A stretch of DNA of 64,000 bases, taken from contig CAVQJC010000017.1 in NCBI GenBank assembly GCA_963712745.1, positions 32,001 to 96,000 of the forward strand. Reading direction: 5' to 3'. Shown here in pieces: positions 1 through 64,000 of this stretch. Each line of letters opens with the position of its first letter. Position 1 is the first letter of the stretch. The translations under genes and the position numbers were made by a program. This DNA is from an uncultured Chloroflexia bacterium. Its GTDB lineage: Bacteria > Chloroflexota > Limnocylindria > Limnocylindrales > CSP1-4. The notes beneath the pieces were generated by a model. The model was given only the letters and a program-made list of their open reading frames with translations, had not been told where the DNA came from and ran no database searches.

Positions 1-2
1 AG

Positions 3-1259
3 CGCATCGTCAGCGACAGCGCGGGGCACGACCTCGACGCGACCCACCCCACGTACCGCTACGACATGGACGACATCTTCGTCCTGCCCGACGGCACCGT
101 CTGGCTCTCGAGCACCTACAGCCGCGAGGACAACGACGCCAACCCCGGAGCCGGTGCGCTGACCTGGGCCCTGGGACGGTCGGACGCCTTCCAGTATTCC
201 GCTGACAGCCCCAGTTGCGGCACCGAGGGGATGGGCGTGTCGTGTTGGGACCCGGTCGCCGTGCGGGAGGTCACCTACCTCGCGGGCACGCCCATCAACG
301 CGGTCGCGGTCGCGCCCGACGGCACGATCTGGGCCGTGGGCGGCTACGACGGCGACAACGGTGGCCTCTACCGCATCACGCCAGCCTGGCTCGAGCCTGT
401 CACCGACACCGTCGCGGCGGCCCCGACCTTCACCGAGCTGCGCGTAGCCGACGTCACCGAGGTCGACGAGCGCACCCGTGACCTGACCATCGAGTCCCCC
501 TCAGTGGGCGAGGCCACGGTCCGCCTGCTGTTGCCGACGGGCTTCGACGAGGGCGCCGACCGGACGTACCCGGTGCTCTACCTCCTCCACGGCGCCACGG
601 GTGACCACACCAACTGGACCACGGAATCCGACCTGGCCGAGTTGACCGCCGATCTCGACCTGCTCGTGGTCATGCCCGACGGCGGCTCCGACGGCTGGTA
701 CTCGGACTGGTGGAACGAGGGCGAGGGCGGCGTGCCGGCCTGGGAGACGTTCCACCTCGACGAGGTTCGCGAGATCATCGAGCGTGACTGGCAGGCCGGG
801 GAGGAGCGTTCCATCGCCGGGCTCTCGATGGGCGGCTACGGCGCGATGCACTACGCCACCGCCCATCCCGAGCTCTTCGCGGCGGTCGCCTCCTTCAGCG
901 GCGTCGTCGATCCCGTCGGCGGTGGCTTCCGGGGGGACTACCGGCTGTGGGGCGATCCCCTCGAGCAGGCCGACGTCTGGGCCGCGCACGACCCGGTGGC
1001 CATGGCCGAGGCCTTCGCCGACAAGCCCGTCTACCTCTCGTGGGGTGATGGCCAGCCCGGCCCGCTCGACCCCGAAGGCGCTGGCCCCGACGACCTCGAG
1101 GCCTGGGTGGCCCCGCAGAACGAGGCGCTCGCGGCCAGGCTCGCGGAGCTGGGTATCGACGCGACCATCGAGTCCGGCTCGGGCACGCACACCTGGCCCT
1201 ACTGGGAGCAGGGCCTCCACCACGCCCTGCCGATGCTGCTCGACGCGCTCGAGCGCTGA
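3..1259 (+). CDS. 5'-partial multidomain protein: beta-propeller-like N-terminal part fused to an esterase (antigen-85/tributyrin esterase-like alpha/beta hydrolase)
   Basis: Frame is open from base 3 through the ORF at 66..1259; YPVLYLLHG, nucleophile elbow GLSMGG, C-terminal GTHTWPYW; N-terminal VAPDGTIW-type repeats. Confidence 0.85.
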   Translation, partial: RIVSDSAGHDLDATHPTYRYDMDDIFVLPDGTVWLSSTYSREDNDANPGAGALTWALGRSDAFQYSADSPSCGTEGMGVSCWDPVAVREVTYLAGTPINAVAVAPDGTIWAVGGYDGDNGGLYRITPAWLEPVTDTVAAAPTFTELRVADVTEVDERTRDLTIESPSVGEATVRLLLPTGFDEGADRTYPVLYLLHGATGDHTNWTTESDLAELTADLDLLVVMPDGGSDGWYSDWWNEGEGGVPAWETFHLDEVREIIERDWQAGEERSIAGLSMGGYGAMHYATAHPELFAAVASFSGVVDPVGGGFRGDYRLWGDPLEQADVWAAHDPVAMAEAFADKPVYLSWGDGQPGPLDPEGAGPDDLEAWVAPQNEALAARLAELGIDATIESGSGTHTWPYWEQGLHHALPMLLDALER

Positions 1260-1400
1260 GCCGCCGAGCGGGGCCCCTCCGACCGCGGGCGGGTCCCGCG
1301 CCCTGGATACCGGCGTCGCTGCAGGCGGCTCAACGGCCCGGCGCCGGGAAAAGAGCAACCCTGACGATGCGTTTTGGCACCCGTCGAGCGTCATGATGGT

Positions 1401-1943
1401 ATGACCACCATCCGGGCGGAGGCCCAGCTAGTGCAGGACGGGGCGCGGGACGACGCCTGGGATGCGATCGTCGCCCTCGATCGGGAACACGGCCAGCGCC
1501 TGTACGGCTATGCGCTCCGCCTTGGGGTCGATGCGGGCCGCGCCGCGGATGTGGTGCAGGAGGCGTTGCTGCGCCTCTGGCAGGAGCTCAGCCGTGGGGC
1601 CACCATCGCGTCCCGGGAGGCCTGGACCTACCGGACCGTCGCCCGCTTGGCCATGGACGAGCACCGCTTGCACAAGCGCATCGCCAGGCTCATCACGCGA
1701 CTGGACGACGGGCCGCGGCCCCGGCCCATGGAGGTCGCCTCGACCGAGCGTGTGGCCATCTGGGAGCAGGTGGACCGCCTGCCCGACCGCCAGCGCCAGG
1801 TCATCTACCTGCGTTACCAGGCCGATCTCTCGTTCGAGCAGATCGGCCAGGTCATGGGCATCGAACCCGGTGCGGCCCGCTCATATGCGACCACCGCCCA
1901 CCGCGCCCTGCGCCGCGCACTCGTCGATGGAGTGGACCGATGA
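1401..1943 (+). CDS. ECF RNA polymerase sigma-70 factor
   Basis: Region 2 (AADVVQEALLRLW, WTYRTVARLAMD) and region 4 (LPDRQRQVIYLRYQADLSFEQIG). Confidence 0.9.
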   Translation: MTTIRAEAQLVQDGARDDAWDAIVALDREHGQRLYGYALRLGVDAGRAADVVQEALLRLWQELSRGATIASREAWTYRTVARLAMDEHRLHKRIARLITRLDDGPRPRPMEVASTERVAIWEQVDRLPDRQRQVIYLRYQADLSFEQIGQVMGIEPGAARSYATTAHRALRRALVDGVDR

Positions 1944-3670
1944 TGGACGAAACGACCCTGGAGCTCGGCCTCCGTGCCCGCCCGCCTGCCGATCCGGTCT
2001 ACCGGTCGCTGATCACCACCTCGCCGCCCACGACGCACCGGGTCACCACGCAACCCCGCCGGCGAGTTGCGGGTGAGCCTCGACCGATGCTCACCGCTGT
2101 CCGCCTCGTGGCCGCGGTCGCGATCCTGGCCCTCGGCGCGGGCGCGTGGTACCTCGCCGCCGACTCCGGCCCCGTGAGTGTCCCGGCGGCCTCGCCTTCG
2201 CCTGCCGCGTCGACCTCGCCCTCGTTCCTGCCGTCGGTCATCCCGGCCGGCGTGCCGAACGGTGTCATCGACACGCCCATCGGGTCGGCTCGATGGGCCT
2301 ATCTCCACGGCGACCCTACGTCGCTGCCCGGCCCGCTCTCGCCGATACCGGGTCCCTCCGGCAGCCTCCTGTGGTTCGACGAAGGCGATTGGGGCCCGGT
2401 CTCCTGCGAGGTTTCCGGTGCCATCGAGTGCCTGGCCCGACCACAGCTCTGGACCTCCGCCGATGCCATCTCGGAGCGGGTGGAGCTGCCCCTTCCGGTC
2501 GACGCCGCCTCGGCCAGACTCGCGGTGCACGACGGCACCTACTGGCTGGTGACATCCGGCCCCACCTCGATGTGGCGCTCGACCGACGCCGAGCGATGGG
2601 AGCGGATCGACCTGAGCGCGCTCGTCGCACCCGGGCCCGACGAGCTCGACTGGGAGGTCGGTCTGGGCGTGCCGGTGGCGTCCGGCGAGTCCGTGGTTGT
2701 CCCGATCACCTACCAGGCGCTCGACGCTACGCGCCTGCTCGGGCGGCCCGACCTGCGCTCGGCGTGGCCGGCGTGGCCGCAGCAGGTGGCGCCCGGCCTC
2801 TACCGGATCGTGCAGGAGGTGCAGGATGAGTCCGGTGGCGCGAGCCTGGTGCGGATCGAGAAGACCACCGGTGGGCTCCGCTTCTCGGACGAAGCCGGCA
2901 CGGAGATCGCCACGCTCGACGGCGTGAGCCTCGACTTCGTGGACGCGTGGGCCTCGGCCGGTGCCGTGCGTGACTACCAGGTCGCGGTGGTCGACGACGG
3001 TGTCGTCACGCCGGTCAGCCTGCCCGGCCCGTCGGTATCCGACCGCTGGGATTATGGGCCGACCGTGCTCGGGACCAGCGCCGGCTTCCACGCCTTCAAG
3101 GTCACGGCCGACCGCACGATCCGTGTCTGGCGGTCAGATGACGGGCGCGTCTGGACCGAGACCGAGCCACTCGGAGACGACGAGGGCGAGCCGCGCGATG
3201 TCGGGTTCGTCTACCTGCACCCGGGCTGGGGCGGCCCCGCCGTCGTGCGGGCCGGCGGGCAAGGGCAAGACGAGGACACGCTCCGGGAGTGGGAGACGGT
3301 CGACGGCATCACCTGGACGACGGTGCCGTACGCGGACTCCGGTGGCGGCAACCCCTTCCGATTCGGCGACCGCTGGCTGTCCTGGTCGGAGGACATGGGA
3401 CCCTGGCAGGCCTCGATCGACGGCCTGATCTGGGAACCGGCCACCGAGCTCTCTGCGGTCATCTCGCCGGCGACGGGTGGGACCGTCGGCTGGAGCTACG
3501 GCCTGGCGGCCGTCATCGGGGAGACGCTGTTCTACGCGGGCGGGACGGACTACGGGACCCGCGAGCGAGACCTCTGGGTCATCGAGTTCGTCGCCGAACC
3601 CGACGGCGCACCAACGGAGGTCGAGACCACCACGGGAGCATCGCAGGACGGCGTTTCCGAAGGGGGGTGA
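1940..3670 (+). CDS. Putative anti-sigma factor: single TM helix plus extracellular Asp-box/BNR-like repeat domain
   Basis: Overlaps the sigma stop codon; TM segment LVAAVAILALGAGAWYL; Pro/Ser linker; WTSAD, WRSTD, WRSDDG and WETVDG boxes. Confidence 0.7.
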   Translation: MMDETTLELGLRARPPADPVYRSLITTSPPTTHRVTTQPRRRVAGEPRPMLTAVRLVAAVAILALGAGAWYLAADSGPVSVPAASPSPAASTSPSFLPSVIPAGVPNGVIDTPIGSARWAYLHGDPTSLPGPLSPIPGPSGSLLWFDEGDWGPVSCEVSGAIECLARPQLWTSADAISERVELPLPVDAASARLAVHDGTYWLVTSGPTSMWRSTDAERWERIDLSALVAPGPDELDWEVGLGVPVASGESVVVPITYQALDATRLLGRPDLRSAWPAWPQQVAPGLYRIVQEVQDESGGASLVRIEKTTGGLRFSDEAGTEIATLDGVSLDFVDAWASAGAVRDYQVAVVDDGVVTPVSLPGPSVSDRWDYGPTVLGTSAGFHAFKVTADRTIRVWRSDDGRVWTETEPLGDDEGEPRDVGFVYLHPGWGGPAVVRAGGQGQDEDTLREWETVDGITWTTVPYADSGGGNPFRFGDRWLSWSEDMGPWQASIDGLIWEPATELSAVISPATGGTVGWSYGLAAVIGETLFYAGGTDYGTRERDLWVIEFVAEPDGAPTEVETTTGASQDGVSEGG

Positions 3671-3757
3671 TCCGAGCACACGGCGTTGACCGTTCCAACC
3701 TGAGCGGTCCACTGCCGGGCAGCCTGCCCGGCGCCACCCCCAAAGGAGCACTCACCC

Positions 3758-4297
3758 ATGCGCATGATCCGACACCTCGCGACCGGCGTCGCGACCCTGG
3801 CCATCGTCGCCATCTCGTTCGCTCCGGTCTCGGCCCAGTCGGCCGAGCTCTCGCTCGACCCGACCCAGCCCGCCCCGTTCACCGGCCGCATCGCGTACGG
3901 CGGCCAGGTGCGCTCGGGGACCATGGACACGGTCGACGGGCACATCGAGTCGCGCGGCTCGGCCTTCGCGCCGAGCATGGTCTCCGTGAGCGACCCGCGC
4001 CTCGACGGCGACGTCCTCATCAGCTGGCAGACCGACGAGTACGTCGCCTCCGATGGCGCGGATCAGGTCCTCGGCAGCGGCACCTGGCGCATCGAGACCG
4101 CCGACGGCGCATGGGAGGGGTCCTACGTCCGGCTCGAGGCCGATGGTCTCTCGGACAAGAGCACCGCGGTCCTGACCGGTCAGGGCGCATACGAGGGGCT
4201 CACCGCCGTCTGGGAGCAGACCATCGACGGCTCGGGATGGGACATCGCCGGAGCCATCTTCCCGTCCGGTCCCCCTCCGGCCGCTGTGCTGCCGTAG
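3758..4297 (+). CDS. Secreted hypothetical protein (DPRLDG...GAYEGLTA domain)
   Basis: AAGGAG RBS, signal peptide; shares motifs with 36234..37067 and 33480..33780. Confidence 0.75.
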   Translation: MRMIRHLATGVATLAIVAISFAPVSAQSAELSLDPTQPAPFTGRIAYGGQVRSGTMDTVDGHIESRGSAFAPSMVSVSDPRLDGDVLISWQTDEYVASDGADQVLGSGTWRIETADGAWEGSYVRLEADGLSDKSTAVLTGQGAYEGLTAVWEQTIDGSGWDIAGAIFPSGPPPAAVLP

Positions 4298-4535
4298 CGG
4301 CGTCACCCGCCACGACAGCGACCGACAGACTGTCGTCGGTCGCTGTCTCGCTCCCCAGCCAGTACGCGGCCTGCGCCGCGTTCACACAGCCGGTCCGCCG
4401 GTACAGCCCCGACAGATGCTGGCGCACCGTCGTCTCGCTGATACCCAACTCATACGCGGCCGCCGCTATCGAGCCCGCCGCGATGTAGGCGCGCAGGACC
4501 TCCAGTTGGCGCCGCGTCGGCCGCTGCCTCGCCAT
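4200..4535 (-). CDS. Stand-alone LuxR-type HTH protein (3' end probably eroded)
   Basis: PTRRQLEVLRAY...AAAYELGISETTVRQHLSGLYRRTG; the frame runs into the convergent gene. Confidence 0.7.
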   Translation of the reverse strand: MARQRPTRRQLEVLRAYIAAGSIAAAAYELGISETTVRQHLSGLYRRTGCVNAAQAAYWLGSETATDDSLSVAVVAGDAATAAQRPEGDRTGRWLRRCPIPSRRWSAPRRR

Positions 4536-4752
4536 CAGCCGGCCTTCCGGTAGGCATCGGCCCACGATCTCGCCGCCGGAGCCGCGTTCTCGAGCACGAA
4601 TCGGGGCCGGAACCGCAGGTGGGCCAAGCTGGCGCGACCCTTCTCGCCCCGACCACCTTTCGGGCTTGGTCCGCTCGTCCCATCACGCAGCTGCCAGGCG
4701 GACCGCGAGTCCACGACAGGGTCGGGTCATCGGGCTCGCCGGACCCAGGGCG

Positions 4753-5007
4753 TCAGTAGTGGTAGCGCGCCTGGAGGATCACCAGGTCATCGCCGTCGAT
4801 CAGATACACCAGCCGATGCTCGTCGGTGATGCGCCGAGACCATGCCCCCGACAGCAGGTGTCGCAACGGTTCCGGCTTGCCGATACCGGAGGTCGGGTCG
4901 CGCAGGGCCGCTTCGATCAGCCGGTTAACCCGCTTGAGCATCGCGCGGTCGGTCTCGACCCAGAACGAGTAGTCCTCCCACCCGTGGGGCGTGAAGACCA
5001 GCTTCAA
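4753..5007 (-). CDS. yoeB: Txe/YoeB family toxin
   Basis: GIGKPEPLRHLLSGAWSRRITDEHRLVY...ARYHY. Confidence 0.95.
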   Translation of the reverse strand: MKLVFTPHGWEDYSFWVETDRAMLKRVNRLIEAALRDPTSGIGKPEPLRHLLSGAWSRRITDEHRLVYLIDGDDLVILQARYHY

Positions 5008-5249
5008 CGATCGAGCTCGTGTTCATCCCGCCGGCCGGAGAGTGCCTGCTGCAGGCTCTCGAGTAGACGCCTCGCGTTCGCCGGCGCTCGAAGCAGGTGC
5101 GCCGTCGCCTCCAGTGAGTCGTAGTCCGCGCGCGAGATGAGGACGGCATCGCCCCGACGGGAGGTGATCTCCACCGGTGTCCGGTCCTCGTTGACCTGCT
5201 CGATCAGCGGGAACAGGTTCTTGCGTGCCTCAGACGCGGTGATGGCCAT
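5004..5249 (-). CDS. yefM: Phd/YefM family antitoxin
   Basis: MAITASEARKNLFPLIEQV...SLEATAHLLRAPANARRLLES; overlaps yoeB. Confidence 0.95.
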   Translation of the reverse strand: MAITASEARKNLFPLIEQVNEDRTPVEITSRRGDAVLISRADYDSLEATAHLLRAPANARRLLESLQQALSGRRDEHELDR

Positions 5250-5266
5250 GGGTCCCTCCTCCGTGT

Positions 5267-5288
5267 GTGGTACGAGATATGGTACCAC
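5267..5288. promoter_or_regulatory. Probable YefM operator
   Basis: Inverted repeat GTGGTAC-N8-GTACCAC with GTAC cores 12 bp apart, just upstream of yefM. Confidence 0.65.
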
Positions 5289-5406
5289 CTTGCGCCCGGC
5301 GAATCGGAGAGCAACGAAGAGCGACCAGTTCCGCGGACCGGGCCACGGACGATACTTGCAGACGCCAGTTCGCGGCTACCGAGCTGTTCGACCTTTCCAG
5401 GAAGCC

Positions 5407-5571
5407 ATGCGCGCTCTCGGGCGCGAGGTCCGCACGCTCGATGAGTGGCTGTACCAGCGCGTCGACGCCTACCCCGGCTGGGAAGGCACCCGTGATGTCG
5501 GTGCCGGCGTCGACATGACGGGCTGGCTCGACGAGATCGAGCGGTTCCTCGACGGGCAGGACGAGACGTAG
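5407..5571 (+). CDS. Small hypothetical protein, probably a 5'-truncated phage-type gene
   Basis: First of three tightly coupled small ORFs. Confidence 0.4.
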   Translation: MRALGREVRTLDEWLYQRVDAYPGWEGTRDVGAGVDMTGWLDEIERFLDGQDET

Positions 5572-5573
5572 CC

Positions 5574-5807
5574 ATGCGCCGCGACACCGCCTACCTCCGG
5601 AGCCACGGCCACGACCCCCGAGGTCCTGGTGCCGACGAGCGGATGCACGACCGGCTGCGAGCCCGACAGCGCGACATCGCCGAGGCCCGGGCCATGTGGG
5701 CCGAAGGCCACTCGCTCTACGCCATCCATCTTGCGACGGGCCGCTCGAAGGAGTGGCTGCGCACCTACGCCGGCATCCGCGACCAGCACGAAGGAGACCA
5801 CCGATGA
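5574..5807 (+). CDS. Small hypothetical phage-type protein, possible HTH
   Basis: 77 aa; GHSLYAIHLATGRSKEWLR; ATGA-coupled to the next gene. Confidence 0.5.
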   Translation: MRRDTAYLRSHGHDPRGPGADERMHDRLRARQRDIAEARAMWAEGHSLYAIHLATGRSKEWLRTYAGIRDQHEGDHR

Positions 5808-5995
5808 CCACGAAGAAGGCCACCACCGAGCTGCGCCGCTGCGCGGGCAGCGCCCGCTTCGGCATCGAGCGGCACGAGGCGCCGATCGGCGAGCTCCCCA
5901 AGCAGCCGAGCCGCAAGGACGGCCTGGGCACGATGTGCACCGAGCACTGGCAGGCCTACGTGAAGGTGCTGCGGGAGGCGCGGAAGGGGGCGATG
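5804..5995 (+). pseudogene. Small phage-type protein family C, copy 1 (stop codon lost)
   Basis: MTTKKATTELRRCAGSARFGIERHEA...PKQPSRKDGLGTMCTEHW; close homolog of 27122..27325. Confidence 0.7.
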
Positions 5996-6053
5996 GCGGC
6001 CGACGGATCGGAGTCCGACGCCGCGTGGCGGGGTACTCGCGCCGCTCACCAAC

Positions 6054-6085
6054 GGGCCCCGGGCGAACGTCCGGGGCCTTTCCTC
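6054..6085 (+). terminator. Probable intrinsic terminator
   Basis: GGCCCCGG/CCGGGGCC stem followed by TTTCCT. Confidence 0.5.
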
Positions 6086-6120
6086 GTGCCTTCGCCACCG
6101 GTGCCAGCACGACGGGCAGC

Positions 6121-6156
6121 GCGCCACGTGGGCGCCCCGTCGCGCCCGTGGGCGAG
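6121..6156 (+). repeat. 36-bp dispersed repeat E, copy 1
   Basis: 33 of 36 bases match 34224..34259. Confidence 0.75.
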
Positions 6157-6159
6157 CAT

Positions 6160-6205
6160 GGCGCCCATCCGTGCAGGCCCGGCGCCCATCCGTGCAGGCC
6201 CGGCG
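6160..6205 (+). repeat. 21-bp tandem duplication
   Basis: GGCGCCCATCCGTGCAGGCCC x2 plus GGCG. Confidence 0.9.
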
Positions 6206-6222
6206 TCCGGCGCTCGATGTTG

Positions 6223-6350
6223 GAGCGGCAGCGCTCGCCGCAGACGATGGCCTGGCGAGGCCGGGCGTCGAGCGAGTCTTCGCAGCCCGGGCAGACGCGT
6301 CCGCTGGGCCGGCGACGGATGGCGGCGCGGTGCGGCTGCCCCTGGACACG
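6223..6350 (-). pseudogene. Zn-finger phage-type gene fragment
   Basis: RVCPGCEDSLDARPRQAIVCGERCRS, homologous to 54413..54889. Confidence 0.75.
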
Positions 6351-6393
6351 AAGCAGAGGCTCGCTCCGATGGTCGGGCCTCGGAGAGGTGCGG

Positions 6394-6837
6394 TCAGGCT
6401 TGCGTCGGGACGTCGGCCTCGGCGAGGGCCTTGAAGCTCCCCCAGATCCGCTGCTGGTTCTTCTCCATGCCGCCCGAGGACACCAGGTCCTTGAGGAAGC
6501 CGGGCATCCTGCCCGGGATCTCGTAGTCGGAGTCGAAAAGGAACGTGGTCGCCTCGCCGGCGGGTTCGAACCGGTGGGTGTTGTCCATCGGGCCGTAGTC
6601 GCTACGCATCCGGATGAGCCGCTGCGGCTCGACCTCGACGACCTCGACGGCCCACTTCGTCTCGAAGCCCATGACCTTCATGCTGTGTTCCAGCGTCGTG
6701 CCGACCTCGTCCAGCGGCCCGTTGAAGGTGGTCTTGCGATCCGACATCCAGTCTGGCCAGCGGGACGTGTCGAGGAAGAACGCCCAGACGTGCTCGACCG
6801 GCGCCTCGATGCGGACCTCGTGATGGAAGTGCTTCAT
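6394..6837 (-). CDS. SRPBCC family protein
   Basis: IEAPVEHVWAFFLDTSRWPDW. Confidence 0.85.
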   Translation of the reverse strand: MKHFHHEVRIEAPVEHVWAFFLDTSRWPDWMSDRKTTFNGPLDEVGTTLEHSMKVMGFETKWAVEVVEVEPQRLIRMRSDYGPMDNTHRFEPAGEATTFLFDSDYEIPGRMPGFLKDLVSSGGMEKNQQRIWGSFKALAEADVPTQA

Positions 6838-7006
6838 GACCTACCCCCGTCTGTGCGGGCCGGTTTCACTGGTGGCTCGGCGCGACCTGGCTGGTCGCGA
6901 CGGTCCAGGCGGCCGGTGCTGGGGCCGCGCGTCGAAGCCTCCCGCTAGGGGTGATTCTCGCGCGGGTGTCCATGAACGCTGCGCGAACGTCCGGTTCGGG
7001 AAGGAT

Positions 7007-8201
7007 CTACCTACCCATCAGCTCCTGAGCCGCGTCCGGGATGGGGCGACCCTCAGCGAGCTCGCTCGCCGCCATCCCCAAGGCCCTGCGGATGGGGGCG
7101 TGTCGATCCTCCGTCAGGGGCCCTCCGCCGACCACGAGGTTGCCCGATCCCAAGACCAGCGAACCTGCCCACGCGAAGTCGGCCCGCTGGGCGAACCGTC
7201 GACAGATCGCCGAGGCTGTTGCGCTCTGATGCGATTCGGGAGTCGCGCTGTTGACGATGGCTGCGAGCAGAGAGGGCGAGGCGCCGCGGCGACGGTGTGC
7301 CGCAAGCAACTCGAGCATCTCGGTGACCGGGGCGGGTAGCGAGTCGATGTGGAGGGGGAACGCCAGGGTCACCAGATCGACCTCGTCGACCGCGTCGATG
7401 AGCTCGTCGGTCCCCGCTGATGAGCGCATGGCCTGATGCACGAAGACCGTCCTTGAGTCGATCGAGCGATCGACGAGCTGCTCATGGAGGTAGCCGCCGA
7501 GGGAGTGGGACGTGCTCGATCGGCGTCATGGGACTGCCGACGAGCAGGAGGGCACGACGCACCTCGGTCGGCTGCGAGTCTGGCAGTTGCGCGGGCAGGG
7601 CAGATGGCGGTGTCGACCGCCCGTCGCTGACGTCGTCTATCGCCTCGCGCACCAGGGCCTCGAGTGCCCCATCGGAGACATCGGCCGCGACGACCGCACT
7701 CACGTGTGTCCCGGCGTGCATCCCGGCGTGCATGTTGAGCGCGTTTCGCTGGATAAGGTGTCGGAAGATCGTCTCCGCCTGGGCATCGGGTTCGTCCAGC
7801 CAGCCGACCGCAAGGAGGTCGGGATTGGCCTCGTACCGCTTCCCGGTGTGCACCTCGCCATCGATCTCCGTGACGGACAGCGAGAAGTTCTGGATCAGGT
7901 GGTCGACCATGCGCTTGAGGATCGATGAGTAGCCACCGAAGGTCACCGGCGTCAGACAGACCAGCAGGTCGCTGCCTGCGACCGCCTCGGCGATGGGGCG
8001 GTTGTCATCGGCGATCCGGCAGACCCCCGGCGTCTGGACCCAGCAGCCGAGGTCCCCGGCACACGGAGCGATGGTCTTCTCGCGGAGGATGGTGCGTCCG
8101 ACGCTCCAGCCGATGGCCTCGAGTCGGTGCTCGATCGCCGCGCCGACTCGCTCGCCCACCGTGTCACCTGCCGCCGACCCATCGAGGATGGTTGCCCGCA
8201 T
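7007..8201 (-). pseudogene. Two-domain flavodoxin-like NAD(P)H-dependent oxidoreductase, frameshifted
   Basis: ILDGS, CAGDLGCWVQTPGVC, TPVTFGGYSS; second domain LLVGSP shifts frame near 7525 into SSTSHSLGGYL...AFPLHIDSLP. Confidence 0.75.
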
Positions 8202-8381
8202 GGCGATGCCTCCTGGCGGTCGGCCGACGCGACGGTTCTGACACGGCTCTGGTATGGAGTCCCATTCGACCGCCCACGCGATGCTCCGACATGACCGAGC
8301 CGATGGCAAGAGTCGTTCGGCTCCGGCTCTCACCAGTCGGACGCGCTTCGAGGCATCACCCCGAATCGCCATGAGTAGGCG

Positions 8382-8462
8382 GATGGGTCTCGGCACGATG
8401 TGCACCGAGCATTGGCGCGCCTTCGTCAGGGCGCTGCGCGAGGCGCGGAAGGCGGCGAAGGC
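8382..8462 (+). pseudogene. Family C small gene, 3' fragment (copy 2)
   Basis: GLGTMCTEHWRAFVRALREARKA. Confidence 0.75.
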
Positions 8463-8709
8463 AGGTGAAACGCGGCCACTGCCGGCGGCGGACCGGAGGC
8501 TGACGCCGCGTAGAGGGCCCGCTCGTGTTTGACAGGGGCCCAGGGCGTGTGCCCGGGACCCCTCTCAGTCTTCGGCCTTCTCGTCGTGTCCGCGACCCGT
8601 TCGCGAGCGCCGGGCGGCTCGAAGTCGGACCTCCGTCACCTGGTCACTGCGCTTGATGACCGACGCCAGCCACGAGCCACGCCTCCCGGATCGGCCCACG
8701 GCGCCACGG

Positions 8710-9099
8710 TCACGCGGGTCGGTAGACCCCGAAGGTGGCCCCGTCCGGATCCCGAAGCACCGCTGCCCGGCCCCAGCCGGGGATGTCGACCGGCTCGACC
8801 AGGACGGTCCCGCCGCCGGACTTCGCGCGCCCGACGGCAGCCTCCACGTCGTCGGTGCCGAAGTAAGGGACCCAGTGCCCCTCCGGTCCGCCCGAAGGCC
8901 AGGTCGCCGAATCGGCGCGTGGACCGGTCATCCCCGCGAAAGGTCGTCCGTCGACCAGTAGCAGGCGGTAGTCGCCAGGAGCGTCGGCGACGGGCTGCAC
9001 CTCGACTCCGATCACCTTCTCGTAGAAGCCTTCCGAGGCCTCCGGGTCCCGCGACATCAGCTCGTGCCAGATGAAACTCTGCGGGTCCATGTCCACCAC
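8710..9099 (-). CDS. VOC/glyoxalase family protein
   Basis: FIWHELMSRDPEASEGFY...WVPYFGTDDV...DPDGATFG. Confidence 0.9.
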   Translation of the reverse strand: MVDMDPQSFIWHELMSRDPEASEGFYEKVIGVEVQPVADAPGDYRLLLVDGRPFAGMTGPRADSATWPSGGPEGHWVPYFGTDDVEAAVGRAKSGGGTVLVEPVDIPGWGRAAVLRDPDGATFGVYRPA

Positions 9100-9371
9100 G
9101 TCCTTTCCTGTGACCCTCGCGCTTTGTACGCTGTCCCATCACTACTGTACGTTGCACACCGCCCATGCCGTCACCGCGGGCAGCCAGCGGGAGAGCGCCG
9201 AGCTGTACCGGGCCATGCTGCGGACGGCCGACGAGCTGGCATCCTCGGTGCCTGAGCTGCGCTCGCTCGAGCGCTACGTCGGGGCGTCGTCCGAAGGAGC
9301 TCCCGCGCAGTACGTGAGGTGGAACACTCGGCCTCCCGGACGGGTCGACGGTGCGGCGCGGCCCGACGACG

Positions 9372-9463
9372 GGCGTGACCAGAATGGCGAAACTCGGCCG
9401 CGCGCGTGAGTGCCTACGGGGTCCCCGGGCGCCCATGTCAGCGCCCTGTGGGTAGCCCGGGTC
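9372..9463 (+). repeat. cos-like dispersed repeat A, copy 1
   Basis: GACCAGAAT..CGAAACTCGGCCGCGCG..TACGGGGTCCCCGGGCGCCCATGTCAGCGCCCTGTGGGTA; the repeat is seen directly, the cos function is inferred. Confidence 0.85.
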
Positions 9464-10530
9464 CGCCATCCGAGCCATCGGAGCCCGCCGTGTTGCCCCC
9501 GCTGCCGCCCGAGCCGATGACGATGGCGTAGTCGCCGCTGAGAGCGCCGGCCGCGAGCACCTTGCGCGCGTAGCCGCCCCCACCGCCACCACCGGCACAG
9601 GAGGCCTCGTTGGTCCCGGTGTCGTCACCGCCACCCCCACCGCCCCCGCCGCCGACGACCTCCACGACGATGTGGCTGAAGGCGTCATCGGTGGGCTTGG
9701 ACCACGTGTCGTCCGAGGTGTAGACATGGACGACCGGCGGGGTCGGGGTGTCACCGCTCAGCAGGATGCGCTTGCGTGGGACCGAGGTGTCGATGCCCAG
9801 CCACAGCGCCTGCACCACACCTGCGCCATCGACCTCGCAGACGAGCAGGCGGGCGTCGGGGTTCGACGCGATGAGCTCCGCCGCCGGCAGGTACAGCGAG
9901 CCGCCGAGCAGGTCGACCTTGTCACTGAGCCCGTCGTTGCCCGGCACGAGCGTGCCGTCGGGCTCGACCCGCCAGGCCTCGGACATGTCAGCCGCGCCGT
10001 CGTTCACCGAGAGCACGAGCGCGGTCGGCATGTCACCAGCTCCGGGGCTGCCGTCGACCTCCGCGTGGATGGCCGCGCCGTCGACCTGCGTCGCGCCATC
10101 GCGCCCGGTGAAGAGGACGCGCCCCAGCGTGTCCCCGTCCTGCACGGCCGCGTCCGCCGCGCGCAGACGGCTCAGCGTCTCCTGCGGGAAGCCCGCATCG
10201 GCCCGGACCACCTGCTCGACATGGTTGGCGTAGACGACGTCGAATGGGGTCGCCCAGGCGCCGAGCGCGTGCGTGTCAGGGGTGTCCGGCTCGAGGTCGC
10301 CGGCGAGGTCCCGACTGCCGTCGGCGCGCAGGTACTGGCTGTGGTCGTCATCGGCAAGACCGGAGAGGGCACCATGGTCGCTCGAGCCACCAGGTGGGGT
10401 GGCGAAGGCCCCGTCCCCGCGCAGGAACTCGGCGGTGCTGCCCGAGAGCTTCCGCAGCAGGCCGTGCCGGCTGGTGCTGGCATCGAGCTCGGTCGTGTCG
10501 TCGGGTGCCGCCAGGTCGTCGAGCTTGACC
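9438..10530 (-). pseudogene. Phage tail-fibre-like protein fragment, truncated at both ends
   Basis: Open frame with no start codon: KLDDLAAPDD..DHGALSGLADDDHSQYL..VEVVGGGGGGGGG..GGGGGGGYARK; fused into repeat A. Confidence 0.75.
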
Positions 10531-10558
10531 GGATACTCAGGACAGGCCGCTCGTCTGG

Positions 10559-12574
10559 TCAGGCGTTCTTCGTGTTGGTGGACCGCAGGACCGCCACGCC
10601 TTGACGCCCCAAGGGCAGCACACCGACCACCTGCTTGCTGGTAAGAAGATCGACATAGGCCGCCCCTTCGAGGTCCACGGTCACAGCTTCGTCCCCGCAG
10701 TTGACGACGAAGACATACGTCAGGTCATCGCTCTTCCTCTCGAGCAGCTCCACTCCAGGTGGGATGCCCGGAGGCCCGCTGACGCCGGCCTGAGCCAGCG
10801 CCAAACCGAGCACATGCTTCATGGCCAGCCTATCCGGAAGTGTGCCGAGGTACCAGGCGTGCCCTTCGCCCTTGGCGCACCGCGTGACCGCGGGAACGCC
10901 GCCCAGCGGCAAATCCTCGAAACTCGCGACGACCTCAGCGCTGTCGATCTCGATAGCCTCGCGCCAGATGGTCGCGCGATGCCGCGTGCCGTCCGCGAAG
11001 GCGATCCCGACATCGCCGCGCGGAACCGGCCACCACTCCCGCACGGTGATCCCGAGGAGTTCCCGGAGCTGCGTCGGATGGCCGCCGTGGTCCCGCTCGT
11101 AGTTGGGCCGGACGATGCCGCTGAATGGACCGATCACGACGACCCCGCCACGCTCCACGTAATGCGTGAGGTTCAGCACGGACGCATCGCTCAACAGGAA
11201 CAGGTTCGGCACGATTGCGACGCGATAAGAGGACAGATCGTCCTCGGGATGGCGCATGTCGACACCGAGGCTCGCGGACCGAAGCGGGCGGTACATGGCC
11301 AGGGCCAAGTCCCGGAACCGCATCCTGTCGGTGGGATGACCCTCGAACTCCAATGCCCACCAGCTTTCCCAGTCGACCAACAGCGCGACGTCCGCCGGCG
11401 CGCAGCGCGTTCCGGCGACCTCAGCGAGCCCCTCCAGGTCGGTCCCGAGCCGTACCGTGGCCGCCCAGCCCGGGGCCATCTCGCCCCCGGGCGGGAGCAT
11501 GGAGCTGTGGAGCATCTCGGGGCCGCTTCGCGACCCCCGCCACTGGAAGAACATGATGCCGTCGGCACCGGCGCCGACGGCCTGCAGGCTGCGCCGACGT
11601 ACCACGGCCGGGTCCACGGGCGGGTTCAGAGGGCGCCAGTCGACCGCGCTCGGTGCCTGCTCCATGACCAGCCAGGGCCGCCCGCCTCCTAGCGACCGCA
11701 TCAGATCGTAGGTGAAGGCAGTCTCCATGTCCGCATCCGGATCGAGCGGGTCGGGGTAGATGTCGCAGGAGATGGCGTCCTGTGCTCGTGCAAACCGCCA
11801 GTGGTCGAGCCCTGCGTTCGGCCGCATGAAGTTCGTGGTTGTGGGGATCCCTGGCGAGAGTCGGTGGAGGATGTTCCGCTCGCGCTCGAAGCACTCGAGC
11901 AACGCATCGGACGAGAAGCGGCGGTAGTCCAGCTTCAGGGACGGTCGCAAGGGCCCCGGTGCGGCACGCGGCGGCATGACCTCTGCCCACTCGCTGTAGC
12001 GACCACTCCAGACGTCGGTGTTCCAGGCCTCGTTCAATGCCTCGACAGAGCCATAGTTGACCTCCAGCCACGAACGGAAGTGCTCCGCCGAGCGGTCACA
12101 GAAGCACTGTTCGACGTGGTCTCCGTACTCGTTGCCGACGTGCCACATGGCCAGAGCCGGGTGTGAGCCGTAGCGCTCGGCCATGCGAGTGACGAGCTCC
12201 GCTACGGCGGCGGCGAAGTCTGGCGAGCTGGGGCACACATGCTGTCGGCTGCCGATCGACAGTCGCGTCCCGCGCTCGTCGACGGGCAGCGACCCCGGGT
12301 AGCGCAGCGAGAACCAGGGCGGCGGCGTCGCGGTCGCGGTAGCCAGGTCCACCGCGATCTCGCTCGCATGGAGCAGATCGAGCACCCGGTCGAGCCAGCC
12401 GAAGTCCCACGTCTCCGGTTCGGGCTGAAGGCGTGACCAGGCGAATACGCCCACGCTGACCATCGTCACGCTGGCCTCTCGCATCAAGCGAACATCCTCC
12501 AGCCACACGTGCTCGGGCCATTGCTCCGGGTTGTAGTCGCCCCCGTAGAGGATGCCTGGGCGCCGAATGCTCAT
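10559..12574 (-). CDS. Beta-galactosidase, GH42
   Basis: YGGDYNPEQWP, WHVGNEYG (acid/base), WLVMEQ (nucleophile), FFQWR. Confidence 0.95.
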   Translation of the reverse strand: MSIRRPGILYGGDYNPEQWPEHVWLEDVRLMREASVTMVSVGVFAWSRLQPEPETWDFGWLDRVLDLLHASEIAVDLATATATPPPWFSLRYPGSLPVDERGTRLSIGSRQHVCPSSPDFAAAVAELVTRMAERYGSHPALAMWHVGNEYGDHVEQCFCDRSAEHFRSWLEVNYGSVEALNEAWNTDVWSGRYSEWAEVMPPRAAPGPLRPSLKLDYRRFSSDALLECFERERNILHRLSPGIPTTTNFMRPNAGLDHWRFARAQDAISCDIYPDPLDPDADMETAFTYDLMRSLGGGRPWLVMEQAPSAVDWRPLNPPVDPAVVRRRSLQAVGAGADGIMFFQWRGSRSGPEMLHSSMLPPGGEMAPGWAATVRLGTDLEGLAEVAGTRCAPADVALLVDWESWWALEFEGHPTDRMRFRDLALAMYRPLRSASLGVDMRHPEDDLSSYRVAIVPNLFLLSDASVLNLTHYVERGGVVVIGPFSGIVRPNYERDHGGHPTQLRELLGITVREWWPVPRGDVGIAFADGTRHRATIWREAIEIDSAEVVASFEDLPLGGVPAVTRCAKGEGHAWYLGTLPDRLAMKHVLGLALAQAGVSGPPGIPPGVELLERKSDDLTYVFVVNCGDEAVTVDLEGAAYVDLLTSKQVVGVLPLGRQGVAVLRSTNTKNA

Positions 12575-12744
12575 CGGTCACGAACCTTTCGACTTCGCAT
12601 GTTCATAGCCGGAATCTTCCGATATCGTAGCCAAGCTGGGCTCACGGCCTTATGATAGGTTTCCAAGTCCTAACACTAGCGCAAGACATGAGAGCCACGG
12701 CGCCGTCGCCGCCACCGAGCCAGACCGCAGAGCGAGGACATCGT

Positions 12745-14148
12745 ATGGACCAAGGATCCACGCCGCCCAGGACGCACCCGTACATCCCCAATTCTGAACC
12801 TCGGCAGAAGGCCTCCATGCTCGAGGCCGTGAGCGCGAGGTCGGTGGACGAGCTCTACGGGGAGATCCCAGCGCGCTTGCGGCTTGAGCGGCCGCTCGAC
12901 CTGCCAGCTCCATACAGGAGCGAAGCGGAGCTCGTCCGGCACGTGGGCGGACTGATCGACCGGAACCGCTCCACGCGCGAGGCCATCAGCTTCCTTGGCG
13001 CTGGCTGCTATGACCATCACGTGCCTGCGGTATGTGACGAAGTCGCCGGCCGGGCCGAGTTCCTCACGGCCTACGCCGGTGAGCCGTACGAGGACCATGG
13101 CCGTTTCCAGGCGCTGTTCGAGTACGCGTCCATGATGGGCGAGCTGTTGGAGATGGACGTCGTCAACGTGCCTGTATACGACGGCTACCAGGCGGCCGCG
13201 ACCGCGCTGCGCATGGCCGCGCGCGCGACTGGCCGGGACCACCTGGTCATCGCCAGCTCCATCAGTCCCGAGGAGCTCTCGAAGATCAGGGACTATGTTC
13301 GTCCCGACCTCGAGTTGGATGCCCTCGCCGTGGACGGTGCGACCGGCGAGGTGGACATTGCGGCCCTCGAGCGGATCATCAGCGACCGCACCGCGGCCGT
13401 GCTCATCAAACAGCCCTCCTATCTCGGCATCGTGGAGACACGCGGACGGGCGGTCGTGGAGCTCGCTCACGAGCGGGGAGCCATGGTCGTGGCCTCGGTC
13501 GACCCGTCCACACTCGGCGTCCTGGCCACGCCGGCCGCGACCGGTGTCGACATCGCCTGCGGGGACATCCAGCCGCTCGGCATACATCAGCACTTCGGGG
13601 GCGGCCATGCCGGCTTCATCGCCTCGGCGGATGACCCGCACATCGTGGAGCAGTACCCCTCGCGTCTGTTCGGCGTGGCACCGACGTCCGTGGAGGGCGA
13701 ATACGGCTTCGGCGACGTGGCCTACGAGCGCACCTCCTTCGCGGTACGGGAGGAGGGCAACGAGTGGGTCGGCACTGCCGCCGCGCTGTGGGGCATCACC
13801 GCTGGCGTCTATCTGGCGCTCATGGGCCCACAAGGTATGACCGAGCTGGGTGAACGCATGATGGCACGGACCCGCTATGCCATGGAGCGTCTGGCAGAGC
13901 TGCCAGGAGTGTCCGTCCCGTTCGCGGCCAGCCACCACATCAAGGAGTTCGTGGTCGACTTCGAGGGTACTGGTCACACCGTGGCCGACATCAACGCCAG
14001 CCTGCTGCGCCTCGGCATCTTCGGTGGCAGGGATCTGTCGACCGAAGCGGGCCAGTCCGGACAGCGCGCCCTCTACGCCGTGACCGAGATACGCAGCCAG
14101 TCAGACATCGACAGACTCGTCGAAGCCGTCGGGGAGGCCATCCGATGA
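12745..14148 (+). CDS. gcvPA: Glycine dehydrogenase P-protein alpha-subunit homolog (divergent)
   Basis: HPYIPN, FLGAGCYDHHVPAV, EFLTAY, QALFEY, YDG; GAGGA RBS. Confidence 0.9.
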   Translation: MDQGSTPPRTHPYIPNSEPRQKASMLEAVSARSVDELYGEIPARLRLERPLDLPAPYRSEAELVRHVGGLIDRNRSTREAISFLGAGCYDHHVPAVCDEVAGRAEFLTAYAGEPYEDHGRFQALFEYASMMGELLEMDVVNVPVYDGYQAAATALRMAARATGRDHLVIASSISPEELSKIRDYVRPDLELDALAVDGATGEVDIAALERIISDRTAAVLIKQPSYLGIVETRGRAVVELAHERGAMVVASVDPSTLGVLATPAATGVDIACGDIQPLGIHQHFGGGHAGFIASADDPHIVEQYPSRLFGVAPTSVEGEYGFGDVAYERTSFAVREEGNEWVGTAAALWGITAGVYLALMGPQGMTELGERMMARTRYAMERLAELPGVSVPFAASHHIKEFVVDFEGTGHTVADINASLLRLGIFGGRDLSTEAGQSGQRALYAVTEIRSQSDIDRLVEAVGEAIR

Positions 14149-15764
14149 CCACCGGGCAAGCCTCCTCGGCTATCGCCGCCAAGCCCATGCCTCGTCGCTT
14201 CCACCAGGCCAGCTGGGATGAACCCATCATCTTCGAGCTCTCGACGCCCGGTGCGCGTGGCGTCCTCCTACCAGAGTTGGAGGCAGGCATCGTCGAGCGC
14301 GTGGGTGACCCCGCTGCGGCCCTGCCGGCAGGTGTTCGCCGCGAGCGGCCGCCGGCCCTGCCCGAGCTGGCGCAGATCCACGTCGTCCGTCACTACGCGA
14401 GGTTGTCCCAGGAGACACTGGGAGTCGACCTCAACATCGACATCGGACAGGGCACGTGCACGATGAAGTACTCGCCCAAGGTCAACGACCAGCTCGTCCG
14501 GAGCCATCGCATCGCCGACGTGCATCCGCTTCAGGACGAGTCCACCGTGCAAGGGGCCCTAGGGATCATGTGGCACACCGAGCAGTTCCTGCGCGAGATC
14601 TCTGGCATGGACCGGGTCACCCTGCATCCGGGCGCGGGCAGTGCTGCCATCTGGACCAACGTGGCCATGATCCGCGCCTACCACGAGGCTCGCGGGGACG
14701 GGGCTCGCCGGGACGAGATCATCACGACCGCCTTCAGCCACCCCTCCAATGCCGCCTGTGCCAAGACGGCGGGGTACACGGTCATCACGCTCCAGCCGGA
14801 CCCGGTCACCGGGCGACCGACGCTCGAAGCGCTGCAGGCCGCGGTCTCGGAACGGACGGCGGCCTTGCTAATCACCAACCCCGAGGACACAGGCATCTTC
14901 AACCCCGACATCGACCGCTTCGTCGAGGTCGTCCATGCGGCCGGTGGCTTGAGTGCCTACGACCAGGCCAACGCCAATGGCATCCTGGGCATCACGCGTG
15001 CGCGCGATGCGGGCTTCGACCTCTGCCACTTCAACCTGCACAAGACGTTCTCGACGCCGCACGCGTGCGGCGGTCCGGCCGCGGGTGCATGCGGAGTGAC
15101 CATGGAGCTGGCGCCTTTCCTGCCCTCGCCGACCGTGGAGCGCGCGGGCGACCGCTTCTACCTGGATCGAGACCGGCCTCACAGCATCGGCTCCGTCCGT
15201 CCGTGGTACGGGGTCACGCCAAACATCGTGCGTGCCTATGCCTGGATCATGAACCTTGGTGCGGACGGCCTTCGAGAGGTCGCCGAGATCGCAGTCCTCA
15301 ACAACAACTATCTCCTGCAGCGAGTCCTCGCCATCAAGGGCGTCACAGCCCCCTACTCGCAGGGCAAGCGTCGCATCGAGCAGGTCCGCTACAGCTGGCA
15401 GGAGCTCGCCGAGGAGACCGATGTCCATTCGGAGGAGATGGCCGTCCGGATGGCTGACTTCGGCACCCACTACTGGACCAGCCACCACCCCTTCGTGGTG
15501 CCAGAGCCGATGACGCTGGAGCCCACCGAGGCATACTCACGAGCTGATCTCGATGAGTACGCTGCGATGTTGGGCGCCGTCGCGGGGGAGGCATACGAGA
15601 CACCGGAGGTCATCCATTCCGCGCCGCATCGTAGTACCGTCCATCAGGTCGAGCCGAGCTGGTTTGACGACCCTGCGCGATGGGCTGTGACGTGGCGAGC
15701 CTACAAGCGCAAGCACCTGAGAGCGATGCCGGCGCGCGTCGGTGCAGCGGGCCGCGATGGCTGA
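14145..15764 (+). CDS. gcvPB: Glycine dehydrogenase P-protein beta-subunit homolog (divergent), PLP-dependent
   Basis: GTCTMKYSPK, HPSNAA, ITNPEDTG, PLP-lysine motif HFNLHKTFSTPH, EPTE. Confidence 0.9.
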   Translation: MTTGQASSAIAAKPMPRRFHQASWDEPIIFELSTPGARGVLLPELEAGIVERVGDPAAALPAGVRRERPPALPELAQIHVVRHYARLSQETLGVDLNIDIGQGTCTMKYSPKVNDQLVRSHRIADVHPLQDESTVQGALGIMWHTEQFLREISGMDRVTLHPGAGSAAIWTNVAMIRAYHEARGDGARRDEIITTAFSHPSNAACAKTAGYTVITLQPDPVTGRPTLEALQAAVSERTAALLITNPEDTGIFNPDIDRFVEVVHAAGGLSAYDQANANGILGITRARDAGFDLCHFNLHKTFSTPHACGGPAAGACGVTMELAPFLPSPTVERAGDRFYLDRDRPHSIGSVRPWYGVTPNIVRAYAWIMNLGADGLREVAEIAVLNNNYLLQRVLAIKGVTAPYSQGKRRIEQVRYSWQELAEETDVHSEEMAVRMADFGTHYWTSHHPFVVPEPMTLEPTEAYSRADLDEYAAMLGAVAGEAYETPEVIHSAPHRSTVHQVEPSWFDDPARWAVTWRAYKRKHLRAMPARVGAAGRDG

Positions 15765-16920
15765 TGCTGTCGACCCCGCAGCTGAGGCCACGCTTGGGCT
15801 CCTGGTGAACCCCATCGCCGGCATGGGCGGCCGAGTCGGCCTGAAGGGCACTGACGGAGCGGCCGTGCTGGCCCAGGCGCGCGCACTCGGGGCCAAGCCC
15901 CTGGCCGGCGAGCGCGCGAGGTCCGCGCTGCAGGAGTTCTTGCGGACCTGGCCGACACACCGTCCACGGCCGCGCCTGGTCACCGCCGAGGGCCCGATGG
16001 GCCAGGCTGTCGCCGATGCCGCCGGGTTCCCCGCCGAGACCATCGGGGCCGTGACCACACCGACCAGCGCCGATGACACTCGCCGGGCCGCAGCGGCGCT
16101 GCGTGAGGCGGGGGCGGAGTTGCTGCTCTTCGCCGGAGGGGACGGCACGGCTCGCGACGTCAGCAGCGTGATCGACCGTGAGTTGCCGGCCCTCGGCATC
16201 CCGGCCGGCGTCAAGATCCAATCCGCTGCCTTCGCGGCGAGCCCTCGCGCGGGAGGCGCGCTGGCTGCCGCCTTCCTGGCCGGTCGCGAGCGGCAGACCG
16301 AGGACCGGGAGGTCGTCGATCTGGACGAGGCTGCCTACCGCGAGGGCCACATCCGACCGCGACTCCACGGCTACTTGCAGGTGCCTCGGGGACCAGCGGT
16401 CCAGTCGCGCAAGTCGCCGACACCCGCCTCGGAGCGCGAGGCCATGAACGGCATCGCCGGGGCTCTCCTCGAGTCGTACCGTGATGGCCATCGACTCGTC
16501 CTCGGTCCGGGGACCACCACACGCGCGGTGGCTGACCTGCTGGGCCTGCCGAAGACGCTGGTCGGGGTCGACGTGGTCGCTCGGACCGGTGACCGGGGAA
16601 AGCTTCTGGTCGCTGATGCGACCGAGACCGATCTGTTGCGGATCGCCAGGGAGGGGCCGGTCACCATCGTACTCACGCCCATCGGGGGGCAGGGTTTCCT
16701 GCTCGGTCGTGGCAATCAGCAGATCAGCCCTGCGGTCATCCACACCGCAGGCATCGACGCGATCACGATCGTGGCCACGCCCTCCAAGCTGGCCGCCCTA
16801 GCCGGCCGACCGCTTCTCGTCGACACGGGTGACGAGGAGCTTGATGCGCAGCTCAGCGGCCACGCGAGGGTGTTCAGTGGCCGCTACGACCGCGCCATCG
16901 TCGAAGTCGCGGCCGCATGA
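15757..16920 (+). CDS. ATP-NAD kinase/AcoX-like family protein
   Basis: LLVNPIAGMGGRVGLKGTDG, FAGGDGTARD, GIPAGVK, GPGTT, GGQGFLLGRGNQQISP. Confidence 0.9.
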   Translation: MADAVDPAAEATLGLLVNPIAGMGGRVGLKGTDGAAVLAQARALGAKPLAGERARSALQEFLRTWPTHRPRPRLVTAEGPMGQAVADAAGFPAETIGAVTTPTSADDTRRAAAALREAGAELLLFAGGDGTARDVSSVIDRELPALGIPAGVKIQSAAFAASPRAGGALAAAFLAGRERQTEDREVVDLDEAAYREGHIRPRLHGYLQVPRGPAVQSRKSPTPASEREAMNGIAGALLESYRDGHRLVLGPGTTTRAVADLLGLPKTLVGVDVVARTGDRGKLLVADATETDLLRIAREGPVTIVLTPIGGQGFLLGRGNQQISPAVIHTAGIDAITIVATPSKLAALAGRPLLVDTGDEELDAQLSGHARVFSGRYDRAIVEVAAA

Positions 16921-16972
16921 ACCCGCTCGACCACGATCGATCGACGTTGACCCCTACGGACAGGAGGACGAG

Positions 16973-17734
16973 ATGACAGCGATGGCAGGCAAACGAGCAC
17001 TGGTGACCGGAGCCGGCTCGGGCATGGGTCGGGCGACGTCGGAGTTGCTGGCCTCGGAAGGGGCGAGCGTCGTGCTCGCGGACATCGACATCGAGGCTGC
17101 TTCCGAGGTCGCCGATGCCATCGCCGCTGCGGGAGGCCGCGCCGTGGCCGTGGTCTGCGACGTGTCCTCCAGTCCGGAGGTGAGGCAGGCCGTGGAAAAG
17201 GCTGTGCACGAGTTCGGGGGCCTCGATGTCGTGGTCAATTGCGCCGGCATCATCCGTCGCGCCAACGTGGTCGAGACCACCGAGGAGGAGTGGGACCGGG
17301 TGATGGCAGTGAACGTCGGCTCGGTCTTCCTGCTGGGCAAGCACGCAGTCCCGGTGATGGCGGCGGGCGGCGGCGGCTCCATCATCAACATCAGCTCGGG
17401 CTGGGGCCTCAAGGGTGGCCCCGATGCTTCCAGCTACTGTGCGTCCAAGGGAGCGGTCGTCAACCTCACACGTGCCATGGCCATCGACCACGGCCCGCAG
17501 AACATCCGCGTCAACTGCATCTGCCCCGGCGACACCGACACCCCGATGCTGCGATCGGAGGCTCGCCAGCTCGGGCTTGACGAGGAGGCCTTCCTGGAGG
17601 ACTCGGCGGACCGGCCCATCAAGCGGCTGGGCACGGGACTGGATATCGCTCGTGCGGTCCGCTTCTTCGCCTCCGACGAGTCCACCTGGGTGACCGGCTC
17701 GACGCTCGTCGTCGACGGTGGCGGGCTAGCCTAG
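16973..17734 (+). CDS. Short-chain dehydrogenase/reductase (SDR)
   Basis: TGAGSGMG, NCAG, YCASK, PGDTDTPM. Confidence 0.95.
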   Translation: MTAMAGKRALVTGAGSGMGRATSELLASEGASVVLADIDIEAASEVADAIAAAGGRAVAVVCDVSSSPEVRQAVEKAVHEFGGLDVVVNCAGIIRRANVVETTEEEWDRVMAVNVGSVFLLGKHAVPVMAAGGGGSIINISSGWGLKGGPDASSYCASKGAVVNLTRAMAIDHGPQNIRVNCICPGDTDTPMLRSEARQLGLDEEAFLEDSADRPIKRLGTGLDIARAVRFFASDESTWVTGSTLVVDGGGLA

Positions 17735-17738
17735 GGCC

Positions 17739-18551
17739 ATGACCGAACGCAATGGGGACAGCATCGGCGGCGGCCTCTCCACGCGGGCTCGACGTGAGCG
17801 CGTGGCGGAGGCCATCCGGCGTTCCAAGTACACCTCGGTCACCGACCTTGCCGCGGCGTTCGACGTCTCAGAGGTCACCATCCGCAACGACCTCGACCGG
17901 CTCGAGGAGGCCGGCCAGGTGCGCCGAGTGCGCGGCGGAGCCGTCCACCAGGTGGCCGGCACCCTCGAGGTCAGCTTCGAGCAGGACGCCGACACGATGG
18001 CCGGCGAGAAGGCGGCGATCGGCGAGCGAGCCGCCAGCCTGGTCGCCAGCGGGGAGACCGTCATGCTCGACATCGGCTCCACCGTGGCGGCGGTCGCCCG
18101 TGCCATCGCCCGTCGCACCGATCTGGCCGATGTCACGGTCATCACCAACGGCATCCGTGTGGCGCTCGAACTCGAAGCGGCAGAAGGGGGTGTCTCGGTG
18201 CTCGTCACGGGCGGCACCTTGCGAAGCCTGCAGCACTCCCTGGTGAACCCCTTCGGCACGGTCCTGCTCGAACAGTTGCACGCGCACACGGCCATCGTCA
18301 GCTGCAACGGCATCGATGCACGCGCGGGTGTCACCAACACCAACGTCGGCGAGGCCGAGGTGAAACGTCTCATGCTCAAGGCCGGCAGGCAGCGGGTCGT
18401 CGTGGCCGACGGTTCCAAGGTCGGTCAGGTGAGCTTGGTCCACGTCAGCCCGACCGACGACGTCGACATCGTGATCACCGACAGCTCGGCCGACCCCGCG
18501 GCCGTGGCGGCACTGCGTGAGCGCGGAGTCGACGTCCAGATCGTCGAGTGA
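17739..18551 (+). CDS. DeoR/GlpR (AgaR-like) transcriptional regulator
   Basis: FDVSEVTIRNDLDRLE HTH, RVRGGA, LDIGST, ADGSK. Confidence 0.95.
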   Translation: MTERNGDSIGGGLSTRARRERVAEAIRRSKYTSVTDLAAAFDVSEVTIRNDLDRLEEAGQVRRVRGGAVHQVAGTLEVSFEQDADTMAGEKAAIGERAASLVASGETVMLDIGSTVAAVARAIARRTDLADVTVITNGIRVALELEAAEGGVSVLVTGGTLRSLQHSLVNPFGTVLLEQLHAHTAIVSCNGIDARAGVTNTNVGEAEVKRLMLKAGRQRVVVADGSKVGQVSLVHVSPTDDVDIVITDSSADPAAVAALRERGVDVQIVE

Positions 18552-18567
18552 TCCTCCCGGCCTGACG

Positions 18568-28566: not shown

Positions 28567-29330
28567 AGTGGCTCGTCCGACTCTATCCCGCCGCCTGGCG
28601 CGAGCGCTACGGCGACGAGATGGAGGCGCTCCTCGCGGAGCGTCCGCTCGGGCCATTCGACGTGGTCGATCTCTTCCTGGGGGCGTTCGACGCCCACCTG
28701 CACCTGCGCGGCCTCGGACACGCATCCGAGCATGAGAAAGGGTTCACCATGTCTCTGCGAAACGCAGGCATCGCCGCCATCATCGGTGGCACCTTCTGGG
28801 GGCTCACCTGGGTCCTCATCTTCCTGGACGATCTCGTCGGTGCCGGCGACGGCAACGTCCCGGTGGCCTTCCTGACGATCTCCATCGCCGCCATCGCTAC
28901 GCTCGCCGCGCTCGCGGGCCTGAGCGCCGTCCAGGCGCGCGTCCACCGACGGACGACCTGGCTGAGCTTCCTGGCTCCGGCCGCCGGTTTGGCCCTCGTC
29001 CTCGTCGGGTTCCTCGCCATGCCAGTGGCCGACATCTTCTGGACCGTCGGCATGAGCGGGCTGCTGCTCTACATGGTCGGCGTCGCCGTGTTCGGAGTCG
29101 TCACCTTCGCGACCGGCGTCTTCCGCCGCCCGCCGCCGGCGCTCATCGCGGCTGGTGGCATCGTCGGAGGCGCCGCATTCCTGGGGCTGCTGGGGACCGG
29201 CGGCGCCGATGTCCCGATGTGGGTCGCTTTGCTCGGTGTCCTCGTGATGTCGGTGGGCTGGATCCTCATGGGGGTCGATGTGGTCCGGCGTGGTCGCTCG
29301 ACGATGGCCGCGGGTCCGGCGCCGGCCTGA
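28563..29330 (+). CDS. PadR-associated integral membrane protein
   Basis: MKWLVRLYPAAWRERYGDEM N-terminus followed by about six TM helices. Confidence 0.85.
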   Translation: MKWLVRLYPAAWRERYGDEMEALLAERPLGPFDVVDLFLGAFDAHLHLRGLGHASEHEKGFTMSLRNAGIAAIIGGTFWGLTWVLIFLDDLVGAGDGNVPVAFLTISIAAIATLAALAGLSAVQARVHRRTTWLSFLAPAAGLALVLVGFLAMPVADIFWTVGMSGLLLYMVGVAVFGVVTFATGVFRRPPPALIAAGGIVGGAAFLGLLGTGGADVPMWVALLGVLVMSVGWILMGVDVVRRGRSTMAAGPAPA

Positions 29331-29417
29331 GCGCCGCCAAGGCACGGACGAGCGCCCGTACCGACCCATCGGTGCGGGCGCATCGCCTAGGTCTGTCGCT
29401 CGCCGTCCGCTTCGCAC

Positions 29418-29546
29418 GGCGTGACCAGAATCGCGAAACTCGGCCGCGCGTGCAGCACGCTACGGGGTCCCCCGGCGCCCATGTCAGCGCCCTGTGGGTA
29501 CCCCTGGGTCAGCGCCCGGGTCGACGCCGGGCTCAGCGCCGCCGCG
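29418..29546 (+). repeat. cos-like repeat A, copy 2
   Basis: Matches copy 1; boxes at 29484, 29509, 29521 and 29533; the last is CTCAGCGCCGCCGC, identical to the HNH gene 3' end. Confidence 0.85.
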
Positions 29547-29594
29547 AGCACGGCTCGGCGGGTGATCGTACGGACAGAGGAGGAGGAGTAGCCG

Positions 29595-30878
29595 TCAGCT
29601 ACGAGGTCGCCTCCTCGGTGCCGGGGCTGGGCACGAGACCTCGTCCTCTGCGTCGGCACTCACCTTTGGCTCGGGCTCGTTGTCGGCGTTGGCGAGCGGG
29701 GCTTCAGAGCCTAGGAGACCGGGTGCGGCCAAGACCATGTTCACGAACTCGATGGCACCTGGGACGCGGCCATCCTCACTGGTGAGGCTGACATCGCCGT
29801 TGTAGCTCTGACCGATAGGTGTCGTGAAGAACGGACCGGTGTATGTGATCCCGTCAGCGTCTGCGGCGGGAAAGCCGTCCCTCGTGCGCAGTTCCGACAC
29901 CCACCAGTCGGTCTCGTCAGCGGCGAGGTAGAGGTTCAGACGCTGCTCGACACCCTGCTCTTCCCAGACGATCTCAAGCGTTCGGTAGGCGGCGTTGCCC
30001 GGATCGGAGTGGATGTCCCACGTGAAGACACCCTCACCGGTAACGGTCGTGTCACCCTGGTGGATGCGCATCGCGTCTGCTGTGAGGGAGACCAGCCCGC
30101 TGTCCCAGCCGATAGCGGCTGACGACACGTCTGAGGTTGCGACAGCCTCCGTCTTTGCCTCTCGCCCGTCAGTGACGCTGACTGCCACAGCCTCGGGGCC
30201 GCCGATGCCCGGCACGGTCAAGGTGACATCCTGGAGCTCGAGCGTGCCGGGGACACGGCCATCCTCGCTCGCGAGGCTGATGTCGCCCCTGTAGCTCTCA
30301 CCGATGGGTGTCGTGAAGAACGGACCGGTGTAGGTGATCCAGTCGGCATCGGGAAAGCCGTCCCTCGTGCGCAGCTCGCTGACCCACCAGTCGGTGTCGT
30401 CGGCGGCGAAGTAGAGGAAGAGCCGCTGCTCGACATCCTGCTCCTGCCACTCGACCTGGAGCGTTCGGTAGGCGGCATCGCCCGGGTCGGAGTGAACACC
30501 CCAGGCGAGGACATTCTCGCCGGTGAAGACCTCGTCACCCTCCGTGATGCGCATCGCGGAGGCGGTCAGCTGGACCAGTCCGCTGTCCCAGCCGATGGCC
30601 GCCATCGGCTCCTCCGAAGCCGGAGCGCCGGCCGGTCCGGGCGTGGTTGGTGACAGGGCATTCAGGAGCAACGCGCCGGCGACGACGGAGCCGATGGCGG
30701 CGGTGACGATGAACATGGCGTGGGATCTCCTTGCTGGCTGCTCGGGTCCTTGGCGCAGGCCGATACGAGCGGACACCGGCTGCGGCGCGTCCGCTGCAGC
30801 GCGTCGCTCGATCTCTGGCCAGAGGTCGGGGGCTTCGATATCGTCGAGAGCCGTGAGCCGGGAACGAAGGTCATCCAT
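29595..30878 (-). CDS. Putative anti-sigma factor with two tandem ~125-aa extracellular repeats
   Basis: APDLWPEIERR, TM helix, duplicated AAIGWDSGLV..HSDPG..WWVSELRTRDGFP..EDGRVPG. Confidence 0.8.
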   Translation of the reverse strand: MDDLRSRLTALDDIEAPDLWPEIERRAAADAPQPVSARIGLRQGPEQPARRSHAMFIVTAAIGSVVAGALLLNALSPTTPGPAGAPASEEPMAAIGWDSGLVQLTASAMRITEGDEVFTGENVLAWGVHSDPGDAAYRTLQVEWQEQDVEQRLFLYFAADDTDWWVSELRTRDGFPDADWITYTGPFFTTPIGESYRGDISLASEDGRVPGTLELQDVTLTVPGIGGPEAVAVSVTDGREAKTEAVATSDVSSAAIGWDSGLVSLTADAMRIHQGDTTVTGEGVFTWDIHSDPGNAAYRTLEIVWEEQGVEQRLNLYLAADETDWWVSELRTRDGFPAADADGITYTGPFFTTPIGQSYNGDVSLTSEDGRVPGAIEFVNMVLAAPGLLGSEAPLANADNEPEPKVSADAEDEVSCPAPAPRRRPRS

Positions 30879-31350
30879 CGTCGGTCTCCAGGAGCGTGCG
30901 CAACCGCCTGCGTGCCCGCATCAGCGACACCTTCACGGCGGCGCTGGTGCTGCCCATCACGCGTGCGACATCTCGGATGGGCAGGTCGGCGTAGTAGTGA
31001 AGGACGACAGCGGCGCGCTGTCCGTCCGAGAGCCTCGAGAGCGCCTGGCTCAACTCGCTCGGCACATCGGGCAGCCCATACGACTGCTCCGGGTAGATGC
31101 TGCTGACACGGCTCCGTTCCTTGAGGCTGCCGGCCGCGATGCGGTAGGCGGTGTGCCAGATCCATCGCTCGGGGTCACGCAGAGCCGACCCGCGCCGCAA
31201 TGCCTGGGCGAAGGCCTCGGCGATGGCGTCCTCGGTGATGTCGGCGTCGCCGGTGTAGGCCAGCAGGCTCCGCCACAGGCGTTGCCGGTGCGCGCGATAC
31301 ACAGCCTCGATGGCGGTGCTCTCTCTCGGTATCTCGAGTGTCACTTGCAT
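30871..31350 (-). CDS. ECF sigma factor
   Basis: TEDAIAEAFAQAL, WIWHTAYR, LSDGQRAAVVLHYYADL. Confidence 0.9.
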   Translation of the reverse strand: MQVTLEIPRESTAIEAVYRAHRQRLWRSLLAYTGDADITEDAIAEAFAQALRRGSALRDPERWIWHTAYRIAAGSLKERSRVSSIYPEQSYGLPDVPSELSQALSRLSDGQRAAVVLHYYADLPIRDVARVMGSTSAAVKVSLMRARRRLRTLLETDDG

Positions 31351-32014
31351 CTCACCCTGTAGGGGCGTGCTTGGGCCCGAAAGGTAACAACGGATGTGAT
31401 CGGTCTGTCTGTGATCGACTCGGACCATGGCGGCCGCGGAGCGATCGAGTCCGGGCTCGCGTCGATCGCCGGCTTCCTTGGCTCCCTTGGCCTACGCAGG
31501 CGGCGGTTGCCGATCGTTGTTCGTTTCCGTCACCGTCGTGCCGCAGCGGGATCGACGGAGTCGCTGCCTGTCGCTGCCGCTGCGTTGGCGGACGTCGCGG
31601 CGTCGGGGGAGGGACCGAGCTCCTCGCCCTCGAAACCGCCCCGATCCGTTCCGCAGGCACTTGGGAGCTCCGCAGGGACAGGGACCGCAAGGGCGCGGAG
31701 CTGGTCTTGAGGCTCACCATGTCACTAGCCGTCTGAGTCGGCCTGCGCGAAGCCTGGCCACCACTCGGGTACTGGGGCCACGCTGCCCCGGACCGCTCGA
31801 GCTATCGGCGCGTCCACCCAGCATCGCAAGGCGTGCACCGTGCTTCGCCATGGCCATCAACGGCGCTGCCCTCTGGCTTCGACATGAAGCCGTGACCGCC
31901 AGGGCCCGCCCCGTGCTCGGTGTCATCACGACATCTCGACTGCCACGTGGAACAATGGTCCATCATGGGCGGGTGAGGGGGCCTGGCACCGCGCCACATT
32001 CGGAGGAGGCTCGA

Positions 32015-32788
32015 ATGGCGACAGATACCAAGTCAAGGCCGGCGTGGGTCGAGCTGGCGACCGACGACCCGGGGGCAGCGCGCGAGTTCTACCGCCAGCT
32101 GCTCGGCTGGGACGTCGTGGTCTCGGACGATCCGCAGTACGGCGGCTACGCCATGGCGCGCCTGTCCGACGGCGAGGGCGATGTGGCCGGTATCACCGCC
32201 AAGATGATGCCCGAGGCGCCAACTGCGTGGACCCTCTATATCGGCACCGATGACGCCGCAGCATTAGGCGACGCAGTGCAGGCTGCCGGTGGCACGGTGA
32301 TGGCGCCGGCCTTCGATGTGGGCGACATGGGACGGATGGCGGTCTTCGCGGACCCCACCGGTGCGCTGTTCTCGGCCTGGCAGGCAGCCGGGCCGCGCAG
32401 CTTCCGTACCGGCGACGTCGGCGCCATGGGCTGGGCCGAACTCAGCTCGCGCGACATCGACAAGGCGAAGGGCTTCTACGGCCAGGTCTTCGGCTGGGCC
32501 GCGGAGACCTCCCCGATGGGCGAGGGGCAGCCCGACTACACCACCTTCATGGTCGGGGACGAGGGCATCCTTGGCGGCATGGAGATGATGCCGACGGTGC
32601 CCGCCGAGGTGCCGAGCTACTGGATGGTGTATTTCAACGTCCCCGACGTTGACGCCGCGTTCACGAAGGCCATCGAGTTGGGCGCCACTGAAACGGTGGC
32701 TCCATCACCCATGCCGGGTGGTCGCTTCGCGATCGTGAACGATCCGCAGGGCGCCATGTTCGGGCTGCTGAAGACCGACCAGGGCTGA
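32015..32788 (+). CDS. Two-domain VOC family protein
   Basis: GGAGGAGG RBS; PAWVELAT and MGWAELSS domains, each with DP.GA. Confidence 0.95.
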   Translation: MATDTKSRPAWVELATDDPGAAREFYRQLLGWDVVVSDDPQYGGYAMARLSDGEGDVAGITAKMMPEAPTAWTLYIGTDDAAALGDAVQAAGGTVMAPAFDVGDMGRMAVFADPTGALFSAWQAAGPRSFRTGDVGAMGWAELSSRDIDKAKGFYGQVFGWAAETSPMGEGQPDYTTFMVGDEGILGGMEMMPTVPAEVPSYWMVYFNVPDVDAAFTKAIELGATETVAPSPMPGGRFAIVNDPQGAMFGLLKTDQG

Positions 32789-33200
32789 CGAGGGCGGTTT
32801 CGCCGGTCCGAGGGGACATGACGGCCGTGACACCGCTGCCTCTACTGGATCTCCGGGCCGCCGTAGGAAGTGGAAGCTCCCCCCGGGCTTGCAGCAACGT
32901 GGAAGAAGAAGGTCTTCGGCGGAGCGTCCCCCGGGACGACTTGACCCGGGGGACGAGCTACAAGGCTTGACCTTCCCCTGCATCTCGGTGAAGACCTCGT
33001 TCATGCGTGCTTGGCTTCGGCGTCGTGGCGGAGGTGTTCGCCCGCCAGCTGGGCCTCGACCCCGGTCGACGTCGAGCTGGCTTCGGGAGCGGCTGGCTAG
33101 GAGGATGGTGTGAAATAGCCCGTCCACGCGCTTGCGCTACCGGCTGCAAGCGTCGAGTACCCCCGCGCAAGGCCCGTAGCTGCGTGGTCACCCTCGAAGT

Positions 33201-33241
33201 GGTCCGTGGCGCCCATCTCAACGCCCTGTGATGCCCCCGCC
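33201..33241 (+). repeat. cos-like repeat A, degenerate partial copy abutting HNH
   Basis: GGTCCGTGGCGCCCATCTCAACGCCCTGTG versus GGTCCCCGGGCGCCCATGTCAGCGCCCTGTG. Confidence 0.65.
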
Positions 33242-33480
33242 TCAGCGCCGCCGCTGGCTCAACCCCTTGCGCGCGTTGCAGCTCGGGCCGAGCACGCCGG
33301 GCTGGGTGGGCAGCGGCTCACCACCGAGGACGAGCGGCACCGGATGGTCGGCCGCGAGCTCGCCGGGCCGCACCGGATGGGGCGGGTGGTGCCGCCCGGG
33401 GACGTCCAGCCGTGGACCGCGACGTGCGCCTCGACCGTCCGCTTCGCAGGACGTCGCCAGGCGGACGTCCGTCGCACGGC
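33242..33480 (-). pseudogene. HNH endonuclease, copy 1 (frameshifted, 5'-truncated)
   Basis: WRRPAKRTVEAHVAVHGWT / ADHPVPLVLGGE..SCNARKGLSQRRR*. Confidence 0.8.
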
Positions 33481-33780
33481 ACCATCACCGGCTGCACCGT
33501 GGCTGCGCCCGGCACCACCACCCCCTGGGGTGACGGCCAGCAGATCCGCGACCGGGTCGAGGAGTGCACCTTCGTGGAGGGCCCGGAGTCGGGCTGGGCC
33601 TTCGGTGACCCGCGACTCGCGGGGACGAGCACGAACCGCATCGACATCGACATCACCTCCGGTATGGAGGGGATGTTCGATCTGCTCCATGCGCCCTGGG
33701 CCGTGCGCTGGGGGACCATGGAGATCGCAGGGCCGGATGGGGCCTGGGTCGGTCCATGGGTCGCGCCGGTTCTTCCAAGA
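33480..33780 (+). pseudogene. Internal fragment of a DPRLxG-domain secreted protein
   Basis: FGDPRLAGT..WGTMEIAGPDGAWVG. Confidence 0.55.
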
Positions 33781-34201
33781 CAGCGACGGGGTGCGCGAGA
33801 TCATCGCCGCCAACGAGGGTGCCGTCGGCCCGGAGTTCCAGTTCATCCCTGCCGACTACACGGACCCCTTGCCGCTCGAAGCCGAGAGTTACGATCTGCT
33901 GCTGTCACTCTACGCCGGCCCGGTGTCGCGGTAGTGCACGGGTTATCTCCGCATCGGGGGGATGCTGCTGGCGAACCCCAGCCATGGCGACGTGGCCCTC
34001 GCGTCGGTCGATCCTCACTACGAGCTCACCGGCGTCATCAGTTACCTGCATGGTGGATACCGCTATACGAGCGGTGAGCTCGAGACCTACCTGGTCCCGA
34101 GGATGCTGGTCGAGGACATCGCCGAGCTGGTCGAACGCACGGGCCGTGGCATCGCGTACACGAGGTCCCCGTTCGCCTACCTCTTCCGTCGCGTGCGCTG
34201 A
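33770..34201 (+). pseudogene. SAM-dependent methyltransferase-like fragment with an in-frame stop
   Basis: ADYTDPLPLEAESYDLLLSLYAG..*..LRIGGMLLANPSHGD. Confidence 0.55.
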
Positions 34202-34223
34202 CCGAGCCACCCCGATGGACATC

Positions 34224-34309
34224 GCGCCACGCCGGCGCCCCGTCGCGCCCGTGCGCGAGGTGGGCATGTTGCGGTGCCAGCGACCTTCGGAGCAGCCCAG
34301 CCGCAAGGA
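34224..34309 (+). repeat. Repeat E copy 2 plus a 19-bp family C scrap
   Basis: 34224..34259 matches 6121..6156; 34291..34309 is identical to 27219..27237. Confidence 0.7.
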
Positions 34310-34367
34310 TCGACGCCCGGTGCCCCTCGGCGCGAAAGGGGCTCCAGCGCTCTGTGGCGGCCCTGTC

Positions 34368-35408
34368 TCAGGGGCCGGTCTCGCCAGGCACTGCCAGCTG
34401 GGCCAGGGTCCCGATGAGCCGGGCCGTGACGAAGGGGCTGCCACGCCGCGTGCTGCGCCGCTCGAATGCCGGCATATCAGGCGGGGGGAAGGACGCGCGC
34501 AGCGGCCACGACCCATCGGGTGATTGGGTCCTCGCGAGGCGCTCGATGGCCGGCTGCACGCGCTCGTCCGCGAGGCCCGGCATAGCCACCAGGTCGAGGA
34601 CCTCAAGGAGGTCCGTGTGCCAGTCGAGCGGGAAGGCGGGCTCGAGCCACCGTTCCGCCTGGGCACGTGTGCCGCCGAGGGACATGACCGTCCCGTCGCG
34701 GCGATACAGCAGTCGACGCTCGAGGAACACCTCGCGGACCGCGTCGAGCATCTCGGTGGCTCGCTGGTCGGCTGACCGCTCGAGCCAGCGGCGGAGAGCG
34801 TGGCCGACCTTGACCAGGCCGATGAGGCAGGTGGTACCGGCCATGCACCCGCCGTAGCGGGTACGCAGCCGCTCGTCCCACAGCACCGTCGCCTCATGCC
34901 GCCGTGACCGGCCTCCGGCCCGCACCTCCTGGTGGCGCAGGATCCACTCGACCTGGGGCTCGGCGAGGTCGGCACGTCCCCCGCGCAGGTACGTCTCCCC
35001 CGCGATGCCCACGTAGCAGCTGAGCACGCCGCCATCGCTGCCATCGACCGAGAAGACCCCCGCGCCGGTATGAGCTCGATCGGCAAGGAAGCCGGCACCG
35101 GCGCGCCAGCCATCATCGCCGTCGTCGATCCCGAGCTCAGCCAGCAACTTGACCACCCAGAGCGTCGGGAGGATGCGCGACCGGGCCTCGGGAGGCTGGC
35201 CCCAGCTGCCATCGGGACGCTGGCGTGCGAACGCTTCCTCGACGGTGGCCGAACCGACGACGCGCGCCCACGCGCTGGCGATGTCCTCGGGTCCGCCACC
35301 GTCGAGTCGCGCGACGAGGAGCGCGGTGCGTGGGTCGGGGTGCTCGCGCAGCCACGTGCGTGCGGCTTCGAGCCGTGGCCAGGTCATGCCTCCCATGTCC
35401 GGCATCAT
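34368..35408 (-). CDS. Prenyltransferase/squalene-cyclase QW-repeat-like protein
   Basis: QRPDGSWG and QSPDGSWPL repeats. Confidence 0.7.
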   Translation of the reverse strand: MMPDMGGMTWPRLEAARTWLREHPDPRTALLVARLDGGGPEDIASAWARVVGSATVEEAFARQRPDGSWGQPPEARSRILPTLWVVKLLAELGIDDGDDGWRAGAGFLADRAHTGAGVFSVDGSDGGVLSCYVGIAGETYLRGGRADLAEPQVEWILRHQEVRAGGRSRRHEATVLWDERLRTRYGGCMAGTTCLIGLVKVGHALRRWLERSADQRATEMLDAVREVFLERRLLYRRDGTVMSLGGTRAQAERWLEPAFPLDWHTDLLEVLDLVAMPGLADERVQPAIERLARTQSPDGSWPLRASFPPPDMPAFERRSTRRGSPFVTARLIGTLAQLAVPGETGP

Positions 35409-35425
35409 CGGTCCCCCCTGCAGCT

Positions 35426-35580
35426 CGCGTGACCGAGTTTCGCCGATATTGACCAGAATCGGGAATTCTCGGCCGCGTGCGTAACACGCTACGGGGTCCC
35501 CGGGCGCCCACGTCAGCGCCATGTGGGTACCCTGGGTCAGCGCCCATTGCGAAGCCCAGGCCAGCGCCCGCGTCAGCGCC
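35426..35580 (+). repeat. cos-like repeat A, copy 3, with an extra inverted half-site
   Basis: Core at 35450..35545; boxes at 35513, 35537, 35561 and 35573; 35426..35444 is an inverted copy of the GGCGAAACTCGG(C/T)C arm. Confidence 0.85.
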
Positions 35581-35605
35581 AGCCGGGTTGTCGACGAAAT
35601 CGGAA

Positions 35606-35631
35606 GGAACGGCTGGGCACTCTGCACCGTA
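35606..35631 (+). promoter_or_regulatory. Candidate ECF autoregulatory promoter
   Basis: GGAAC-N17-CGTA upstream of the ECF gene. Confidence 0.5.
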
Positions 35632-35676
35632 GTGTATGAAGGCGCCCACCAAGGCGGCGCCACCAGCGGAGTCAGA

Positions 35677-36237
35677 GTGGACACCGACCTCGTCCGCAGT
35701 GCGATGCGGGGGGACGAGCGGGCCTTCACCGAGATCGTGAACAGCGTGGCCGACCGCTTCCTCGGCGTGGCCCACCGCATCCTGCGGGACGTCGCGCTGG
35801 CCGAAGACGCGGTCCAGCAGACCCTGCTCAGCGCATGGCGAGACCTGCCTGACCTTCGCGATCCGGCGAGCTTCGACGGCTGGGCCTACCGCATCCTGGT
35901 CCACGCCTGCTACATGGAGGCACGCAAGCGCAAGCGCTGGCATCCAGCGACGATCGTCCGGTCGATCGCGGAGCCGGCCGCCCCGGACCTCATCGGCGGC
36001 ATCATCGAACGGGAGCGATTGGAGCGGGCCTTCGAGCGTCTGTCGGTCGATCACCGCGCGGTGCTGGTCCTCACCTACTACCTGGACCTGCCATCCGAGC
36101 AGGTCGCCCAAGCCCTCGACGTCCCGGTCGGGACGGTCCACTCCCGGCTCCACCGAGCCCAGCAGGCGCTCCGTGGTGCCCTCGAGGCGGACGGGCGTGT
36201 GCTACCGGCAACACCCACGACACAGGCGATCGAATGA
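35677..36237 (+). CDS. ECF sigma factor
   Basis: GDERAF, AEDAVQQTL, FDGWAYRI, GTVHSRLHRA. Confidence 0.92.
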   Translation: MDTDLVRSAMRGDERAFTEIVNSVADRFLGVAHRILRDVALAEDAVQQTLLSAWRDLPDLRDPASFDGWAYRILVHACYMEARKRKRWHPATIVRSIAEPAAPDLIGGIIERERLERAFERLSVDHRAVLVLTYYLDLPSEQVAQALDVPVGTVHSRLHRAQQALRGALEADGRVLPATPTTQAIE

Positions 36238-37067
36238 ATGACCAGCACATGACCGACAAGGAGATGGACGCGGTGCTGCGGACGTGGACGCCTGACGCGC
36301 CCACCGGGCATCCCGACCGCAGCCGCGTCGTCGGCAACGTCGTTCGCCAGCTTCACTCGACACGCCGACGCCGACGCCGCTGGTGGCTGACCGTGGCGTT
36401 CCGAGGAATGGCCGGCGCCCCCAAGGACGCCGAGAGGCATCACGACCCAGCCAGTCCCGTCCCGGCCACGGGCGGCCACACCCCCACCGTCATCGGGAGG
36501 ACCCAGTCCATGCTCAGCCCAGTCAAGGCCATCACCGCTGGTGCTCTCGTCTTCGCCATCGGAGGCGTGATGCTCATCGCCCAGCCATTCGACCGACCGT
36601 CGGTCGTCCCCGGCGCTGCTACTGACGACTCGCCCGCCGCTCCGGTGGCCGTGACCGCCACCAGCTACGCGGGGGGCTGCCCGGGCGTCGAGACGACCGA
36701 GACCATCGGCATCATCGAGCGCACCACCGGTGGCTACTGCAACCCCACGTGGGACTGGAGCGATGACCGGCTCGACGGCAAGGTGACCTGGGCGTCGAAC
36801 AGCGACGTCTACACCGACGGAAGCGGCCTGACCATCGAGATGCTCGCCCTGAGCTTCGAGAACGACGAGGGTGCCTGGCGCATGCGCCCGCTGCCATTCC
36901 TCGGGTTTCCGGATGCCCTGGAGACCGGCCCCGACGTCTGGATCCTGGACGGTGAGAGCGCCTACGAGGGGCTCACCGCCGTCCTCGTGGTCGACGGCTA
37001 CACTCCCCACGGCTTCATCATCGACAGCGATCTGCCGCCCGTGCCGGATAACGCCTCTACGAAGTAG
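36234..37067 (+). CDS. Putative anti-sigma factor with an extracellular DPRLxG-type domain
   Basis: Coupled to the sigma gene; TM AITAGALVFAIGGVMLIA; DDRLDG..GAW..SAYEGLTA. Confidence 0.75.
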   Translation: MNDQHMTDKEMDAVLRTWTPDAPTGHPDRSRVVGNVVRQLHSTRRRRRRWWLTVAFRGMAGAPKDAERHHDPASPVPATGGHTPTVIGRTQSMLSPVKAITAGALVFAIGGVMLIAQPFDRPSVVPGAATDDSPAAPVAVTATSYAGGCPGVETTETIGIIERTTGGYCNPTWDWSDDRLDGKVTWASNSDVYTDGSGLTIEMLALSFENDEGAWRMRPLPFLGFPDALETGPDVWILDGESAYEGLTAVLVVDGYTPHGFIIDSDLPPVPDNASTK

Positions 37068-37110
37068 CGCCTGATCGACCTTCGGGCCCCGCCCTGCCAC
37101 GGTCGACTGC

Positions 37111-37138
37111 GAGGCCCGTCCCGCGAGGGGCGGGCCTC
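37111..37138. terminator. Conserved REP-like hairpin F, copy 1
   Basis: GAGGCCCGTCCC-GCGA-GGGGCGGGCCTC. Confidence 0.7.
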
Positions 37139-37219
37139 TTCCCTGCCTGACGTGATTCCGAGGAGGCTCGGCGCTCCACCGGGGCTCCACCGTAGACGAG
37201 CCACATGAGTTCCTTCGCC

Positions 37220-37510
37220 TCAGCGCCGCCGCTGGCTCAACCCCTTCCGCGCGTTGCAGCTCGAGCAGAGCACGCCCGGCCGAGCCGGCAGCGGCTCGCC
37301 ACCGAGGACGAGCGGCAGCGGATGGTCGGCCGTGGGCTCGCCGGGTCGCACCGGATGGGGCTCCCGATGCCAGCCAGGACAGGTCCAGCCCTCGCGCGCG
37401 ACATGAGCCTCGACCGTCCGCTTCGCCAGACGACGCCAAGCTCTCGTGCGTCGGATCGGATGGTCGGGTGTCCGCCGGAAGCGGTTGGCGAAGCCCGGCA
37501 CCCGGACTCC
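37220..37510 (-). pseudogene. HNH endonuclease, copy 2 (5'-truncated)
   Basis: PGFANRFRRTPDHP..GWTCPGWH..ADHPLPLVLGGE..LCSSCNARKG. Confidence 0.85.
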
Positions 37511-37948
37511 GCCACGGGGGTACCGCCGGTTTCGCAGCCTCGAACTCGGCGCAGGCATCAACATGGCCGTGGCCCCGACGTGGCCCGTCAGGCTGCGGTC
37601 ACACGCGGCGCAGACGAGCAGCGTCGAGAGGGCGAACATGCGCCTCGACACCGGCCTCGATGCCGGCGCCAGCACTTGGCCCGGACGGCCGCCAACGTGT
37701 CCCAGAGCGATGCGACACCGCTGGCTCTGGAGGAGTAGCTCGCGGGCCCGCGGCATGGACGCCATCGTCGGCATCGGCGACAGACGCGGTCCACGGAGGC
37801 CGTACTTCTGCCGGCAGGACATGGCCCACTGGTTCGATGGTGGTCGGTGTGGGGTGGTTGGGTAGGCTGCGCTCCAGCCCGCCGAAGATGCGGGTGCGTA
37901 GGCCCCAGCCTGCGCCAGGACACACATCGTTTCGCATGGGGTAGCTCG

Positions 37949-40111
37949 ATGACCGGCACTGCGGCCGCGCAGGAGGCGCAAGAGGGGCTGTTCGAGCGTC
38001 GTGGCCGCGAAGTCGTGTTCGTGCCGCTTAACGGCAACCAAGTGCGGCTGCTGATTACGAGCGCGGCCATCCTCTTCGTCGAGCTGTTGCTCATCCGCTG
38101 GATCACGGCCAACGTCGTCTTCGTCGGCTTCTTCAGCAACTTCCTGCTGATGGCCAGCTTCCTGGGCATCGGGTTGGGCATCCTGCGCGGCCGCAACGGG
38201 CGTCGCGTCCCCATCCTCCCGTTCGCCATCCTCTTGCTCATCGTGGTCCAGCTGGTCTACGGCGCGCAGCTGAATGTCCAGATCCGCTCCAGCGACGAGA
38301 TCTTCTTCGGCCTCGCGGAGAACGACTCCGCCGACGTGAACTTCCTGACCCTGCCGATGCTGGTGGTGCTGGTGACTCTCCTGCTGGCGGCGCTCGCCCT
38401 GCCCTTGGGGCCGCTCCTCCGGTCGATGCCGCCACTGCAGGCCTACGCCACCGACATCGCTGGATCGCTCATCGGTATCGCGCTGTTCGTCCTCCTCAGC
38501 GCCTCGGGGACCGATCCGCTCATCTGGTTCGGCGTGGCCGTCGTGCTCGTCGTGCTCATGGAGCTGGGAAGTGGCTTCAACATCTGGAGTGCTCCGAGCG
38601 TCGTCGCCCTTGGCTTGGTGCTCTTCTTCGTGAACGGGTACCTCGGCCCGGTCGATGCGCGCCACGACACCTACTCGCCGTACTACCGAGTCACCAGCGT
38701 CGTTACTCCGGACGGCACGCGCCATCTCCTGGTGAACGGCGTCCCACACCAGGCGCTGCATGCCGTCGATGGCACGACCAGGGAGCCGTTCTACGAACAG
38801 GTCTATGACTGGTTCCCCGAGCGGACGTATGACGATGTGCTGGTCATCGGTGCGGGCAGCGGTTCCGATGTGGCCCTGGCGCTGGACCGGGGTGCCCAGG
38901 CGGTCGACGCGGTGGAGATCGACCCGGTCATCCAGGCCATCGGCGTGGATGACCATCCGGACCGGCCATATGACGACCCCCGGGTCACGCGCATCGTGGC
39001 GGACGGCCGGGCGCACCTGGCCAACACCGATCGCACGTACGACCTCATCGTCTTTGCCCTGCCGGACTCGCTGACGCTGGTGAGCACCCAGGCCAACGTG
39101 CGACTCGAGTCCTTCCTCTTCACCATGCAGGCCTTCGCGGCTGCGCGCGACCACCTCTCCGATGACGGCCTGTTCGTGCTCTACAACTACTACCGCGAGC
39201 CGTGGCTGATCGAGAAGCTGGCAAACATGCTGGAGGAGTCCTTCGGCCACGAGCCCGTCGTTCGGCTCTACGAAGACACGGCCGCCGCCTTGGCGGCCGG
39301 CCCTGCCGTGGCCGCCCTCGCGGGAGGCCCGCCGCCCGGCGATGGTGTGGATGCCATCCCGGTGATAGCCGGCGCGACACCCACCCTTGCCACCGATGAC
39401 TGGCCCTTTCTGTACCTCCGTTCGCCCACGATCGCGCCCTACTACCTGGTGGCGCTGGCCATCGTCCTCGGCTTCGCCGCGCTGACCGTGACCGCTGCCG
39501 CCAAGCTCTCCGACACGTCGATCAGGCGCTTCAGCCCGCACTTCTTCGTGCTGGGCGTGGCCTTCCTCCTGCTCGAGACCCGCTCGCTGGTGAGCTTCAG
39601 CCTGCTCTTCGGCACGACCTGGCTGGTCAACGCGCTGGCGTTCTTCGGAATCCTCAGCAGCGTCCTGCTGGCCATCCTCATCAACTACCGCTTCCCCATC
39701 CGCCGGTCCTGGCCGTACTACGCGGGGCTCTTCGCTTCGCTCGCGCTGGCCTATCTCGTCCCGCCCGAGTCGCTGCTGCTGGAGCAGGCCTGGCTGCGCT
39801 ACACGCTGGCCGCGGCCCTGGCCTTTGCACCGGTATTCTTCGCCAACCTCGTGTTCACCTACTCGTTCCGTGACACGCGGTCCGCGGACATGGCCTTCGC
39901 CAGCAACCTGCTGGGCGCCATGGTCGGCGGCGCGCTGGAGTATCTGGCCCTTATCAGCGGCTACCAATCGTTGCTGCTGCTGGTAGCCGTGCTCTACGGC
40001 CTGGCCTACCTGCTCTCGAGTCGCTGGCGCACACTGGCGGACAAGGAGCTGGAAGACGAGCGCGCGTCCGATGCGCGCGCAGTGGGGGAGGTCGCCGTCG
40101 CGACCGGGTAG
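37949..40111 (+). CDS. Membrane-embedded spermidine-synthase-like SAM-dependent transferase
   Basis: TM bundles flank SPYYRV, VLVIGAGSGSD, AVEIDP, DGR, YDLIVF and TDDWPFLYL. Confidence 0.9.
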   Translation: MTGTAAAQEAQEGLFERRGREVVFVPLNGNQVRLLITSAAILFVELLLIRWITANVVFVGFFSNFLLMASFLGIGLGILRGRNGRRVPILPFAILLLIVVQLVYGAQLNVQIRSSDEIFFGLAENDSADVNFLTLPMLVVLVTLLLAALALPLGPLLRSMPPLQAYATDIAGSLIGIALFVLLSASGTDPLIWFGVAVVLVVLMELGSGFNIWSAPSVVALGLVLFFVNGYLGPVDARHDTYSPYYRVTSVVTPDGTRHLLVNGVPHQALHAVDGTTREPFYEQVYDWFPERTYDDVLVIGAGSGSDVALALDRGAQAVDAVEIDPVIQAIGVDDHPDRPYDDPRVTRIVADGRAHLANTDRTYDLIVFALPDSLTLVSTQANVRLESFLFTMQAFAAARDHLSDDGLFVLYNYYREPWLIEKLANMLEESFGHEPVVRLYEDTAAALAAGPAVAALAGGPPPGDGVDAIPVIAGATPTLATDDWPFLYLRSPTIAPYYLVALAIVLGFAALTVTAAAKLSDTSIRRFSPHFFVLGVAFLLLETRSLVSFSLLFGTTWLVNALAFFGILSSVLLAILINYRFPIRRSWPYYAGLFASLALAYLVPPESLLLEQAWLRYTLAAALAFAPVFFANLVFTYSFRDTRSADMAFASNLLGAMVGGALEYLALISGYQSLLLLVAVLYGLAYLLSSRWRTLADKELEDERASDARAVGEVAVATG

Positions 40112-40329
40112 CGCGCGGCCGGCGCGTTTCCCTAGTAGGGCAACTCGTCGACCGCCTGCTGGTGCTGCTCGACCGACCGGCCCGCATCAAATATGGCAGC
40201 CAGATGGACTTCGCGCGAGCGTACCCGGAGGGTGTCGGCTACTCGCTTGGTGTTGACGAGGCGCCCTGATGCTTACCATGCGTTGTCGGCAACGAACGAC
40301 CTCCCCATCGGGATCGTCCCGGAGCTCGA

Positions 40330-40490
40330 ATGGATGACGGCGTCGAGTTCCTCATCCGCGGATCGCTCATCGGCCTGGCCGGTGCGGCCCTCATGGATAT
40401 CTGTGGCCTCCTGCTCCGACGCGGCTTCGGCGCGCCGACCCTCGACTACGCGCTGCTGGGGCGCTGGGTCGGACACTTCCCCAAGGTCGT
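40330..40490 (+). pseudogene. DUF2938-like membrane protein, 5' fragment
   Basis: IGLAGAALMD..LDYALLGRWVGHF, then homology ends. Confidence 0.65.
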
Positions 40491-40742
40491 TTCTTCCATG
40501 ACCGCGGGAACGACATCCATGACAACAGCATCGGCGTGACCGTCAGCGGAGCGTCGCCCATCCTTGAGGGCAACACCAGCGGGTCGAACCAGGTGGGCCT
40601 TGAGGTCTCGGGTGCCACCTCGGACCTGGCGCTCTCCGGCAACGTCATCTGCGACAACGAGACCAACGTGAACCTCGTCTGCGGCGCCGAGCTGTCCGAC
40701 ACGACCGGCAACGAGATCTGCGAGGACACACCCGCTGAGTAG
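40490..40742 (+). pseudogene. Right-handed beta-helix (NosD-like) 3' fragment
   Basis: GNDIHDNSIGV..GNTSGSNQVGL..GNVICDN. Confidence 0.6.
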
Positions 40743-40861
40743 TCCTCCGCCGATGGCAGGCCTTGGGGCCGTGACGATCCGGAACCGGCTCGCCCGGGTC
40801 GACCTCGTGTCGGCTCGGGCATTGCCGCTCGAGCGTGTGGAGGCACGAGGCCATCACGTCA

Positions 40862-41210
40862 TCATCGCCGCGTTTGACTCGGCCCCTTGCGGGCGTTGCA
40901 GCTCGCGCAGGGCACGCCGGGTCTCGCCGACAGCGGCTCGCCACCGAGGGCCAGCGGCACCGGATGGTCGGCGGCCAGCTCGCCCTGTCGCACCGCGTGG
41001 GACTCGCGATGCCAGCCCGGACACGTCCAGCCGTGGACTGCGACATGCGCTTCGACCGTCCGCCTCGCCAGCCGGCGCCAGACGCTGGTGCGTCGCACCG
41101 GATGGTCGGGCGTCCGCCGGAAGCGGTTGGCCAAGCCGGGTCGACCGCAGCGCCGTGGCCCCACAGGCTCGGCGTTGACCTGGCCCGGCCGCAGGTCCAA
41201 CATGGCCCGA
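40862..41210 (-). pseudogene. HNH endonuclease, copy 3 (near complete; N-terminal PCWTCGR out of frame)
   Basis: RCGRPGLANRF..ADHPVPLALGGE..CASCNARKG. Confidence 0.85.
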
Positions 41211-41250
41211 TTCCACTGTCAGGATCGCTTTGGAGGAGCGCCCGAGATCG

Positions 41251-41934
41251 ATGGACCGGAACGATCCCGCCTACGGCGGCCAGCGCGAGTACAGCCCGCT
41301 CTTCCTCAAGATCTATGACCCGGTGATCCTGGGCTTCTTCACGCGGGTCATGTGGCGCTGCCCGGCCAGCCGACTGGTCGAGCGATACCAGCGATATGCC
41401 CGCCCTCCGCACCTCGACGTGGGGCCGGGCACTGGCTACTTCCTCGAACGAGCGGGTCTGCCGGAGGGCAGCCCGGTCACGATCCTCGACCCGAACCGAA
41501 ACGTCCTCGACCACGCATCCCGGCGGCTGCGGCGACTGGACCTCACGGCCGTGGAGGCCGATGTCCTGAAGCCGCTGCCACTCGACGGGCCGTTCGACTC
41601 CGCCGCCTTGAACGGCGTGATCCATTGCCTGCCAGGACCGCTCTCTCGGAAGGCCGATGCCGTGGCCAACGTGGCGGCCGTACTGGCACCGACTGGTGTC
41701 CTCTTCGGGGCATCGATCCTCGGCACCTCGGGGCAGCACACCTGGTTGTCCCGCAGCGCCCTCAAGTCCAACAACCGGCGAGGCGTCTTCGACAACCTCG
41801 ACGACACCGAAGAGGGGTTGGCCGAGGTCCTCGGGCAGTCGTTCGGACACGTGGAGCTGGAGATCATCGGCGCGATGGCGGTCTTCGCGGCGACGGATCC
41901 GAGCGGCCACTCGACGAGAGTCGCGACACCATAG
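41251..41934 (+). CDS. Class I SAM-dependent methyltransferase
   Basis: HLDVGPGTGYF, ILDPN, EADVL, VIHCLPG. Confidence 0.9.
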   Translation: MDRNDPAYGGQREYSPLFLKIYDPVILGFFTRVMWRCPASRLVERYQRYARPPHLDVGPGTGYFLERAGLPEGSPVTILDPNRNVLDHASRRLRRLDLTAVEADVLKPLPLDGPFDSAALNGVIHCLPGPLSRKADAVANVAAVLAPTGVLFGASILGTSGQHTWLSRSALKSNNRRGVFDNLDDTEEGLAEVLGQSFGHVELEIIGAMAVFAATDPSGHSTRVATP

Positions 41935-41975
41935 CGACGCCCGATCCGCTCGCCGTCATTGCGTTCGCCTTCGCC

Positions 41976-42175
41976 TCACCGTCGCCGCTGACTCAGGCCC
42001 TTGCGCGTGTTGCAGCTCGGGCAGAGCACTCCGGGCCGTGCGGACAACGGCTCACCACCGAGGACGAGCGGCACCGGATGGTCGGGCATGCACCGGAAGC
42101 GGTTGGCGAAGCCGGGTCGACCGCAGCGGTCGCAGCGACGCTCGTTCGTCGTGGGCCAGCCGCACGTGCATCGTC
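41976..42175 (-). pseudogene. HNH endonuclease, copy 4 (internal deletion)
   Basis: CTCGWPTTNERRCDRCGRPGFANRFRCMPDHP|VPLVLGGE..CPSCNTRKG. Confidence 0.85.
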
Positions 42176-42194
42176 CGGTGGTCGCGGGCCTGCC

Positions 42195-42620
42195 TCAGGC
42201 CTGCCTCCGCTCGGCCACCTCGACCAATCTGCCGGTCTCCTTCTCGAGCCAGCGTCGGTAGATGGGCTTCAGCGTCAGACCCGTGAAACCGGCTGCCGTG
42301 CCCGACACCTCGATCTCGTGCCTGATGCGTACGCCTGAGTCCGTGGGCTCCACCTCGAAGCGCTGGACGACGATGAGCCCAGGCGGGCGGACCTCGGTCT
42401 CGATGAAACGACCGGGATCCAGTCGACGCACCAACACGTCCCACGTCCGGCGATACCCTGCCTGGACGCGAACGATGGAGCCCTCGGCGAGTGGTCCATC
42501 CGCATCGGCGTTGCGCGTGTTGTGGCCCCACGAGCTCCACGTCGATGGGTCCATGTAGAGACTGAAGACATCAGCAGGTGTCAGCCCGGCTTCGCGGACG
42601 CTCTCGATCGACCAGGTCAT
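42195..42620 (-). CDS. SRPBCC family protein
   Basis: PADVFSLYMDPSTWSSW..DGPLAEGS. Confidence 0.8.
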   Translation of the reverse strand: MTWSIESVREAGLTPADVFSLYMDPSTWSSWGHNTRNADADGPLAEGSIVRVQAGYRRTWDVLVRRLDPGRFIETEVRPPGLIVVQRFEVEPTDSGVRIRHEIEVSGTAAGFTGLTLKPIYRRWLEKETGRLVEVAERRQA

Positions 42621-43188
42621 CGCTCCCTCGCTCTCTCCGCACTCGCCCCCTGGTTGCCCGGCCTGGTACTCCGGTCGCCCCATTGTCGGTTCGAAAGTCA
42701 ACAGGAAAGTGCTGCTGGGTCCCGAACCACACGATGATCGAGGCCTGCACCGGTTCGGCCATCGCGCTCGAGGACCCGGGGCCTACCCCGCCAGCCCCTC
42801 ATGGGCTCCCAAAGCATGTGCACTAGCGCTGCGCTACACCCCGACGATTGCGTGCGTCACTAGGGCACACAGCGCACTTCGATCGCGACACCGCGGGGCC
42901 TACAGCGCTGGTTGGTGCACATGATCGCCCCCGAGCAGCGCGCTCACGAACGCTGCCGCGATGTCCTATGCCACGGCCCGCAGAATACGTTCGCGTCATG
43001 CCGGCCATCCGGGAATGCGACGAGTAGCTCGTCCTTGAGCATTCGAGCGCACGCTCCCCGCTGCTGAATGCGGTCTGCATATCGTTGATCCCGATCGTTC
43101 GCAGCAGCGGGCATCCAAGCCTTCGGCGGATTCGAGGGGCAAGTGGTCGTTTCGGACGTCGCGCAGAACCGTGCCCAATGCCGAGTCA

Positions 43189-43650
43189 CTACGACTGATC
43201 CGTAGCGGCCGATGTCGCTGCGTCCAGGTTGGACTTGAGCCGTTCGATGTCGCCGTTCGACTGGCGCCTCAGCATCACAGCCGCGAGTGGGGTGAACATG
43301 CGCCACACCCCCGAGAACTCGCCGCCGGACTCGATGGTGACGATCGCCCCGTCGCCGTCGGGTTCCACGCGGCAACGGGTCGTGACGTCAGCCGCTCCCG
43401 CAGTCGTCGACCAGCTGACGTGGTGCGGCGGGTCCCAGTCGACGACCTCGGCGATCACGGTGTAGCGGCGACCCATGACCTTCGAGGTCCGCTCGTCGCG
43501 GCGGCCTGGCTTGGTCGGCCCAGGATCGAGCCAGCGCGTCTCGATCACCGCCGTTCGCCACTGCGGGTCGTTCTCCGCATCGGCGATGAAGGCGAAGACC
43601 TCATCCGCCGGCCGATCCACCCGGGTGGTCATGCTGCCACTCGCCTTCAT
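43189..43650 (-). CDS. SRPBCC family protein
   Basis: VDRPADEVFAFIADAENDPQW. Confidence 0.88.
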   Translation of the reverse strand: MKASGSMTTRVDRPADEVFAFIADAENDPQWRTAVIETRWLDPGPTKPGRRDERTSKVMGRRYTVIAEVVDWDPPHHVSWSTTAGAADVTTRCRVEPDGDGAIVTIESGGEFSGVWRMFTPLAAVMLRRQSNGDIERLKSNLDAATSAATDQS

Positions 43651-43669
43651 CACTCGCTCCCTCTCGCCG

Positions 43670-44284
43670 TCAGGAGGTCGGACCGTGCGCCACACGTTCG
43701 TGGGGTGGGTGCCCAGCCTGGGGCTCCGGAACGTCGGCAGCGACCACGATAAGCTCCTTCACCATCCCGGCTGCCGCATGGGTGGGGTGCTCGAAGATGG
43801 CATGTAGCTCGGGTGGCCATTCGGATGGATCCATGTCTTCGGTGACCCCGAGTCGTGCGACCAGGTCGGCTTCCAGCCCTTGCGGCAGGTCGCAGATGAG
43901 CACATAGCGACCCTCGCGGTCAAGCACGATCGTATCGGCGGAAACCGCCCCGGGCTCGACGAACACGTCGTCCGAGACCAGCTCGACCAATCCGGACTCC
44001 ACCGCATCCTCGCCGAGCACGAGCAGCTCCTCAAGCGTCTCGGTCGTCTCATCGGCGACCCGCGCGACCATCATCTCGTGGAACTCGGCGCCGTCGTTGC
44101 GGAGCACCAGGGTGGTCCCGACCGGTACTTCATCCGGAAGGCTCGTGAACGCGTACTCCGAAGCCACCACCTCGACCACCGTGGGCTGCTGACCCGACAC
44201 AGTCTGTACGCTGAGACCGACGATGCCGATGACCACCAGACCGATGCTCGTGACGATGCCTGAGTTACTGACCCGCTGTTCCAC
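43670..44284 (-). CDS. Secreted cupredoxin-like protein with an expanded Cys-His loop
   Basis: EYAF, NDGAEFHEM, YVLICDLP...HAAAGM; paralog of 55187..55837. Confidence 0.8.
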   Translation of the reverse strand: MEQRVSNSGIVTSIGLVVIGIVGLSVQTVSGQQPTVVEVVASEYAFTSLPDEVPVGTTLVLRNDGAEFHEMMVARVADETTETLEELLVLGEDAVESGLVELVSDDVFVEPGAVSADTIVLDREGRYVLICDLPQGLEADLVARLGVTEDMDPSEWPPELHAIFEHPTHAAAGMVKELIVVAADVPEPQAGHPPHERVAHGPTS

Positions 44285-44387
44285 GATCGCCTCCTTGTCC
44301 ACTGACTGAGGAGCCATCAGGCGATGGCCCGATTCGCGGTCCGGACGATGCTGGTCGTTCGCGACCGCCGAGGGCAGTCTGGGACCG

Positions 44388-46292
44388 GTGACCGGGCCGA
44401 GCGACAGTGCTGGCCCTTCAAGTCAGCGAGCGGATTCGAGGGTTAGCCCCCTGGCGAACATCAACGGCTGGTGGGAGCATCGTGGCCATGCAAGCGAGCG
44501 AATCGGGCCGGCCTGCGTGAGCGATGCCGGCGCGATCAGGGAACAGGCGCGGGCCCACCCGGGCCTCGCGATCCAACTGCCGCTGTGGGTGAGCGTACTG
44601 GTGGTGGTTGCAGCCATCCTGGTTGCACTCGCAAGTGCCTGGCTCCTGATCACGACTCCCTGGGGAGAGTTCGACCGCACCCAGTGGTGGTTCGGACTCG
44701 CGAGCCACTTGTTCACCATCGGCGTCGGCCTCATCGCCTGGAACGCTCGGCCGGGAAACCGCGTCGGTCCACTGCTGATCCTCATCGGTCTCGGGGGATT
44801 CGTCTCCTGGCTGCAGCACAGCGGAGATCCGCTGCTCTGGACGCTCGGCGACATGTGGCTGCTACTCGGGCTCGTCGTAACCGGGCACCTGTACCTCGTC
44901 TTCCCCGAGGGTCGCGCACGCGGTTGGTCCCTCGCGCTTGCGGTCTCGCTCTACGTCTGGTTCTTCGCCGCCAGCGTGGCCAACAGAGTGTTGAGCGAGT
45001 ACCCGCCTGCCTGGCCGTGGCAGAACCCGTTGCTCATCTGGCCGAACGCCGAGATGGCGACAGCGACGGGGACCATCGGTGATCTCGGCGGCCTCGTCTT
45101 GCTGATCCTCGTAGTCGCGACGGTAGTGCGGAGATGGCGGCGGGGATCGCCGGTCACACGCCGCGCGATGGTTCCGGTGATGGTAGTGAGCCCATTCACC
45201 CTCCTCTTCGTCGGCACCTGGTTCCTTGGAAGGATCACCGGCATCGAAGGGCTCGTCGTCTTCTCGAACGGGACAGTCTCAGCGGTCTTCGGCTTCCTGT
45301 TCCCGATCGCGTTCCTGGCCGGGTTGCTGCGCACGAGCATCGAGCGAGGCTCGATCGCAGGCCTCGTTCGTGAGCTCGACGGCGTGACCACGAACGCCCT
45401 GGAACCTGCGCTCGCGCGGGCGGTGCACGATCCCTCGCTGCGGATCGCGTTCCCGACAGGCGATGGCGCAGGATATGTCGACGGCGCCGGTCAGGCGGTG
45501 GCGCTGCCGCAGGACGGATCGGGGCTGTCGATGACTCGTGTCGGCTCGCCTGACCACACCCTCGCCGTCCTCGTTCACGACGCTTCGGTCGACGACGAGC
45601 TCGTCGAGAGTGCCGCGGCCGCGTCGAGGCTGGCGCTCGAGAACGCACGGCTCACCGCCGAGCTCCGCGCACAGCTCGAGGCGGTCCGCGCATCCCGGTT
45701 GCGGATCGTGCAGGCCGCCGACGAGGAGCGCCGGCGCCTGGAGCGTGACCTCCACGACGGCGCTCAGCAGCGCCTGGTCGCGCTTGGCTTCGCGCTCCGG
45801 GACGCCACCCGGCGCGCACACGAGGACCCCGAGCTGAGGAGCATCCTCGAGGGTGCCCAGGTCGAGCTCGAGTCCGGGCTCAAGGAGCTCCGGACCATCG
45901 CACGCGGCCTCCATCCGACCGCACTGGACGATGGTCTGGCTCCGGCCATCCGGGAGCTGGCCGACCGCTCCCCCATGCCGGTCGAGGTCAAGCTCACGGA
46001 GGTCGCGCTACCGAGCTCTGTCGAGACCACGGCCTACTTCATCGCGGCGGAGGCGCTGACGAACGCCCTGCGACACGCACGGGCGAGCAGCATCATCGTC
46101 ACCGGGGCAGCCCAAGACGGGCGCTACCGGCTCGCGGTGAGTGACGACGGACGCGGCGGTGCCGAGGGAACGATGGACGGCTCCGGGATGCGCGGACTCC
46201 GCGACCGCGCCCAGGCGCTGGGTGGAACGCTCCGGGTGGAGAGCCCGGTGGGTGGGGGCACGACGGTAGTGGCGGAGCTTCCACTCCGATGA
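44388..46292 (+). CDS. Membrane sensor histidine kinase (HisKA_3, NarX-like); start uncertain
   Basis: ERRRLERDLHDGAQQ, EALTNALRHA, DDGRGG, GSGMRGL. Confidence 0.92.
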   Translation: MTGPSDSAGPSSQRADSRVSPLANINGWWEHRGHASERIGPACVSDAGAIREQARAHPGLAIQLPLWVSVLVVVAAILVALASAWLLITTPWGEFDRTQWWFGLASHLFTIGVGLIAWNARPGNRVGPLLILIGLGGFVSWLQHSGDPLLWTLGDMWLLLGLVVTGHLYLVFPEGRARGWSLALAVSLYVWFFAASVANRVLSEYPPAWPWQNPLLIWPNAEMATATGTIGDLGGLVLLILVVATVVRRWRRGSPVTRRAMVPVMVVSPFTLLFVGTWFLGRITGIEGLVVFSNGTVSAVFGFLFPIAFLAGLLRTSIERGSIAGLVRELDGVTTNALEPALARAVHDPSLRIAFPTGDGAGYVDGAGQAVALPQDGSGLSMTRVGSPDHTLAVLVHDASVDDELVESAAAASRLALENARLTAELRAQLEAVRASRLRIVQAADEERRRLERDLHDGAQQRLVALGFALRDATRRAHEDPELRSILEGAQVELESGLKELRTIARGLHPTALDDGLAPAIRELADRSPMPVEVKLTEVALPSSVETTAYFIAAEALTNALRHARASSIIVTGAAQDGRYRLAVSDDGRGGAEGTMDGSGMRGLRDRAQALGGTLRVESPVGGGTTVVAELPLR

Positions 46293-46972
46293 GTGATCCC
46301 CGACTGCGGGTCGTGGTGATCGACGACTCCATCCTGTTCCGCTCGGGCATGGTCCACCTGCTCGCCGACGAGGGCTTCGAGGTCGCAGGAGAGGCGGGCG
46401 ACCCCGACACCGCCGTCGCGCTCGTCGACCGCGAGCAGCCTGACGTCGTCGTGCTCGACATCCGCATGCCGCCGAACCACCGGACCGAGGGCCTCGATGC
46501 CGCGTTCATCATTCGCGAACGACACCCATCGATCGCGATCCTGCTGCTCTCGGCCCATGTCGAGGCGCGACATGCGATGCGTCTGCTACAGGATGGACAG
46601 GCGGGTGTCGGGTACCTGCTGAAGGACCGCGTCATGCGCGAGACGGAGCTGAGCGACGCCATCAGGCGGGTCGCAGCCGGAGGGTCGGTCATCGACCCCG
46701 AGCTCGTCGGCGAGCTTCTCGGTCGGTCGCGGTCTCGCAACCCGGTCGACGAACTCACCCCGCGCGAGCGCGAGGTCCTCGAGCTCATGGCGGAGGGCCG
46801 ATCGAACCAGTCGATCGCGGACCGGCTGGTGCTGGAACCCAAGACCATCGAAGGACATATCCGAACGGTGTTCTCCAAGCTCGGGCTCGAGCCCGAGCCC
46901 TCCAGCCATCGGCGCGTGCTCGCGGTGCTCACCTACCTGCGAGACCGATCGACAGCGGTGAACGGAACGTGA
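46289..46972 (+). CDS. NarL/LuxR response regulator
   Basis: VIDD, LDIRMPP, YLLK, LTPREREVL. Confidence 0.95.
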   Translation: MSDPRLRVVVIDDSILFRSGMVHLLADEGFEVAGEAGDPDTAVALVDREQPDVVVLDIRMPPNHRTEGLDAAFIIRERHPSIAILLLSAHVEARHAMRLLQDGQAGVGYLLKDRVMRETELSDAIRRVAAGGSVIDPELVGELLGRSRSRNPVDELTPREREVLELMAEGRSNQSIADRLVLEPKTIEGHIRTVFSKLGLEPEPSSHRRVLAVLTYLRDRSTAVNGT

Positions 46973-46994
46973 GATCGATGCCCTGCTCACTGTA

Positions 46995-47020
46995 TCCTTA
47001 CCTTGACCGCACAGTAAGGA
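46995..47020. promoter_or_regulatory. Probable AbrB-type antitoxin operator
   Basis: TCCTTAC-N12-GTAAGGA. Confidence 0.6.
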
Positions 47021-47026
47021 GAACGG

Positions 47027-47278
47027 ATGATGGAAGTCACCGCACGGCTCAGCTCCAAAGGCCAGGTCACGGTCCCCCGCGCGGTCCGCGACGCGCTCTC
47101 CCTGGAGGAAGGGGACCGCCTCGTGTTCCGGGTGGAAGGCGACCATGCCGTCCTGGCCCGGACGCCGGACCTCTTGGCGCTCGCAGGATCGGTGAGCGTG
47201 CCGGCCGCGAAGCGGGGCACGCCCTGGGATGAGGTGCTGCGGCAGACGCGCCGAGCTCGCGCAGCCGGGCGACGGTGA
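47027..47278 (+). CDS. AbrB/MazE/SpoVT antitoxin
   Basis: LSSKGQVTVPRAVRDALSLEEGD. Confidence 0.92.
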   Translation: MMEVTARLSSKGQVTVPRAVRDALSLEEGDRLVFRVEGDHAVLARTPDLLALAGSVSVPAAKRGTPWDEVLRQTRRARAAGRR

Positions 47279-47670
47279 CCGCCTTCGTCGATGCCAACAT
47301 CCTCATCCGCCACCTGACCGGGGACCCACCCGAGCAGGCTGCGCGCGCGACGCGCTACCTGCGTGCCGCCGACGAGCTGCTGCTGCCCGATCTCATCCTC
47401 GCCGAGGTCGCCTACGTCCTGGAGTCGTTCTACGAGACGCCGCGGGCGCAGGTGGCAGCCACGCTCCGAGCGGTGCTGGCGTTCCCGGCCATCCGGGTCA
47501 TCGATCGGGATCTCCTGCAGCGTGCCATCGAGGTCTATGACCTCCTCCGACTCGACTTCGCGGATGCCTATCTCGTCGCGAGCGCCGAACGGACGGGGAT
47601 CGGAGTCGTCGCCTCGTTCGATCGTGGCATCGATCGCGCCGTCACCGTCCGCCGCGAGGAGCCCGGCTGA
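47275..47670 (+). CDS. vapC: PIN domain toxin
   Basis: FVDANIL, LAEV, DFADAY, SFD. Confidence 0.92.
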   Translation: MTAFVDANILIRHLTGDPPEQAARATRYLRAADELLLPDLILAEVAYVLESFYETPRAQVAATLRAVLAFPAIRVIDRDLLQRAIEVYDLLRLDFADAYLVASAERTGIGVVASFDRGIDRAVTVRREEPG

Positions 47671-47689
47671 ATGGCCTGGGGTCGAGTTC

Positions 47690-47740
47690 GAGCCAGAGCC
47701 CGCCAAGGGATCGAGCACCGCCTCACCCGGCAGGGTCGCG
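47690..47740 (-). pseudogene. DNA methyltransferase motif I scrap
   Basis: ATLPGEAVLDPLAGSG; 23 bp identical to 56941..56963. Confidence 0.6.
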
Positions 47741-47779
47741 CTTCGACTCGACGGCACCGCCGACGACCGGCACTTGGCC

Positions 47780-48253
47780 TCCGTGCGCCAGACACACCCG
47801 CTGTGGGCAGAGACCGTCGCGACACGGCTCGACGGACTCGACCAGCTCGGCGGTCAGATGTGGACCTTCCGAGCTCTCGTTCTCTCACCGGCCACGTCCA
47901 AGGGCTGGCCGGGATCGACCTGTCTCGTCCAGACGGTGGAGCTACCCCAGGTCCGTACGCTCGACCAGCTGAGGCCCGCGGTGCTCGACGGCATCAGCAT
48001 CACACCAGGGTTGACCGAGGGTCCTCACGTCAGCGCGCTTACGCTCCCGTCCGGAGACAGCCGGAGGATCGACTACATGGCCCGGGGAGAATCGGGTCGC
48101 GACATGTTCAATTCGCTCTTCCTGGTCGACACGCAGACGACCCTGGCCTCTGCTGCACCCGGGATCCAGCTCTGCTGTCACTCGTTCGAGGGGTACGTAG
48201 ACGACTGGCTCACCATCGCCGAGACCTTCGAGTTCCTGCCCGCCGAGGAGTAG
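47780..48253 (+). pseudogene. 3' fragment of a hypothetical protein
   Basis: Coding-like frame ending DDWLTIAETFEFLPAEE with no clear start. Confidence 0.4.
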
Positions 48254-48345
48254 GTCGCGGCTGCCGTCGAAGGCCATACACTCCGCGTTGGCGGAGAAGG
48301 TGGACATGTGAAGTGGACATGTCCACCAGCGGGTCCCCACGACCC

Positions 48346-48740
48346 GGGCAGCGCCGCGGTCATCTTGGCCGTGAGCGCCATCTACGCGGTCCTCGACGCG
48401 CATCACCACGACGCCCGCGGGGCACTGCGCCACGCACTCGAACGTGGTGAACGCCTGGCGCTGCCAGCCTCGGCCTAGGCGCAAGCCATGGTCGGTCCCC
48501 AGCGCAGCGATCGGGACGCGGCCACCACCATCAATGCCTTCATCGATGCGCTGCCCGCCGCCGCGGAGCCCGCCACGCGCGACATCGCCCGCGCGGCCGC
48601 GGCTCTACGAGCGCGCAATGGCCGATTCCTCCGCTTGCCTGACGCCCTCATGCTTGCGACCGCGGAAGTCCTTGGGGCCGACCGCGCCTCACTACCGACG
48701 CCGGCTGGCCGTATACCGCGGTGGACGTCCACATCGTCGG
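48346..48740 (+). pseudogene. PIN domain toxin pseudogene
   Basis: AVLDAHHHDAR..LPASA*AQAMVGP..LRLPDALMLATA; in-frame TAG and no antitoxin. Confidence 0.7.
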
Positions 48741-48859
48741 GCCGAACCACGCCAGGCGGTAGGTCGACCTCCGGATCGCAGCATCGTCGGATGACCGGGA
48801 AGCGGCAGGGGCTCGAGGCCGTTGAGCCGCGGGTCCTCGGTCCGAACCATCAAGGATTC

Positions 48860-49057
48860 CTAGACGGTTGCCTCCTCCGTGAGCGCCCCTTCCTCGAAGA
48901 CGTTCCGGACGCGCAGGTTCACGTTCGCGACCGTCGTCTCGAACAGGTCCGCCATCTGGCGTTGCGTCAGCCACACGGTCTCGTCCTGCACGACGACCTC
49001 GACCCGAGGCCCTCTGTCCGGGGCTTCGTACACGACCACCCCGCCCTGGGTGGTCAT
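48860..49057 (-). pseudogene. RhuM/Fic-associated DNA-binding protein N-terminus, truncated
   Basis: VVVYEAPD..ETVWLTQRQMADLF..NVFEEGAL then premature TAG. Confidence 0.8.
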
Positions 49058-49104
49058 CCTGCCTCCTTGTCGCTCATGACTCGAGTCTCGGCGATTGGCT
49101 CTGC

Positions 49105-49386
49105 CTACACAACCGGCAGGACCGTCGAGCATGGCGGGCCCCGACCCACGCGCCCGAGCCGCTCTTCGTCCTCGGAGAGGTCGACGTACAGGACGGGGAC
49201 CAATGGTTCGCCGCGGCTGATCGCGAGGGCCACCCTGAGGTGGCCGTCGACGACGTGCCCGGTGCGCTGGTTGACGAGCACGTTCTGGACCCAGCCGACC
49301 TGGTCAAGGACCCCGGCCAGTGCCTCCTGCTGGGCCTTCGGATGGACGCGGCAGTTGGCCGGGCTGGCGAGCAGCCGGTCGGGCAA
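49105..49386 (-). pseudogene. ParB/Srx-like N-terminal domain of a phage ParB-methylase, fragment
   Basis: PANCRVHPKAQ..VGWVQNVLVNQRTGHVVDGHLRV..VDLSEDEE. Confidence 0.8.
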
Positions 49387-49558
49387 GACCCTCTACTCTC
49401 GTTCTATCGCGTACAGGGCGAGCTGGGCCTGAGCTGGTGGCTGGCCACCTTCGCTCGAGTTGGCGCCCGGTGCGACTTGCCATCCTGCTCTGTTGGCATC
49501 ATATTGGAGTGTGACGGTAGGGCTTTAGCTCGCCCATGGACTGAGGAGGATTCGACGG

Positions 49559-49951
49559 ATGGCTTCGGACATCATGGGGCAACTGAAGGGCCTGCTCGAC
49601 GACCCGCAAGTCGTAGAGCAACTCAAGGGTCTGCTGCCGGAGGGCACCGACATCGGCGAGCTGCTCCAGGATCCGGGCAAGCTCCTGGATGCCCTCAAGG
49701 ACAGCCCTGACTTGCTCAACAAGGTCCAGGAGCTCGTACCGGATGTGGACATCCAGGGCGCGCTGTCCTCGCTGACCGGTGCGGCCGGGGATGCCGCCGG
49801 CGCTGCCGCCGGTGCTGCCGGAGCCGCCGGAGCCGCTGCCGCGGGCGCTGCCGGGGATGCCGCTGGCGCTGCCGGCGACGCCGCGGATGCCGCGACCGAC
49901 ACTGCCGGCGGGATCATCGACAGCGTCAAGGGGCTGTTCGGCAAGAGCTGA
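49559..49951 (+). CDS. Small Ala/Gly-rich low-complexity protein
   Basis: GAGGAGG RBS; repeated QLKGLL, GAAGDAA and GAA units. Confidence 0.75.
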   Translation: MASDIMGQLKGLLDDPQVVEQLKGLLPEGTDIGELLQDPGKLLDALKDSPDLLNKVQELVPDVDIQGALSSLTGAAGDAAGAAAGAAGAAGAAAAGAAGDAAGAAGDAADAATDTAGGIIDSVKGLFGKS

Positions 49952-50111
49952 TCGCCCGCAGACGATCGCGCTCGGCGCGTCGACGCGACGGACGCCATGG
50001 CCTAGCGCTCACGCGTTCGTGACCATTCCGTCGTGGCTCCGGACACCGCAACGGTGCCGAAGCCACGACTGTCTCCGGGGCGATGCGAACATCCGTGATG
50101 TCGCCTGACGT

Positions 50112-51500
50112 TCAAGCCTCGTCCTCCAGGCCCATGGCCTCGTCGGTGATGACCGCCGGGTCCAGGTCGGGATCGAGATCGTTGGCCTTCGCGGCCGCCA
50201 GCGCACCCTCGCCGCCCAGCTCGGCGATGCGGGCCTCCACCTTCCGGATGACGAACGAGAGGTGCGTACGCAGCTGGTAGAGCGTGCCCATCTTGCCCGC
50301 CGGCATACGCCGCTGCCGGGCCAGCTGACCGTCGAGGCCGACGAGGAAGTCCTGCTGTTCCATCAGCTCCTCGAGGCTGGACTCCCCCAGGTTGCGCTCG
50401 ATGGCATTGATGCGCGGATACCACGAGTTGACGCGGCTGTTGTTGAACCACTCCCAGCCGGCCTTGGCCAGGGTGTAGACCGGGAACGCGAGCACGAGCA
50501 ACGGCAGCAGGATGAGGTAGACCCGCGACAGGGGCGAGGCGATCTCGAAGGGCAGGAACGACTCCAGCGGTGTCGGCCCCTCCTCGAGGTACTTCCTGGC
50601 GTCCTCGTCGACCGGGAACTGCGTCTGGCTCAGCGAGGGGAAGGCGTCGAGATCGCCGACGTAGGGGACCGGCAGGACCCCCGGTAGCTCACGCACGATG
50701 AGCCGGGCCAGGTCGGGGTTCAGGCCGTCGCGACCCATGAGCGTGGCTCGGGCGGCCAGCATGGCCATGTCCTGGGGTGGCACCGGGGACGCGCCCGGAT
50801 CGTAGACGCCGCGGAAGAGCGTCACCGGCGAGAGGAACGGCAGCCGGCGCGAAAGCCCTTCCGTGTTCGGGACGGGCAGGAGCTCGAGATCGGGGATGGC
50901 CGCAAGCTCCGCTACGAGCGGCGCATTGGCGGCCACCACGAAGAAGGCGGCGTCGATGGTCCCCTCCGCCAGGCCCGCGATGGCCTCGTCGGTGGTCCAC
51001 TCCAGGGCGATGGCCGTCGAGTCGGTCTGGTCGATGAGGGCCCGGGCGGTCGCGTTCGTGCCGCTGCCGGCGGGACCGATGGCCAGGCGTTTGCCGGCCA
51101 GGATGGGGATGCCATCCACGACCTCGATGGCACCCTCCCGCGCGAAGATCCAGAAGGGTTCGTAGAACACCTCTGACAGCGCGGTCGAGCCGCCGATGTC
51201 GGTCAGGAACTCGGTGCCGCTCTGGATGAGTCCGACGTCCGCGTCGCCCGTGCGCAGCAGCTCGGCGTTCTCGATGGAGCCGGCGGTCTCGAGGACCTCG
51301 ACCGTGATGCCCTCGGTCGCCAGGACCTCCTGCAGCGAGGCGGCGAAGGCTGCGTACATGCCGCCCGGCTGACCCGCCGCGAGCGTGAACGTCTTGGGCG
51401 GGCGCCCGAGCAGCACGACCGCCACCATGGCCGCGAGCAGCGCCACGATGACCCCGAGCACGAGGGATACCACCACTTTGCGGCCGAGACCGTCTCTCAT
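50112..51500 (-). CDS. TAXI-family solute-binding protein with N- and C-terminal TM helices
   Basis: AAGQPGGMY, TAGSIEN, FYEPFW, IGPAGSGT. Confidence 0.85.
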   Translation of the reverse strand: MRDGLGRKVVVSLVLGVIVALLAAMVAVVLLGRPPKTFTLAAGQPGGMYAAFAASLQEVLATEGITVEVLETAGSIENAELLRTGDADVGLIQSGTEFLTDIGGSTALSEVFYEPFWIFAREGAIEVVDGIPILAGKRLAIGPAGSGTNATARALIDQTDSTAIALEWTTDEAIAGLAEGTIDAAFFVVAANAPLVAELAAIPDLELLPVPNTEGLSRRLPFLSPVTLFRGVYDPGASPVPPQDMAMLAARATLMGRDGLNPDLARLIVRELPGVLPVPYVGDLDAFPSLSQTQFPVDEDARKYLEEGPTPLESFLPFEIASPLSRVYLILLPLLVLAFPVYTLAKAGWEWFNNSRVNSWYPRINAIERNLGESSLEELMEQQDFLVGLDGQLARQRRMPAGKMGTLYQLRTHLSFVIRKVEARIAELGGEGALAAAKANDLDPDLDPAVITDEAMGLEDEA

Positions 51501-51849
51501 CTTGCGCCTCCGACCAGTGATAGAAACCGGCGACAAGCCCGCCGGCCTCCCGATCATGCGCCGGACCGTGAGTCCCGGCGCTGCCGCCGGGCCCGCGGGC
51601 ATCGCAACCACCCTATGGCGCCGCCATAGTACGCGCGGTGCGGTCGGCCCCACACCACGTTACAGCCGGATGTCTCCGTATCGCTGGAAGAGGACGGGAT
51701 CCGACACGGTCAAGCAGACGCAGCCGGCGGAATACCTGGCGGTCCGGGGCGAACGGCCACGACCTACGAGCCTCGGCAATAGCCGGGCGCCGCGCGGTGT
51801 GGCCAAGGGGATCGCGGACAGGTCGGCTGGAGCCTGCGGCGCTGCCGTC

Positions 51850-52450
51850 CCGCCGTGGCAGGGTTTCACCTTCTGGCCGCTGCCGCACGGTCAGAGGTCA
51901 TTGCGCCCGGCCGACGCGACGGCCAGGCCGAGGTCCGCGTCGAACTGCGCCAGCATGAGCATCACCTCGGAGGCCTGGCGGCCGGCCTTGAGCAGCCCCA
52001 CGATGGCCTTCGCGGGGCGCTCGATGTGGCGGAGGAATGCCATGCAGCCCGCGCACAGGTAGTTGAGGCCGGGCTCGCCGTCTCGGGTCACCAGGAAGCG
52101 GTTCTTCGGGCATTCGCCGTGGCAGGCGAAGCCGACATCGTACTCGCGGCACATGCGGGGCAAGGTGTCGCGCTTGGCCGCCCCGAACGACTGTTGCTGA
52201 TCCGAGCCGACCAGGTCGAGCATCGGCAGCTCCCGGATGTTGCCCAGCCGATGCTCGGGCTCGACGAGGTGATCGCAGGAGTACAGGTCGCCGATGTGCT
52301 CGAGGCAGGCCCGCGCCACAGGTGGCGTCGAAGACGCAGAGTCCCGAGCCGGGGGCCCCGTAGAAGTTGCGCAGCGTGGCCTCGAACGTCTGGACGAAGA
52401 CCCGGCCGACGTCGTTGCGGACCCAGTCGACGAAGATGGTGCTGAGGAAG
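51850..52450 (-). pseudogene. Anaerobic sulfatase maturase (SPASM + SEC-C) 3' fragment
   Basis: WVRNDVGRVFVQTFE, GDLYSCDH, CHGECPKNRF, LNYLCAG, GRNDL*PCGSG. Confidence 0.85.
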
Positions 52451-52530
52451 CGCATGAAGCGCGAGAAGTAGGGCACGACGAGGACATCGCAGTCCTTGCC
52501 GGCTCGTTCGAGCAGGTCGCTGAAGTGCCG
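52451..52530 (-). pseudogene. Serine recombinase catalytic-domain scrap
   Basis: RHFSDLLERAGKDCDVLVVPYFSRFMR resembles the resolvase D-V-L-V-V...SRF.R motif. Confidence 0.5.
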
Positions 52531-52667
52531 AGGCCAGGCAGCAGCCGAGGCGGACGTCAAACGACGACCTCTCGCCCACGGACGAACCGAGAGCAGCAGA
52601 TGCCGACGGCGTCGTCGCTGACCGTGACCAGTTGGAGCGGGGACTCCGGCGCTTGTCGATGCCTGGG

Positions 52668-52709
52668 CGCGTGGCGGCGCCTTCCGCGTGGCGGCGCCTT
52701 CCGCGTGGC
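52668..52709 (+). repeat. 17-bp tandem repeat
   Basis: CGCGTGGCGGCGCCTTC x2 plus CGCGTGGC. Confidence 0.9.
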
Positions 52710-52901
52710 CTTGGTCTCGGGGCAGGTCTTCGATGGGCGACTGGACCCCTGACGGCTTGGGCTAGTGCTCCTGATCAGAGACCTCGGACGGCGTCGCGAC
52801 CGTGAACGACGTGCGATCCCGATGGCCTCCTACCGGGCGAGCGTGAAGCGATGCGGTCTGGCTCGCCCGGGAACGACGGCCATGGCTGCTGCGACACAGG
52901 A

Positions 52902-52929
52902 CGAGAGCCGGGATCGCTCCCGGCTCTCG
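52902..52929. terminator. Hairpin downstream of the SIMPL gene
   Basis: Perfect 12-bp stem CGAGAGCCGGGA/TCCCGGCTCTCG. Confidence 0.65.
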
Positions 52930-52980
52930 ACTTCTCTGCCCATTCTTGGCGTGCCGAGGGCAGCCGGGTGACGGCGGTGG

Positions 52981-53745
52981 CTAGGCGATCTCGTACTGGA
53001 TGAAGACGCTGACCGAGAGCTCGACCTCACCCGGCAGGACCGGGGTCTTGGCCATCGTATCCATGGCCGCGCCCAGCGCCATCTCACCATCCATGTAGAG
53101 CGGCTGCGGTTGCTGACCCCCGGACTCGCTGATGGTGACGATGCCGATGATCTCGACACCGGCGTCGGCGGCCAGCTGGTCAGCCTTGGCCCTGGCATCG
53201 GCGACGGCAGCGCTGCGCGCGGTCGCCTCAGCCTCGGTCGGATCCTCGACGCGGAAGCTGATGCCGTTGATGTTGTTGGCACCCGCGGCAGTCGCCGTAT
53301 CGACCACGGTACCGACCGACTCGATGTCGCGGATGGTCACGTTGACCATGTTGTTGGCTTCCCAGCCGGTGATCTTGGGGGGCTCGGTCTCCCAGTCGTA
53401 CACCGGGTTCAGGCTCAGGTTGGTGGTCTGGATGTCCGCCTCGGCGATGCCTATCCCCAGCAGAGCCGTGACCACCGCATCCATGGCCTCCGCGGCCTGT
53501 TGCGAGGCTCCACCCGCTTCCTTGTCCTGGAAATTGACCCCGAGGCTGATGTCGGCCACATCGGGAGCCGCCTTGACGCGGCCGACGCCGGAGACGTTGA
53601 GGGAGCGCACGGTCTCGTCGCTGTCCGTCGAGGACTGGGCGCTCACCGCGGCCGTGCCCATGAACGAGGCCGCAAGCAGACCCGCGGCAAGACCGGCAGC
53701 CAGCCAGTGCCGACGGCTGCGAGAGAGGGGGAGTGTGGTATCCAC
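52981..53745 (-). CDS. SIMPL domain (DUF541/BP26) secreted protein
   Basis: VSGVGRVKAAPDVA, DIQTT, GANNINGISF, AVADARAKA. Confidence 0.92.
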   Translation of the reverse strand: MDTTLPLSRSRRHWLAAGLAAGLLAASFMGTAAVSAQSSTDSDETVRSLNVSGVGRVKAAPDVADISLGVNFQDKEAGGASQQAAEAMDAVVTALLGIGIAEADIQTTNLSLNPVYDWETEPPKITGWEANNMVNVTIRDIESVGTVVDTATAAGANNINGISFRVEDPTEAEATARSAAVADARAKADQLAADAGVEIIGIVTISESGGQQPQPLYMDGEMALGAAMDTMAKTPVLPGEVELSVSVFIQYEIA

Positions 53746-53966
53746 GGGTGATCGTTCCTCCGATGGTGATGGGTCACTGGACGGGACCGAGCGGCGGTGC
53801 TCGTCGTCGGCCCGCAGTAGCTAGACGTCAGGCTGACCAGTGTGGTTCCGGGTCGGTCGATGGACGCCTCGCCCGAGCAGCGGATGTCGCCGGAGGCAGC
53901 CGCCCGCCGGGGATGTAGCATCGACGCCCAGAGGCGGGCCGCTCGCTGCCCAGGCGAGCTCGTCGG

Positions 53967-54510
53967 ATGACAGGGGGAGTGTCTTCGATGACTCGACATC
54001 GGGTGGGTGCTCCGTCGAAGCACCATGCTGGCCGCCTGGCCACCGTCATGGTCTTCGTGGCCGCGATCGTGGCGAGCCCTGGAGCGCTGGCTCAGTCACC
54101 CTCGCCATCCCTCGCGCCTGCGGCGAGCGCCTCCCCGGCCACGACATTCGACGTCTTCGCCGGCAGCCCCACCACGACCGTCTCGCTCGGGCTCTACTCC
54201 GGCTTGCCCGACCCGTCCTGGGAGCTGTCCGACGAGGAAGCGTCGGCCCTCACCGCGCTCCTCGAGTCGCTGCCCCGCGTGGACGGCCCAGCGCCATCGG
54301 GTGGTCTCGGCTATCACGGCTTCACGATCGAGCGGCTGACGCCCGAGGGCATGCCGCGCCTGCTGCTGGCGTTCGAGGGTACGGTCTCCGACCCGCTCTC
54401 GAGCCATCTCTCCTACCTCGATGATCCCGGACGGTCGGTCGAGCGTTTCCTCCTCGACAGCGGGCGCGACTGGCTGTCGGCCGTCGAGATCGATGGCGCC
54501 CGGACTCGAT
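53967..54510 (+). pseudogene. Secreted hypothetical protein, 3' end lost at the Zn-finger relic
   Basis: Signal peptide; YSGLPDPSWEL..GLGYHGF..VERFLLDSG, then non-coding-like read-through. Confidence 0.55.
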
Positions 54511-54889
54511 CCCGGGCCGACGTCGTCTGCGGGTTCGTAGCCGGCGGCGAGGCAGCGCTGACTCGCTGGGTCGCCCGGAACCGCGGGAGACCTGGGCCGG
54601 ACCGCGCCCGCCAGCGTCTCGTCCGCGAGCGGCAGCGCTCGCCGCACACGATGGCCTGCCGACGCCGGCCGTCGAGCGGGACGCCGCAGCCCGGGCAGAC
54701 GCGTCCGGCGGGCCGGCGGCCGATGGCGCTGCGGTGGGCCTCGCACCAGACCCGGGGGCGGCCACGGCCGGGTCGGGCCTCGAGCTCGGCACCGCACGCG
54801 CGGCAACGGCGCCGTGGCGTGACCAGTGCCCGCAGCTGCGCCGTGCCCATCCGGGCCAGGGCCTCGAGCTCATCCATCACGATCATCAT
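54413..54889 (-). CDS. Phage-type double Zn-finger protein immediately downstream of the cos-like site
   Basis: CRACG..GRPRVWCEAH and CPGCG..AIVCGERC. Confidence 0.7.
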   Translation of the reverse strand: MMIVMDELEALARMGTAQLRALVTPRRRCRACGAELEARPGRGRPRVWCEAHRSAIGRRPAGRVCPGCGVPLDGRRRQAIVCGERCRSRTRRWRARSGPGLPRFRATQRVSAASPPATNPQTTSARDRVRAPSISTADSQSRPLSRRKRSTDRPGSSR

Positions 54890-54931
54890 CCCATCGGGCG
54901 ACCGGGTGTCCGCATCAATACGGCGTAATCA

Positions 54932-55041
54932 GGCGAAACTCGGCCGCGCGTGCACCACGCTCCGGGGTCCCCCGGGCGCCCACGTCAGCGCCATGTGGGT
55001 ACCGGTGGTCCACCGCCCGGCCCAACGCCACGCCCAACGCC
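54932..55041 (+). repeat. cos-like repeat A, copy 4
   Basis: Core at 54932..55003; boxes at 54985, 55010, 55022 and 55034. Confidence 0.85.
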
Positions 55042-55186
55042 CCGTCCTGGCCTGCCTGGGGAGCGCGCAACGGGGCTTCGTTGTAGTAGTCTCCCGCTCT
55101 GTCTAGACCGACCCAGCAGGGTCGTCGCGCAGCTCGACGGCGCCGCATCCCGTTGGCGCCGCAGGACGGGGGGATAGGAGGAAGCG

Positions 55187-55837
55187 TTGTCCCGTTCCCG
55201 CACCCTGGCCCTCGTCGGCGCAGCCGCCCTGCTGCTCGTGTCCGCCGCGCCCATCGTGGCCCAGGACGAGGCCACCACCGATGACAGCATGGACATGGAG
55301 GGCCTGACCCTCGATGTCGGCGGCGTCGAGTACGCCTTCACGAACCTACCGACGAGCGTGCCCGCGGGCACGTCCCTGACCTTCACCAACAACGGTGCCG
55401 AGGTCCACGAGATGGTCGTCGTGCGCATCGCTGACGGCGTCACCGAGAGCCTCGAGGAGATCCTGGCCATGGAGGCCGAGGGTCGTGACCCGATGGCCGA
55501 GGGCCTGGTCGAGATCGTGGGGGACATGCCGCTCTTCGCGGCACCGGGGACCACCGCCGAGGGCACCCGGACGCTCGAGAGCGAGGGACGCTACGTCGTC
55601 CTCTGCTTCATCCCCCAGGGCCTCACGGACATGTCGGTCCTCGAGCAGCTCGGTCCAGACGCGAACCCCGAGGATATGCCGCCCGAGGTCCAGGCGATCA
55701 TGGCCAACCCGCCGCACCTGGCGCTGGGCATGATCCAGGAGTTCACCGTCACCCCGGCGGGGACCGAGGTCGGCCCGCTGCCGGAGGCTGCTTCCGACGG
55801 GATGGCACCCGAGGACGAGGAGGCGGCGTCGAAGTAG
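55187..55837 (+). CDS. Secreted cupredoxin-like protein with an expanded Cys-His loop
   Basis: Signal peptide; EYAF, NNGAEVHEM, YVVLCFIP...HLALGM. Confidence 0.82.
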   Translation: MSRSRTLALVGAAALLLVSAAPIVAQDEATTDDSMDMEGLTLDVGGVEYAFTNLPTSVPAGTSLTFTNNGAEVHEMVVVRIADGVTESLEEILAMEAEGRDPMAEGLVEIVGDMPLFAAPGTTAEGTRTLESEGRYVVLCFIPQGLTDMSVLEQLGPDANPEDMPPEVQAIMANPPHLALGMIQEFTVTPAGTEVGPLPEAASDGMAPEDEEAASK

Positions 55838-55843
55838 TCGCCG

Positions 55844-56062
55844 ATCACCACGGATACGCTGGAGCGCTCGCTGGAGAAAGTCCGCAGACGGACCAAGGTC
55901 ATCGGCCAGTTCCCCGGTGAGAGCAGTCGCCTGACGATGGCCTGGGCCGTCATGGACCTCGTCATCGCCGGCGCCAAGGGACTCGGGCTGACCATGCCGG
56001 AGCGCCATGCCATCGCTGTCATCGTCGCTGACCGGGCAGCCCCGAGCGTCGGTCTTCCCTGA
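55844..56062 (+). mobile_element. IS256-family transposase C-terminal remnant
   Basis: TTDTLERSLEKVRRRTKVIGQFPGESS matches the IS256 TTN.LER...RRRTKV.G.FP motif. Confidence 0.8.
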
Positions 56063-56095
56063 TGTGGACACACTGGCGTGCTATTGTGTGCACAT
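56062..56095. promoter_or_regulatory. Probable antitoxin operator
   Basis: ATGTGGACACA-N12-TGTGTGCACAT inverted repeat overlapping the start codon. Confidence 0.6.
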
Positions 56096-56354
56096 GGCTG
56101 AGGTCGGGATCCGCGAACTGAAGCAGCGTCTGTCCGAGTACCTGGACCGAGCAGAGCGAGGTGAAGTCGTGCAGGTCACCCACCGTGGCCGCCCAAAGGC
56201 GATGCTCGGTCCGGTGCCTGGCCGCGCGCGCGTCGAGGAGGGTATCCGCAGTGGATGGATCACCCCGGGTACCGGCTCGCCGCTTGGTCCTGTGCATCGA
56301 GCGAAGGCGTCCAGGCGCGTGCTCGACGTGCTGGCCGGGGATCGCGGTGAGTGA
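56094..56354 (+). CDS. Phd/YefM-type (VapB) antitoxin
   Basis: MAEVGIRELKQRLSEYLDRAERGEVVQVTHRGRP. Confidence 0.92.
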   Translation: MAEVGIRELKQRLSEYLDRAERGEVVQVTHRGRPKAMLGPVPGRARVEEGIRSGWITPGTGSPLGPVHRAKASRRVLDVLAGDRGE

Positions 56355-56755
56355 GTACCTACGTCGATTCGAGCGCCTTGCTCAAGCGCTACGTGGACGA
56401 GGCCGACTCGGCCGACGCTGATGCCCTGCTGCAGGCCGACGGTGCGCTCCTGACGGCCCGACACACGATCGTGGAGGTGCGCCGCAACCTCGCTCGCCTG
56501 CTCTCCGGGCGCGATCTCGTCGCCGCGCGAGCCGCATTCGCGGACGACCTGCGCTCCATCTCGATCATCGAGCTCGACGAGGCGACCTGCGATTCGGCTG
56601 CGTTGATCGCGGAGTCCACCGGCGCGCGCACGCTCGATGCGCTCCATCTCGCGGCCGCACAACGGGTCTCCGCGCCAGGGGTCGGCTTCCTGACGTTCGA
56701 CCTTCGCCAGGCACAGGCAGCCCGCGCGATCGGTCTCACCGTCGTGACCGCCTGA
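56351..56755 (+). CDS. vapC: PIN domain toxin
   Basis: YVDSSALLKRY, VEV, RTLDALHLAAA, TFD. Confidence 0.93.
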   Translation: MSTYVDSSALLKRYVDEADSADADALLQADGALLTARHTIVEVRRNLARLLSGRDLVAARAAFADDLRSISIIELDEATCDSAALIAESTGARTLDALHLAAAQRVSAPGVGFLTFDLRQAQAARAIGLTVVTA

Positions 56756-56924
56756 TCGGACACGCAGGTGGCGTGATCGGGTCGGGACCCGCAGGCACCG
56801 TGGGCCAACGATGGCGGGGCAGGGGCTCGAGACCGTCGAGGTGGCTCGGGCGGGTCTCGTCGCGACACAGCTTCGCGGCGTCGGGCGCACGGGCCGTCCC
56901 CGCCGATCCGCGCGGCGCTTCCCG

Positions 56925-57050
56925 CCCCGAGCCTGCGAAAGGATCGAGCACCGCCTCACCCGGGAGCGAGCTGTAGCCTCGGACCAGCCGGGGGCATCGG
57001 CTTCCGGCGTCGGGTGGATGGTCACCGGCTTCACTCGCGGCAGCTCGACC
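56925..57050 (-). pseudogene. N4/N6 DNA methyltransferase C-terminal fragment
   Basis: ELPRVKPVTIHPT, frameshift, then YSSLPGEAVLDPFAGSG. Confidence 0.7.
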
Positions 57051-57189
57051 TTCTCGATCAGCGCCTCCGATGTCGCCCCAAGGGCGGACCCAGACGAAAC
57101 GCCTGCGCCCACATCTCTAGCGACCGCTACTCTCGGCGAGTCAGGCTCGCACCCGCACCGGGCGAGCCGGCCACCAGCCAACCTAGCCC

Positions 57190-64000: not shown

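Follow-up and report, generated by a model that had tools for sequence, protein, structure and literature searches.

In Prochlorococcus, according to the description of its tycheposons and PICI-like elements, tRNA-linked islands arise from successive integrations that push older elements inward, with partial tRNA copies, fragmented integrases and degraded elements remaining, an adaptive and variable cargo and a minority of elements using a large serine recombinase (10.1101/2020.12.28.424599). The window studied here, i.e., a 64,000-nt stretch of contig C17 from an uncultured Chloroflexia bacterium (genome G000), resembles these islands in its putative insertion at a tRNA site with outward push, its partial tRNA and degraded leftovers and its variable cargo. 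Unlike in the Prochlorococcus islands, its relics come from one HK97-like phage family of which the cos-proximal packaging module survives, the recombinase relic always belongs to the serine type and the host is of high GC. For helper-embedded and tandem PICIs of Enterobacteria, satellites and prophages in tandem at one att site have been described, as have packaging genes carried by the satellites, and tyrosine integrases, some of them directed at late genes of phages, among these the large terminase (codon 245) (PMC10111431). Elements in tandem at one att site carrying packaging genes would be the common trait, whereas, compared with those PICIs, the TerL gene breaks here at codon 211 and is followed by small ORFs and a toxin-antitoxin (TA) pair with no integrase, and the arrays yielded no replication module of a satellite.

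For the HK97-type cos packaging module, Kala et al. are said to have described in 2014 an HNH endonuclease beside P27-family TerS and TerL. In line with this, an HNH gene lies upstream of packaging genes here, with a Terminase_4 TerS, a TerL ATPase and a ParB-methylase nearby. In contrast, the window holds only scraps of such a module, a Zn-ribbon ORF and three antisense small genes stand between HNH and TerS, and a short repeat (repeat A) is only a candidate for the cos site. Chromosomal integrons and superintegrons, finally, are long accessory-gene arrays punctuated by related repeats and interspersed with TA modules. Related repeats and TA modules also characterize the accessory-gene array of the window, which, however, is devoid of IntI, attC-like hairpins and a common cassette orientation, its repeats being decayed phage genes.

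Scrap families and their polarity

As stated in the preliminary description, the scraps between the cargo genes belong to a few families, each keeping one orientation, and all 19 protein-level scraps on C17 are co-oriented (Table 1). Across ten arrays from eight genomes of the genus, one sense per array is followed by 164 of 166 protein-level scraps, all 32 copies of repeat A and all 30 HTH units. Self-BLAST of the window resulted in 24 repeat pairs, 23 of them direct, the sole inverted pair representing paralogous cargo genes (44027-44175 and 55311-55459). This polarisation is limited to the scraps, as the cargo comprises 27 plus- and 26 minus-strand genes according to our own gene caller. 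Rather than being spread evenly through the genome, the scraps are clustered, with 19 on C17:2.7-88.9 kb and 7 on C20:30.9-42.9 kb; outside these clusters, single HTH units near contig ends and one recombinase relic occur.

Most of the family assignments made beforehand could be substantiated. The four HNH scraps (starting at 33238, 37216, 40858 and 41972, minus strand) are 68-74% identical to a phage HNH, with a weak Pfam HNH match in three of the four (E 7e-4 to 7e-3). The alleged Zn-finger scraps are minus-strand pieces of a Zn-ribbon ORF (Z), the ParB scrap is an N-terminal domain (PHROG E 1e-13), and both methylase scraps fall within the N6_N4_Mtase ORF of a better-kept copy, the second (56926-56975) being adjoined by a TerS N-terminus (56775-56909). 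The tail-fibre-like gene, with a homologue of the same sense in G024:C6, and plus-strand small genes at three places are likewise present. Repeat A occurs in four clear copies plus a degenerate fifth directly after the HNH stop (about 33.1-33.24 kb), all in the same orientation. Both reported junctions, HNH to repeat A (33.2 kb) and repeat A to Zn-finger (54.9 kb), exist, the former being common to G024:C6:100.7-100.9 kb. Two assignments had to be abandoned: the supposed recombinase at 52451 gave no Pfam or PHROG match, its neighbor (51891-52319) showing only a SPASM domain, and the small gene placed at 34291 turned out to be a non-coding scrap of 54-69 nt. ORFs 33791-33934 and 33962-34201 showed no relationship to the small-gene families. 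Besides, contig C5 bears a separate array of 21 repeats, each with half of tRNA-Pro(TGG).

A chimeric contig joined through repeats during metagenome assembly might be suspected from the 20-contig MAG (completeness 84.6%, contamination 5%), the HTH units at several contig ends and the odd placement of gene 62780-64153 relative to the array. Architecture and polarity, however, recur in seven other genomes, some of 3-10 contigs, the GC content is even, and short contigs from two other studies, possibly with the source sample among their runs, span the two HNH-cargo junctions around 41251-41934 with zero differences; such an artefact is hardly credible.

Table 1. Features of the window, with positions counted from its first nucleotide.
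Feature	Position	Strand	Remarks
LuxR/GerE-type HTH unit	4302..4655	-	about 140 nt upstream region plus codons 1-61 of 79-aa regulator; Pfam GerE E 1e-7
att core, 16-nt fragment of tRNA-Pro(CGG) 3' end	4640..4655	-	1 mismatch
YefM/YoeB TA pair	4753..5249	-	Pfam E 2e-37 and 5e-18; just upstream (module sense) of att core
Small antisense gene sm76	5792..6025	+	80% to C20 copy, 64% to phage L038 antisense ORF
Zn-ribbon ORF Z fragment (aa 45-91)	6103..6350	-	self-BLAST repeat pair
sm76 fragment	8374..8469	+	
Repeat A, copy 1	9372..9512	-	
Tail-fibre-like glycine-rich gene	9438..10211	-	PHROG tail fibre families, best E 9e-17
Small antisense genes sm61 (phrog_14596) and sm76	26756..27325	+	
Repeat A, copy 2	29416..29558	-	
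HNH scrap (aa 46-123, frameshifted), then degenerate repeat A	33080..33486	-	
Non-coding scrap of region downstream of sm76	34189..34259	+	
Repeat A, copy 3	35450..35587	-	
HNH scrap (aa 35-126)	37216..37498	-	dN/dS 0.18 versus full copies
HNH scrap (aa 31-126)	40858..41152	-	junction to next gene bridged by another run's contig
HNH scrap, internal in-frame deletion (aa ~18-49 joined to 91-126)	41972..42167	-	
tRNA-Pro(TGG) 5' half with its upstream region	42720..42909	-	separate repeat family; upstream of SRPBCC gene 42195-42620
MazE/PIN TA pair	47018..47670	+	
DNA methyltransferase fragment (C-terminal part)	47693..47733	-	repeat; partner copy maps into G056 PF01555 ORF
ParB-like N-terminal domain of ParB-methyltransferase (aa 43-118)	49156..49383	-	93% to G056 copy
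Zn-ribbon ORF Z, longest copy	54416..54886	-	
Repeat A, copy 4	54920..55059	-	31 nt upstream of Z start codon
Phd/PIN TA pair	56007..56755	+	
TerS N-terminus (aa 2-46), preceded by methyltransferase C-end fragment	56775..56975	-	TerS 62%, E 7.6e-10; rightmost scrap

A phage packaging module as source of the scraps

The scraps are collinear with the packaging end of the IMG/VR phage contig L038, showing the gene order HNH, antisense small genes, ParB-MTase, TerS, TerL and portal. In tblastn, its proteins match the window in the phage's order and relative strands, with identities of 62-74% (HNH), 63-64% (antisense ORF), 64% (ParB-MTase) and 62% (TerS). Since the scraps thus follow the gene order at the packaging end of an actual phage contig, their earlier reading as a phage-like packaging module is right. 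A better-kept module is found in G056:C5, encoding HNH_3, HNH, ParB-MTase (PF01555), Terminase_4 TerS and a TerL ATPase domain, and the full order is HNH, A, Zn-ribbon ORF, antisense small genes, ParB-methylase, TerS and TerL N-terminus, with TA pairs at the right end. When parsed by hand in this sense, taking in the 19 protein-level scraps, seven repeat A copies, methylase ends, TA pair and att cores, C17:1-89 kb resolves into 12 ascending runs with zero order violations. Phage origin, order and polarity of the scraps are therewith evident. Erosion acted from both sides, as the HNH gene is 5'-truncated at many positions and TerL is reduced to N-terminal pieces in 14 of the 16 genomes with a match, i.e., in all but G007, which has two full-length copies, and G008, whose broken pieces reach about aa 470; in G000, no TerL was found. 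TA modules belong to the units, and a YefM homologue occupies the position matching the window's YefM/YoeB pair in G056, G001 and G009.

A site-specific recombinase inserting single cargo cassettes at the HNH 3' end or repeat A, as in integrons, would account for the sharp left edge of the HNH scraps (0-6 nt past the stop codon in 29 of 29 aligned 3' ends), for the cassette-like HNH-cargo-HNH-cargo runs at 37-42 kb and for the last 20-70 nt of HNH preceding several A copies. This mechanism is highly improbable, however, as the best candidate for an integron integrase scored 84.9 bits against a cut-off of 265, a covariation-supported hairpin is absent from repeat A, and the HNH scraps, ranging from about 60 to 380 nt, define no fixed att length. 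Moreover, the HNH stop abuts A directly in G009 and at 33.2 kb, so that the sharp edge merely reflects the cargo start. The integron analogy drawn initially is loose, with cargo in both orientations, many genes having their own regulators and no attC-like repeat.

tRNA-Pro(CGG), the att core and the recombinase relic

The preliminary description envisaged an integron-like reservoir with no intI or attC. A lack of any recombinase and att site does not hold: every HTH unit begins with a 16-nt fragment of tRNA-Pro(CGG), and the tRNA is adjoined by the relic of a large serine recombinase, both lying mostly outside the window. The core is present in seven copies genome-wide, one within the real tRNA (C5:8950), while all six others (TGGTCGGGGCGAGAGG, at most one mismatch) stand at the head of an HTH unit. 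Such a unit marks the left end of a phage unit; among the 30 in the ten arrays, the end falls at query position 304-314 in 25 and the start at position 10 or below in 20, and the HTH gene shows a dN/dS of 0.09. An arm ending in ...GGTGGTCACACAGGTGGGTT precedes the core at the tRNA and at internal recombinase-HTH junctions alike (G024:C6 at 48.3 and 111.9 kb, G024:C8, G001 and C17:14.2 kb), as predicted for tandem insertions.

The recombinase relic, possessing Resolvase and Recombinase domains, abuts tRNA-Pro(CGG) in 9 of 11 genomes examined, including G000, where both reside on C5 and not on C17; the arrays of G001:C2 and G056:C5 end at this tRNA. The copies inspected in G000 and G053 are frameshifted, an intact one was not demonstrated, including those of G010 and G060, and an empty site was not seen, all 11 loci being occupied. 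It is likely this recombinase that made the insertions, and the window's array may well hang on tRNA-Pro(CGG). Against this, identity blocks of 16 nt are rather a feature of tyrosine integrases.

Divergence, cargo and origin of the array

In agreement with the view that the copies do not stem from a single recent duplication, the HNH tree has a star-like shape, in which copies from one array are not monophyletic. The HNH copies diverged under purifying selection, with a dN/dS of 0.14 over 45 pairs of full copies and of 0.18-0.26 for the truncated scraps of the window, both at a dS of about 0.5-0.6. Selection of this kind together with the lack of clustering by array indicates that the copies are separate arrivals, and repeated co-oriented insertion at one locus, as first suggested, is the best model. 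The span is probably part of a hypervariable island in which related HK97-like temperate phages or derived satellites inserted one after the other in a common orientation. These elements would carry the large serine recombinase and an attachment core copying the tRNA-Pro(CGG) 3' end, so that every arrival would regenerate the tRNA and push older units outward, its left end consisting of the 16-nt tRNA fragment followed by the LuxR-type HTH gene. Later deletions would strip structural and lytic genes, leaving cargo, for the most part immediately downstream of HNH and near repeat A, and short flanking packaging-proximal scraps.

Besides the recombinase copies, of which none was shown intact, the absence of an empty site and the 16-nt identity block, several observations are at odds with this insertion model. 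A physical link between the window and tRNA-Pro(CGG) is lacking, and the conserved gene 62780-64153, which in 6 of 11 loci of relatives is situated past the tRNA, at a distance of 7-9 kb and away from the array, is found in G000 at the opposite end of the array with no tRNA between. The HNH-only units at 33-42 kb require several very similar deletions or another process, and carriage by a phage is not obvious for large cargo, e.g., the 15-kb sugar and glycine-cleavage block at 10.5-24.7 kb. Furthermore, core and HTH are kept at only 2 of about 12 C17 unit boundaries, which would also suit an ancestral module amplified in place by segmental duplication and unequal crossing-over and then diverging, with cargo acquired later by unrelated routes. 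Tandem duplication likewise predicts co-orientation, and G056 contains a recent internal duplicate of 2.9 kb. Nevertheless, this scenario is quite doubtful, as neutral decay predicts a dN/dS near 1 for the truncated scraps, one array's copies are scattered in the HNH tree, and the internal recombinase-core-HTH junctions are attP-like, matching insertion.

Overlapping with phage insertion rather than excluding it, the units could be, or recently have been, mobilisable cos-type satellites, i.e., phage deletion derivatives of about 10 kb between two att cores (HTH, lysis-like genes, HNH, repeat A, ParB-methylase, TerS, 212-aa TerL ATPase fragment, TA pair), excised and packaged by a helper phage, with cargo-plus-scrap cassettes swapped between species via transduction and homologous recombination at the repeats. 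Corroborative of this, the junction of TerL(1-211), 65-aa ORF (stop/start overlap), YefM, 16 nt, core and HTH is conserved in G056, G001 and G009 (G000:C8 retaining just YefM-core-HTH), and G056 holds it twice, 99.2% identical over 2.9 kb, both TerL fragments being open 212-aa frames with a TerL_ATPase domain. Between species, this block shows a dS of 0.13-0.37 versus 0.5-0.73 for gyrA (dN/dS 0.06-0.24). In G056, a cargo gene is flanked on one side by a full HNH and on the other by a 70-nt duplicate of the HNH 3' end, an arrangement expected from a single crossover with a circle, and IMG/VR contig L037 unites HTH, HNH, sigma-factor cargo, integrase and primase. Conversely, a search of the ten arrays for a replication module, with the L037 primase as query, gave zero matches, no intact recombinase was demonstrated, no circular or excised form was seen (short contigs only), the TerL end at aa 211 could be a single old inherited deletion and G000 itself is without the fragment. 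Altogether, mobilisable satellites appear rather unlikely. Turnover of the cargo, in turn, speaks for successive phage insertions: of 53 genes called here, the glyoxalase gene 32015-32788 alone is closely matched in G024:C6 (dS 0.18 versus 0.73 for gyrA), the low dS of this cargo with its HNH-A junction also favoring satellites.

The evidence that the elements each arrived with cargo of their own is partial, and the scraps may persist through flanking cargo under selection. On the favored reading of successive phage insertions, about a dozen related viruses would have inserted one after another, a route to variable gene islands that is already known and unusually clear here.

Relics of one phage packaging module

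Self-comparison of the window gave 24 repeat pairs, 23 of them direct, with two paralogous cargo genes forming the sole inverted pair. The repeated scraps of phage genes between the cargo genes are real and keep one orientation, as the preliminary description had proposed, and its scrap families are borne out as well, namely HNH, repeat A, the Zn-ribbon ORF, small plus-strand genes, the ParB N-domain, two methylase ends and a tail-fibre-like gene. Three single assignments fared differently. A recombinase placed at 52451 finds no support, as the frames 51898–52560 and 52088–52579 show no Pfam or PHROG match, and the small gene assumed at 34291 is just a 54–69-nt scrap, the ORFs 33791–33934 and 33962–34201 not being small-gene homologues. 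Long frames over the methylase sites also gave no Pfam or PHROG match, and this label was saved solely by mapping onto the copy in the related genome G056. At gathering thresholds, Rfam models did not match any scrap, the riboswitch listed in the table being the only hit, and tRNA genes were not found in the window. A pattern scan of IMG/VR for the Zn-ribbon ORF yielded 124 fitting stretches, none of which was confirmed as a relative.

Features of the array and its surroundings (window positions; source-genome contigs are designated C)
Feature	Position	Strand	Remarks
HNH scraps, four copies		minus	3′ part of the gene for a 126-aa HNH endonuclease
Repeat A, four clear copies and a degenerate one	33.1–33.24 kb (degenerate copy)		degenerate copy directly past HNH stop
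Zn-ribbon ORF (Z)			start 31 nt downstream of repeat A
Small genes		plus
ParB N-domain
Two methylase ends
TerS N-terminus			not named in the preliminary description
Tail-fibre-like gene
LuxR-type HTH unit	4337–4655
tRNA-Pro(CGG) core	4640–4655
SRPBCC gene	6394–6837
c-di-GMP-II-GAG riboswitch	6849–6951	minus	47.5 bits (gathering score 40); upstream of the SRPBCC gene
Glyoxalase gene	32015–32788
Segment of about 150 nt	36436–36594		within gene 36234–37067; 79–90% like eight other loci (C20:651–660 kb, C17:15, 27 and 31 kb, C8, C1)
tRNA-Pro(TGG)-derived repeat	42720–42909		one member of the C5 repeat family
Short repeat	48200–48336		50–120 nt; about 13 copies, 84–94% identical, on C17:163–175 kb, C10, C8, C2 and C11
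NMT1-like binding-protein gene	50116–51500		99.4% identical to C8:87335–88719
Repeat A with 216-aa gene (55187–55837)	54921–55827		98% identical to C17:1699–2594, 85 kb off
Transposase-like match	55838–56059	plus	weak (E 0.0013), to the C-terminus of a Mutator-family transposase; between cargo gene and Phd/PIN pair
Conserved gene	62780–64153

The full-length HNH protein matched the IMG/VR phage contig L038 (13.8 kb, 68.8% G+C), on which tail genes are followed by HNH, small ORFs, an HNH homologue, two antisense small ORFs, a ParB-DNA methyltransferase, TerS, TerL, portal, scaffold and major head protein, and the proteins of which match the window in equal order and on equal relative strands. 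A better-kept version, found on contig C5 of G056, consists of an HNH_3 nuclease, two uncharacterised ORFs, HNH, repeat A, three antisense small genes, a ParB-MTase (PF01555), a Terminase_4 TerS and a 212-aa TerL ATPase fragment. Because of the agreement in order and strand with L038, the congener module and the layout of HK97-type cos phages, the earlier reading of the scraps as one phage-like packaging module is correct.

Both L038 and G056:C5 hold the HNH endonuclease together with a P27-family TerS and TerL; in the window, HNH and TerS are present as scraps only and TerL is absent. TerL matches occur in 16 of 48 other genomes and not in the source genome (G000), full-length only in G007 (two copies), as broken pieces up to about aa 470 in G008 and as N-terminal fragments in the other 14, ending at aa 211–212 in G056, G001 and G009. 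As TerL is kept in N-terminal pieces and HNH is cut from its 5′ side, there at many different positions, the relics are the stretches flanking the HNH–TerS gap on either side. Repeat A, sitting between HNH and the next ORF, bears several short palindromes and is a candidate cos site; as a structured RNA, it shows no covariation-supported fold (covariation term +1.11, with 1 of 19 pairs compensatory).

Of 24 further genomes sampled within the genus, 11 contain the HNH family, versus 0 of 16 of the sister genus. Across ten arrays in eight genomes, one sense per array is kept by 164 of 166 protein-level scraps and by all repeat A copies (32/32) and HTH units (30/30). In the source genome, the array continues past the left edge of the window to the contig start (C17:1–32 kb), and a second, inverted block lies at C20:31–43 kb. 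When parsed by hand in the module sense (HNH, repeat A, Z, antisense small genes, ParB-methylase, TerS, TerL), the scrap positions on C17 form 12 ascending runs with zero violations, which implies about 12 units or more over 89 kb. The HNH-only run at 33–42 kb fits poorly and calls for repeated similar deletions or homologous cassette exchange. Parts of 33000–42500 are contained in 20 sequencing runs; contigs from four of these measure only about 250–1150 nt, with 21–27 letters on the shorter side of the joints.

Cargo genes and comparison with integrons

Since plain ORF listing is of no use at this G+C content, genes of the G000 assembly (4.2 Mb, 20 contigs, 68% G+C, 84.6% complete), in which the window corresponds to C17:32001–96000, were called by codon log-odds, with the long ORFs of the genome as training set. 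With this caller, the coding share of the span 4200–57050 is 71% compared to 83% for the genome, and 53 genes are called in the span, 27 of them plus-strand and 26 minus-strand. The cargo comprises ordinary accessory functions, i.e., SRPBCC proteins, glyoxalases, sigma/anti-sigma pairs, a two-component system, a 15-kb sugar and glycine-cleavage block and three toxin-antitoxin (TA) pairs, with own regulators beside several genes. The collinear array on contig C6 of G024 offers a close counterpart for just one gene of the span, the glyoxalase, and the beta-galactosidase is matched in one of five relatives, weakly. Cargo is mainly positioned directly past the HNH stop and around repeat A; HNH abuts repeat A without cargo in between in G009 and at 33.2 kb, and in G056 a 265-aa gene separates the full HNH from a 70-nt duplicate of the HNH 3′ end. 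The scraps presumably persist due to flanking genes that are under selection.

Relatives of the riboswitch leader are found at C7:68–74 kb and C17:160–173 kb. The segment within gene 36234–37067 is probably the conserved domain of an anti-sigma-like paralogue family travelling with ECF sigma genes as cargo. Repeat A with the 216-aa gene represents the sole near-identical duplicate in the array. The similarity between the NMT1-like gene and its counterpart on C8 goes on downstream at 79%, and the pair reflects either a recent duplication or a two-strain assembly. A weak transposase match and a short dispersed repeat are listed in the table.

Likening the array to an integron, as had been suggested, is not tenable, as IntI, attC and a common cargo orientation are all missing. 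In the whole genome (84.6% complete), the IntI model (TIGR02249) reached no more than 84.9 bits, far below its cut-off of 265, with matches on C4 and at C17:376 kb. While attC inverted repeats are expected at the ends of integron cassettes, the repeats here are coding scraps and repeat A without a supported fold, and whereas integron cassettes are co-oriented from one promoter, both strands are used here almost equally and several genes have their own regulators.

Elsewhere in the genome, at C5:73679–110164 (loci L009–L011), 21 co-oriented repeats of about 190 nt were observed, a single member of which lies in the window. Each combines the 5′ half of tRNA-Pro(TGG) with the sequence upstream of it and shares a motif of about 17 nt at both ends. 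The series begins at the real tRNA-Pro(TGG), and its members, 0.9–3.8 kb apart, enclose about 19 cassettes of 1–4 genes, 23 of 28 genes being located downstream of a repeat on the same strand. Encoded are hydrolases, methyltransferases, beta-lactamase-fold proteins, an SDR, a Phd antitoxin and a PIN toxin, among others, and no recombinase was found in this array or within 3 kb around it. The tRNA-Pro(TGG) array looks far more cassette-like than the array of phage scraps.

The tRNA-Pro(CGG) core as candidate attachment site and the adjacent recombinase relic

The HTH unit is sharply delimited, with 25 of 30 copies ending at query position 304–314 and 20 of 30 starting at position 10 or before, and begins with 16 nt, TGGTCGGGGCGAGAGG, that correspond in reverse complement to the tRNA-Pro(CGG) 3′ end. 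Genome-wide, this core occurs seven times when allowing for one mismatch, once in the tRNA (C5:8950–9026) and six times at HTH unit starts. On C17, it is kept at two unit boundaries only, in the window and at C17:14238, and direct-orientation partial tRNA copies are present within the island; the single match in the window, taken alone, is not above chance (at least one match in 30 of 100 shuffles).

On C5 of the source genome, a frameshifted large serine recombinase gene adjoins tRNA-Pro(CGG), with the Recombinase domain recognizable in this genome and the Resolvase domain in relatives. The arm between recombinase and tRNA recurs within arrays, where it connects recombinase relics with HTH units, and this recombinase–arm–HTH junction is attP-like, as left by a second insertion at a regenerated tRNA. 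Of 11 genomes inspected at the tRNA-Pro(CGG) locus, nine have an adjacent recombinase relic, and the arm is the same in nine, diverged in G052 and different in G024; an empty site was found at none of these loci. The arrays G001:C2 and G056:C5 end at an intact tRNA-Pro(CGG), and the module sense points toward the tRNA in all five cases with both visible. A reading without recombinase and att site is not supported, given the core heading the HTH units and the relic at the tRNA, which together make a candidate site-specific integration system. An intact recombinase could not be demonstrated; the gene is frameshifted in G000 and G053, and a 547-aa frame in G010 and a 467-aa frame in G060 were found without Pfam domain. 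The relics beside the tRNA (e.g., L083:7300–8950) differ by 4–17 indels per pair despite high letter identity, which could be due to recent spread followed by fast inactivation or to consensus errors in a repeat-rich region.

The few kept cores on C17, the lack of a demonstrably intact recombinase and the indels of the relics fit poorly, as do two observations on location. The window is not linked to tRNA-Pro(CGG) in this assembly, the tRNA being located on C5, and the conserved gene, here at the far end of the array, is found in six relatives' loci 7–9 kb past the tRNA, on the side away from the array. An HTH unit beside tRNA-Gly on C11 was considered as the distal end of the array and dropped, as a 47-nt tRNA-Gly fragment 5.8 kb away assigns it to a separate islet. 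Both G000 (C11:52–103 and 5875–5950) and at least six relatives have such a 47-nt copy of the tRNA-Gly(TCC) 3′ part at 1.4–17 kb from the tRNA, marking a second family of tRNA-targeting islets, of which the one in G000 contains an HTH unit with the tRNA-Pro core.

Age of the copies and exchange between species

Full HNH copies show a dN/dS of 0.14 (45 pairs, dS 0.6) and HTH copies of 0.09. For the truncated HNH scraps of the window compared with full copies, values are 0.18–0.26, whereas about 0.6 would be expected for scraps without function ever since a duplication in the ancestor of the genus, so that divergence mostly took place while the genes were functional. In the HNH tree, built from 25 cellular and two phage copies, the branching is star-like and the members of an array do not cluster. 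Together with the low dN/dS and the attP-like internal junctions, this supports the proposed repeated insertion of related elements. As HNH dS resembles that of gyrA between species (0.5–0.73), the phage family is about as old as the genus, and recent between-species transfer of all scraps finds no support. Only some blocks are clearly younger than the species, namely the glyoxalase gene with its HNH–repeat A junction (dS 0.18), the TerS-to-YefM block (dS 0.13–0.37) and the tRNA-adjacent recombinase relics, which in seven species are 92–95.5% identical over 1.55–1.7 kb versus 84–88% for gyrA. These blocks fit a model with the newest unit beside the tRNA and also show that units, or cargo plus flanking scrap, are passed between species.

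A more far-reaching explanation, which we regard as improbable, is that the island, rather than being a graveyard, still serves phage-driven gene exchange, with cos-type mini-satellites that would leave it by excision at the tRNA-Pro cores and enter the capsids of helper phages. Every such satellite would comprise HNH, repeat A as cos site, TerS, a deliberately truncated TerL ATPase, ParB-methylase and a TA pair, and cargo cassettes would be shifted between species of the genus by helper capsids and homologous recombination, made possible by the many co-oriented copies of repeat A and the scraps. Low synonymous divergence of the glyoxalase/HNH–repeat A and TerS–YefM blocks relative to core genes is what such exchange would produce. 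A conserved unit of TerS, TerL(1–211), TA and core-HTH is seen, in no case with both cores intact. A satellite replication module gave no match in the ten arrays with the primase of the phage contig L037 as sole query, and the tyrosine integrase, excisionase and primase of L037 have no counterparts there. To our knowledge, no phage-satellite family has been described from this lineage, to which such satellites, if real, would add one.

Repeated insertion at a tRNA has parallels. Prochlorococcus tycheposons and PICI-like elements insert successively at tRNAs, leaving partial tRNAs and decayed integrases in the island (10.1101/2020.12.28.424599), and tandem PICIs as well as integrases targeting the large terminase gene have been described too (PMC10111431). 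The present array is a very clear example of this kind of island. The 16-nt tRNA core with HTH, the HNH 3′ end and repeat A provide a marker set for such islands in metagenome genomes. For this poorly studied, uncultured high-GC lineage, the origin of a large variable region can probably be traced to repeated hits of one phage family at one tRNA site, where selection would have kept phage-carried accessory genes beside the packaging site while the virus was lost.

Follow-up and report, generated by a model that had tools for sequence, protein, structure and literature searches.

Why does one short repeat recur four times, up to 20 kb apart, among the broken phage genes of an uncultured Chloroflexia bacterium? 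We addressed this question in a 64,000-nt stretch of its DNA (the window), where the preliminary description had recognised a cos-like site and proposed that its copies are retained packaging signals, allowing a helper phage to mobilise the cargo between them like a natural cosmid. Since the hairpin-to-arm layout of this element (repeat A) is shared with near-intact prophages and viral contigs, it is very probably, judging from sequence, the DNA-packaging (cos) region of a temperate Chloroflexota phage. Its copies were most likely left beside captured accessory genes by repeated phage integration and decay. The features concerned are the following.

4341-4535, minus strand: LuxR-like HTH gene, within a prophage end (4341..4655)
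4640-4655, no strand: tRNA-Pro(CGG) 3'-end att scar, marking a prophage end
5395..6155, plus strand: second remnant of the small-gene block (third remnant at 8374-8521)
9376..9498, minus strand: repeat A copy 1; candidate cosN 10-mer at 9411-9420 (putative position); no outer boxes
9438-10211, minus strand: Gly-rich ORF, whose stop codon is the anchor box of copy 1
26656..27325, plus strand: small phage genes and upstream non-coding region, located between A and the ParB/methylase gene in intact relatives
29422..29550, minus strand: repeat A copy 2; candidate cosN 29457-29466; terminates in a short copy of the HNH 3' end
33195..33262, minus strand: partial repeat A, upstream half alone, broken at the candidate cosN; right after an HNH stop, cargo slot empty
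33241..33486, minus strand: HNH endonuclease remnant, 3' part, frameshifted
35425..35579, minus strand: repeat A copy 3; candidate cosN 35486-35495; second, inverted arm
35677..37067, plus strand: ECF sigma factor (Pfam) and downstream ORF, a probable anti-sigma factor by position; cargo in the HNH-to-A slot
37220..37498, minus strand: HNH remnant, C-terminal 92 aa to its stop; third of three stacked HNH ends
40862..41152, minus strand: HNH remnant, 5'-truncated, stacked
41975..42167, minus strand: HNH remnant with internal deletion, stacked
49155..49383, minus strand: N-terminal remnant of a phage ParB/DNA-methyltransferase gene (PHROG 498)
54689..54889, minus strand: small phage ORF, Cys-rich and Zn-finger-like, coming after many of the A copies; unmatched in Pfam and PHROG
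54893..55051, minus strand: repeat A copy 4; candidate cosN 54957-54966; second, inverted arm
55187..55837, plus strand: cargo ORF upstream of copy 4; no Pfam match; same slot allele in genomes G022 and G053
56775..56975, minus strand: broken remnants of a methylase C-terminus and a TerS N-terminus

Repeat A in the window and in the genome

Repeat-family search and alignment confirmed four direct, non-tandem copies, anchored at 9438, 29484, 35513 and 54985, with start-to-start distances of 20046, 6029 and 19472 bp and a 70-nt core that is 77-90% identical between pairs. A profile derived from them retrieved four more copies in the genome (E 1.5e-25 to 6e-10, far beyond chance). The genome (G000) thus holds eight clear copies and one weak partial copy, distributed as eight on contig C17, spanning 85 kb, and one on C20. 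The preliminary description had overlooked a partial copy at ~33195-33262, the fifth of the window, which is weak (E 0.022 genome-wide) and directly abuts an HNH end. Since the four copies belong to this larger set, the distance of 45.5 kb from first to last is true of the window copies but depends on the window edges. Copy 4 and its cargo form a 908-bp block that is 98% identical to C17:1699-2594. Among 49 genomes of the genus, 21 gave a match to repeat A; outside the genus, an order-wide search (286 genomes, two candidates scored per genome) yielded three weak hits and nothing better than E 4.8e-6. Rfam returned no match for A, its sole match in the window being a c-di-GMP-II riboswitch at 6849-6951.

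The offsets initially reported for the YCAGCGCC boxes hold, but several boxes are imperfect. Copy 3 displays four exact boxes at 0/24/48/60, the +37 box of copy 2 is found only with two mismatches, each of the three outer boxes of copy 4 carries one mismatch, and copy 1 is reduced to its anchor box. These 12-bp units look like degenerate reiterations of the last four HNH codons. Nor is the element strictly non-coding as had been assumed, since the final box doubles as the stop codon of HNH and the anchor box of copy 1 as that of an ORF; in viral contig L175, the HNH reading frame even continues through it. As for the surrounding genes, the phage remnants are broken as described, but most adjoining cargo ORFs are open and match Pfam families.

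Position and layout of the candidate cos region

Good support for a cos-like site 3' of an HNH gene comes from the position of A and from a layout shared by near-intact prophages and viral contigs that bear TerS, TerL, portal and capsid genes. On the minus strand, A has the HNH endonuclease gene on one side and the ParB/methylase-TerS-TerL head operon on the other. The order HNH-cargo-A-small genes-ParB/methyltransferase-TerS-TerL is seen in G056 (contig C5) and in the near-intact prophages of G007 (C37 and C9), while the A-type layout lies immediately 3' of HNH in viral contigs L174 and L175 and ahead of ParB/methyltransferase-TerS in L173. The hairpin centre is 54-56 nt from the arm in all nine sequences lined up, including two near-intact prophages and three viral contigs, and 33 nt from a conserved GAC in 29 of 45 scorable copies (32-35 nt in all 45). 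The arm itself is nearly invariant between prophages and viral contigs.

The protein families are those of cos phages by homology: the TerL of a G007 prophage and that of viral contig L058 fall into PHROG 9 (cos-packaging class), the G007 TerS into PF05119/PHROG 83, and HNH into PHROG 144 in seven of seven aligned members. The isolated-phage TerL proteins closest to that of the G007 prophage are of the phiC31/phiBT1 types (~32%), and phiC31 has cohesive ends. The exact A pattern is absent from IMG/VR, so an intact phage with an identical sequence has not been seen, and none of the IMG/VR contigs examined terminates at the motif. Comparison of A with 50,697 phage records by blastn gave chance hits only (E of at least 0.4), and a PDB search with the HNH alignment reached E 0.053 at best. 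Common or fixed ends at A were absent from the assembled contigs of four sequencing runs. A metagenome scan recovered 10 short contigs with a match, uninformative on termini, and read-depth peaks at HNH and A merely mirror repeats in the community.

In the live phage, TerS and TerL together with the HNH cofactor would cut inside A, our best guess being the variable 10-mer that follows the conserved GAC; by analogy with HK97, the conserved arm adjoining it on the downstream side would be the binding site of TerS. For HK97, TerS binding 15-29 nt downstream of the cut and stimulation of cleavage by gp74 are reported (PMC11331095); with the 10-mer as cosN, the arm of A would occupy about +12 to +28. 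A cosN at the HNH 3' end, with the boxes as filled-in overhangs, was rejected: the duplicates are non-identical and variable in length, and boxes are absent from G007 and from viral contigs that possess hairpin and arm.

Prophage decay and island build-up

The whole locus is probably explained as cos relics of a temperate siphophage family that integrated in tandem at tRNA-Pro(CGG) and decayed, the copies of A persisting as passengers of the cargo. On the minus strand, a complete prophage would comprise, in this order, att, the LuxR-like gene, cargo, lysis genes, HNH, the cargo slot, A and the small genes, continuing with ParB/methylase, TerS, TerL, portal, head, tail and replication genes and a serine recombinase up to tRNA-Pro. 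Such phages would insert repeatedly, head to tail, at the tRNA gene, and deletions would strip head, tail, replication and integrase genes and join neighbouring prophages. Accessory genes would survive with a few hundred flanking bases per side, assuming selection on the cargo. Since the main cargo slot separates the HNH stop from A, both slot flanks would accumulate as co-oriented repeats, A being carried along rather than maintained as a signal. Loss of core genes and retention of morons are described for domestication in general (PMC13626063).

Scars of the tRNA-Pro(CGG) 3' end found inside islands indicate tandem integration. Among the 49 genomes, the small gene is present in 26, HNH and A in 21 each, TerS in 13, TerL in seven and an SPP1-type portal in two; G000 (84.6% complete) contains eight HNH copies and no TerL, portal, capsid or tail gene. 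The structural genes of these prophages are largely lost. The slot is hypervariable, with 32 of 39 HNH-to-A pairs filled by sequences of 23 clusters. Against repeated integration counts the excess of A copies over att scars on C17 (eight versus two). A Pfam scan of the 93 window ORFs found neither replicon nor integrase between A copies, and the four tyrosine-recombinase hits in G000 all lie outside the island.

Conservation and spacing of the copies

Alternatively, the sites could still be in use: a helper terminase would cut a chromosomal copy, package leftwards through the island, pass over sites until the head has almost filled, and cut a later copy. The 40-50 kb of cargo transduced in this way would recombine into the tRNA-Pro island of the recipient, as in the natural cosmid originally envisaged. 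Cloned cos sites are reported to permit transfer and terminases to skip cos sites (PMC6092414). In line with continued use, all 14 islands mapped have their A and HNH ends in one orientation, although tandem integration alone explains this; hairpin and arm are both kept in 57 of 92 profile hits, and a related viral contig measures 41.7 kb. As for a helper terminase, TerL occurs in seven genomes of the genus and contigs of related viruses exist; none was found in G000 itself, at 84.6% completeness.

Conservation speaks against this alternative, with the very outcome that the preliminary description had named as a refutation of its proposal. Compared with the flanking pseudogenes, A is no better kept (79% versus 82-84% in neighbouring phage remnants), with an identity of 0.79 for its core, 0.83-0.84 for HNH, 0.82 for the small gene and 0.78 for another non-coding remnant. 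The core identity exceeds that of HNH third codon positions (0.71-0.73), which indicates that A was under constraint, perhaps during phage life only, perhaps for longer. The core is broken in 19-23 of 84 copies (about a quarter), and the breakpoint hazard in its first 35 nt (0.007-0.009 per nt) is not below that of the flanks. The 35 nt after GGCGCC contain the breaks of about 20 copies, but the search itself pushes breaks into this interval; truncation by in-situ terminase cuts was rejected, the hazard being not above that of the downstream flank.

Lambda-size spacing (38-52 kb) is at most faintly apparent: from one copy to the next the median distance is 10.9 kb, and three of 39 such distances fall in this range. 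Considering all pairs, 23 of 122 do so, a marginal excess over a uniform null (14.6, P 0.015) or a gap permutation (18.2, P 0.059), which is lost among full-length copies (11 pairs versus 9.8 expected, P 0.29). Moreover, packaged ends would fail to anneal because the candidate cosN varies between copies, copies 1 and 4 differing at four of 10 positions. With no extra conservation, broken cores, no replicon or integrase between copies and a marginal spacing excess, the natural-cosmid proposal is unsupported, and we judge continued use unlikely. Host retention of A for gene movement is possible but not supported. We are equally doubtful that the islands act as cargo libraries with co-oriented relic cos sites, from which segments of 40-50 kb are packaged in situ, from one relic to a later one, by a superinfecting member of this phage family. 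If true, cos-type lateral transduction would shuffle accessory genes among hosts and return new cargo to the HNH-cos slot.

Other readings of the repeat and its junctions

A could be another cis element, such as a late promoter/operator or the place where the small Cys-rich protein binds, the real cos being elsewhere between HNH and TerS. A second, inverted arm located 19-27 nt downstream in 30 of 55 copies resembles an operator-like dyad, A stands 1.5-4 kb from TerS, and L058, with an HNH 62% identical and a head operon, has no A arm. Likeness to known cos junctions is also weak: among eight alignments, six are non-significant and the best two are equalled by 15 and 17 of 300 shuffles. In favour of a cos, a GGGG..CCCC-type hairpin, read by eye, precedes the record end by ~35 nt in five of eight end-junctions of isolated phages; with the 10-mer as cosN, hairpin and cut would be 43 nt apart in A, beyond the 34-37 nt of these phages. 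However, a hairpin, a fixed spacing and a variable 10-mer in conserved flanks right after HNH correspond to the cut position in the compared isolated HNH/cos phages, which makes another cis element improbable.

Equally little credit goes to the idea that the 3' end of HNH, together with its reiterated 12-bp units, is a recombination landing pad, where cargo is stacked like cassettes by a site-specific or HNH-nick-primed process and the array grows without whole-prophage integration. Junctions are concentrated at the HNH stop, 62 of 82 HNH pieces terminating within -7..+13 nt of it, but selection for an intact HNH in the live phage would give the same result. Neighbours are stacked 0.15-5 kb apart (nine HNH-HNH and 11 A-A pairs), three HNH ends stand in series in the window, and empty-slot joins occur in contigs of other samples. 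The last 16 nt of HNH recur on the far side of eight of 32 filled slots, compared with one of 421 control windows. Nevertheless, these eight repeats differ from their own HNH end by 1-3 substitutions, none being identical, and extend over ~7 to ~70 nt, as deletions between tandem prophages predict; A-side breakpoints are spread, and the island is devoid of a tyrosine recombinase. Likewise, we found neither a tyrosine recombinase beside the array nor one fixed crossover with conserved att sites, as would be typical of an integron-like cassette array. Finally, neither an origin nor a site-specific recombination site, both mentioned in the preliminary description, found support, and the former was rejected as the family carries its replication genes at other places (G008:C3 222-226 kb, L173 1.2-2.8 kb).

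Comparison with known systems

The decayed cos region proposed here resembles the HK97/phiC31 type (3'-overhang, gp74-type HNH cofactor, P27-family TerS), in which HNH lies directly upstream and a PHROG 9 TerL and PF05119 TerS downstream, and in which a hairpin, a short variable stretch and a conserved arm follow one another as in A. Unlike in that type, small genes and ParB/methylase (1.5-4 kb) come between A and TerS, HNH and A are set apart by a hypervariable cargo slot, and the HNH end is reiterated zero to four times in 12-bp units; the host is a Chloroflexota and the cos is predicted from sequence. The closest isolated HNH proteins are those of Gordonia phages Dogfish, Ewald and Nyceirae (Nyceiraevirus; 46-47% over 57 aa, E 1e-3 to 6e-3), where HNH is annotated across the cohesive genome end and the junction contains a GGTACC hairpin and a GGGCGCTGA box. 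The alignment of this junction to A is borderline (15-17 of 300 shuffles as good), and the cargo slot is absent.

Domesticated (cryptic) prophages are reported to lose integration and packaging genes and to keep morons (PMC13626063), and the repeated tRNA 3' scars seen here are a likeness to tandem tRNA-anchored islands. What differs is that a single genome holds as many as 8-11 cos-region relics from one phage family, with only ~100-400 bp apiece around different cargo; we found no description of such multiplicity in the literature searched. Cos-type PICIs (EcCICFT073, SaPIbov5) and cosmids are alike in being helper-packageable with one or two cos and no head genes (PMC6092414). PICIs, however, excise, replicate and encode an integrase, regulators and a primase, none of which was found around A copies; the window contains no att-flanked cos unit with such genes, only remnants of a few hundred bases.

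Our results provide a candidate packaging site, a gene order, an integration site and a hypervariable slot for temperate phages of an uncultured Chloroflexota genus, and account for the construction of its 50-130 kb accessory islands by mechanisms that are useful but ordinary. A last likeness is to lateral transduction, in which chromosomal DNA is packaged in situ from an integrated packaging site. It is described for pac phages, and cos phages are said in the same accounts not to perform it because a second cos is required (PMC8575938, PMC12829572). A multi-cos island would provide such second cut sites, and the islands of this genus offer a natural setting for testing whether chromosomal DNA can be transduced by cos phages once a relic cos gives the second cut.

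Repeat A in the window and across the genus

The four copies of repeat A, the candidate cos region, with anchors at 9438, 29484, 35513 and 54985 on the (-) strand and spacings of 20,046, 6,029 and 19,472 bp, were borne out, and their 70-nt cores share 77–90% pairwise identity. The box offsets of the preliminary description also match in value, although four exact boxes are found in copy 3 only and copy 1 has a single box. At copy 1, a Gly-rich ORF (PF21722; window 9438-10211, (-) strand) enters repeat A with its C-terminus and stops inside the anchor box. A profile search of the source genome (4.2 Mb, 20 contigs, 84.6% complete, 5% contaminated) revealed seven clear copies and one weak partial copy on the window's contig (C17), all on the same strand, and one further copy on contig C20. 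The window itself spans positions 32,001-96,000 of C17. Since the C17 copies run from 1.7 to 87 kb, the previously highlighted 45.5-kb first-to-last span is a product of the window edges. Variation in G/C-run length among copies may reflect sequencing errors.

Repeat A was matched in 21 of 49 genus genomes, and its copies and the HNH gene ends are co-oriented in all 14 mapped islands. A 26-base pattern returned 15 matches in 185,579 species genomes, each under a Chloroflexota/Chloroflexia title, as well as 10 matches in metagenomes and none in IMG/VR; a shallow search of 286 order genomes gave no strong match beyond the genus.

In phage orientation, the element runs from the HNH stop through zero to four 12-bp units, a GGTACC hairpin and GGCGCC-G4-AC to a variable 10-mer and an arm. 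The units end in GGCGCTGA and, judged by their sequence, resemble degenerate repeats of the final four codons of HNH. The arm is near-invariant (CGCGGCCGAGTTT), with a second, inverted one in 30/55 copies; the 10-mer, parsed in 49/55 copies, has 23 variants, the commonest in 17. Hairpin centre and GAC lie 33 nt apart in 29 of the 45 scorable copies. Hairpin and arm are also found 54-56 nt apart in two near-intact prophages of the relative G007 and in IMG/VR contigs L173-L175, where unrelated sequence fills the interval and the 12-bp boxes are absent; in L174 and L175 this layout is directly 3' of HNH. Viral contig L176 starts too late to be scored, and L058 has no arm despite a close HNH and head operon.

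A probable decayed prophage family in a tRNA-Pro island

The second window repeat family (D1) corresponds to the 3' portion of a (-)-strand HNH endonuclease gene. All 7/7 aligned members were assigned to PHROG 144, with a best E of 1.3e-6, although P0001 by itself matches weakly. In relatives, the gene order is att, LuxR-like gene, lysis genes, HNH, cargo, repeat A, small genes, ParB/methylase, TerS, TerL, portal, capsid, tail, replication and serine recombinase. Remnants in the source genome comprise 8 pre-holin, 8 HNH, 10 LuxR-like and 4 small Cys-rich genes, plus one ParB/methylase start and one TerS start from the head operon side; TerL, portal, capsid and tail all gave zero hits in this 84.6% complete genome. 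Among the 49 genomes, HNH and repeat A are each present in 21, the small gene in 26, TerS in 13, TerL in 7 and an SPP1-type portal in 2; those counts that come from family searches take in unrelated phages too. Fourteen island loci, including L005:837-1214 on C20, hold stop-free full-length or near full-length HNH frames, mostly in genomes without detected TerL. A second conserved non-coding relic (window 25040-25103 and 26656-26730) lies between the small genes and ParB/methylase, and is also present in L058.

Scars of the tRNA-Pro(CGG) 3' end are repeated within islands, two of them on C17. A serine-recombinase ORF adjoins a scar in the relative G008 and the tRNA itself on contig C5 of the source genome, and C17 probably joins C5 at tRNA-Pro(CGG).

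Attachment scar and other elements in the window
4640-4655: tRNA-Pro(CGG) 3'-end scar, adjoining a LuxR-like gene
6849-6951, (-) strand: c-di-GMP-II-GAG riboswitch (Rfam RF03169), upstream of a SRPBCC/polyketide-cyclase-family gene (6394-6837)
37111-37138, 58019-58046, 61066-61093: family D17, a 28-nt GC hairpin present three times and resembling a terminator or REP element

A stretch of ~80-100 nt similar to the riboswitch, at 43.7 kb on C20, matches many loci of the genome. Other accretion islands occur on C5 (296-377 kb), C20 (652-660 kb), C11 and C15; tRNA-Thr(CGT) has 11 3'-end scars on C5 and tRNA-Gly(TCC) several, and the non-Pro islands have their own repeated intergenic elements. Contigs C1 and C2 share a similar tRNA gene run (Ala, Ile, Ser, Ser, Arg, Ser, Ser), which suggests that the bin mixes two strains or contains a duplication.

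The cargo slot between HNH and repeat A

HNH pieces end within -7 to +13 nt of the stop in 62 of 82 cases; these 62 have a median length of 196 nt and include 20 full-length ones. A good motif match marks 48 HNH ends. For 39 of them a copy of repeat A follows downstream within 10 kb, the other nine being excluded for lack of a paired copy or for an intervening HNH. These slots are filled in 32/39 cases, by 0.6-8.9 kb belonging to 23 sequence clusters, and empty in seven. The slot is also filled in near-intact prophages and hence belongs to the live phage.

Cargo and toxin-antitoxin features of the window
4753-5249: type II toxin-antitoxin pair YefM/YoeB
10559-24755: metabolic block with GH42 beta-galactosidase, glycine-cleavage P-like pair, NAD kinase, SDR, DeoR regulator, GH63-like hydrolase, sulfatase fragment and sugar ABC transporter
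47027-47670: type II toxin-antitoxin pair AbrB/PIN
56007-56755: type II toxin-antitoxin pair Phd/PIN

An ECF sigma factor with a downstream partner ORF is a recurrent cargo (window 1401-3670, 29595-31428 and 35677-37067), seen in several slots of relatives as well. A YefM/YoeB-like pair also lies 3' of a broken TerL in the relatives G056 and G001.

The last 16 nt of HNH are repeated ahead of repeat A in 8/32 slots versus 1/421 in the control, and are identical to the upstream HNH in none of the eight. Stacked neighbours 0.15-5 kb apart comprise 28 HNH end-repeat A, 9 HNH-HNH and 11 repeat A-repeat A pairs. Deletion between tandem prophages would account for both the repeated ends and the stacking.

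Retained signal or relic

The preliminary description proposed that the copies may be retained packaging signals, and overstated this retention. The core of repeat A (54 copies) has a mean pairwise identity of 0.79 versus 0.83-0.84 for HNH (third positions, 0.71-0.73) and 0.82 for the small genes; other non-coding relics reach 0.72 and 0.78, and within the source genome the values are 0.82 for repeat A versus 0.90 for HNH. Hairpin and arm are both kept in 57/92 profile hits, and homology is lost within 35 nt past GGCGCC in 19-23 of 84 anchored copies. The break hazard per nt is 0.007-0.009 in those 35 nt; it is 0.002-0.006 for most bins on the HNH side and 0.004-0.012 on the downstream side.

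Consecutive spacings in eight islands have a median of 10.9 kb (38-52 kb in 3/39). Among all pairs, 23 of 122 fall at 38-52 kb versus 14.6 expected under uniformity (P 0.015) or 18.2 under gap permutation (P 0.059), full-length copies give 11 pairs versus 9.8 expected (P 0.29), and six other spacing windows gave no excess. The signal is a hint at most; the related genomes counted are also not independent.

Repeat A as a probable cos region, and known systems

The cos-like identity proposed from the sequence was named correctly, considering the HNH adjacency and the layout in prophages and viral contigs. The G007 TerL is closest to phiC31/phiBT1 types, and the HNH to that of Gordonia phages, where the gene is annotated as spanning the cohesive end. 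In 7/8 phage end-junctions compared, the last kilobase has an HNH, either annotated or matched, and a G/C hairpin was seen by eye ~35 nt ahead of the end in 5/8; direct alignment of repeat A to the eight was borderline for two and not significant for six. Assembled contigs showed no fixed termini. Repeat A is very probably a cos region. The 10-mer is a candidate cut site (cosN), a position held with much lower confidence; copies 1 and 4 differ at 4/10 of its positions.

We consider it likely that repeat A is a relic, spread through the genus, of the cos region of a so far undescribed family of temperate phages, multiplied because the flanking cargo slot outlasts prophage decay in the tRNA-Pro island. 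Cos-to-cos transduction of the cargo, in the manner of a natural cosmid, seems improbable. PICIs, elements that also replicate, can have functional cos sites in the chromosome (PMC6092414), and passages of PMC8575938 and PMC12829572 state that lateral transduction is not performed by cos phages. Searches of open-access literature on Limnocylindria prophages, cryptic-prophage cos retention, Chloroflexi tandem accretion and HNH-cos moron hotspots turned up no account of these arrays. Loss of packaging genes with retention of morons is described for prophage domestication in a section of PMC13626063. In HK97, according to an excerpt of PMC11331095, gp74 stimulates cleavage giving a 10-nt 3' overhang and TerS binds 15-29 nt past the cut, a distance that would agree with the arm of repeat A if the 10-mer is cosN.
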